Source: a virus | Taxonomy: Duplodnaviria > Caudoviricetes | Virus record (IMG/VR): IMGVR_UViG_3300036825_000147 | Coordinates: 1-34,667 of that record | DNA length: 34,667 bases | Reading direction: 5' to 3' (one strand) | Shown: positions 1-34,667 of the stretch, one piece after another | How positions within the stretch are numbered: the stretch's first letter is position 1 | Layout of the letters: every line of letters starts with the position of its first letter | Notes under the pieces: generated by a model | Databases searched by the model: none | The model's input: the letters and a program-made list of their open reading frames with translations, nothing else | Told to the model about the DNA's origin: nothing | Position numbers and translations under genes: made by a program

Positions 1-1935
1 ATGCTCCGTCCTATTTGTTATGAGCGAGTATCAAGCATTCAGCAAGTCGAAATGGGAAATGGATTGGATGATCAAAGGTCTTCTTTAACTGCCTATTTAG
101 ACAAAAATTCTGATAAGTTCACGAATGATAGAGTTTTCATAACAGATGCGGGGCTTTCGGCATTTAAAAATGCCAATATTTCACCTGAGTCTCAACTTGG
201 GATATTTTTGCAAGATGTGGGGAACCGCAAGTACGGTAAGGGTGACGCACTTATAGTCATTAGCCTTGATAGGTTATCGCGTCGTTCAAGTTGGGCTGAA
301 AGTACTATCCAGTACATCGTGAACAGCGGTGTAGAAATCCACGACATTTCTACAAATCTTGTGTTACGGGCAGATGATCCTATGTCGAAAATCCATATGG
401 AACTCATACAGCATCGCTCGCACAATGAATCATTGATGAAGTCGGTACGTGCTAAGTTAGCTTGGGATAACAAAATTTTACGTGCATTACAGAATGGAGA
501 GGTGATTTCCAATCGTATGCCTAACTGGTTAAAAAATGTTGATAACAAGTATCAGGTGATCCCTGAACAGGCTGAACTTATTGTTAAGTGTTTCGAGTGG
601 TATAGGGAGGGGCTTAGTACTGGAGAGATTGTTAAGCGTATCGGTAAAAAGTGGCAGATGGTAACAGTGTCAAGGCTGATACGTGACCGCCGCTTATTGG
701 GTGAACATGAGCGATATAATGGTGAGGTTGTACCAAATGTTTACCCGAAAATCATTGATGAAGACTTATTCCTAACGGCGAACAGGATGATGGATCGCGT
801 TATGCTGGAGAAGAAAAAGCCAGCCGAGGATCTGTTACTTGAACCTGATGAAGTTCGTGAAATTTTCAAACTGTATGAAAGTGGACTTGGCTCAGGGGCA
901 ATTGTTAAACGCTTGCCTAAAGGGTGGAGTACTGTAAATGTACTGCGAGTACTACGCGATAAGAAAGTAGTTACTATGAAGATTATCGATAATCTCACTT
1001 TTGAACGGGTCAATGAGAAGTTATCAAGGAATGGTATAGCCAATCGTATTCGTAAAGATATAACAATTGCTCAGGATGATTACATCACAAACCTGTTCCC
1101 CAAAATATTAAAGTGTGGTCATTGTGGAGGGAACATCGCCATTCACTATAACCATGTCAGAACTAAGTACGTCATTTGTCGCAACAGGGAAGAGAAGAAG
1201 ATTTGTGATGCCAAATCTTTCCAGTACACAAGAATTGAGAAGAATATTCTTCAACTTGTCAAAAACATCGATTTCAATAAATTAATGATGGAAGGACAGT
1301 CTGATGCTGACCTTTTGCTTACATCGTTGCGAGAAGAATTGTCTACTCTGAAGAAGGAAGAGGAAACCTATCAGATTAAAATTAATGAACGTAAGGTAGC
1401 AGGTAAGAAAACCTCTTTACCATTAATGACTGGTTTGACCGAGGTTCAAGATAGAATTGAAGAAATTGAATCCGATATTTTAAACGCTAAAAATATCAAA
1501 GAAATTCCTGTTTTTGACTTTGATATTAATAAAGTACTTGATCCGATGAATGTTGAACTACGTGCAAAACTAAGAAAGGAATTAAGATTAGTACTTAAAT
1601 CAGTAAAGTACTGGGTTTTTGGAAAACGTATTTTCGTTCAGTTAGAATATTTCAATGAGATCCTATCCCATGTACTTGTGATTGATAATAAGCGGGGTGG
1701 TGGTGAAGTACTACATGAAATTGTCATTTCAGAATCTAATGGTGAACGTGTTTATACGGTCAATGAAGAAGGTAAAACTGTATTCATTGCCTCAGTTACA
1801 TCTGGTACAGATATGTGGTCACTTGCTATTAGTCGTACAAAAAAACTGGATGATGTTGGATTGTATCTTAATTTACTCAATCGTGAAAATTTTGAGATCG
1901 TGGTGAATGAAGATTTGATTGATTGGATAGATTAA
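1..1935 (+). CDS. Large serine recombinase (integrase)
   Basis: N-terminal YERVSS catalytic motif, D-x-G-x-S, SLDRLSR, recombinase domain (YPKIID), zinc ribbon CGHCG...C...C, coiled coil. Confidence 0.93.
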   Translation: MLRPICYERVSSIQQVEMGNGLDDQRSSLTAYLDKNSDKFTNDRVFITDAGLSAFKNANISPESQLGIFLQDVGNRKYGKGDALIVISLDRLSRRSSWAESTIQYIVNSGVEIHDISTNLVLRADDPMSKIHMELIQHRSHNESLMKSVRAKLAWDNKILRALQNGEVISNRMPNWLKNVDNKYQVIPEQAELIVKCFEWYREGLSTGEIVKRIGKKWQMVTVSRLIRDRRLLGEHERYNGEVVPNVYPKIIDEDLFLTANRMMDRVMLEKKKPAEDLLLEPDEVREIFKLYESGLGSGAIVKRLPKGWSTVNVLRVLRDKKVVTMKIIDNLTFERVNEKLSRNGIANRIRKDITIAQDDYITNLFPKILKCGHCGGNIAIHYNHVRTKYVICRNREEKKICDAKSFQYTRIEKNILQLVKNIDFNKLMMEGQSDADLLLTSLREELSTLKKEEETYQIKINERKVAGKKTSLPLMTGLTEVQDRIEEIESDILNAKNIKEIPVFDFDINKVLDPMNVELRAKLRKELRLVLKSVKYWVFGKRIFVQLEYFNEILSHVLVIDNKRGGGEVLHEIVISESNGERVYTVNEEGKTVFIASVTSGTDMWSLAISRTKKLDDVGLYLNLLNRENFEIVVNEDLIDWID

Positions 1936-1939
1936 CTTA

Positions 1940-1979
1940 TGAACACTCTTGGCTGATTAATAATAAACAAGAGTGTTCA
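1940..1979. terminator. Inverted repeat after the integrase, possible terminator
   Basis: TGAACACTCTTG...CAAGAGTGTTCA, 12-bp stem directly after the stop codon; no strong U-tract. Confidence 0.45.
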
Positions 1980-2026
1980 AACCCTCACATACTACCTTTC
2001 ATTTCAACAACTTTTTGAAGGTTCCG

Positions 2027-2034
2027 AATAAATA
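2027..2034 (+). promoter_or_regulatory. T4-late-like promoter motif AATAAATA
   Basis: 29 nt upstream of the ATG at 2064, the same spacing as other copies. Confidence 0.45.
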
Positions 2035-2063
2035 TCTAAAAGATAATTAAAAAGGAACCTCAA

Positions 2064-2231
2064 ATGAACTTTCTAATAGAAGTACTCGCAGCCATTCTTT
2101 ACATTTTAGTTATATTCCCTATGTACATAGTCTGTTCAATCTTCTTTATGGTGCTATGTATCATTACACTACCTTTAAAGATACCAGTAATAAATAGATG
2201 GGTTAGGAACTACCTGAAACGGGAAAAATAA
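2064..2231 (+). CDS. Small hydrophobic membrane protein, 55 aa (missing from the ORF track)
   Basis: AAAGGA RBS; translates as MNFLIEVLAAILYILVIFPMYIVCSIFFMVLCIITLPLKIPVINRWVRNYLKREK. Confidence 0.7.
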   Translation: MNFLIEVLAAILYILVIFPMYIVCSIFFMVLCIITLPLKIPVINRWVRNYLKREK

Positions 2232-2436
2232 ACATGGTATAATATAGGTATCATGTACTTAACGCTTCCACTCAACTTCTTCAGTACTTCCAGATTGAAT
2301 CATCAATAAGGATTTAAAAATCCGTGAAACGATTTTGAAAAAAATCCTATACTAAAAATGTCTTCACATATCTCGCATGTTTCGAAGAATAATAATAAAT
2401 AATATATAGATTGTGACTCATCTATCTTTCCATTGA

Positions 2437-2466
2437 AAAGAAACCCTACGCCGTAGGGTTCTTTTT
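2437..2466. promoter_or_regulatory. Near-perfect palindrome flanked by A and T tracts (bidirectional terminator or operator)
   Basis: AAAAGA-AACCCTACG-C-CGTAGGGTT-CTTTTT. Confidence 0.55.
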
Positions 2467-2513
2467 ACATGGGATTTATTACGAAATCGAAATCATTTAA
2501 TAAGGAAAAACAA

Positions 2514-2684
2514 ATGAAAAACAAAAAAAAGGATGTAAAAACTAATTGTGTGACCGTGCGATTAACTGACTCTCAAGTTATCGCATTGAAGGAACTATCT
2601 AAGAGTGGAGTCTGCGACCGCGAAACACTTGCAAGTGCTTTTCAGTACTTACTAAACCAATACATCATTCTAAAAAAGGGCTAA
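2514..2684 (+). CDS. Small ribbon-helix-helix (CopG/Arc-like) DNA-binding protein, 56 aa
   Basis: TAAGGA RBS favours the ATG at 2514; alternating beta-strand VTVRLT followed by two helices. Confidence 0.6.
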   Translation: MKNKKKDVKTNCVTVRLTDSQVIALKELSKSGVCDRETLASAFQYLLNQYIILKKG

Positions 2685-2756
2685 CTCTCACAGGCCAAGT
2701 AGATGTGAGAAACGCGATCAAAGGAATTGACGCGTTAATTATAAAAGGATGTTCAA

Positions 2757-3236
2757 ATGAAACAATGGAAAAACACACAATATGAAAACTACATAGTAAG
2801 CTCTGATGGTGAAGTTTTTAATACTAAGACTAATAGAAAACTTAAAAACTCATTAAGTAAATCGAATGGGTATTATAAAGTATCATTATCTGTAAAAGGA
2901 TATGGCAGTAAAGTTATTGAGGTACATCGTCTTGTAGCCGAAGCATTTATACCACGCAATCAATCGTTGAAATTAGTAGTTGATCATATTGATGATAATC
3001 CGTTAAACAATGAAGTTAGTAATTTACAATGGATTACTCAGAAAAATAATATTGCAAAAATTAAAAAAAGAAAGCCTGGTGTTCGTTTTACAAAAGAAGA
3101 GAAAGAAGAAATTATTAGTACTTACAAAACTGGCAAGTACTCATTGATTGGAATAACAAACTATTTCAATAATCTTTGGAATCGTTCAGTATCACGTCAA
3201 GCTTATACAAGAATTATAAAAAAAGCAGGGCAATAA
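2757..3236 (+). CDS. NUMOD4/HNH homing-type endonuclease
   Basis: WK..Y.VSSDGEV, GYYKVSL, VHRLVAEAFIP, VDHIDDNPLNNEVSNLQW. Confidence 0.88.
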   Translation: MKQWKNTQYENYIVSSDGEVFNTKTNRKLKNSLSKSNGYYKVSLSVKGYGSKVIEVHRLVAEAFIPRNQSLKLVVDHIDDNPLNNEVSNLQWITQKNNIAKIKKRKPGVRFTKEEKEEIISTYKTGKYSLIGITNYFNNLWNRSVSRQAYTRIIKKAGQ

Positions 3237-3310
3237 AATACAAATGGCCTGTAGTGGGTGGAATCACTACAGGCCATCTATTAATTAACATTTATACAGG
3301 AGTATTTATC

Positions 3311-3772
3311 ATGGCAAAGACCTATTCAACTTTTGATAACAGAAACATAAAGGCACTAATTAGCCAGTACAAGCTATATAAAGATATCCCATGTGAAGAT
3401 ATCAAGAACATTATGAAGGATTCAGTAGCTAAGCTTAAGGTGAGAGATAAGATTAGTGTCTATGACGTGTTTACAGTATTGAGTAATGAAGATGAAATAC
3501 GAAATGATTTACTATTCAATACTATCAATACTATTAAAGTACAACAGGATAAGAAACAAGTAAAAGAACGTATGATTAGGTACTACGGGGCAGCGATCAC
3601 GGATGCAGCAAAACGAATAGAGCAGTATTTGATGGCACACCCAGACGCTCTGCCAGCACCAGCATATGGACAAAGAACACTAACATATAAAGAGGTTGGT
3701 AATCTATTAGAACTACAAAAACAAGGTTATTTTATTGATGACATGATCGAGTACTTAAAGAGCTTGCGTTAA
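3311..3772 (+). CDS. Hypothetical protein (153 aa), candidate origin-binding/replication initiator
   Basis: ACAGGAG RBS supports a start at 3311 rather than 3176; lies directly upstream of the iteron-like repeats; function inferred from position only. Confidence 0.55.
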   Translation: MAKTYSTFDNRNIKALISQYKLYKDIPCEDIKNIMKDSVAKLKVRDKISVYDVFTVLSNEDEIRNDLLFNTINTIKVQQDKKQVKERMIRYYGAAITDAAKRIEQYLMAHPDALPAPAYGQRTLTYKEVGNLLELQKQGYFIDDMIEYLKSLR

Positions 3773-3775
3773 TTG

Positions 3776-3864
3776 TGCCTTATTACGGCATATTACGGCA
3801 TATATCCATGCCGTATTACGGCAGAAAAAGCCCCTGAAACCCGCGTTCTACCATCAATACGGCA
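3776..3864. repeat. Iteron-like TATTACGGCA repeats
   Basis: Copies at 3781, 3791 and 3814; TACGGCA at 3858; palindrome TGCCGTA-T-TACGGCA at 3809-3823. Confidence 0.85.
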
Positions 3865-3871
3865 ACTAAGT

Positions 3872-4055
3872 ATAGAGATACGAAATCCATTCCATTTCAT
3901 TCCATGTATTTCTATCTCTATCAGTATTCAATGAAACTGTGACTGCGTCACGAATACTACTCGTCGTGAACTCCTCGTAGTATTGGTTAGAAACGTTCCG
4001 TTTTTCTCGCTGTACTCGAAAAGACGGAAGGCGTTTCTTCTCGCTTTGCTCGATA
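3872..4055. other. Cluster of consecutive stem-loops, putative origin / single-strand initiation structure
   Basis: Stems at 3872-3921, 3939-3951, 3953-3984 and 3989-4038 in a non-coding region. Confidence 0.55.
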
Positions 4056-4235
4056 GGTGTTAGTACAGCAAGTGAAGTACCTAAAGTGAATTGGTAAGTA
4101 CGAAATGCCCCGCCAGTTTCACCCCTCTCGCTCCAGTCATTTCCCCTTACTATGATGCCATTTGATAACTACATAAAGTACTGGATCAAGTGTGCAATTT
4201 TTGTGTACAAAAGAGGTACTTAAGAGAGGAATAAC

Positions 4236-4967
4236 ATGAACAGAAAACAATTCATCCAGTCGCATGGTGCTACTTGTAGTAACTGGAATTGGAGTTGGTC
4301 ATTTGTGAATCACGACAAGAAAATGGTGATCTTTGGTGCTTGGGATGTTCAGAAAGAGCAAGAAAGATCAGTCATACTGAGGGAGCGGTGGAAAACCAAA
4401 GTAGTGGAAGGCAGGGTAAGAAAAAATCTGGGATACATTCAAGCTATTGAACACATCCAATTGATAGCTGAAGGTTATGATCTTTTCACTTTTAATATGG
4501 AACAGGGGCGAAACGATGAAGATAGAGATGTTGCTGTTATCAAACGTTTCACTCCTAAACTTGAAAAGCGTTACCTTCGAAAAGAAGGTCCAGTTTGGTA
4601 TGCAGATTTTTTGCCTAATCCGTTCCCTGACGAGATTACCTCACCTGAAAACTACGCTGAAGGAGCAAAAAAGCAAATTACAGTAAACTCTTACGAGCGT
4701 GATCCAAAAGCACGGCAGGCTTGTATTGACCATCATGGAACTTCATGCATGTGTTGTGGATTTGACTTTGAGAAAGTCTATGGTGAACACGGAAAAGGAT
4801 TTATACACGTTCATCATATCAAACCACTACATACAGTAGGTGAGAACTATGTAGTAAACCCGATTGAGGATATGGTTCCCCTTTGTCCTAACTGTCATGC
4901 AATGATACATAGGGGAAGTGAAGTCTTAAGTTTAGAAACATTAAAATTAATAGTTGAGAAAAAATGA
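4236..4967 (+). CDS. HNH endonuclease with a McrA-like C-terminal domain
   Basis: YERDP..R..C, CMCCGFDF, IHVHHIKPL, PLCPNCHAMIH; GAGGA RBS. Confidence 0.85.
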   Translation: MNRKQFIQSHGATCSNWNWSWSFVNHDKKMVIFGAWDVQKEQERSVILRERWKTKVVEGRVRKNLGYIQAIEHIQLIAEGYDLFTFNMEQGRNDEDRDVAVIKRFTPKLEKRYLRKEGPVWYADFLPNPFPDEITSPENYAEGAKKQITVNSYERDPKARQACIDHHGTSCMCCGFDFEKVYGEHGKGFIHVHHIKPLHTVGENYVVNPIEDMVPLCPNCHAMIHRGSEVLSLETLKLIVEKK

Positions 4968-5419
4968 GTATATTAACAGTAGCAGCTAAATATAAAGATT
5001 TGTTTTCAGTGCTTTCGTTTATCATAGCATGTACTTCCTTATTTTTTTCAGGTAGAACAGCATGGCATGATAGATCGAGATTGAAAATTTCAGGTCGAGT
5101 TGTATACGAACCGGTTTACGAAAAGGCTTATAAAATTGAAGTGTCAGTTCTGAATGTTGGCAGGCGTGATGCTGTATTAGAAGGGATTCTATGCCATTAC
5201 GAAGGGAATAATACCAGACATAGTTATGAAAAAAATGGATTTATACTAAAAGAAAAGCAAAGAGAAATGTTTCAAATAGAGTTCAGGGATTTAGTAATTA
5301 CAGATGATGATGGAAATGCTTATGAGTTAGAAAACATTACCGTATTGGATGTTGAAGGGAAAGAGCATGAAATTCCTAATTCAAAAAATCTTATTGCAAG
5401 GTTTTCTAAAGATGCATAA
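4964..5419 (+). CDS. Hypothetical protein with an N-terminal membrane anchor
   Basis: ATGA overlap with the HNH gene; hydrophobic residues about 13-30. Confidence 0.7.
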   Translation: MSILTVAAKYKDLFSVLSFIIACTSLFFSGRTAWHDRSRLKISGRVVYEPVYEKAYKIEVSVLNVGRRDAVLEGILCHYEGNNTRHSYEKNGFILKEKQREMFQIEFRDLVITDDDGNAYELENITVLDVEGKEHEIPNSKNLIARFSKDA

Positions 5420-5579
5420 CCTATCGAAAATAAAGATAGCTAAAAAATACGAGTGAATTAGAAAGTCTCATACGGAATATGATAATTTAAGTTGGTTTTT
5501 AGACTCACTACATTTAGGAGGCTGTTTGTTTAAATGGCATATGTTAGAATCGTCATATGCAAACAGCAGGGAAAACAAA

Positions 5580-6107
5580 ATGCAAATCATGAGGATGACA
5601 TACGACGATATTGATAATAATGGCTACGCCAAATTACACGTCTATGGAATAGGAACTTTCTCGGTTTTTAGTGGGCAAAACCCATATACCAATGATCCCA
5701 ACTGTGCGTACTTACCAAACAGTGCAATACCTACTGGAAGGTACTGGATAGTTGATAGGCCAACTGGCTCTACACTGAATAAGATCCGGGCATGGGGCGT
5801 TGATACAATCACAGGTAATGACCACTCCGAATGGTTTGCACTCTTCAGTGCTCAAACCATGACAGATAGCATAATGATTAACGGTGTATCACGTGGTAGT
5901 TTCCGGTTACATCCACTCAGGCCGGATGGTTCTGGTTTCTCAGAGGGGTGTATTACTTTCGTCAATCGACCGGATTTCTACACTGTACGTAGTCAGTTGC
6001 TCCGTACTAAAAAGGTTAAAGTACCAGGATCAAGGACTGGATTGATGGCATATGGTTATGTTGATGTGCAAGGGGGGAGCGACTATGCGAAGTGCAGGAT
6101 TCGTTAA
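5580..6107 (+). CDS. DUF2778 / Tlde1-like (L,D-transpeptidase-fold) protein
   Basis: AIPTGRYWIVDRP and FRLHP...SEGCIT (His/Cys motif); ATG at 5580 preferred over the TTG at 5526. Confidence 0.75.
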   Translation: MQIMRMTYDDIDNNGYAKLHVYGIGTFSVFSGQNPYTNDPNCAYLPNSAIPTGRYWIVDRPTGSTLNKIRAWGVDTITGNDHSEWFALFSAQTMTDSIMINGVSRGSFRLHPLRPDGSGFSEGCITFVNRPDFYTVRSQLLRTKKVKVPGSRTGLMAYGYVDVQGGSDYAKCRIR

Positions 6108-6360
6108 GAATGCGGCCATATACAGTATCTGTATTGTCTTTGCATGGTGGCTATCAAGTTTCGGTAAGCCTCTCAATGGACTAACTCAATGGGTCATGGA
6201 TACCGCCTATAGTACTTTCGGTTCAAGCCTGAGTGGTTCATATGAAGCTGATGCAGATCCGGTAAGGTTCATCGCCTTAATCCTGATGGTTCTTATCTAC
6301 GCTACCATACTGTTCTTGCTCACACGCTTAGTACTCAGAAAGTTTCAGGCCAATCGCTAA
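6085..6360 (+). CDS. Small two-TM membrane protein coupled to the DUF2778 gene
   Basis: GGGGGAG RBS before the ATG at 6085; overlaps the upstream gene end; two hydrophobic segments. Confidence 0.7.
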   Translation: MRSAGFVKNAAIYSICIVFAWWLSSFGKPLNGLTQWVMDTAYSTFGSSLSGSYEADADPVRFIALILMVLIYATILFLLTRLVLRKFQANR

Positions 6361-6377
6361 TACCTCATTTTATTAAG

Positions 6378-6411
6378 TACCCTCACTGCATATGGTGAGG
6401 GTATTTTTTTT
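6378..6411 (+). terminator. Rho-independent terminator
   Basis: TACCCTCAC-loop-GTGAGGGTA followed by a T-tract. Confidence 0.85.
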
Positions 6412-6466
6412 GTACTTAATTACTGGCTCTAAGAATAAATACATCAACAATAGATGAGGTGAGTTT

Positions 6467-6709
6467 ATGGAAAAATATATTATTAACGGTTTTGTTTATG
6501 AAGTGATTGGCAATGTGATAACCGTCCAGCCAGTGCAAGAATTTAAGTTTCAATTTTATCCAAGCGGAAATCAGTCATGCCCTGTATTTTCTATCAAACA
6601 TTATGTCATTGATGAACTACTGAACATGGGAAATGATGAATTATTCAATGCTTCACTAACTGATGAGACTATCATTACTGCAAAGAGTTTAGTGTCTAAT
6701 CAAAATTGA
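6467..6709 (+). CDS. Hypothetical protein
   Basis: GAGGT RBS; AATAAATA at 6434-6441. Confidence 0.65.
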   Translation: MEKYIINGFVYEVIGNVITVQPVQEFKFQFYPSGNQSCPVFSIKHYVIDELLNMGNDELFNASLTDETIITAKSLVSNQN

Positions 6710-6769
6710 GCTGAAAACAGTAAATATATAGAAAGGTTAGCAGTACTAACCCACTATAGGATTTACGAA

Positions 6770-7027
6770 ATGATAAGAATGGAATTTAACACCTATGATG
6801 ATGGAACATACTATTTCCTGTATGTTACAGAGGAAGTACGTATTGAAACTAATGGTTCTGATGGTTTGCAGATGGAAACCTTTGATTCGAGGGTAAGGGA
6901 TTTAGGTGATCCGTTCCAGTACTTAACGATCAAAGAACGAAAAGATGAGTACTTCAACGAAAGCCTATGTAATCAGTACATAGATACTGTTATTGAAGCA
7001 ATCAAAACACTTAATGGGTTGATATGA
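6770..7027 (+). CDS. Hypothetical acidic protein
   Basis: TAGGA RBS; AGTAAATA at 6719-6726 plus a leader hairpin GGTTAG/CTAACC. Confidence 0.65.
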   Translation: MIRMEFNTYDDGTYYFLYVTEEVRIETNGSDGLQMETFDSRVRDLGDPFQYLTIKERKDEYFNESLCNQYIDTVIEAIKTLNGLI

Positions 7028-7102
7028 AGGTGATGATTTTATTTGAGAATGATGACCTTAACTTAAAGCATGATCATCACAACTCTTGTACCATCTATAA
7101 TG

Positions 7103-7786
7103 TTATTTAAAGAGAGTATCAAAATCCACAGTCAAATTTCTAATTGAGTCGGCTAATGATTTATGTATTTCTTCAACATCTAATTTTTTCTGCTGCCATA
7201 ATAGAATTACATTATGTACGGTGTTTTTGTTATCAAATGGGTATGGTAAATCAGAAGTTAGTCTTTCTAATTCTATAAGGTTTTTAATCAGTGAGTGGAT
7301 CTTATCTTCTTGCTGTAATTCTATTTTCCATATTTTTAAACTTTTGAGTCTTGTGCTAAAATTAATTGCTTTTTTTATGAACTCTTGCCAAAGTTCATTA
7401 TGTCGTTTGAAGTTATCTAAAAGATCACTTGGAGTAGCGTTATCCTCAGGCTTAATTATTAACCTGTAACTTGCTAACAAATGCTGTTGCAATATCCTTA
7501 ACTGTATCATTTCTGCCATACACATACTGGCTTGCTTGAATCCTTCATGTTGTATCTTAGGAGAGATCCAATCTTTCGCATTGTACGCAGCATAGACTGC
7601 CGCACCAGCCATCGCCATATTACATACAGCACTTACCCAATCTGTTACGCTCCCCCATTCGAATCCTTTTACATTCAGAAAAAGAACCTTGATAAGTACT
7701 AAGATTGCAACAATGAAAAGAACTATAATGATGCCTAATAAAGAAAAATTTGTTTTTTTAAATTCCACTGTTGAAAAAATCCGCAA
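7103..7786 (-). CDS. Membrane-anchored hypothetical protein, paralogous to 33972-34667
   Basis: 227-aa ORF (TTG start, uncertain) with two N-terminal hydrophobic segments and a shared motif AY..K.W...KI....FK. Confidence 0.7.
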   Translation of the reverse strand: MRIFSTVEFKKTNFSLLGIIIVLFIVAILVLIKVLFLNVKGFEWGSVTDWVSAVCNMAMAGAAVYAAYNAKDWISPKIQHEGFKQASMCMAEMIQLRILQQHLLASYRLIIKPEDNATPSDLLDNFKRHNELWQEFIKKAINFSTRLKSLKIWKIELQQEDKIHSLIKNLIELERLTSDLPYPFDNKNTVHNVILLWQQKKLDVEEIHKSLADSIRNLTVDFDTLFK

Positions 7787-7847
7787 TTAAATTTATTGAT
7801 CAATTATTGTACTTTACCACTGTAAACGCAATCAAGTACACTCCGGT

Positions 7848-7906
7848 TTCACGCTACACCTATAAATGGGTGGTTTGTAGTAGGGTATATGTAGGTGTAG
7901 CGTGAA
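7848..7906. repeat. 15-bp perfect inverted repeat with a 29-nt spacer
   Basis: TTCACGCTACACCTA (7848-7862) / TAGGTGTAGCGTGAA (7892-7906). Confidence 0.85.
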
Positions 7907-7907
7907 G

Positions 7908-8222
7908 TTAGAACGGTAGTTCTTCTTGTCCACAAAACCAATCATCACCATGTTGTTCATATACACGTTGTTCAGCATGTAGATAACTCATAGCGTCCAG
8001 TACAGTTTTGAATGGCGTTTCGCTAATCAGTACAAAACAATCCCTTTCAACCGTTCCCAGCCAGAACACCCCGCCTACAGAACCTTCAAATATCACCCGA
8101 TCACCAAACTTGAATTGCTCAAGAGCACTCCCCCAGTAACAGACCGTGAACCATACCCCATTGTTGGAGAACTGGTGAACACCTCTACGTATGGATGGAT
8201 CGTAACCGTTCTTATTACCCAT
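7908..8222 (-). CDS. Putative SOS-regulated hypothetical protein (104 aa)
   Basis: GGGAGG RBS before the ATG at 8222; LexA box immediately upstream; C-terminus QEELPF. Confidence 0.75.
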   Translation of the reverse strand: MGNKNGYDPSIRRGVHQFSNNGVWFTVCYWGSALEQFKFGDRVIFEGSVGGVFWLGTVERDCFVLISETPFKTVLDAMSYLHAEQRVYEQHGDDWFCGQEELPF

Positions 8223-8240
8223 GCTCAAGCCCTCCCATGA

Positions 8241-8260
8241 TACTGTGCATTCATACAGTA
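8241..8260. promoter_or_regulatory. LexA (SOS) box
   Basis: TACTGTGCATTCATACAGTA matches the gammaproteobacterial TACTGT-N8-ACAGTA consensus. Confidence 0.88.
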
Positions 8261-8313
8261 TCGCAGGAGAGTCCAATAAAATCCAATTTTAAAAAGGCTT
8301 GTAAGAAAGGGAC

Positions 8314-8505
8314 TTAACGTTTCTTCAAGATACGGTCACTTACGATGAAGGCTACTATCAGGAATATTACCGTACTGATAAGAGCGTAATCTTCCCAAAA
8401 GGTAACAGCAAACATACCAAATATAATAGTCAGTCCAATTGGTATATAGACTTGCAAAACAAGCCTAACTAATTCAGCCCAAAATATGGATAACATCTTT
8501 TTCAT
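8314..8505 (-). CDS. Small two-TM membrane protein
   Basis: ATGA overlap with the upstream gene; hydrophobic 63 aa. Confidence 0.7.
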   Translation of the reverse strand: MKKMLSIFWAELVRLVLQVYIPIGLTIIFGMFAVTFWEDYALISTVIFLIVAFIVSDRILKKR

Positions 8506-9194
8506 CGAATAATCCTAAGAATATCAGAAACAATATCATTATCACTTTTCTGGTACTGATTGAAAACATTTACTTTATTAATTACGGGTTCAATAAGGAA
8601 ATATAGCATTTCAAGATCTCGCCCGTAGAGATCTTTATAGTAGCGTGGGTTAGTGTGTCGAAGTCGTTCAACCGCCTGAGATGCTTCTTGTACGTAGCCA
8701 TAAACCCCCGCAACAGCAACACCACGAGTACTCCACTTTGTTAGAGCAGAACTAATGGATACTTGCATTGAAAGCGAAGAGGCCGCAAGTGAAGCAATAG
8801 CGTATGAAATCGTAAATTTGGTGAGTGTGGCCGTGGTAAAACCAGCACCTGTTTTTGACAAGGTTAGAGTGATGTTCCTGATACGCTGATCAGAGAGATT
8901 TTCAAACATGTAGTTGATGTATATCTCTAACATCTCTCTTATCGTATCGTTGTGTTTAACCAGTACTACAAGTGCTTTTAAGAACCTCTTATCCTCTTGT
9001 TTCAGTCGCGTACATACATCCTGATAATTGTCAAAAAAGCACGAAGAGTACCAAGATAAACGCTCAACCCCTGAGTATATCAATTTGGCTTGTTGTACGG
9101 CCTGCTGTTGAACACCAACAAGACTCCTATCAAGCACGCCAGCCATGTAGCGATCAGCATCAAGTTTGTTCAGTATAAGCGAGTTGTAGCTCAT
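8502..9194 (-). CDS. Hypothetical protein with a central hydrophobic Ala/Ser/Thr-rich region
   Basis: 230-aa ORF, AAGGA RBS. Confidence 0.75.
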   Translation of the reverse strand: MSYNSLILNKLDADRYMAGVLDRSLVGVQQQAVQQAKLIYSGVERLSWYSSCFFDNYQDVCTRLKQEDKRFLKALVVLVKHNDTIREMLEIYINYMFENLSDQRIRNITLTLSKTGAGFTTATLTKFTISYAIASLAASSLSMQVSISSALTKWSTRGVAVAGVYGYVQEASQAVERLRHTNPRYYKDLYGRDLEMLYFLIEPVINKVNVFNQYQKSDNDIVSDILRIIR

Positions 9195-9433
9195 GAATCC
9201 TTCCCGTGTTTCTTCCTATCCATTATCTCACATAACAGTAATAAACCTCTGAATGATAAACAAGATGTATCTACCCCCTGGAATAGCCGTACCAGCAGGT
9301 GATCACAGAAGAAATCACCAATAATCATATAAAAATGATCATAATCAATAAGTTAAGTATAAAAAAAAGATGGAGAAAACCTTCCAGTGATAGGTTTCAT
9401 CGATCAATACTAACGTTATGATCGATAAAATGG

Positions 9434-10117
9434 ATGATCCGAATGATCACAACAAACTTTATAGCAGAACCAATCATGACTACATCAGGCCAGCTCGTAG
9501 GGTGTGAACTGTTAACCCGCTTCCATCGTGAAGATCTACCAGTACTGAACAGTAAGTACTTCATTATGGCTATGACGGTCGAAGGGAAGAAGGAACTACT
9601 GAAACAACAATTAGAGACTGTAGAAGTTCATGCGTCATGGTTCAGAGAGCACGGGCTTTTCTGTACCGTTAACGTTGATACCGTACAGGCACGACTATGT
9701 GTCTTTGAAAGGGATATTATTCAGCTATTGGATAAGCTGGATTTCATCAGGCTTGAGATCTCAGAGAACTTTGAAGGGCTTGAACTCGGTATCAATCATC
9801 CAGTACTTAAAACACTGTTAAACGTTGGCTATCGCCTGTTCCTTGATGATCTTGGCTCAGGCCGTGCGAATACCGCAGCACTCCTGACTGGTTGCTATGA
9901 AGCGGTCAAAATAGATAGAGCGTTCTACCGTCAGGAAGTACAGAAACCTACATTCAACGTACTGATAAAGAACATCATGAAGTACTGCCCGTATGTGATC
10001 GTTGAGGGAGTAGAGCAGCGGCAAGAACTACCAGTACTACGTGATGCTGGAGTATCAGCAGTACAAGGTTATCTGTACAGGTCAGTTCCTTTCCATAAAG
10101 TAAATAGTTTGCTATAG
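9434..10117 (+). CDS. Standalone EAL-domain c-di-GMP phosphodiesterase (PdeH/YhjH-like)
   Basis: ELLTR, VNV, LEISE, LDDLGSG, VKID, VEGVE and QGY motifs present. Confidence 0.88.
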   Translation: MIRMITTNFIAEPIMTTSGQLVGCELLTRFHREDLPVLNSKYFIMAMTVEGKKELLKQQLETVEVHASWFREHGLFCTVNVDTVQARLCVFERDIIQLLDKLDFIRLEISENFEGLELGINHPVLKTLLNVGYRLFLDDLGSGRANTAALLTGCYEAVKIDRAFYRQEVQKPTFNVLIKNIMKYCPYVIVEGVEQRQELPVLRDAGVSAVQGYLYRSVPFHKVNSLL

Positions 10118-10128
10118 ACCTCATTAAA

Positions 10129-10164
10129 TGAAGCCCTACCAATTTTATGCTTGGTAGGGCTTCA
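10129..10164. terminator. Hairpin between convergent genes, probable bidirectional terminator
   Basis: TGAAGCCCTACCAA...TTGGTAGGGCTTCA. Confidence 0.75.
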
Positions 10165-10172
10165 ATTAACAA

Positions 10173-10688
10173 TTAATTGAAGTCATAAGATAATATTTCG
10201 CCAGTTTCGCCATTAAATTTGCAGGAATACTGGACATTCTTATATGCACCAAATCCATTCTGTGCTTGAGCTTGGTCACCATACATTTCAATCACTTTTG
10301 AATCTTTACTAACCCATGCGTAAGTTACAAAAGCAGGGTTGGTAATCGAATCCTTCCATTTAAAGTCATACTTAGCTAATTTCTCGATAGCTCGCTGGCA
10401 TTCATAAACAGGATTGTGGTGATTTTTTGCATAGCCAATCGGATTCTTATCTTCTTCTGCTTTACGTGCTTCCTGTTGAGCATCTTCTTTTGCTTGACCT
10501 TCCTGCCCCCAAATACCAAAAATTGCGACTGAGGAAACAAAGAAAACAGGTATTGCAAGTAATAAGCCTACGAAAATGATACTACCTTTCTCCCAATCCT
10601 TTTTTGTACCCTTATGCTTAACCCATTGATAGGCAGCAATAGCTATTGCTGCGGCTATAAACAGACTTGCTTGTAGATTCATATTCAT
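10173..10688 (-). CDS. Membrane-anchored protein with an extracytoplasmic domain
   Basis: Two TM segments, a coiled linker and a Cys-flanked AQNGFGA domain. Confidence 0.75.
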   Translation of the reverse strand: MNMNLQASLFIAAAIAIAAYQWVKHKGTKKDWEKGSIIFVGLLLAIPVFFVSSVAIFGIWGQEGQAKEDAQQEARKAEEDKNPIGYAKNHHNPVYECQRAIEKLAKYDFKWKDSITNPAFVTYAWVSKDSKVIEMYGDQAQAQNGFGAYKNVQYSCKFNGETGEILSYDFN

Positions 10689-10742
10689 TCCTTGCCATAA
10701 AAAGAGCTATGAAATTGTCATTATGTAATTAGCGGCTATCAT

Positions 10743-11153
10743 TTACTTGGTGTTCTTCTCAAGCATTTCAATGATTAGCTTTTTAGTTTCGATAGAGCAC
10801 AAAGCCACGTAGCTTTCTTCATCATTAGAATTAATCTTTTCGATGCGTGTACTTAATTCTTTAATGAATGAGTCGCTTCTAATTAAATCAACAACTGAGT
10901 TAGCAAACTCTTCTTTTTTCTTTTGAGAGTAAAGAGAAGGCATGAGATTACTCACAGCAACTGATGTAGTCTGCCATTTTTGTGGACTAACTGCTTCTTC
11001 AGTAGCTTTCCTTAAATCTTCTTCTTTTTTCTTTTTGAAGAAACGTTTAAAGCCAAGTGTAAGAGTTAGAATAACAGCATTTATAATTTGCTCTTGAACA
11101 GACTTTGGTAACTTAGTGAACAACTCAAAGAACTTTAAGATCGCAGCCAGCAT
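10743..11153 (-). CDS. Hypothetical protein
   Basis: GAGGT RBS, 136-aa ORF. Confidence 0.7.
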   Translation of the reverse strand: MLAAILKFFELFTKLPKSVQEQIINAVILTLTLGFKRFFKKKKEEDLRKATEEAVSPQKWQTTSVAVSNLMPSLYSQKKKEEFANSVVDLIRSDSFIKELSTRIEKINSNDEESYVALCSIETKKLIIEMLEKNTK

Positions 11154-11240
11154 AAAACTAACCTCGTATGTGTGTAGATCGAAAAGATTATCATAAAGTA
11201 CTTAAATGTTTCAATCACCAAAAATAGTAAATAAACAAAT

Positions 11241-11287
11241 AGGTTCTTCCTGAATTTTTTAAAGCATCGAGTAGTTTCGCCGCACCC
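11241..11287 (+). other. Candidate cos/packaging initiation region
   Basis: AGGTTCTTCC...TTTCGCCGCACCC immediately upstream of a Nu1/GpA-type terminase pair, loosely resembling the lambda cos arrangement. Confidence 0.4.
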
Positions 11288-11295
11288 TATAAATA
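11288..11295 (+). promoter_or_regulatory. TATAAATA, T4 gp55-type late promoter consensus, at the head of the structural operon
   Basis: Exact consensus 46 nt upstream of the small terminase ATG. Confidence 0.6.
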
Positions 11296-11341
11296 AGATA
11301 TAGGAGGTTTTAAACCTAATTCATTCACAATATGAGGAAAT

Positions 11342-11881
11342 ATGACGTACTTACAATTAGCAAAAATCTACGGATACGATCCTGCAACAGTTAGCCGTGA
11401 TTGGAAAGCAAAAGGTTTAGATATAGATGGAACAGACGATGAGATCTATCAATGGGTACAAGATAATGTACTAACACCATTGAGAGGGCAAACAGATTTA
11501 AAAGAAGAAACTCAGCGTGAACAATTACGATTAGCAAAAGCTAAAGCAGACATTGAAGAAATGGAAGCTGATCTAAAAAGAAAAAACTTAGTAGAAGTGG
11601 ATTATGTAACTGACTCACTTTCAAGTTACTTACTTCAACTAAAGAACATGTTGCGTAGTATTCCAAACACAACTTATGTAGAACTCTTTGCAAGTGAAGA
11701 TGCAAACCAATTGAGGGAAACGCTAAAAGATAAAATTGATGAAGTACTCAGAGATATTGGAAATTATGAGTACGAGGAAGATGAATATGAAAATGGATTT
11801 TCAGAATCAGAAGAAATTAATAACGATATTGAATCAGGCGGTGAAAAACATCCTACCACCAGAGAAGATCAAACCGAGTGA
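11342..11881 (+). CDS. terS: Terminase small subunit (Nu1-like)
   Basis: N-terminal HTH (LAKIYGYDPATVSRDWK..G), coiled coil RLAKAKADIEEME, position before terL. Confidence 0.85.
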   Translation: MTYLQLAKIYGYDPATVSRDWKAKGLDIDGTDDEIYQWVQDNVLTPLRGQTDLKEETQREQLRLAKAKADIEEMEADLKRKNLVEVDYVTDSLSSYLLQLKNMLRSIPNTTYVELFASEDANQLRETLKDKIDEVLRDIGNYEYEEDEYENGFSESEEINNDIESGGEKHPTTREDQTE

Positions 11882-13709
11882 ATGGGTAGAGAAGAATCTT
11901 AAATTCTGCGATGGTGAGTTACAAGGCTCACCAATGCGTTTATACGAATTTCAGAAACAACCGTTAGATTCGATTATAGAACCAGGGGTACGCAAGGTAG
12001 TACTAATGAGTTCGGCACAGTTACTAAAAACAACAATAGTTACTGGTGCATCCCTGTACTTTCTTCAACATGATCCATCAAACATGGTTATTGCTGGTAC
12101 AACAGCAAACACAGTGAAGAAGTATAAGAATGGTAAGTACGATCCAACTATCCAGCTAACACCATCACTCGCAAAGCTAATCACGAGCAAATCAGACAAG
12201 ACTAAAACTAACGATGCAACCACACAGGAAACTACCATTGGTACTTTCAACTATTTTGTTTCTCTATCATCACCTTCAACACTTAGAGGCTTGACGGCGA
12301 AGAGGGTATTTTGCGACGAAATCAGCTCGTGCGATACAGACGGTGATGAAGGGAACCCCATAGCCCTTGTATCACAGCGTTGTGAGTCTTTCCGTGACTC
12401 GTTAATCATGATGTGCTCTACGCCGTTAGTACCGGATGATCCCATATGTCAGGAATTTGCTATGAGCGATCAGAGGTACTATCACGTACCTTGCCCTGAA
12501 TGTGGTGATGAACAACGTCTGATATGGAAAAACGTCAAATTCAAATGGAAGGTAATAGACGGTGGCCGCCGTTCTATCCCTGATGCTGATACCGCCTATC
12601 TTGAATGCCCTCAGTGTAAGCACCAGTACTCAGAAGCCGAACGTGTAAGAGCAGTTTCACAAGGACGTTGGATCGCTACACATCCAGAGATTAAGGATGT
12701 GAGGGGTTATCACATATCACGTTTGTACTCTCCGGTTTCGTCGATCCGCAAGCTGGTACAGGATTTTGCAGAAGCGTTTAAGAACTTTGACCATATGCGT
12801 TTTGTGAACAACGCATTAGGCGAACCATACATTGATAAAGAAAACGTAGAACACGATTTAACTCTACTGGAACAGCTACGCGATTTTGATATTGATATAC
12901 ATAACATACCTAATGATTGTGTAGGTTTAGCATATGCGGTTGACCAACAATTAGACCGCCTGGAATGTACCTTAGTTGGCATTTCGGAAAAGAATTATTA
13001 TGTGCTTGATCATCGTAGCTTCTATGCAGTCGATTGTAATAAATATGATTCGCCAGCATATGCAGAATTACAAAGTTTTATAAATAATACAAAGCTAAAA
13101 ACGAAAAATGGAACACCTCTACGAGTACTTCAGGTATGGGTAGATAGTTCTAATGGTGCTGCAACCAATACCATCTACCGATACTGTAATAAAACAGGTA
13201 ACGAGATATACAAACCTATCAAGGGTGATGGGCGTACAACCATTCCTCTATACAAAGAAAGTACATCGGGTGGTTATAAGTTCATGCTATTGAACGTTAA
13301 TGAAGGTAAGAACCGTATTCGTAAGTTACTAAACGCAGCAATGAACGAAGAAGAACATGAAGGTAAGAGAATCCATTTTAGCCATTCATTACCGGATGAT
13401 GCATTCCTTCAGTACACCAGTGAAAAGCGAGTAATGAAAGGTGGTCAACTTGTTTGGGTGAAACGTACTGGTTCAAAAGATGATCGTAACGAAATGCTTG
13501 ATACGCTCAACTATTGCCTAATTAGCTTTGAATATATGTTAAATAAATTGGGTGTTGATGCCTATAAAAAACTAAGGAACTACAACGCCAATATAGCTAA
13601 AACTAAATACAATGAAGAAATACAAACTAATGATACACCTATAGAACATGTTCCAGTACGTAAACAACGTAAAAGGCGTATGGGGGGAAGAAATTGGTTT
13701 AATGAATAA
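11787..13709 (+). CDS. terL: Terminase large subunit, lambda GpA family
   Basis: PSEWVE, YEFQ, SAQLLKT Walker A variant, VFCDE Walker B, STP, YHVPCPECG, NEMLD; start chosen from the GAGGA RBS. Confidence 0.93.
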   Translation: MKMDFQNQKKLITILNQAVKNILPPEKIKPSEWVEKNLKFCDGELQGSPMRLYEFQKQPLDSIIEPGVRKVVLMSSAQLLKTTIVTGASLYFLQHDPSNMVIAGTTANTVKKYKNGKYDPTIQLTPSLAKLITSKSDKTKTNDATTQETTIGTFNYFVSLSSPSTLRGLTAKRVFCDEISSCDTDGDEGNPIALVSQRCESFRDSLIMMCSTPLVPDDPICQEFAMSDQRYYHVPCPECGDEQRLIWKNVKFKWKVIDGGRRSIPDADTAYLECPQCKHQYSEAERVRAVSQGRWIATHPEIKDVRGYHISRLYSPVSSIRKLVQDFAEAFKNFDHMRFVNNALGEPYIDKENVEHDLTLLEQLRDFDIDIHNIPNDCVGLAYAVDQQLDRLECTLVGISEKNYYVLDHRSFYAVDCNKYDSPAYAELQSFINNTKLKTKNGTPLRVLQVWVDSSNGAATNTIYRYCNKTGNEIYKPIKGDGRTTIPLYKESTSGGYKFMLLNVNEGKNRIRKLLNAAMNEEEHEGKRIHFSHSLPDDAFLQYTSEKRVMKGGQLVWVKRTGSKDDRNEMLDTLNYCLISFEYMLNKLGVDAYKKLRNYNANIAKTKYNEEIQTNDTPIEHVPVRKQRKRRMGGRNWFNE

Positions 13710-13718
13710 GGAATAAAC

Positions 13719-14204
13719 ATGGCAACACGCAGCGTTGATTTCACCTCAGATATTATCAAAGGTGAAAGCATTGTGTTTAGTTTTGCCGCAGATTCTAAAG
13801 TAGATATAGTAGATGTGGATGGGATCAAAATTTCATATACCTATCCATATTCTGTAATTGATACTTCAACCTGGAAATCAGGTGCATATACGGCAATTAT
13901 CAATGATAAAACATTTGCTGTACGTACCTTTCAGATAGTAGATCCAACTGCGACAGCAAATAAATACAATCAATACCTATCTATCATTGATGAAATAAAT
14001 ATTGTTATAGAGTCTAAAGTACAGGGCGGTGGTGTAATCACTCAGAGCATCAACAATAAAAGCCTAACTACAGAATCTATGGACGCATTACTAAAACTCC
14101 GCACTCACTATACAAAACTTGCTAACCAAGAATTAGCACGTATGAGGGGGCTTTCTTCTGGTAATCCGATTAAATCAATAACAACTTTTAACAGGGGTAA
14201 CTAA
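13719..14204 (+). CDS. Head-tail joining / head completion protein (gpW-like C-terminus)
   Basis: Lies between terL and portal; QSINNKSLT...LLKLRTHY. Confidence 0.6.
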   Translation: MATRSVDFTSDIIKGESIVFSFAADSKVDIVDVDGIKISYTYPYSVIDTSTWKSGAYTAIINDKTFAVRTFQIVDPTATANKYNQYLSIIDEINIVIESKVQGGGVITQSINNKSLTTESMDALLKLRTHYTKLANQELARMRGLSSGNPIKSITTFNRGN

Positions 14205-15715
14205 TGTTCTGGAAAAAGAATAAAATTGATGAGCCTGAACAAGTACCTAAACTACAGTTTGAACGTAAACAACTTACAGATAATGCATTAAAACGTGAAC
14301 TAAAAGAGATTCGTACTAACTCACAATCACCAATCATCAGTTTTGGGTTTTCAGCAGGTAATTCAGCAGGAAATATTAATAGTATCATCAATATGACATT
14401 ACCTACCTTAGTCGCTAAGTCACGTGAACTAAGTTTAAATAATGGAATTGCTAAAAAGTACTTTCAGGTTAACAGTGATGGCGTAACGGGTGCATCAGGT
14501 CTCTATATCCGTCCTGATGTTAATCTTCATGATGATAATGAAGAAAACTTAGTTATTAACGAAGAACTTGAGCAGCTATTCTACAAATACGCAGATAATC
14601 CAGAAGCATTTAGTATGAATGGTAAGATGGATTTAGCGGCTTTTCAGCGTTTAGTGGAACGTACTCGTAGTATTGATGGTGAAGCGTTCATTATTTGTCA
14701 TGAAGTGAACGGTACTGTGAAGTTTGAACTTATCGACACTATGCGAATACCGACTACTGGAAACCGAATTTTTGATGATGGTTCATATGTTTCTAATGGT
14801 ATTCATTTTGATCGATATGGGAAAGTAATTGAGTACTATGTAACTCGTTTGAATCCTTCTACATATACGTATCAAACAGGTGATTATGAAGTAATTCCTG
14901 CATCAAACATGCTTCATCTAATGATCCAGGACTACCCTAATCAAGAGCGTGGCATACCGGATATCATTGCAGGTACTACTTTATTAAAAGATCTTGAAGC
15001 CTTTATTAAGGCAGCAATCATATCTAAGAAACTATCAGCCTCTGCAATGGCTTTCATTACTAACTCAGCAGGTAGTGATGAAGATATTGATTTTATGAAA
15101 GGGTACGAACCTGATTACTACGAAAATGACAGCTTACAAAGCGGTGCTTTAGTAGAACTTCAACCAGGACAAAACGTAACGAGTGTTAACCCAAACGGGG
15201 CAACTGATGGAATCACAGAGTTTGTAGATACTCAGATGCAACAAATTGCTATGTCTCTTGGTATCACAGAGCAATCACTAAGCGGTTCTACCGCAAATGC
15301 TTCATTCTCAGCAGCAAAACTAACAGACCGCCTACAACGTCAGACTTTCAAGACACGTACTAATGCATTAACCACGTTTGTATTAAAACCAATATACGCA
15401 CGCTGGCTTAAAGCAGAAATGTTACGTAATCAGAGTTTAAATCTGAAATTTAGTGATTTCGATAAATTAGTAAATGCTAAATATATTAGTGAATTTGTGG
15501 AATCCCTTGATCCTCTCAAAGACGTACAAACCCAAGTACTAATGATTGATAACAAGATCAAGAGTCGTTCTATGGTTGTTTCTGAATTTGGTTATGACCC
15601 ATATCAAGTACAGAAGGAAATTGAATTAGAGGAAGCTAAAACAATTAATAATAAACAGGAAGTTATTCAGGATGAAGAAACAACTAACGAGGGAACTAAA
15701 CCTACAGAAAATTAA
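14204..15715 (+). CDS. Portal protein, lambda family
   Basis: SRELSLNN, DGEAF, NGI.FD.YG, QERGIP, ASFSAA, LDPLKD. Confidence 0.92.
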   Translation: MFWKKNKIDEPEQVPKLQFERKQLTDNALKRELKEIRTNSQSPIISFGFSAGNSAGNINSIINMTLPTLVAKSRELSLNNGIAKKYFQVNSDGVTGASGLYIRPDVNLHDDNEENLVINEELEQLFYKYADNPEAFSMNGKMDLAAFQRLVERTRSIDGEAFIICHEVNGTVKFELIDTMRIPTTGNRIFDDGSYVSNGIHFDRYGKVIEYYVTRLNPSTYTYQTGDYEVIPASNMLHLMIQDYPNQERGIPDIIAGTTLLKDLEAFIKAAIISKKLSASAMAFITNSAGSDEDIDFMKGYEPDYYENDSLQSGALVELQPGQNVTSVNPNGATDGITEFVDTQMQQIAMSLGITEQSLSGSTANASFSAAKLTDRLQRQTFKTRTNALTTFVLKPIYARWLKAEMLRNQSLNLKFSDFDKLVNAKYISEFVESLDPLKDVQTQVLMIDNKIKSRSMVVSEFGYDPYQVQKEIELEEAKTINNKQEVIQDEETTNEGTKPTEN

Positions 15716-17525
15716 TAACGCTATTGATGTAGAAAATCGAACCATTGAGATCGCTTTTGCAAGTGAAACACCTGTTAAACGTGATTTTGGTGAAGGTATT
15801 GGTGTACTGAACGAAATCCTTAAATGTACGCCTGATTCCGTTAACCTAACTCGTATGCTAAATGGTGCTCCATTACTAATTGAACATGACTTTACCCGTC
15901 ATGTTGGAATTGTATTAGATGCGAGAGTAGACAGCGATAATGTATGTCGTGCGACTGTAAAACTATCTTCAATTCAAGAAGCAGAAACTATTTTTACAAT
16001 GATTCAGGAAGGTATCCGTACCAAAATTTCCGTTGGATACAATATTGAATCTTATCATATCGAAGGTGAAAACCTAATTGTAGATCTTTGGTCGCCATAT
16101 GAAGTAAGTAGCGTATCTGTTCCCGCAGATGATTATGTTGGTGTTTCACGTTCACTAAATACAAATGAAATTCAACTTAGTGAAGGTGAACAAATGGATA
16201 TTGAAAACCAACAAGAAGAACTACGTACTGATGATGTAGTTGAACAAATCGAAGAAGAAGTAAAAGAAAGTACTGAATCTGATGAACATGTTGAAGTACA
16301 GGAAAGTTCAGAAGCAGTAGAAGAAACTAAAACAGTAGAAGTACAGGACAGTACTGAAATTGTTGAAGTAGAAGCACAGGAACGTGCAGCACTAAATAAA
16401 GGTGAATCTGACGAAATTAGAATTCGTGAGTTAACCGCTATTGCAGAACTTTTCAAGGTAGATGGTTCTGAAGCAATTAAATCAGGTGTGACAGTTGAAC
16501 AGTTTAAACATGAAGTTCAAACCAGATCCCTAAATAAAGAAACAAATCTAATTAACAAGGATGTTAATAATATGAATAAAAATGTAATTGGTGAACTAAT
16601 CCGTAGTATCAACGATGATAACTTTGATTCTGTAAAAGCTGAACTCGAAAAAGGCCAACGCGGTTTCAAAATGGATTTTTCCCGTGCTCTTGCTACCGAT
16701 ACTCAGACAGCAGCAGGAACAGTAAAAACCGTATATGCGGATTCTTATCTAACCGCTCTATTGGCTCAGTCCATTCTTGGAAGCCTAAATCCAACTATCT
16801 ATTCTGGTCTTGCTTACCGTGGCGTTCTTAGTATTCCTCGCCTTACTGGTCTAACTCCAGCGGCACCAGGTAACTTCAAATTCTATGAAGAAGGTGATGC
16901 AGTTGAAGATACAATCGCGAATTTTGATTCTATCAAGCTATCACCAAAGATGTTTGCTGGTGCAGTACCTGTAACTAAGCAGCTCATGCTAAGTTCTGAT
17001 ACCGCAGCAACCTTTGTTCAGGATGCTCTAATCCGCTATGCGGCTAATGGCCTCGAATCCAAGATTTTTGATTCACTACAGTCAACGATTCCAGTAGTTA
17101 CGACCGCAGCGATCGGTAAAATGACTGAAGCTGATGTACAGAAAGCTATTGAAGCTCTTGGTACTGCTAACGTTGACGTTCGTTCTTGTGTAGCGGTAAT
17201 GCATCCAAGTACTTTAGCTAAGCTACGTCAAACCGCCGTATTAAATAACACCTCAGCCGTGACTATGGTTGAAGGTCATCGTTTCGATATGTGGCTAAAC
17301 GATGAAGTTCGTGTTGTTGAAAGTACTTTTGTAGATGTCGATTCTGTGATCATCGGTGACTTCCGTAATCTAATTATTGCGAATTGGTCAGAAGGTCAGG
17401 AAATTGACGTAGATACAACTACTCACCGTGCAGCACAAATTACTGTTTTCCGAAGCTTCCAGTACTTAGCAACAGCTATTGCTCATGAAGAAGGTTTTGT
17501 AAACCTAAAAATCAAATCCGCTTAA
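15672..17525 (+). CDS. Prohead protease - scaffold - major capsid fusion protein
   Basis: FASETPV, PLLIEHD, ISVGY, EVSSVSVPAD protease motifs; acidic linker; HK97-like capsid C-terminus (MHPST, IGDF). Confidence 0.9.
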   Translation: MKKQLTRELNLQKINNAIDVENRTIEIAFASETPVKRDFGEGIGVLNEILKCTPDSVNLTRMLNGAPLLIEHDFTRHVGIVLDARVDSDNVCRATVKLSSIQEAETIFTMIQEGIRTKISVGYNIESYHIEGENLIVDLWSPYEVSSVSVPADDYVGVSRSLNTNEIQLSEGEQMDIENQQEELRTDDVVEQIEEEVKESTESDEHVEVQESSEAVEETKTVEVQDSTEIVEVEAQERAALNKGESDEIRIRELTAIAELFKVDGSEAIKSGVTVEQFKHEVQTRSLNKETNLINKDVNNMNKNVIGELIRSINDDNFDSVKAELEKGQRGFKMDFSRALATDTQTAAGTVKTVYADSYLTALLAQSILGSLNPTIYSGLAYRGVLSIPRLTGLTPAAPGNFKFYEEGDAVEDTIANFDSIKLSPKMFAGAVPVTKQLMLSSDTAATFVQDALIRYAANGLESKIFDSLQSTIPVVTTAAIGKMTEADVQKAIEALGTANVDVRSCVAVMHPSTLAKLRQTAVLNNTSAVTMVEGHRFDMWLNDEVRVVESTFVDVDSVIIGDFRNLIIANWSEGQEIDVDTTTHRAAQITVFRSFQYLATAIAHEEGFVNLKIKSA

Positions 17526-17531
17526 TGGTGA

Positions 17532-17837
<306 letters not shown>

Positions 17838-17838
17838 T

Positions 17839-18276
17839 ATGTTCACGGCAGACTATAAAATCAGAAAGTACTTAATTAATAAACTCTCTCCAGTTACTAA
17901 TTTACACTTTCCATCAAAAGCATCAATAGATGATATTACTGTAGTTTATATTGGTGATTCTTCTGTACAACGTACTCAAGTATCTAAAGCAAACACAGTC
18001 ATTAATAATCAAATTGTGCCATCAACTATTAGAAATTTATGTGAATTTCGTGTTGAGTTTGTTTCTGTCGGACAATCATATAAAGAAGCATCCGATGAAA
18101 TTGAAAAAATACTTGAAGCAATTTATACGCCTGGTTTTTTTAATGACCTAAACCAGCAGCTTCCAATGCCATTATTCAATGTGCGTATTGAAGATAGCCT
18201 AATGACTTCTCAAGCCGAAGCAACGGAAACCGCTTATGTACACACGCAAACTCTATCTTTTAGCTATGGGGAATAA
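17839..18276 (+). CDS. Putative tail terminator protein
   Basis: Synteny before the tail tube genes and size. Confidence 0.5.
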   Translation: MFTADYKIRKYLINKLSPVTNLHFPSKASIDDITVVYIGDSSVQRTQVSKANTVINNQIVPSTIRNLCEFRVEFVSVGQSYKEASDEIEKILEAIYTPGFFNDLNQQLPMPLFNVRIEDSLMTSQAEATETAYVHTQTLSFSYGE

Positions 18277-18278
18277 TA

Positions 18279-19970
18279 ATGGCTCAAACATTTTTAGGGA
18301 ATTTAACTACGGTATGGATTAACACCGATACAACTAATGTTGATCCAAATGCCCGTACTTTTGTTCAAGTAGAAAACCTTTCGGGATTTCCAAGTTTTAG
18401 TGAATCAACAACTATTTCAACTGTAGAAACATATGATAGTACTTTCACCTCTAAAGTAGCGGGTGATAGTTCATATGGTGATATGACTATTGAAGTCAAC
18501 TATGTTCCTGGTGAAAACGCCGTACTTGATTCTGTTGTTGATTCTCAGCAATTAGTACAGGTCAAGGTAGAAATGCTTGATGAAGGTACTAACGATACGT
18601 CGGTAAACTATGTGATGTACAACGGCTATCTGTCCAAAGTATCTGACTCATCAGATATGGATACCGTTGTTACCCGCTCTTACGTATTCACACCAGAAAG
18701 CCAAGTATCAGCAGGTATTCTTGATGAATCATTAGTTGAACTCTATCGCGGTGATTGGGGTGTTGGTTCGAACGGTAACGAGTTTCCAAGCTATCAAGGC
18801 CGTGACGGTAACTCATTCGTTAAGATCGCAGCAGCTAACGCACCAACTGGTGTTGATATGTTGGGTATCACTAACCTTGATGGTTCTAACGGTACTCAAT
18901 TGGTAATGAGCAAAACCGGTACGCCAGTACTGAACTTTCGTAACTTCTCAACCGCAAGTAACGGGGCATGGTACAAGGTCTACACCAGTGCCGATAAACC
19001 AACGTTAACAGAACTTGGTGCGGCAGCCGCTACCGATCTCAGTAACTACGTACCAATCACACGTACTGTCAATGGTAAAGCACTTACAGCCAACATTACT
19101 TTGGTAGCAGCAGATATTAGTGATGTTTACTCTAAGACCTACATTGATTCAAACGTAGTACCGAAAGTGTTTCAATTAAACGGACACGCATTATCAGGAA
19201 CGGCGTTGAACTTAGTAGCGGCAGATATACTTGATGTGTATTCACAGACACAGGTTAATAATACCTTTGTAGCTAAAACGGTTACTGTTAACGGTTTGCC
19301 TTTGAGTAGCAATATCAAACTAACGGCAGCACAACTTACTGATATGGCATCATTAGCATATAGTAATAGTACTTATGTGCCTAAGACGTTCTTAATCAAT
19401 AACAAGCCATTATCCGGTACTAACATTCAATTGGTAGCAGCAGATATTAGTGATGTATATTCCCGTACTGAAAGCAACGGATTGTTCGCGTTACGTATCA
19501 CTACAATTAACGGTTATGCTTTAAACAGTAACGTAACCTTGAACTATAACGATGTTGGAACATATTCAAAAGCACAGATTGATGCCAAAGATGCCGCACT
19601 TCAAGCGAACATTGATACCAAAGTAACTATCACTCAAGATCTTCTAACAATAAATAACGTTGAAGATACATTAGAACTTGATATGTCTGATGGTAAACGT
19701 GTTTTCAAGGCAACTCTAACAGCACCAGTAACACAACTAAGTGTAATTAATGCCAGTGGAAGTAACTTAAACAGTCAAACTATTACGATGTTATTAACAC
19801 AAGGAACAGGGGCAAATAAAATTTCATGGCCTTCTAATGTTAAATGGTCTTATGGGCGTGAACCAGTATTAACCTTTACGAAAGATTCAATTGATGTAAT
19901 TCAATTCTTGTCAATAGATGGAGGAAGTACCTGGTACGGCTCCTTACTAATGGCGGATCTACAAGAATGA
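18279..19970 (+). CDS. Tail-tube-domain protein fused to fibre-like repeats
   Basis: The N-terminal ~140 aa align by eye to 22844-23317; five ~36-37-aa NG..L...I.L...D repeats; fibre-like C-terminus (WPSNVKW). Confidence 0.75.
   Translation: MAQTFLGNLTTVWINTDTTNVDPNARTFVQVENLSGFPSFSESTTISTVETYDSTFTSKVAGDSSYGDMTIEVNYVPGENAVLDSVVDSQQLVQVKVEMLDEGTNDTSVNYVMYNGYLSKVSDSSDMDTVVTRSYVFTPESQVSAGILDESLVELYRGDWGVGSNGNEFPSYQGRDGNSFVKIAAANAPTGVDMLGITNLDGSNGTQLVMSKTGTPVLNFRNFSTASNGAWYKVYTSADKPTLTELGAAAATDLSNYVPITRTVNGKALTANITLVAADISDVYSKTYIDSNVVPKVFQLNGHALSGTALNLVAADILDVYSQTQVNNTFVAKTVTVNGLPLSSNIKLTAAQLTDMASLAYSNSTYVPKTFLINNKPLSGTNIQLVAADISDVYSRTESNGLFALRITTINGYALNSNVTLNYNDVGTYSKAQIDAKDAALQANIDTKVTITQDLLTINNVEDTLELDMSDGKRVFKATLTAPVTQLSVINASGSNLNSQTITMLLTQGTGANKISWPSNVKWSYGREPVLTFTKDSIDVIQFLSIDGGSTWYGSLLMADLQE
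19101..19456 (+). repeat. 26-bp direct repeat within the fibre repeats
   Basis: TTGGTAGCAGCAGATATTAGTGATGT at 19101 and 19431. Confidence 0.85.
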
Positions 19971-22789
19971 TAAGAAAACAAAATATCAGCAATGCCCAAC
20001 AAATGATTGAAGGGCATTGGAAATTTTTAGAACGTAATACGGGTTTAGTTAATAATAATAAAACAGATCACTATGTACTAAATCCACAATACGTTATATG
20101 TAACAACAGGCACTTTATAGCGGAAACTGGATGGGAAGCACAACCGGACGGTGACGCAACCACAGAAGGACAATCCTTAGCAATTCTTGGTGCTATCTAT
20201 GCGTATCAGGCAACCAAAGAACCGTACTACCTACAACGTGCTAAAGACTTTTTCAACGCCTATCACATGGCGTTCTTCCGTGGTGTAGCGTTTCCCGATC
20301 CTCCTAACGGTTCATTGCGTTGTAACTGGATCTGTAATGGTAAGGCTCCAGTACTGGCACATTACCCATTAGATCCAGAGTATCCAACTCACGGCGGGTT
20401 CAAGGGCGTATTGTTCACATGGACGAACGGACAAACACAGATACCTCATGGTTCACCTCACTACGGTGAATACCTCGATGCTGTATGGTTTGCATTTCCC
20501 GAAAGAGCGGGGCTTGGTTGGAATCAGGTAAACGCAACAGCCTACGCATGGTTAGCTAATGAAGATTCCATAGATTGGGATACTAAAGCACCTACGTATG
20601 AAGTTGATTGGATTGTTGACCGCACAGGTCGCAAGGTCGATAGCAATGGGGATGTACTGGCAGAAGGGCTAACAAGCCAGATCGGTACAGTCCAGCTCAA
20701 GGATACTTCCATCAACGGTAGTTACCGCTTCAACTATGCAACACGTAACCCCGTAGAACACGGAGGTTATCTGATGGGGCGTAATGAACGTTGGCACAAC
20801 AGGCCAGTACATTGCCCGATTGACAACTATGGCTCACTTGATTTCAGTGACAACGCATCAGATGCTGAATTGTGGTTCTGTCAGGCGGCGAAACTACTAT
20901 GGGATATTACAGGCGAACGTATCTATTACTTAGCATGGCAGAATTCACTACTTACATGTATTGGATATTCCGATATTGATAAATTTGATATGTTCTTTCG
21001 TAAAAGTACTCTTGCTATAACGCCGTTTACTGATGGTATTTCATATGATTATTTCTATCCGAGTAATCAAGTAGCATCATATTCACGTGATTCAGATGGC
21101 TATATAGTTATTAATCAAAGTGCCTCAGCACAAACAACACTTGAACAACAATCTATATGGTTCAAATTTAATAATAGCTCAACGTTCCATGTTGAATATA
21201 GTGGTGTTGATACTACTGGTAAGCCGTTAAGCCTTGCTGTAGCAATTACAGTGAATAAAACTAAAACAGAAGATGGTGCTATTAGATACCGTTGCGGTTT
21301 ACCCATTACTAATACTGACAATAGTATTATATCTATGGATATACCGATGAATCACTTTACCCGTATTGCTAAACCTGATGGTGGACAGTACTTAACAGCG
21401 GATATGCGTATGGTATCCGATTATGGGGATAATACAGTAACTACCTTACAATATGTTTCTGGTATCGCTGGAACGTACTATGACAATGTGATTTCTACTA
21501 CTATGGATTCTGACGGTAGTTCTACAGTTGGTTTCTGGATCTTTGATGATGAAACACAGGATTTAAACACTTTCACATATAGAACATATGCTGATGATTT
21601 TAATATCCGTATTATTGATGATCTTGGTTGGCGTTGGTGGGCTATGCTTCCAGCAAGTAACGGGGCATGGGTAACACAAACGTTTAATGTACTGGATTTT
21701 AAATTGAGTTCTTATCAACCGGATCATGGGGAAGGGGATGAACAGCCAGGACAACCAACACTAACAGGACGTACAGAGTTTACACTATTACTTGATACCG
21801 ATCCGGTTGATGGTGTCTCAGGTCGTATCGACTGGTATTGTGTTAACGATTTGCCAGCACTTTATAACGATGGTGGTACAGGTGATTATTCAGTATTAGT
21901 AAGTTTAACATTCAATGATAGTACTGGTAATGGATATACAGCACGTTTAGGTGATTGTGTAATTCGTAATTACATGCTTGATAGCCTTTCATATACACCA
22001 GGACTAATACCATTCAGCAACATCACAGATCCATATGCACAATTGTACTCAGGATGGCGTGGATTGCCCTATTCTGGGTATCAACTCCCAGCGATTTGGT
22101 GCTTTAAAGGTACTCAAATTGATGAAACAAGACTAAATAATAGTATTAGGTTCCTATGCGACTCGCAGGATTGGTTTACTAATAAATTCCATCCTACTTT
22201 ACCTGGTCCGTGTGCTCAGGCTTATGTATGGAACCGTCAGGACGCCTTAGCTTATGCCCCTGATGGTAAACCGGATCAGTTCATTATGCAGCACTGGTAT
22301 GAAGAAGCATGGTCAGGTTATGAGCCTCGTGCGTTCTTTGCAGGTTGTGATGTAGTACATGAACTATATCAACGTGGTGATTATGCTATCCCACAGAACA
22401 TTATTACGTACAGTAAGAACTGGATGAATTACTTAAAGTGGTTCATGAAAAATAATGATGGTCACGCACCTACACGATTTAAAGACACAGGAGAAGTTAT
22501 CTATGATGGCTTTACAGGTCATATGTCTGATTTGTGGCTTGCTGGTGCTTCAATGATGGCAATAGCAGGTTATCCAGATCACGAATTACTTGATTTACTA
22601 TTCGCGGAAATTCAACAGAACTATAACGTAGTTTCAGCTAATCACGTTATGAATGGTGGCTGGTCATCAGCTATCAGAAGTGGAACACCTACAACACCTC
22701 AGAATAACTCAATGTTCTTTGGTTTCTATACAGGTGAACTACTAAGAGGTTTAGCACTTTACATGAAGTACTACAACCAACATATATAA
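19967..22789 (+). CDS. Large tail-associated protein with glycoside hydrolase family 8-like motifs
   Basis: TTEGQSLAIL and DNASDAELW resemble the GH8 SEGQ.Y and N.A.D.D motifs; embedded in the tail operon. Confidence 0.55.
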   Translation: MIRKQNISNAQQMIEGHWKFLERNTGLVNNNKTDHYVLNPQYVICNNRHFIAETGWEAQPDGDATTEGQSLAILGAIYAYQATKEPYYLQRAKDFFNAYHMAFFRGVAFPDPPNGSLRCNWICNGKAPVLAHYPLDPEYPTHGGFKGVLFTWTNGQTQIPHGSPHYGEYLDAVWFAFPERAGLGWNQVNATAYAWLANEDSIDWDTKAPTYEVDWIVDRTGRKVDSNGDVLAEGLTSQIGTVQLKDTSINGSYRFNYATRNPVEHGGYLMGRNERWHNRPVHCPIDNYGSLDFSDNASDAELWFCQAAKLLWDITGERIYYLAWQNSLLTCIGYSDIDKFDMFFRKSTLAITPFTDGISYDYFYPSNQVASYSRDSDGYIVINQSASAQTTLEQQSIWFKFNNSSTFHVEYSGVDTTGKPLSLAVAITVNKTKTEDGAIRYRCGLPITNTDNSIISMDIPMNHFTRIAKPDGGQYLTADMRMVSDYGDNTVTTLQYVSGIAGTYYDNVISTTMDSDGSSTVGFWIFDDETQDLNTFTYRTYADDFNIRIIDDLGWRWWAMLPASNGAWVTQTFNVLDFKLSSYQPDHGEGDEQPGQPTLTGRTEFTLLLDTDPVDGVSGRIDWYCVNDLPALYNDGGTGDYSVLVSLTFNDSTGNGYTARLGDCVIRNYMLDSLSYTPGLIPFSNITDPYAQLYSGWRGLPYSGYQLPAIWCFKGTQIDETRLNNSIRFLCDSQDWFTNKFHPTLPGPCAQAYVWNRQDALAYAPDGKPDQFIMQHWYEEAWSGYEPRAFFAGCDVVHELYQRGDYAIPQNIITYSKNWMNYLKWFMKNNDGHAPTRFKDTGEVIYDGFTGHMSDLWLAGASMMAIAGYPDHELLDLLFAEIQQNYNVVSANHVMNGGWSSAIRSGTPTTPQNNSMFFGFYTGELLRGLALYMKYYNQHI

Positions 22790-22792
22790 ATA
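22785..22792 (+). promoter_or_regulatory. TATAAATA late-promoter consensus
   Basis: 51 nt upstream of the major tail gene, followed by a GGA-loop hairpin. Confidence 0.6.
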
Positions 22793-22843
22793 AACAGAAG
22801 CGGTATCAAGGACTGATACCCAAAATATAAAGGAATATTAAGT

Positions 22844-23317
22844 ATGGCTTTTAATTCTATTTTTGTAGGCAATAATGTCAAAGTGGAAATCGCAACTGCT
22901 CCTACTGGTGGCGGTCAGGCAACTACCTTTACTGTTGTTGAAGAAGTTGGTGCTTTTCCATCAGCGGCAGGTGCGGAATCTAACGTTGTTAGTGTAAACA
23001 CTTTTGGTCAACAGTACGCTAAGAAATTGCTTGGTTCTCGTTCAGTACCGGATCTAACTCTAACTGTTAACTGGAAACCAGGTGCGACAGGTCAAGAAAT
23101 GCTTGCGGCAGCCGCAGCAGCACAAACCCTAATCCAGGTTAAAGTAACTTATTATCAAAATATTGATGATCAAGATGGTGCGGCTTATTACAGCATCGTA
23201 AACGGTTATGTAAGTTCTGATGTAGTTAACGGTGATTTTGATGGTGTAGTAACTCGTGATTTCGTTGTTTCCGTTACTGGTGCTCCAATTGCGGTTGGTG
23301 AAGTTACTGGTGCGTAA
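22844..23317 (+). CDS. Major tail tube protein
   Basis: 157 aa; directly precedes the chaperones and tape measure; G.....DLTLTVNW.P pattern. Confidence 0.8.
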   Translation: MAFNSIFVGNNVKVEIATAPTGGGQATTFTVVEEVGAFPSAAGAESNVVSVNTFGQQYAKKLLGSRSVPDLTLTVNWKPGATGQEMLAAAAAAQTLIQVKVTYYQNIDDQDGAAYYSIVNGYVSSDVVNGDFDGVVTRDFVVSVTGAPIAVGEVTGA

Positions 23318-23357
23318 GTACTAAATACTACAAACCAAATAACAAGGATAAAGCGAA

Positions 23358-23648
23358 ATGGATTTTAATCAACTAATGAATGCAATTGGCGTAAAATTAT
23401 CACCACTTGAAATTAAATCAGGTGTGACTGTCTATATCAAGCTACCATCTATTACTAAGTATTCAGAATGTTCAGACCCGTACAAAACTATTTTTTATTG
23501 TGTAGTTGATGAAGACGGTAAACAGCTTTTTGAATCACCAGAGCAGGTAGAAAACAATGTTGATATGCCAGTGCAGGTAAAACTAAATCAAGAAATTGGC
23601 CGTTTGTTTACCGAAGCTATGGATATTGAAAGTGTAGAATCAAAGTAA
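23358..23648 (+). CDS. Tail assembly chaperone (gpG-like)
   Basis: Synteny; CVVDEDGKQLF motif. Confidence 0.75.
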   Translation: MDFNQLMNAIGVKLSPLEIKSGVTVYIKLPSITKYSECSDPYKTIFYCVVDEDGKQLFESPEQVENNVDMPVQVKLNQEIGRLFTEAMDIESVESK

Positions 23649-24013
23649 GAAGCGATCCGTTTCTAAAACTATCTCTTAAATTAATCATTCAAAAGGGGTG
23701 TAGTGTAGACGAACTCTACACTATGCCCCTTTCTCTTTTTATACATCTATTTGTTTATGAGGAATTAGTAAACCCTTCTTCAGCAAAGGTACAACAGATA
23801 CGACATACCGAAATACTACAAGCCATATGGTTAAGTACTGGTAATATTAAAAAAGAAGATATAGGTAAATTCAGTATTCATGAACTCGATTCACTAAACT
23901 TAATTTCAAGTAAGACAGTGAAAGAACAACACGAAGAACGAGAGAAACGGATCGCAGAACAACAGAAAAATAACATGCTCAAATGGATGGGGGTGAAAGT
24001 AGATGGCAAATAA
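23642..24013 (+). CDS. Tail assembly chaperone gpT-like segment, probably expressed by -1 frameshift
   Basis: The -1 frame is open from 23630, overlaps the gpG stop and encodes KVRSDPFLK...GCSVDELYTMP. Confidence 0.7.
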   Translation, partial: KVRSDPFLKLSLKLIIQKGCSVDELYTMPLSLFIHLFVYEELVNPSSAKVQQIRHTEILQAIWLSTGNIKKEDIGKFSIHELDSLNLISSKTVKEQHEEREKRIAEQQKNNMLKWMGVKVDGK

Positions 24014-26213
24014 TACACAGCAAATGATATTTGAAATCACGGGTAACGAAACAGGTTTACAAAGATCATTGAAAAATGCAGGTAATGGATTAACAGCATT
24101 TGGTAATCAGGCTGGAGGTATCTTTGGAAACTTAACAAATAGTCTTAGTTCTTTTTCTGGTCAGGTTACAGGAGTAGGTTCAGGGCTTGTAGGTTTAGCG
24201 GGTAGTGTTGGTATTGTCGCTGGCGTCATTGGTGGCTTAGTACTAACCAGTAATGACTATGTTAAAACACTAATTGAAATATCAAGGGCATCAGGGATTA
24301 CCGTAGAACAATTACAAAAACAACAGGCAATGTTTCAGGGGCTTGGTTTAGATGTTGAAAAACTTGGTGATATTAACCGTGATGTACTTGATCATCTTGG
24401 GGATGCCTGGCGTGATGGCTCCGGCTCAGCCGCAGATATGAAGAAACTTGGCCTTAATTTAAAGGATTATGAAAAATATCTTAATGATGCAGAGGGTGGT
24501 ACTAAAGCATTAGCAAAAGCGTTCTATGATATGAAAGCAGCAGGGCAGAGTACCGCAACTATTACTAACATGCTTGAAACCCTCGGTAGTGATGGTAGTA
24601 AATTAGTGGATGTTTTGAAACGATACAGTACTGAACAAGATTTTCTAAATGCCCTACAGAGTCAGCACGTAACTCTTACTAATGAAAATGCGAAAGCGTA
24701 TCAAGAATTCAATACTAAAATTGAAACTCTTACTACTAATTTCCAGCTTTGGAAAGCAAATGCATTAACACCAACTATTGACGAAATTAATACATTATTT
24801 GATTGGTTTAATGCTGATTGGGATAGAACAAAATTAATGCAACTTCTTAAAGATGGTTGGGATGGTTTCTGGTTTGGTGGCGATGGGGCTATAGCGGATG
24901 GAATGCGTAAACTATTTGATAAGAAAGCCGTAGATTTTAATAGCCAAGCAAAACGGAATTTACAAGGGCTGGTAGGGCAGTTTGCCAGTGATATAGACAA
25001 TATTACAAAAACTGCACCGCCAAAAGAAACATCAACAAGTGGTGGCTGGAAAGACAAGGAAGCAGAGCAAAAGGCGGCAGCGGCAGCGGCGAAAGCAGCA
25101 GCTACTAAGGCAGAATCAGAGCGTAAGCAGCATGAAGCCAAACGTATACAGGCTCAGAAGGTACTTGAACAGACGTTAAGCGGTATCGCAGGTTCTGGAG
25201 CAATTGTGCAGGTACAGCAGTTCAACGAACAGCAGGACGCAATTGAAAAACGTATTCGTGATAGTTCTGCCACATTGGGTAAAACCGAAGCAGAAACTAC
25301 GGCAATGTTGAAACAACAGTACGAATCACGTAAACGTTTGTTCAAAGAAATGACTGATTCAATGCTTGAAGAATCCGATCCTAAGAAACTTGCACAAAAC
25401 ATTGCGGCTATTGGTGGTCAGGGTATCAACGGTAAGCAGTTATCAGATATTCAGAATGCACAGAACCAACGGTTAGGTATCGACAATACAAACCCCTTCC
25501 AGATGTCAGCCGATAAAAGTACTTTGGATAAGATTCAGTCTGATGGACAGGCCGAACTTGCACTCAACCAGCAGCTATACGAACAAAAGCTAATGTCCTA
25601 TCAGGACTATCAAAACCGTATGGCCGCAATTAGCCAAGCAACAACAACCAAGATTGAACAGGCGAACGTAGACGCAGCGAACAAGACACTATCTATGTAT
25701 GCAGCAGGTGCATCAAATCTTGGAACTACCTTATCAGGAGTGTTCGGTGAGTCATCAGCAGCAGCACAAGCAAGTTTTGCTATTTCTAAAGGTATTGCAA
25801 TTGCACAAAGTATTATCAATATTCAGCAGGGTATCTCCGAAGCTATCAAACTCGGTTGGCCTATGGGTATCGCAGCAGGACTAAAGGTGGCAGCTCAAGG
25901 TGCTTCCATTGTCAGTACTATCAAAGGTACTAAAATTCAAGGTCAAGCCCATGATGGTTGGGATTCACTACCAAGTACTGGTACATACAATCTTGAAAAA
26001 GGGGAGCGTGTAGTAGGTAAATCACTAAATCAGGATTTAACAAAATACTTGAGTAATCAGGATGGTAGTAAATCAGGTGATATTAAGATTGATGCACCGT
26101 TAATTATTAATAGTAATGGTCAAATTTCTGATTCAGATTTCCAAAAGATGTGTGATAAACACGCTGATACTATCGTTCAGGCAACACGTAAATCTCAGAA
26201 GAATAACGTATAA
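24003..26213 (+). CDS. Tape measure protein
   Basis: 736 aa, helical and Ala/Gln/Gly-rich; C-terminal GQAHDG...LEKGERVV; synteny. Confidence 0.88.
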   Translation: MANNTQQMIFEITGNETGLQRSLKNAGNGLTAFGNQAGGIFGNLTNSLSSFSGQVTGVGSGLVGLAGSVGIVAGVIGGLVLTSNDYVKTLIEISRASGITVEQLQKQQAMFQGLGLDVEKLGDINRDVLDHLGDAWRDGSGSAADMKKLGLNLKDYEKYLNDAEGGTKALAKAFYDMKAAGQSTATITNMLETLGSDGSKLVDVLKRYSTEQDFLNALQSQHVTLTNENAKAYQEFNTKIETLTTNFQLWKANALTPTIDEINTLFDWFNADWDRTKLMQLLKDGWDGFWFGGDGAIADGMRKLFDKKAVDFNSQAKRNLQGLVGQFASDIDNITKTAPPKETSTSGGWKDKEAEQKAAAAAAKAAATKAESERKQHEAKRIQAQKVLEQTLSGIAGSGAIVQVQQFNEQQDAIEKRIRDSSATLGKTEAETTAMLKQQYESRKRLFKEMTDSMLEESDPKKLAQNIAAIGGQGINGKQLSDIQNAQNQRLGIDNTNPFQMSADKSTLDKIQSDGQAELALNQQLYEQKLMSYQDYQNRMAAISQATTTKIEQANVDAANKTLSMYAAGASNLGTTLSGVFGESSAAAQASFAISKGIAIAQSIINIQQGISEAIKLGWPMGIAAGLKVAAQGASIVSTIKGTKIQGQAHDGWDSLPSTGTYNLEKGERVVGKSLNQDLTKYLSNQDGSKSGDIKIDAPLIINSNGQISDSDFQKMCDKHADTIVQATRKSQKNNV

Positions 26214-26216
26214 ATA
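26209..26216 (+). promoter_or_regulatory. TATAAATA late-promoter consensus
   Basis: 48 nt upstream of 26265, followed by a GGA-loop hairpin. Confidence 0.6.
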
Positions 26217-26264
26217 TCTTATAGCCCACATGGATTGTGGGCTAACTATTAAAGGAATAATAAT

Positions 26265-26819
26265 ATGTTAAATAACACACTTATTAGTGATTTCATGTTG
26301 ACGGATAATATACCGCAATACCAAAACCAAACATGGACAGGTGAAACTATTACACGTGTTGTTGGTTCGCAGTACTTTACCCTTAGTTTCAAAGTTACCT
26401 TGAACAAGATGAACCGTGTTGAACTCGCTAACTTCTACGCTTTATATGGTCAGGGTAAACCGTTTTCTATGCCTCTTGGATGGTGGAGTACATATACTGG
26501 TACTCAAATCTCACAGGTACAAACAACCGCAACAAGGGCAGCAGGGGCAACTTCAATTTCCGTAAATGCTAATACACTTGAGGTTGGTACGTTAGTGCAA
26601 TTCAACGGACACAAGAAACTATACCGAATCATAGCCAACACTGGCAACGTGATTACTATCTTCCCTGGATTAATAAAAAACATCCAAGTTGGGGAGGTAA
26701 TGAAATATGACAATATTCAAGGTTCATTTATTCTTACACCACAGAACGCAGCATATCAGATGCCAAGTACAAACATTATGGAAGTAACAATAAATGCAAC
26801 TGAAAACATCAGAGGTTAA
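26265..26819 (+). CDS. Distal tail protein-like
   Basis: Synteny after the tape measure gene. Confidence 0.6.
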   Translation: MLNNTLISDFMLTDNIPQYQNQTWTGETITRVVGSQYFTLSFKVTLNKMNRVELANFYALYGQGKPFSMPLGWWSTYTGTQISQVQTTATRAAGATSISVNANTLEVGTLVQFNGHKKLYRIIANTGNVITIFPGLIKNIQVGEVMKYDNIQGSFILTPQNAAYQMPSTNIMEVTINATENIRG

Positions 26820-26822
26820 TTT

Positions 26823-27467
26823 ATGTCAATTCCAAGTATTGTACTAACTAATGCGGATCTTGTCGCGTACTGGAATCTTACACGAGGCGATAACAAAACC
26901 GTACTAACAGAAAAAGAACTATATCAATGTGGTGTTATGGTAAAACTAATAGATGTACTTCCACCTACTGGAAGTAACATATATCTAACTGATGCCATTG
27001 CCGATCAAAACTTTAATGGAATTAACTATAAGTCTGTACCTGATTTCCTTGATTCATCATTTGCAAACTATGTTGAAAAAACACAAATCAACAATAACGG
27101 TACTTCTTTGAAAGTAAGTAATGTAAGCCAGGATTATCTATCTATGGCGTTACGTGGATTGTGGAATGATGCCAAAGTTAATATCTGGATGGGTATAGTT
27201 AATCCAGCTACAGGGGGCATTCTATATGCCTATCGTATGTTTAGTGGTTACATTGATTACTTTAGTTCAGACTTTAACAACACAGCAGGTAATATAACAA
27301 ATGAAACAACGGTAAATCTAAATTCATTGTGGAAGAAGTTAGACCAAACACAACGCTTGTTATCAAGTACATCAGTACACCAATCATTACACACTGGTGA
27401 TAAGTTCTTTGACCTAATCGGAATACTAAATAGTTCAGAGCAATTCTGGAAGAGTAGTAAGAAATAA
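26823..27467 (+). CDS. Minor tail / baseplate hub protein (gpL-like position)
   Basis: Synteny; YLTD, FSGYID and GDKFF motifs. Confidence 0.6.
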   Translation: MSIPSIVLTNADLVAYWNLTRGDNKTVLTEKELYQCGVMVKLIDVLPPTGSNIYLTDAIADQNFNGINYKSVPDFLDSSFANYVEKTQINNNGTSLKVSNVSQDYLSMALRGLWNDAKVNIWMGIVNPATGGILYAYRMFSGYIDYFSSDFNNTAGNITNETTVNLNSLWKKLDQTQRLLSSTSVHQSLHTGDKFFDLIGILNSSEQFWKSSKK

Positions 27468-27862
27468 TGAAAAACGGATTTATAACAGAGTACCTAAGTG
27501 GTTTAGTTGGTAAACCTTTAGTGTACGGTACTAATGATTGTCATATCATGGTACTCACAGTCATTGATATGATCACAGGTAGTAATTACCGTGATGAAAT
27601 CTATCAGAAATACACAACACCAACAGCAGGTAGAAAATACGCAAAAGCTAACTGTAGTTATTCTACTCTACATCTATTGTGTAAAGAAAAAGGCCAATTA
27701 GTCAGTGAACCACTTGATGGGGATATCATCATTTCATCAGGTCACAGTACAGTTTATTGGCGTGGGAAAGTAGTAATTTTATCAGAAGATAAATCTAACT
27801 ATATCGTTTCTCAATATATCCCAAATGAAAAAGACAAAATATACAGATTTAAAGGGGAATAA
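27467..27862 (+). CDS. NlpC/P60-like tail assembly protein (gpK-like position)
   Basis: YGTNDC...GD.....GH. Confidence 0.65.
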   Translation: MKNGFITEYLSGLVGKPLVYGTNDCHIMVLTVIDMITGSNYRDEIYQKYTTPTAGRKYAKANCSYSTLHLLCKEKGQLVSEPLDGDIIISSGHSTVYWRGKVVILSEDKSNYIVSQYIPNEKDKIYRFKGE

Positions 27863-27864
27863 CT

Positions 27865-30800
27865 ATGGCAGTAGCAGCAGTTGCCGTAGCTATTATCGCA
27901 GGGGCATCAGCAGCCGCAGCCGCATACGCAGCAGGGTTAGCTTTAGCAGCAGTAGTAGCTATAGGTATTGGTACAGCAGCACTATCTTACATTAGTTCAT
28001 CACAGATGATGAATGTAGGCCAAATGGGGGTAACGTATCCGAGTACGGGTAGTAACAATGCCCGATCAACATCACCAAGTACTGGCATACCGATTTCATA
28101 CGGCGGTTCTAACCGCAACGCAACAGAGGTAGCCTATAACAAGTTAGGCTCTATCGTCGTATGGCAGAACGTCTATAAAGATACTTCAAACCAGCTATGT
28201 ACGGTTCACGCGATCAGTATCGGTGAAATCGGGCAAGTACCAGGGGAACAATCACAAGGCGTAATCAAGCAGATCTATTTTGATAATGCTCCGGTACTCA
28301 TGGATGGTGCGTACATCATCACAGAAGGGATCGTACCTACCTCAATGATGATTGAGAAGTACCGTAAGTACCTACAGATTGAGGTACGTTTCGGTAAGCC
28401 GTCCTACGGCGGTTCTATGACGCTTGCCCGTCAATATGGCGGTAGTCAATGGACTGACAACATGCGTGGTGATGGTCTTGTACAGATCTGTACCGTAATC
28501 AAGAAAACCAACGATTCATTGATTGATGGGATTCTAACGAACCAGAACTATACGTTATCGGTAGAAATGCGTGGACGTATGATCTATGACTTAACTGATA
28601 ATGTACGTAAACCAAGTTCAAACCCTCCAAGCCAACTATATGACTTTATCACTAATACAGAGTTTGGATTCGGCCTTGATCCTAATGATATTGATATTAC
28701 CAGTTTCCGTAATATGGCAAACTATTGTGCTCAGAATCATTTCTATTCCAATGGTAATATTCAATATGATAAATCCTTTAAGGAAAACATTGAAAATATT
28801 CTACAAACATTTGGTGGTGTACTTTATGAATCAAACGGTAAGTACTATCTAACCGTTGATGCTCCAGACATTCCAAGTTTACATTTTGATGAAACAAATA
28901 TTATTGGCAGTGTGAATATCACAACGGGTTCTAAGTCTGACTATTTTAATACAATGGACAGTACCTATACAAACCCAGGCAATGACTATTCGCAAGATAT
29001 TATCCGTTATCCAAGTGATGCCATTAGTAACGCATCCATTGCTAAAGATGGTTATATTATTAAGAAGGATTTAAACTATCTTTGGGTACAGGATAAAAAT
29101 CAGCTTGCTATTCTTAGTAACATTGAATTACTAAAATCTAAGTACATTACGAACACGATTACTTTCAATACTTATGTAACAGATATGAAAGTATATGATG
29201 TGTTTACAATTGATTTTAAAGAAGCTGGATTTAGTAATAACAAGTACAGATGTATTCAACGTACTGTACCAATGACCGTAGATAAAGCAGGCATTATCCA
29301 GATCACCGCGATTTCGTATGATGATGGTATATATCAAGGAAAAGATCCGGGACAATTCCCACAAGATGGATTGACCAATCTACCTAACCCAACATACGTA
29401 GAACCGCCAAGTAACCTACAGGCTCAGCGTCTTGGGGCAACAGCATCAGGTAACACCGTTCTATTAACATGGGATCTTAGTCAGGATACAACTGTACGTG
29501 GTTATAAGATTCGTTATAAACGCAGTGATTCCAGTGTTTGGATCAGCATTGGTAACGTAGGGCAGTACTCTACGAGTTTTGAGATATTAAATCTTCTATA
29601 TGGTGTTCAGTACGACTTCGCTATTGAGTCGTATAATACCCTTGGTTATTCATCGGAATTAGTAGCTATCTATAATCAAACACCACAAGTTATATTCGCA
29701 TTACCGAAGATTACTAACCTTGATATGGTGAATGATGATGTAGGTTTAAACCAGACTTATGCTCAAGATTTCATTTTACGTTGGGATGATCAGGCTAACA
29801 TAGCCGTAAATGGTAAAACATTTGCTGATTTCTTCAAACATTATGAAATTCGTGTGTATGACCGATACAGGAACTACATCACATCGTACTACACCACTAC
29901 AAGCAACTGGACGTACTCATATTCAATGAATACCAGTGATGGCCTTAGCCGTTACCGTGTGTTTGGGATCATCGCTCATGGTTGGGGTACTGGTATCTAT
30001 AGTGAAGAAGTTCAGATTGAAGTTAGTAACCCACAACACCCACAATTGTTAGGTATCAATTTGAAGAGTGGTTATGATTCTGTGTTCATCGACTGGACTG
30101 AATCAAACGTACCGGATTATGCGGGGATAGTGCTTCAAATCGCACTTGATGAGGGGTTTAGTTCAGGGTCGAAGTACTTTAGCAGTGCTAACCGCTATTC
30201 AGCATCGTTTGGTATTGAAGATGGTTCATGGTTCGCACGTGTAGCAGCCTATGACGTTTTCGGACAGGATGAATTGGTATGGTCGCCTACTATCGGCTTT
30301 AACCAAAACACGAAGGTTCCATACAGCAAATTGAACGAAGATGTTATTGATAGTCTTCTAAATAGTGATACTGCTACTGGTATTGTTGAGAAACAGATCG
30401 TAGATGAACTTGGTTCACGCTGGCAGCTACAGGTATCAAACAACGGTAACGTAACGGGCATTGCTTTAGCCGCAGATGAAAAAACATCAGTGTTTACCGT
30501 AATGGCGGATCGCTTTAGTGTTATCAGTACGGATAGTGCCAAACTATCAGACAGGGTTTATCCACTTGTTGTTCAAAATGGGAAAGTATTTCTTAACTCA
30601 GCGGTTATAGCGTCAGCGAGCATCAACGAGGCCATGATAAATGACCTAAGCGTCTCACGAGCGAAAATTCAATCCGCAGCGATCGACAGTACAAAAATTG
30701 CACAAGCCTCGATCCTCAATGGGCACCTGGTTAATGGAATTATCGACTCTGCGAAGATATCCCAACAGATACAAAGTACTAACTGGGATGGTACGAATGG

Positions 30801-31395
30801 TTGGATGATTAACAAGAACGGTACAGCCAACTTTGGTAACGCTACTATTCGCGGTACGATTTTTGCGAACAGCGGAGTACTCAACAACGTTACTATCAAT
30901 GAAAACTGTAACATTCTTGGTACTTTAAGTGCCGCACGTATCGTAGGTGATATTTGCCGTCCTCAATCGACGGGTATCAACCCTGTACCGTTTATCTTTG
31001 GTTCACGTACTGTTTCTGGTGGTCAGGCCGCATTAGATCCAGTAGCAAACCAACACTATGTAGCGTTGCGTATTCGTGGTGAAGATTTCCCACGTTACTT
31101 CGATAGTGATTTATCAATTAGCTTGACCTCATATGAACGTCAATACTTCTATATTCGTATGGGTGGTGATGGAATTGGTTTAACCAACTTGTTCTATTAT
31201 GATGCTGGTAACGGTGGTAGTTCTACATCTTTCAGATTGAATTCTATATATGTACCGCCTGTTGGTCGTGGAAATTGGAACTATATCTATGTGATGTGTA
31301 CAACTTCACGTAGTGGCATTGCTTCACTTAATGTTCCTGCTAACTGGTCTTCATTCTTATATCGTGCTGGTGATCAACCTTTATATAATGCGTAA
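27865..31395 (+). CDS. Central tail tip / host specificity protein (gpJ-like, FN3 domains)
   Basis: 1176 aa; IPISYG, SSNP, FN3 (PPSNL, LTW, GYKIRY), F.VMADRF, GWMINKNG. Confidence 0.88.
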   Translation: MAVAAVAVAIIAGASAAAAAYAAGLALAAVVAIGIGTAALSYISSSQMMNVGQMGVTYPSTGSNNARSTSPSTGIPISYGGSNRNATEVAYNKLGSIVVWQNVYKDTSNQLCTVHAISIGEIGQVPGEQSQGVIKQIYFDNAPVLMDGAYIITEGIVPTSMMIEKYRKYLQIEVRFGKPSYGGSMTLARQYGGSQWTDNMRGDGLVQICTVIKKTNDSLIDGILTNQNYTLSVEMRGRMIYDLTDNVRKPSSNPPSQLYDFITNTEFGFGLDPNDIDITSFRNMANYCAQNHFYSNGNIQYDKSFKENIENILQTFGGVLYESNGKYYLTVDAPDIPSLHFDETNIIGSVNITTGSKSDYFNTMDSTYTNPGNDYSQDIIRYPSDAISNASIAKDGYIIKKDLNYLWVQDKNQLAILSNIELLKSKYITNTITFNTYVTDMKVYDVFTIDFKEAGFSNNKYRCIQRTVPMTVDKAGIIQITAISYDDGIYQGKDPGQFPQDGLTNLPNPTYVEPPSNLQAQRLGATASGNTVLLTWDLSQDTTVRGYKIRYKRSDSSVWISIGNVGQYSTSFEILNLLYGVQYDFAIESYNTLGYSSELVAIYNQTPQVIFALPKITNLDMVNDDVGLNQTYAQDFILRWDDQANIAVNGKTFADFFKHYEIRVYDRYRNYITSYYTTTSNWTYSYSMNTSDGLSRYRVFGIIAHGWGTGIYSEEVQIEVSNPQHPQLLGINLKSGYDSVFIDWTESNVPDYAGIVLQIALDEGFSSGSKYFSSANRYSASFGIEDGSWFARVAAYDVFGQDELVWSPTIGFNQNTKVPYSKLNEDVIDSLLNSDTATGIVEKQIVDELGSRWQLQVSNNGNVTGIALAADEKTSVFTVMADRFSVISTDSAKLSDRVYPLVVQNGKVFLNSAVIASASINEAMINDLSVSRAKIQSAAIDSTKIAQASILNGHLVNGIIDSAKISQQIQSTNWDGTNGWMINKNGTANFGNATIRGTIFANSGVLNNVTINENCNILGTLSAARIVGDICRPQSTGINPVPFIFGSRTVSGGQAALDPVANQHYVALRIRGEDFPRYFDSDLSISLTSYERQYFYIRMGGDGIGLTNLFYYDAGNGGSSTSFRLNSIYVPPVGRGNWNYIYVMCTTSRSGIASLNVPANWSSFLYRAGDQPLYNA

Positions 31396-31432
31396 TAAAT
31401 ACTATTACCAAATATAATACATAGGAATATAA

Positions 31433-31711
31433 ATGGACATCTTAACGATTGGTTCATTGATTGTTTCAGCTTTAGTATTGTGCTGGACTGTTTATAGGGA
31501 TTTTACATCTGACTCAGACGAATTAGATGCACGTATTTCTACCGTTGAAACGAAAGTTGCTTTGATGGATCAGTCTCTAACTTCGCTTGAGCAGGAACAA
31601 GATCAAATGAAGAAGACATTAAAAAACTTAGAAGATAGTGTACATATGCTTGATATTAAAATTGAGCGTGTAATTACAATGCTTGAAACGCTAAGAAATA
31701 AAAGGGGCTAA
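31433..31711 (+). CDS. Single-TM coiled-coil protein, possibly lysis-related
   Basis: N-terminal TM plus heptad region; adjacent to the lysozyme gene; AATAAATA at 31394-31401. Confidence 0.55.
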   Translation: MDILTIGSLIVSALVLCWTVYRDFTSDSDELDARISTVETKVALMDQSLTSLEQEQDQMKKTLKNLEDSVHMLDIKIERVITMLETLRNKRG

Positions 31712-31725
31712 ATAGCCCCTTTTTT
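31700..31725. terminator. Bidirectional terminator between convergent genes
   Basis: AAAAGGGGCTA-AA-TAGCCCCTTTTTT. Confidence 0.8.
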
Positions 31726-32170
31726 ATTTGTTGGTGAGTTCTGCAATCATCTGATCTACTCGTGATTTAGTTTGTCTGTACCAGAGTGAATCTTTAGCCT
31801 GTACAATCGCTTCTTTATAGTTTTTATCACGTAAGGCTTGAATCATCTTTCTGAACTTTAAAGTACCTGATAGACCAAGTTGAAAAACCATAATGGTCAT
31901 GAAGTCCTGCCAGTCAGAAGGCAAATCTAATCCTAATGAGCGAACAGAATACTTAGCAGTACTGATATCTTCTTCTAACATCCGTTCGGCTTGTTCTGGT
32001 GCAATACCGTTTGGATATGATTCACCAGGTTTTAGTAGTCGACCGTACCCAATAGTTTGATAACCAAGGCTATCTTTATATGTCCAAAATTTACCATTCT
32101 TAAAATAACCAATTTTAGTTTGATAGGCAATTGATCCCTCATAGCTAATTAGCCTGTTTTTTAAATCCAT
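31724..32170 (-). CDS. Endolysin, T4-lysozyme-like (GH24)
   Basis: EG...YKDSLGYQTIGYG, FQLG, SLWYRQT..R mirror T4 lysozyme motifs. Confidence 0.9.
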   Translation of the reverse strand: MDLKNRLISYEGSIAYQTKIGYFKNGKFWTYKDSLGYQTIGYGRLLKPGESYPNGIAPEQAERMLEEDISTAKYSVRSLGLDLPSDWQDFMTIMVFQLGLSGTLKFRKMIQALRDKNYKEAIVQAKDSLWYRQTKSRVDQMIAELTNK

Positions 32171-32172
32171 TA

Positions 32173-32210
32173 AATAAATACCTTATAATAATTATCATAG
32201 GGTATTTATA
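32173..32210. promoter_or_regulatory. Face-to-face pair of late-promoter motifs serving the divergent lysozyme and GIY-YIG genes
   Basis: AATAAATA (+, 32173-32180) and TATAAATA (-, 32210-32203), 29 and 32 nt from their respective ATGs. Confidence 0.62.
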
Positions 32211-32641
32211 TGAAGCAATGGAATTACAATGATGATTGGAGTGAGGAAGAATTAACAAACGGTAGTTATGTAGGATTCGTGTACTTGTTCCAGTTCGAAG
32301 ACAGCACCTTTTATATTGGTAGCAAACAGATGTATAAGAGAGTTAAGGATGTTAAGAAAATAAAAGCTAATTCAGTTGAAAATGGATGGCGTGAGTACAG
32401 TTCAAGTTCAAAGATAGTTAATCAAAAGATAGAAGATGGATTAGATTATACTCGTACCATTTTATGGGCTTTTCCATCAATGAAAGAAACACTATTCGTA
32501 GAAACAGCACTAATCATTAATCAGGGATTGAAAGCGGGAAATATTAATCTTTCCGTTATGCATAAGGCACGTTTGCCAAGTGGAAAGGATGCTGTACGTT
32601 TACGTGGAATACTTCAATCATTATATGAAATAATAAATTAA
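32210..32641 (+). CDS. GIY-YIG family nuclease-like protein
   Basis: GFVY-x9-YIG motif, WREYSSSS, conserved Glu and Asn downstream. Confidence 0.72.
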   Translation: MKQWNYNDDWSEEELTNGSYVGFVYLFQFEDSTFYIGSKQMYKRVKDVKKIKANSVENGWREYSSSSKIVNQKIEDGLDYTRTILWAFPSMKETLFVETALIINQGLKAGNINLSVMHKARLPSGKDAVRLRGILQSLYEIIN

Positions 32642-32650
32642 GGATGATTT

Positions 32651-33262
32651 ATGGCATGGCGTAGAGGGCATAGCCCACAAAATATGAGAACCTTCATTAA
32701 CCGAAACAGCCCACGTATAGGTTCACAGTTCAAGAAAGAACTAAGTGATCGTATGCGGATTGTTTCGAAAGAAATTCAACAGAAGATAAGCAGTGAAGCG
32801 GCAGGTGGGGTAGTGTCATTTACATCACGTTCTGTATTCTTCAAATTTCAAAAAGTTAATAACTTCGAAACCGTAAACCAGATCATAGTATTACCTAACC
32901 AAACCTCATACTTAAAATACATCCTTGACCCTTCCTATAAGACTACTACAGAAAAGAAAATGATTCCTATTAGTAGTAACGCAAATATGACTAAAGAAGG
33001 GAACATTAAGCAACTTCGGGCTAAATCCAGAAGTAATAAATACAAAAAGGTGAAGAGCAGGAACGGTAACACGTACTTAATCGACACTACCAAGAAATCA
33101 TCTAAGCGTAATCCAAAGCTGGCACGTGAAAAGAGGGTTATTGGTTACTATGGTTCCGTAGGCAGAAAACCATTGTTTGATTTCTACGATGAAACCGAGA
33201 AACAAGTAATAGAACAATTAAGAACATTACGCGGTACGTTTGATTACCGTTGGAGGAATTAA
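32651..33262 (+). CDS. Basic hypothetical protein, possibly a displaced neck/tail completion protein
   Basis: 203 aa, K/R-rich, AAGGA RBS; function guessed from composition. Confidence 0.5.
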   Translation: MAWRRGHSPQNMRTFINRNSPRIGSQFKKELSDRMRIVSKEIQQKISSEAAGGVVSFTSRSVFFKFQKVNNFETVNQIIVLPNQTSYLKYILDPSYKTTTEKKMIPISSNANMTKEGNIKQLRAKSRSNKYKKVKSRNGNTYLIDTTKKSSKRNPKLAREKRVIGYYGSVGRKPLFDFYDETEKQVIEQLRTLRGTFDYRWRN

Positions 33263-33263
33263 G

Positions 33264-33584
33264 ATGGATAACTTAGAAAATTTCCCATGTTATGATCATA
33301 CTGTACTAACAGATTTTTCTTTTCAGACAATCCAACCAGTAAGTGTAACCATACCATATGATAAAGCACTATCTGGTAGTAAGCTCATAAAAAAGAAGGT
33401 TGATAAAACAAAAGGTGATTTAGTCGTATACAGCTTTCATCATCATACAAAACCTAACGTAACTGATGGTGATGTACTAATGGTGGAGTTGCTAAAAGAT
33501 AAAATAGACGTTCAGGTACTACTATCTTATAACCACATCTATAAAGGTCATCGCGTATTTTCTTGTGTTTGCCAAATACAATAA
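33264..33584 (+). CDS. Hypothetical protein
   Basis: GGAGG RBS supports the ATG at 33264. Confidence 0.65.
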   Translation: MDNLENFPCYDHTVLTDFSFQTIQPVSVTIPYDKALSGSKLIKKKVDKTKGDLVVYSFHHHTKPNVTDGDVLMVELLKDKIDVQVLLSYNHIYKGHRVFSCVCQIQ

Positions 33585-33593
33585 GGACTAATT

Positions 33594-33887
33594 ATGATTG
33601 GTGTGATAGTAGAACTACTAACAAAAGGTGTGGACTTCTTTCTAAAACGTAAAACGATAGAACAGGAAGTGCAGAAAACAAATGCTGAAGGACAAATAGA
33701 AACCAACAAAGAAGAGATAGAAAAGGTTACTTTCCACTGGCGTAATGCTCTTGGATTTGTGATCACCTTAATCATTCTCTATAACTGGATCATAGTACCA
33801 GTACTGGATGCTTTCGGTATCGTGGTCATTCAAGTACCATTAGGGCAACTACTGCAAGTACTATTGATTATGGTCGGCGGAAGCTAA
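33594..33887 (+). CDS. Putative holin (3TM-holin-like)
   Basis: WRNALGFV...YNWIIVP and C-terminal hydrophobic segments. Confidence 0.62.
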   Translation: MIGVIVELLTKGVDFFLKRKTIEQEVQKTNAEGQIETNKEEIEKVTFHWRNALGFVITLIILYNWIIVPVLDAFGIVVIQVPLGQLLQVLLIMVGGS

Positions 33888-33910
33888 AAAAAGCCCCTGG
33901 TGGGGCTTTT
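33886..33910. terminator. Bidirectional terminator
   Basis: AAAAAAAGCCCC-TGGT-GGGGCTTTT. Confidence 0.8.
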
Positions 33911-33971
33911 ACTTTATGATAACTAACAACGAAACTTGTGTATAATTAATTTAAGAAATATTTACTTGTTA

Positions 33972-34667
33972 TTAGTTGTTGCTGTATTTGAATATGTCAA
34001 TGTATTTCCTTTTCAGTAGTGCATCATATATATAACCAACAGTGTCAATTCTTCCAACAATGCTATTGGCAAGTGTTTTTATATCTTCGTTACTTAATTT
34101 CTTTGCTTGGTTAGCATTAGAGGAGAACATAGCCAATTGTTCTCTAATAGTATTGCATTCAGATTGACATGTAGTAAGATGAACCCTGGTTTTTTCCCAG
34201 TGTTTTTTACATTTAAATATAATTCCCCAATGCGAGAAGCTATGTATAAGTAATATTTGATTGCTTATGCAAATAAAATAATCTTCTTGGATTTTATTTA
34301 TTTCTTCTTTAAGTGTTAGAGCGTTTTTTTCTGTTAACTTTTCTGTTTTTGCCACATGTAGTAGTGCATACTTCAAACGAGCTAATATAACCATCAATTT
34401 TAAAAATTCTTCAAGTAATTCCTCAGAACGTTTAAATGCTTTTTCATTAATTTTAGAATTAACCCATTTTTTAACTTGATATGCTGAGTAGATCGCCAAG
34501 AGTAAAGCACAGACCGCTACAGTTGCTGATAAACCTGGGGCAGTAATTTTCTTTGGGTTTTTAAATAAAAGCCATGTGATAAATTCGGTTAGCAATACAC
34601 CTACAAATAATGATTTTATATGTAAAAGTTTAACTCGTTCAAATTGTTTTTTAGCCCATTTTTTCAT
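33972..34667 (-). CDS. Membrane-anchored hypothetical protein, paralogous to 7103-7786
   Basis: 231-aa ORF with two N-terminal TM segments and the shared motif. Confidence 0.72.
   Translation of the reverse strand: MKKWAKKQFERVKLLHIKSLFVGVLLTEFITWLLFKNPKKITAPGLSATVAVCALLLAIYSAYQVKKWVNSKINEKAFKRSEELLEEFLKLMVILARLKYALLHVAKTEKLTEKNALTLKEEINKIQEDYFICISNQILLIHSFSHWGIIFKCKKHWEKTRVHLTTCQSECNTIREQLAMFSSNANQAKKLSNEDIKTLANSIVGRIDTVGYIYDALLKRKYIDIFKYSNN

Follow-up and report, generated by a model that had tools for sequence, protein, structure and literature searches.

The PLE of Vibrio cholerae, whose helper is ICP1, resides in the chromosome, encodes a large serine recombinase and its own initiator, and must survive the destruction of the host chromosome. 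cf-PICIs and P4 are also integrated and carry defence cargo, P4 using transcription factors of its helper; cf-PICIs have no tails, P4 has no virion, their helpers are temperate and their integrases are of the tyrosine type. The role of ICP1, a lytic phage, as helper of the PLE is described in passages of PMC12772148 and PMC10690885. MiniFlayer, MulchRoom and Ando of Streptomyces and Phanie of Acinetobacter have, according to parts of PMC10690885 and PMC13587820, capsid and packaging genes of their own, no replication genes, a virulent helper and a helper-matched composition; the tails of MulchRoom and Ando are borrowed, lysis genes are missing from Ando, and MiniFlayer, which attaches to its helper, is not an integrating phage. 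The I55-type islands, transduced by the Pseudomonas jumbo phage JPTI55, combine a jumbo helper with defence cargo (PMC12595487 and PMC12772148); they occupy a tmRNA site, use a tyrosine integrase, carry no virion genes and are packaged in the jumbo capsid.

The locus considered here is a 35-kb prophage-like element of enteric bacteria; no description of its family was found in the literature. The window, i.e. the whole stretch of DNA analysed (34,667 nucleotides), comprises the entire virus record. Like the PLE, the element has a large serine recombinase and is, in its relatives, chromosomal; unlike the PLE, which measures ~18 kb and steals ICP1 capsids, it encodes terminase, portal, capsid, tail, fibres and lysis proteins, and hence a head and tail of its own. 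As in satellite viruses of the MiniFlayer and MulchRoom kind, virion proteins are encoded and a full replication machinery is lacking (some relatives have helicase-like initiators), whereas tail and lysis genes are complete and two helper sigma factors would be required. From the I55 islands it is set apart by its sites at ybhA or yeaG, its serine recombinase and its virion genes; tube, tape measure, Dit, hub and fibres separate it from cf-PICIs, and the recombinase from cf-PICIs, PICIs and P4 alike. With the Rak2-like jumbo phages (GAP32, CBB, BF, 121Q and RaK2), which are virulent myoviruses of ~350 kb with hardly any other protein similarity to it, it shares the absence of GCGC, a late motif, codon usage and a lysozyme family, as well as a TGAAAC middle promoter that is abundant in GAP32, CBB and BF. 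Judged from sequence, it is likely an integrated element with the genes for a whole siphovirus particle and lysis, which depends on a Rak2-like jumbo for its early and late sigma factors and probably for the replisome. The features read directly from the DNA are the gene set, two promoter motifs at conserved places, a leader hairpin, repeats linked to a slot gene and the lack of GCGC common to element and jumbos.

Gene content and relatives

Pfam and profile searches of the ORFs located head, tail and lysis genes within the window, as an earlier note on this DNA had claimed. The recombinase (1..1935, +; Pfam Resolvase, Recombinase and Zn ribbon) belongs to a clade that, in relatives, inserts adjoining yeaG. 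Only 2.3 kb separate its end from the first gene of a variable accessory block (4236..11153) with HNH/type IV restriction enzyme-like, Tlde1-domain, EAL-domain and membrane genes, in keeping with the short gap noted earlier. Packaging and head genes of the lambda type follow (11342..18276, +): TerS, gpA-type TerL, head-tail joining protein, lambda-type portal, a protease-capsid fusion and connectors. A pair of lateral fibres of 563 and 940 aa (18279..22789, +), the larger sharing 55-56% identity with fibres of Seunavirus/Vequintavirinae and 51% with a 121Q protein, precedes a siphovirus-type tail module with tube, chaperones, tape measure, Dit, hub and central fibre (22844..31395, +). The right end holds a 92-aa membrane/coiled-coil lysis-type gene (31433..31711, +), a T4-type lysozyme (31724..32170, -) with its top phage matches in Rak2-like jumbos (47-49%), a SegE-like GIY-YIG nuclease (32210..32641, +) present in 11/11 elements, and two conserved proteins of 203 and 106 aa with a 3-TM holin (32651..33887, +). 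The two conserved proteins are probably tail completion or closure proteins; a fold search with the 203-aa protein gave no clear match, only weak HK97 gp10 rows. The window contains no tmRNA or tRNA, and an Rfam search of it returned no RNA family.

CI/Cro, N/Q, sigma factor, polymerase, primase and helicase found no match among the 43 window ORFs, which bears out the earlier note. Nor did repressor, sigma, antiterminator or polymerase families appear in these ORFs or in 74 cluster representatives from 10 relatives, so that the CI/Cro and N/Q genes of lambdoid phages are missing from both sets, with the proviso that remote homologues might escape such searches. AlpA/Stl-type regulators were likewise without a match in the ORFs of the window and the relatives, and the ORFs scanned yielded no polymerase, SSB or clamp, i.e. 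the element is without a full replication machinery. The conserved ORFs of 153, 203, 106 and 55 aa could conceal a late activator.

Relatives occur in many genera and at two or more integration sites (ybhA and yeaG among them). Terminase, portal, capsid and tail ORFs are intact in 11/11 elements, early and accessory modules are mosaic among relatives, accessory regions carry defence-like cargo, and decayed copies of the family exist. The flanks of complete integrated relatives hold no hidden regulatory module, a possibility that the earlier note had raised for the DNA just outside the window, where the record itself ends. Among 50,697 phage records there is no cultured phage of the family, the best capsid match being 29%.

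Early and late promoter signals

Upstream of the early operon, a 55-aa hydrophobic protein (2064..2231, +; clustered in 9/11 elements) is preceded by AATAAATA at 2027. Its gene overlaps P1, a jumbo-type ‘middle’ promoter of the form TGAAACG-N13-TGGTATAAT (2215..2243, +), which scores 29.2 bits with a weight matrix built from GAP32 and BF sites, as compared to a site median of 32 and a best value of 17.3 in 20 simulations; TGAAACG-N16-TATACT at 2325..2353 (+) is another promoter of this kind. P1 bears an extended -10 (TGnTATAAT). Since host sigma70 can read an extended -10 without a -35 box, the early operon may not need a helper sigma factor. Between the promoters and the next gene, a terminator-like hairpin with a T run (2430..2472, +) is visible, at the leader position, in all 12 leaders inspected.

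The earlier note had recognised no regulator or replication gene, a claim that is too strong. A ribbon-helix-helix (RHH)-like DNA-binding protein (2514..2684, +), without a match in Pfam, was recognized by alignment and an ESM Atlas match of 0.92 to an RHH_1/CopG cluster; it is conserved and a candidate autoregulator or excision factor. In view of this protein and the leader terminator, the proposal that the element is silent without a repressor was also too strong. A NUMOD4-HNH endonuclease follows (2757..3236, +), its slot being occupied in some relatives by a different nuclease-like family. Slot comparison places a 153-aa protein (3311..3772, +) at the position where relatives encode SF2-helicase-like or primase-helicase-like proteins, helicase-like in many of them; it has 13 close homologues and no others were found, an ESM Atlas search gave no match, and its AlphaFold model is of low confidence (pLDDT 48). 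Directly behind its gene lie three TATTACGGCA-type direct repeats and an inverted copy (3776..3830), which vary together with the slot gene across relatives. The protein is likely an origin-binding initiator and the repeats are a candidate replication origin. Further downstream, a single LexA-box-like site (8243..8258) stands upstream of a 104-aa gene (7908-8222, -), whose product terminates in QEELPF, and such a site precedes the equivalent small gene in 10/11 elements.

For the late genes, the earlier note had relied on TATAAATA ahead of structural and lysis genes. As an 8-mer it is not enriched (5 copies vs 2.4-4.7 expected), and its count by itself was discarded as evidence; one copy lies inside terL. 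What stands is the placement, 4/5 sites (+11288, +13079 in terL, +22785, +26209, -32210) being at gene junctions, and a conserved core, TAAATA with variable first bases, which appears at junctions as NTAAATA. The copy ahead of the terminase small subunit gene (11288..11295, +) has a TAAATA counterpart in 7/10 elements and is missing in 3/10; that upstream of the tail tube gene (22785..22792, +) overlaps a stop codon. Further TAAATA sites are found in the tail region (23322, 26211) and upstream of the 92-aa lysis-type gene (31396), and two face-to-face motifs (32171..32210) form a hairpin over the opposing gene's ribosome-binding site. Overall, TAAATA lies 16-91 nt upstream of 9/22 late-module starts vs 7.6% of random 75-nt windows, and it coincides with stop codons in 37/82 genes followed by a gap of 25-100 nt vs 4/153 and 5/175 others. 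Among distinct sequences it precedes tube (22/22), Dit (22/22), lysozyme (25/25) and GIY-YIG (24/24) genes, counts that are not independent because the element sequences are related. The same junction architecture is used in T4, RB49, RB43 and ViI; samples of T5, FelixO1 and PVP-SE1 show no intergenic use of TAAATA. For Rak2-like jumbos, an ATAAATA late motif and gp55-like and sigma70-like genes are described in part of PMC5259590, where the TGAAAC-type ‘middle’ promoter stands before DNA-synthesis genes.

Helper identity and competing explanations

The complete absence of GCGC from the window (0 vs 73 expected, both strands), which had appeared so in the earlier note, extends to 30/33 family loci, the other three having one end-proximal site each; in 10 near-complete relatives GCGC is confined to the host flanks. 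It is also absent from 4/4 whole jumbo genomes (GAP32, BF, 121Q, RaK2), the expected counts being 308, 513, 318 and 244. All nine other lytic phages (T4, RB49, T5, FelixO1, ViI, PVP-SE1, RB43, phi92, N4), represented by samples of 17-30 kb as opposed to whole jumbo genomes, keep GCGC, the N4 sample being GCGC-poor too (2 vs 7 expected). T5, with its GCGC nick sites, Seunavirus, with its shared fibre, and FelixO1, phi92 and N4 were thus rejected as helpers. CTAG is missing from the window as well (0 vs 188 expected), a trait that the jumbos do not share. Codon usage (RSCU) correlates with four jumbos at r 0.85-0.94, with the nine other phages at 0.49-0.82 and with E. coli at 0.11; the 4-mer signature without GCGC and CTAG gives 0.52-0.67 for jumbos vs 0.26-0.50 for others. 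The GCGC loss of the jumbos suggests a sequence-specific nuclease directed at host DNA; a HinP1I-family enzyme was dismissed as the cutter (0/5 jumbos), and no GCGC nuclease was found in them.

The early promoter discriminates between jumbos. TGAAACG-N16/17-TANNNT occurs 20 times in GAP32, 23 in CBB and 11 in BF vs 2 in 121Q and 1 in RaK2, and the element's early promoter 10-23 times per genome in the former three; a sigma70-like gene is present in 5/5 jumbos, four of them above the cut-off. The 121Q variant, TGRGAC/TGGGAT, is also that of the E. coli ybhA elements and of G012, and G009 has both types in tandem. Searched in host genomes, the pattern occurred once in 3/4, always inside the element. 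In a blind test on places fetched from genomes of 3.8 Mb or more, 8/9 chromosomal TGAAAC[GA] places fell within GCGC-free stretches with family genes, whereas 1/7 of the other places was an element; a relaxed pattern (38/301 genomes, near the control rate) was unspecific. Genes in common with jumbos are the lysozyme, a small slot protein (RaK2 ORF075) and a nuclease-like gene (GAP32), and DNA comparison with 121Q gave nothing significant beyond the fibre and lysozyme genes. Co-occurrence data are equivocal: two dataset numbers are common to element family and jumbo phage; a GAP32-like stretch was not found in contigs of runs X1 and X5, and X2 and X9 contigs hold only short diverged pieces of it, although absence from contigs carries no weight. 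Contigs of the RNA runs X17 and X19 cover accessory genes within 1-12000 only, too little to demonstrate that the other genes are silent.

The earlier note had proposed an element that makes its own virion and borrows transcription from a T4-like, gp55-encoding phage. The borrowing gains support from the second, helper-specific promoter class; the helper is probably a different one, because samples of T4, RB49, RB43 and ViI contain GCGC and are devoid of the TGAAAC promoter. A Straboviridae or Ackermannviridae helper could account for the TAAATA junctions and for the GIY-YIG gene, whose best phage matches are T4-like (30-33%), and modified T4 DNA need not itself lose GCGC. Yet the 25-30 kb samples of T4, RB49, RB43 and ViI contain no match to the early-promoter matrix and match the element less well in codons and 4-mers. 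T4 EndoII was ruled out as the cause of the GCGC loss, since its sites conserve only a CG pair (in part of PMC2764454) and CCGC is not depleted. Such a helper is thus very improbable; it is probably a Rak2-like jumbo, whose middle and late promoter motifs and lack of GCGC the element shares, and for the copy in the window likely one of the GAP32/CBB/BF type, i.e. Mimasvirus/Eneladusvirus.

A helper could also be dispensable if the element were an autonomous temperate phage, with early transcription by host sigma70, an RHH repressor, a LexA-controlled 104-aa antirepressor and a hidden ORF activating TAAATA, the jumbo-like signals merely aiding escape during jumbo infection. Phages 186 and Fels-2 have antirepressors under LexA control, and the extended -10 of P1, the RHH-like protein, the LexA-box-like sites and the own initiator of many relatives fit this; strong avoidance of many restriction sites in the family suggests frequent infection cycles. 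It is nevertheless improbable given that the ORFs scanned include no sigma or activator family, that the LexA-controlled gene is lacking or not seen, as annotated, in G009 and in the relatives at E. coli ybhA, that -35 variants follow the jumbo genera and that the phage records include no cultured member. No more credible than a T4-like helper is a jumbo-sensing defence or suicide island with vestigial or tailocin-like virion genes and no transmissible particle: defence-like cargo, decayed copies and the tightly occluded nuclease and lysozyme, which could kill an infected cell, would suit it, but the intact virion ORFs of all 11 elements, the spread over sites and genera and the mosaic modules argue against it.

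Proposed course of infection and implications

A satellite dependent on a Rak2-like jumbo could operate in the following manner: in the chromosomal state, the leader terminator, perhaps aided by the RHH protein, would keep expression of the early operon down. Upon jumbo infection, the sigma70-like factor of the helper would read TGAAAC-17-TATAAT, and expression of RHH protein, HNH endonuclease and initiator would lead to excision and to replication from the repeats with helper or host replication proteins. The jumbo would degrade GCGC-containing host DNA by a putative nuclease, and the GCGC-free element would survive. The gp55-like factor may then read NTAAATA, switching on head, tail, lysozyme and nuclease genes, and the element, packaged in its own particles, could infect new cells on its own and integrate.

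If true, this satellite would invert the usual dependence, with complete virion and lysis genes and borrowed transcription; such elements would resemble ordinary or defective prophages, and escape satellite finders and mitomycin C induction. The Rak2-like jumbos, so far little studied, for their part gain testable traits, namely total GCGC loss and genus-specific sigma specificities. Because several of them are candidates for phage therapy directed at Klebsiella, Enterobacter, Cronobacter and E. coli, lysogens could weaken therapeutic jumbos or release satellite particles into preparations.

Beyond the single element, it appears reasonably likely that serine recombinase, genus-matched promoter, RHH protein and initiator form a plug-in jumbo-sensing module which, with GCGC immunity, is joined to varied cargo in a widespread enteric guild, the -35 box predicting the helper genus. 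Besides the whole siphovirus of the window, the cargo would range from a full podovirus that encodes a T7-like RNA polymerase (G277) to a virion-less island (G301).

Gene content, integration and the early region

The window is a complete virus record of 34,667 bp. Behind a large serine recombinase (1-1935) come four small genes and then the accessory block (4236-11153). The packaging and head module after it is of lambda type, the tail is that of a siphovirus and includes a pair of lateral fibres, and genes for lysozyme, a GIY-YIG nuclease and a holin follow. No cultured phage close to it was found among 50,697 phage records, the best capsid match being 29%. E. coli relatives are integrated at ybhA, and the relative adjoining yeaG is a decayed copy. 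Among the genera from which homologues are recorded are Klebsiella, Enterobacter, Cronobacter, Raoultella, Pantoea and Pseudescherichia. In the integrated copies, and likewise in the near-complete virus records G001-G010 (ten in number, G010 being without its left end), nothing separates the recombinase from host DNA, and beyond the holin there are cargo genes only; the regulatory module that the earlier note considered possible outside the window is therefore not hidden there.

In elements at ybhA, the right end brings in a substitute pyridoxal-phosphatase gene next to the interrupted ybhA of the host (DNA stretches L001:33819-34658 and L002:28201-29043), and a candidate att core with inverted arms adjoins yeaG (ends of G001 and G002; starts of L008-L010 and L012). 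Circularisation would supply the TATAAT just inside attL with a better -35, creating a host promoter for the integrase. A conserved GC-rich motif right before terS (11270-11290), seen in several relatives, is a candidate cos site. A stand-alone EAL-domain protein (9434-10117) is present in nine of the 11 elements; given what is known of receptor biology, it may lower c-di-GMP and with it the glycan receptor of the rV5/121Q-like lateral fibre.

The early region, in which the earlier note recognised neither regulator nor replication gene, is not empty. The ORF at 2514-2684 aligns with small proteins of relatives, is clustered in eight of the 11 elements and has a match of 0.92 to an RHH/CopG cluster. 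Where the window has the 153-aa ORF (3311-3772, + strand), many relatives have SF2-helicase-like proteins of 450-1000 aa; behind each gene in this slot lies a repeat set of its own (three TATTACGGCA-type repeats in the window), from which we infer an initiator plus origin. Neither the 43 window ORFs nor 74 representatives of the clusters formed by the remaining ORFs (at least 55 aa) of the ten relatives matched a repressor, sigma, antiterminator or polymerase family. Several element variants occur in sequencing run X1, mapped on window 1-12000; one skips 2685-5537 (HNH, slot gene, origin), which shows that the contents of the replication slot are swapped as one module. Small slot proteins in L004 (reverse 18060-18536) and L012:8703-9227 resemble RaK2 ORF075 (21-27%).

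A jumbo-type early promoter

Because the best matches of the lysozyme were to Rak2-like jumbo phages, these were examined as helpers. One of them, CBB, is reported to have the late motif ATAAATA, a gp55-like and a sigma70-like gene, no gp33 or gp45, and, ahead of genes for DNA synthesis, promoters of a second class with -35 TGAAACG (PMC5259590). The window promoter P1 (2215-2243, + strand), TGAAACG-N13-TGGTATAAT, is exactly of this second class, and another copy lies at 2325. Scored with a matrix built on the GAP32 and BF sites, P1 reaches 29.2 bits, where the sites themselves have a median of 32 and the highest value in 20 simulated windows was 17.3; seven control phage samples gave no match of at least 13 bits. 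The pattern occurs 20 times in GAP32, 23 times in CBB and 11 times in BF, nearly always on one strand; it is found twice in 121Q and once in RaK2, which use TGRGAC/TGGGAT and TGAACA as -35 alternatives. All five jumbos encode a sigma70-like protein. The 121Q-type box is present in both E. coli ybhA elements and in the G012 element; its pattern occurs once per genome, within the element, in three of four genomes searched, the element of the fourth carrying a TATACT variant instead, and G009 has both box types in tandem. All nine relatives that retain the end with the early operon have a promoter of jumbo class before this operon, with a hairpin and T run after the promoter. Compared with partial control genomes, codon usage correlates more closely with the jumbos (r 0.85-0.94 vs 0.49-0.82), as does the 4-mer signature (0.52-0.67 vs 0.26-0.50).

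In a blind test over 301 genomes of one enterobacterial family, a relaxed promoter pattern gave 46 matches in 38 genomes, near the control rate. The DNA fetched covered 16 places, or 18 of the 46 matches, most matches from small AT-rich genomes (including one TGAAACA) being omitted. Among these fetched places, eight of nine with TGAAAC[GA] lay within GCGC-free stretches carrying family genes, as against one of seven with other variants. The eight stretches spanned 10.5-13.8 kb, or else the whole of a 2.9-kb contig, and window-type terminase genes were in view in four of them. One hit, an island of ~38 kb in genome G277 (C1 about 529,600-567,500; L235, L248, L249), is GCGC-free and shares the early module of the window, the same 940-aa lateral fibre and an EAL gene; it also carries a T7-like RNA polymerase split over two ORFs behind TAAATA motifs, a T7-type endonuclease, a podovirus-type head and an endolysin, and is likely a second virion type triggered by jumbos. 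Another hit, the 10.5-kb GCGC-free island of G301 (L233:6480-17016), combines a serine recombinase and jumbo-type promoter with a DNA methyltransferase and a helicase-like initiator; virion genes were not seen in it, and it is possibly a virion-less or decayed jumbo satellite. In G077 (L238:9951, 10362), tandem jumbo-type promoters, each before a repeated short ORF, lie in a 2.4-kb GCGC-free patch without family genes, possibly a jumbo-sensing locus.

GCGC loss and the late motif

The reported absence of GCGC was confirmed (0 vs 73 expected); CTAG is missing as well (0 vs 188), and avoidance extends to many six-base restriction sites, as it does in lytic phages. GCGC is lacking from 30 of 33 family loci, the other three having one end-proximal site each, and in near-complete relatives it is confined to host flanks. 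CTAG loss affects some family members only, the tetramer being common in other relatives and in the jumbos. Samples of T4, RB49, T5, FelixO1, ViI, PVP-SE1, RB43, phi92 and N4 contain GCGC, N4 being poor in it (2 vs 7 expected). The whole genomes of 121Q, GAP32, BF and RaK2 (346-359 kb; L055-L072, L076-L129) have none, against 308, 513, 318 and 244 expected, and the same holds for all 11 stretches of viral contigs that encode a capsid at least 88% identical to that of GAP32. The four GCGC-free genomes suggest that the jumbos encode a GCGC-specific nuclease.

As for the T4-late-type motif proposed before structural and lysis genes, the 8-mer TATAAATA is not enriched (5 copies, 4 at gene junctions, vs 2.4-4.7 expected), but its core TAAATA is conserved at junctions while the first bases vary. 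TAAATA lies upstream of the tail tube (22/22 distinct regions, one mis-anchored row dropped), Dit (22/22), the 92-aa lysis gene (21/22, the sole miss being an IS-disrupted copy), lysozyme (25/25) and GIY-YIG (24/24); for terS, one count gave 3/6 regions and another 7/10. It precedes 9 of 22 late starts (background 7.6%). Among genes with a gap of 25-100 nt behind them, 37 of 82 have it at the stop codon, compared with 4/153 and 5/175 others; these counts are not independent given the relatedness of the 11 elements. T4, RB49, ViI, RB43, 121Q and RaK2 share this junction architecture, which PVP-SE1, FelixO1 and T5 largely lack. At the lysozyme/GIY-YIG junction, two facing motifs form a hairpin over the opposite ribosome-binding site; T4 genes e and 49 are under comparable hairpin control.

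Proposed helper dependence and its alternatives

Judged from sequence, the window is probably a virion-complete satellite that two jumbo sigma factors would switch on and that would escape the GCGC-directed DNA destruction presumed for the jumbo. The helper-dependent reading of the earlier note is kept, and the feature regarded as real, with the probable helper corrected from a T4-like phage to a Rak2-like jumbo phage. P1 could instead be read by host sigma70, as it has an extended -10 and such promoters are readable by this factor. An antirepressor could also be the product of a small conserved gene preceded by a LexA-box-like site in ten of 11 elements. In the window this is a 104-aa protein (phrog_2100; 7908-8222, - strand) behind the only such site (8243-8258); the end of the protein, Q(G/E)ELPF, resembles a beta-clamp-binding motif. 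Also counted against the satellite reading are four conserved ORFs without family assignment and the fact that no GCGC nuclease was found (a HinP1I-family search of five jumbos gave no match).

As a proposed satellite with a jumbo helper, the window differs from the known satellites P4, PICI, PLE and I55, which have no virion of their own, from the tailless cf-PICI, MulchRoom and Ando, and from MiniFlayer, which does not integrate. A full-text search covering few subscription papers found no published description of the family or of GCGC loss in Rak2-like jumbos. A further point against the satellite reading is that no GAP32-like phage was seen among the contigs of X1, which may be the source run of the window, though element and jumbo contigs share two dataset numbers (L028/L152, L045/L162).

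What the first reader, a model, noticed from the sequence alone, without database searches (positions are those of the whole stretch)
1..34667. Apparent total absence of GCGC
A line-by-line manual scan found no GCGC, while CGCG, GGCC and CCGG all occur and GCG and CGC are each frequent. Rough base composition predicts a few dozen copies. GCGC is abundant in enterobacterial chromosomes. Inference: either strong selection against a GCGC-cutting nuclease (an HhaI/HinP1I-like restriction enzyme, or a helper-phage nuclease that degrades host DNA and that the element must survive), or erosion by m5C deamination. A helper genome might share the avoidance, which would help identify it.
Basis: partly seen in the sequence, partly recalled or inferred. 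Interest (0 to 1): 0.78.

Follow-up and report, generated by a model that had tools for sequence, protein, structure and literature searches.

The report
This 35-kb integrated virus-like element has no GCGC at all, exactly like the giant RaK2-like lytic phages whose promoter motifs it also carries, so it is likely a parasite that builds its own virus particle but runs on a jumbo phage's gene-expression programme and has likely purged GCGC to survive a predicted jumbo-phage enzyme that would cut the host's DNA at that word.

Summary
GCGC is absent: 0 against 37 expected (33±5 by codon shuffling). The absence is family-wide (0 in 390 kb from 22 element stretches) and stops at host DNA and at an inserted IS3. 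Four whole RaK2-like jumbo phage genomes (121Q, RaK2, GAP32, BF; 1.41 Mb) also have zero GCGC (691 expected); two outgroup jumbos, five other lytic phages and the host do not. The element further shares with these jumbos an AGTACT excess, the palindromic-hexamer profile, TAAATA late-promoter motifs, a genus-matched middle-promoter motif (TGAAACG-N13-TGGTATAAT) and its lysozyme's closest relatives. It encodes head, tail and lysis genes but no recognisable repressor, late activator or polymerase. Best reading: a virion-forming satellite of RaK2-like jumbos that avoids a jumbo-encoded GCGC nuclease. A candidate (121Q gp432, clade-restricted, predicted Type II restriction fold) was found; its specificity is untested. 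Deamination is unsupported. CTAG is also absent (0/92), apparently a separate pressure. Earlier notes of this scan saw the AGTACT match in this family on other DNA and called it convergent; one rejected a satellite reading.

The parts
1..34667 (.). Whole element: 0 GCGC, 0 CTAG, 67 AGTACT
1..1935 (+). Large serine integrase
   Evidence: Pfam Resolvase, Recombinase, Zn_ribbon_recom; phrog_95
2215..2243 (+). Predicted jumbo-type middle promoter TGAAACG-N13-TGGTATAAT (GAP32/BF type)
   Evidence: 28.1 bits on a matrix from 51 GAP32+BF sites (training range 24.1-40.3; best of 10 shuffled windows 8.0); motif found at the same place in 12 of 14 left arms
2325..2353 (+). Second, weaker copy of the middle-promoter motif
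   Evidence: 9.1 bits; also seen in L012, L018, L149, L150
2514..2684 (+). Small ORF behind the middle promoter, a similar-sized one in each left arm that holds the promoter; ribbon-helix-helix-like by eye; predicted regulator or excision factor
   Evidence: no Pfam/PHROG/PADLOC hit; function inferred
2757..3236 (+). HNH/NUMOD4 homing endonuclease
3311..3772 (+). 153-aa ORF in the slot where relatives carry P-loop helicase-like or primase-like ORFs; predicted replication initiator
   Evidence: position; no family or Atlas hit; inferred
3776..3864 (+). TACGGCA repeats (4 direct, 1 inverted), predicted origin iterons; found only with the 153-aa ORF
   Evidence: copy number varies in run X11
4236..11153 (.). 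Variable cargo (McrA-like HNH 4236-4967, Tlde1-domain gene, EAL gene, others); also GCGC-free
11288..31711 (+). Virion module (TerS, TerL, portal, protease-capsid, tail tube, tape measure, tail tip, fibres) with TAAATA motifs at 11290, 13604, 17719/17758, 22787, 23322, 26211, 27427, 31396 before gene starts
   Evidence: TAAATA 26 sense vs 0 antisense in 11201-31720
31724..32170 (-). Lysozyme whose closest phage relatives are RaK2-like jumbo lysozymes; TATAAATA 38 nt upstream
32210..33887 (+). SegE-like GIY-YIG gene, two unknown ORFs and a holin-like gene behind a TAAATA motif

Best explanation
The element and its relatives contain no GCGC, as do RaK2-like jumbo phages, and the element is likely a satellite that makes its own virion but is switched on by a RaK2-like jumbo phage and has likely lost GCGC because that phage is predicted to cut unprotected DNA at GCGC. 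Steps: (1, shown) integrase plus full head/tail/lysis module, no recognisable repressor, late activator or polymerase. (2, motif shown, use inferred) on jumbo infection the jumbo's sigma70-like factor would read the middle promoter at 2215, expressing a small regulator and a replication initiator; the jumbo's gp55-like factor would read the TAAATA late promoters. (3, predicted) the jumbo expresses a Type II restriction-fold nuclease without a matching methylase (candidate 121Q gp432) that would shred the host chromosome, where GCGC occurs about every 120 nt, while sparing its own GCGC-free genome. (4, inferred) any element copy with one GCGC would be cut, so the word is purged even from newly acquired cargo. 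The window's promoter type points to a Mimasvirus/Eneladusvirus-like helper (GAP32, CBB, BF). My odds: helper dependence about 0.85; a jumbo nuclease as cause about 0.65; gp432 specifically about 0.5.
For: 0 GCGC in 22 element stretches, 390,413 nt, homologous and so not independent, plus L182 minus its IS, 27,771 nt, and the element parts of L006 and L007. Internal control: all 8 GCGC of the L182 element lie in an inserted 1.3-kb IS3. Jumbos: 0/154, 0/122, 0/256, 0/159 in 4 whole genomes; 0 in samples of SD-15, Munch, XbC2, Kaldavass, EJP2, G004, XaC1 and in 25 of 25 loci carrying the candidate nuclease (397,845 nt, partly redundant). Controls normal: Vibrio 2.275.O 561/526, PA5oct 337/238, RB43, CBA120, Seunavirus, Justusliebigvirus (25 kb each), DCP80 T4-like part 216/220. 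AGTACT 843-1072 per jumbo vs 134-169 for the reversed word, 81 and 15 in the outgroups. Profile of 55 palindromic hexamers without GCGC/CTAG: Spearman 0.60-0.80 with four jumbos, 0.12-0.25 with four controls. Middle-promoter -35 differs by jumbo genus (TGAAACR in GAP32/BF, TGGGACA/TGAGACA in 121Q, TTGAACA in RaK2) and elements carry one or the other at the same site: TGAAACR in the window and 9 relatives, TGGGACA in the E. coli element L001, TGAGACG+TGGGACG in L009. Lysozyme: 59 of the top 60 of 1,524 phage records are RaK2-like jumbos by name and size, the other is Vibrio 2.275.O. Candidate nuclease: 71 phage records, the 60 listed all RaK2-like; model pLDDT 93; top 8 VIA rows are restriction endonucleases incl. 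HinP1I Z 6.1, rmsd 3.4, 139 aligned; invariant E32, D52, S63-V-K65; Atlas neighbours are restriction-enzyme clusters. Sister case: the first 26 kb of record DCP80 is a syntenic homologue of the element with 11 TATAAATA, assembled together with a T4-like genome, and both parts lack GATC (0/121, 4/406) but keep GCGC.
Against: No induction, transcription or cleavage experiment exists. The jumbo promoter classes are themselves only predicted (PMC5259590), and the middle motif holds an extended -10 that host sigma70 could read (established knowledge). The fold matches are Z 6.0-7.4, tied, under 8; Foldseek found nothing at E<=0.001; Pfam HinP1I family had no match in 5 of 5 jumbos; a fold does not give specificity. 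gp432 was picked by eye from 57 clade-specific core proteins (of 186 tested); the other 56 were not folded. The jumbos and the element also lack many 6-bp palindromes, so ordinary restriction avoidance clearly acts on both. CTAG is absent from the window but present in every cultured jumbo examined; only one uncultured locus, L173, lacks it (0/20 in 20.7 kb). The 940-aa tail protein is as close to Seunavirus/Justusliebigvirus (53-56%) as to Asteriusvirus (51%). Of 4 metagenome runs holding element relatives only 1 held a contig collinear with the one jumbo locus probed.
Confidence: 0.6

Rival explanations
1. The element is a jumbo-dependent satellite, but GCGC is purged by a host nuclease (an HhaI/HinP1I-like restriction enzyme or a NucC-type abortive nuclease) that hits all DNA made during jumbo infection; gp432 does something else.
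For: Both genomes avoid many 6-bp palindromes and, by lineage, TGCA, CCWGG, CCSGG or CTAG, the pattern of restriction avoidance. Serratia NucC prefers CAnnGGCGCCnnTG (10.1101/2022.06.20.496707, passages read).
Against: The other avoided words vary between genera and are leaky, whereas GCGC is zero in every jumbo and element stretch examined; NucC needs the longer motif per that paper; host chromosomes keep GCGC at expectation; a restriction-fold gene tracks the GCGC-free clade.
Confidence: 0.17
2. The element is an autonomous temperate phage with unrecognised regulators; the shared words are convergent responses to the same host.
Against: Convergence would have to produce GCGC loss, AGTACT gain, a matching hexamer profile, two promoter classes and a genus-matched -35 box; five other enterobacterial lytic phages show none of the first two; no cultured phage of this family is among 50,697 records except fused to a T4-like genome.
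Confidence: 0.1
3. A jumbo factor other than gp432 reads GCGC (another nuclease, or a protein that blocks transcription or replication of GCGC-containing DNA, as T4 Alc does for cytosine DNA).
For: 56 other clade-specific core proteins remain untested; the jumbos also encode RecB-like and HNH nucleases.
Against: gp432 is the only one seen with a restriction-type catalytic motif and fold.
Confidence: 0.1
4. Erosion by m5C deamination after methylation of GCGC.
For: RaK2 DNA carries methylated CpG (PMC3622015, passages); 3 of 5 jumbos encode a C5-methyltransferase; GTGC/GCAC O/E is 1.11-1.28 in jumbos.
Against: BF and Munch have no match yet lack GCGC; no product excess in the window; mutation pressure would not give an absolute zero in cargo genes.
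Confidence: 0.03

Closest known systems
PLE of Vibrio cholerae with lytic phage ICP1 (10.1101/671271 and PMC13595925, passages read)
   Same: Integrated element tied to a virulent phage; must survive helper-driven host chromosome degradation; its gene expression follows the helper's programme; large serine integrase (recalled).
   Different: PLE (about 18 kb) borrows ICP1 virions and escapes by excision and replication; this element (35 kb) encodes head, tail and lysis and appears to escape by lacking the cut word.
cf-PICI (described in PMC10803314, passages read)
   Same: Satellite that makes its own capsid and packaging.
   Different: About 14 kb, temperate helpers, no tail genes (tail dependence recalled); here the tail module is present and the inferred dependence is on transcription and replication.
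PICMI (PMC10803314, passages read)
   Same: Satellite of virulent phages with integrase, small regulator and a replication gene.
   Different: About 6 kb, next to fis, no structural genes.
T4 endonucleases II/IV (PMC3184105 passage) and chlorovirus restriction enzymes (recalled)
   Same: Virus-encoded nucleases that destroy host DNA and spare the virus.
   Different: Those discriminate by base modification or a cognate methylase; here self would be defined by absence of the site. RaK2 lacks hydroxymethylcytosine genes (PMC3622015 passage).
HinP1I / HhaI / MspI / ThaI-type Type II restriction endonucleases
   Same: Predicted PD-(D/E)XK fold with E, D and SxK residues.
   Different: No sequence similarity; no adjacent methylase seen in 121Q; specificity unknown.

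Membership tests
Phage satellite (general) | Integrates at a chromosomal site with its own integrase | tested here: met
   Integrase; relatives inside E. coli ybhA with host genes on both sides
Phage satellite (general) | Excision, replication or transfer requires a helper phage | not testable with these tools
   Only indirect signatures
Phage satellite (general) | Lacks part or all of the virion genes | tested here: not met
   Terminase, portal, capsid, tail tube, tape measure, tail tip, fibres, lysozyme, holin all present
PLE | Vibrio cholerae host, ICP1 helper, about 18 kb, no own virion | tested here: not met
   35 kb, enterobacterial relatives, full virion module
cf-PICI | Own capsid genes but no tail genes, about 14 kb | tested here: not met
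   Tail module 17.8-31.4 kb present
PICMI | int, alpA, primase next to fis; no structural genes | tested here: not met
   No AlpA hit; structural genes present
Autonomous temperate siphovirus | Repressor/lysis-lysogeny switch and own late-gene activator | tested here: inconclusive
   None among 41 ORFs by PHROGs and Pfam; several small ORFs unassigned
Type II restriction endonuclease (candidate gp432) | PD-(D/E)XK fold with conserved catalytic residues | tested here: met
   Model pLDDT 93; top 8 VIA rows REases, Z 6.0-7.4; invariant E32, D52, K65; moderate strength
Type II restriction endonuclease (candidate gp432) | Cleaves a defined site (here GCGC) | not testable with these tools
   Only correlation: 25 of 25 loci with the gene lack GCGC
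Type II restriction-modification system | Cognate methyltransferase linked to the nuclease | tested here: not met
   Neighbours in 121Q are small ORFs without a methylase look; C5-methyltransferase lies far away in 3 jumbos and has no match in 2 of 5
R.HinP1I family (PF11463) | Profile match | tested here: not met
   0 of 5 jumbo genomes at E<=10

The most novel reading that the evidence does not exclude
A widespread class of virion-complete satellites of large lytic phages: they build their own particle but outsource transcription timing and replication, and copy the helper's sequence code. RaK2-like jumbos tell self from host with a methylase-free GCGC restriction nuclease (gp432), their satellites are GCGC-free and carry genus-matched promoters, and a sister lineage does the same with GATC on T4-like Gapriverviruses. 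Word content alone would then predict helper-satellite pairs.
Probability: 0.5. Interest if true: 0.93.

Novelty: new variant of a known kind. Interest (0 to 1): 0.86.

Why it matters
It would give a helper to an uncultured prophage family of enterobacteria, define a satellite type that steals a gene-expression programme instead of particles, and explain how RaK2-like jumbo phages, which have neither hydroxymethylcytosine nor a known nucleus shell, could destroy host DNA while sparing their own. It makes direct tests possible (one enzyme assay, one infection) and suggests a general way to pair satellites with helpers from k-mers and promoter boxes. A GCGC-cutting jumbo would also limit transduction and plasmid survival during phage therapy with these phages.

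Tried and rejected
T4-like, Ackermannviridae, Seunavirus and Justusliebigvirus helpers: normal GCGC, little or no AGTACT in the stretches sampled. HinP1I-family gene in jumbos: none. Pfam scan of 149 of 201 core 121Q proteins named no restriction enzyme. Sequence searches of gp432 against PDB and Pfam: nothing significant; Foldseek: nothing. Genomic context of the distant homologues P0061-P0066 could not be obtained: the cluster look-up could not be made, the P0062 scan found nothing, so whether their genomes lack another word is open. A whole genome for the CTAG-free jumbo L173 is not held; XaC1, Kaldavass, EJP2, G004 are not CTAG-free. No shared origin-like DNA between the left arm and cultured phages; blastn to four jumbos hit only lysozyme, tail fibre and the promoter. 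Atlas gave nothing for the 153-aa ORF. Co-occurrence in metagenomes: 1 of 4 runs, one jumbo lineage probed, too weak to count. Rows dropped before the element count: first 100 nt of L151 (one GCGC at nt 58, upstream of the integrase), the IS3 in L182, and the parts of L006 and L007 beyond homology to the window (11 and 15 GCGC). Ten literature searches found no paper on GCGC absence in RaK2-like phages or on such satellites; the library lacks most subscription papers, and supplements of PMC5259590 (promoter tables) were not read.
Full report
Observation. GCGC occurs 0 times in the window against 36.6 expected under an order-2 Markov model and 33.0±5.2 under synonymous-codon shuffling of 41 genes, minimum 19 in 300 shuffles. 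CTAG is also absent (0 vs 91.7), GGNCC and CCSGG occur twice each, and AGTACT is 3.5- to 4-fold in excess. No host chromosome is held for the window.

What the window is. An integrase-to-lysis element: large serine integrase, a short control region, variable cargo, then terminase, portal, protease-capsid, a complete long-tail module, lysozyme and holin. No repressor, antiterminator, sigma factor or polymerase was recognised among 41 ORFs. Relatives are rare in E. coli (5 of 5,426 genomes for the virion module; 2 for the left arm) and occur in Pseudescherichia, Mangrovibacter and 15 IMG/VR contigs at 81-97% terminase identity. One complete relative interrupts E. coli ybhA.

The absence is a family trait with sharp borders. 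22 element stretches (390,413 nt; homologous, so not independent) hold 0 GCGC, including unrelated cargo. The E. coli flanks are at expectation. In L182 all 8 GCGC lie in an inserted IS3 and none in the other 27.8 kb; in L006 and L007 the word returns where homology to the element ends. CTAG and TGCA losses vary by lineage and even by module, so they are separate, weaker pressures.

Search for a helper. Of five large phages sampled at 25 kb, only the Asteriusvirus SD-15 had 0 GCGC and an AGTACT excess. Whole genomes of 121Q, RaK2, GAP32 and BF, four genera, 1,410,158 nt, contain 0 GCGC against 691 expected; samples of Munch, XbC2, Kaldavass, EJP2, XaC1 and G004 also 0. The related jumbos Vibrio 2.275.O and PA5oct have normal GCGC and no AGTACT excess. 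Across 55 palindromic hexamers that contain neither GCGC nor CTAG the window correlates with the four jumbos at 0.60-0.80 and with four controls at 0.12-0.25.

Promoter motifs. PMC5259590 (section 17 read) predicts for CBB and GAP32 a promoter with -35 TGAAACG before replication genes, a late motif ATAAATA, a sigma70-like gene and a gp55-like gene. The window has TAAATA 26 times on the sense strand and never on the antisense strand of the virion module, placed before terS, tail tube, distal tail, lysozyme and other genes. At 2215 it has TGAAACG-N13-TGGTATAAT, 28.1 bits on a GAP32/BF matrix, against at most 8.0 in 10 shuffles. The -35 box differs by jumbo genus, and 12 of 14 left arms carry one of the types at the same position: TGAAACR in ten, the 121Q type in the E. 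coli element L001 and in L009; the two without begin inside the replication gene. Behind it lie a small ORF, often an HNH gene, and a swappable slot holding either the window's 153-aa ORF with TACGGCA repeats or helicase-/primase-like ORFs (by motif only). Caveat: these promoter classes are untested and the extended -10 could serve host sigma70.

Gene sharing. The lysozyme's top 60 of 1,524 phage hits are 59 RaK2-like jumbos and Vibrio 2.275.O. The large tail protein is not specific.

Candidate nuclease. Of 186 core proteins up to 600 aa, 57 had no match in either outgroup. One, 121Q gp432, shows E...AD...YSVK. It occurs in 71 phage records, the 60 listed all RaK2-like; 25 of 25 loci carrying it lack GCGC. 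The model (pLDDT 93) aligns best to restriction endonucleases: 3ndh (ThaI, name recalled) Z 7.4, NhoI 7.0, SfiI 6.5, SwaI 6.3, HinP1I 6.1, EcoRV, NaeI, MspI 6.0, HhaI 4.9; Foldseek found nothing. E32, D52 and S63-V-K65 stay invariant at 26% identity. In the 121Q-type locus L153 a middle-type motif lies directly upstream. Specificity is not shown.

Deamination and host nucleases. No excess of GTGC/GCAC in the window; C5-methyltransferase matches in 3 of 5 GCGC-free jumbos only. Host restriction certainly shapes both genomes, since many 6-bp palindromes are missing, and NucC prefers a GGCGCC core; but those avoidances vary by lineage while GCGC is zero in every stretch examined.

A sister case. 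The best terminase hit among 50,697 phage records is DCP80, whose first 26 kb is a syntenic homologue of the element (25-38% identity) with 11 TATAAATA, assembled with a rearranged Gaprivervirus genome. Both parts lack GATC (0/121, 4/406) and keep GCGC. I read this as a mixed lysate of helper and satellite; that is inference from one irregular record.

Against the reading. No experiment; fold scores moderate; 56 other clade-specific proteins untested; CTAG loss is matched by only one uncultured jumbo locus (L173, 0/20) and by no cultured one; co-occurrence was seen in 1 of 4 metagenomes; the element fails the usual satellite criterion of missing virion genes.

Comparison. It works like PLE in depending on a virulent phage and having to outlast host DNA destruction (10.1101/671271, PMC13595925, passages), and like cf-PICI in making its own head (PMC10803314, passages), but is a member of neither. 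Papers seen: passages of PMC3606486, PMC3184105, PMC3622015, 10.1101/406421, PMC7824862, 10.1101/694703, 10.1101/2022.06.20.496707, PMC13282480, PMC12768965, PMC10803314, PMC13595925, 10.1101/671271; section 17 and passages of PMC5259590; abstract and outline of PMC12595487. Ten searches found no report of this link (listed under Tried and rejected).

Verdict. Observation confirmed and extended. Most likely a virion-forming satellite of RaK2-like jumbo phages, here tuned to a Mimasvirus/Eneladusvirus-like helper, whose GCGC-free sequence mirrors a predicted helper nuclease. Confidence 0.6 for the whole mechanism, about 0.85 for helper dependence; interest 0.86.

Noticed in passing
window 1-34667: CTAG is absent (0 vs 92); also in most close relatives, but only in some modules of L001; matched by one uncultured jumbo locus (L173: CTAG 0/20, GGNCC 0, CCSGG 0), hinting at a second nuclease in one jumbo lineage or at a host system.
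   Followed up: partly
window 1-34667 and RaK2-like jumbos: AGTACT is 4- to 7-fold in excess in both and co-varies with GCGC loss across jumbos; a clade-specific Dam-like methyltransferase (121Q 193985-194503, PF05869) is a possible reader or writer. Unexplained.
   Followed up: partly
L002:1-26200 (PQ671644.1, DCP80): A sister element with T4 late promoters is fused to a T4-like genome in one record; both lack GATC. Possible second helper-satellite pair and a GATC-directed nuclease in Gaprivervirus.
   Followed up: partly
L001, L009, L011, L016, L022 and jumbos XbC2, Kaldavass, L159: TGCA is strongly depleted in some element lineages and in some jumbo lineages, not in others.
   Followed up: no
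window 4236-4967: McrA-like HNH nuclease (PADLOC mREase_IV); RaK2 DNA is reported to carry methylcytosine, so it could act against the helper.
   Followed up: no
window 5541-6360 and 9434-10117: Tlde1-domain gene with a downstream membrane ORF, and a stand-alone EAL gene, as cargo.
   Followed up: no
L041:6948-7358 and L034:16023-16511 (121Q): Clade-specific ORFs that look by eye like an ADP-ribosyltransferase and a NADAR hydrolase (resemblance recalled, no database hit).
   Followed up: no
L019 and L159: An element fragment and a 371-kb jumbo contig carry the same IMG dataset number in their ids.
   Followed up: no
L127, L128, L144, L145, L158: Munch-like jumbos have no CCWGG in the stretches sampled, while other RaK2-like jumbos keep it.
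   Followed up: no
P0061, P0062, P0064, P0065, P0066: Distant homologues of the candidate nuclease (26-38% identity) of unknown origin; their genomes may lack other words.
   Followed up: partly
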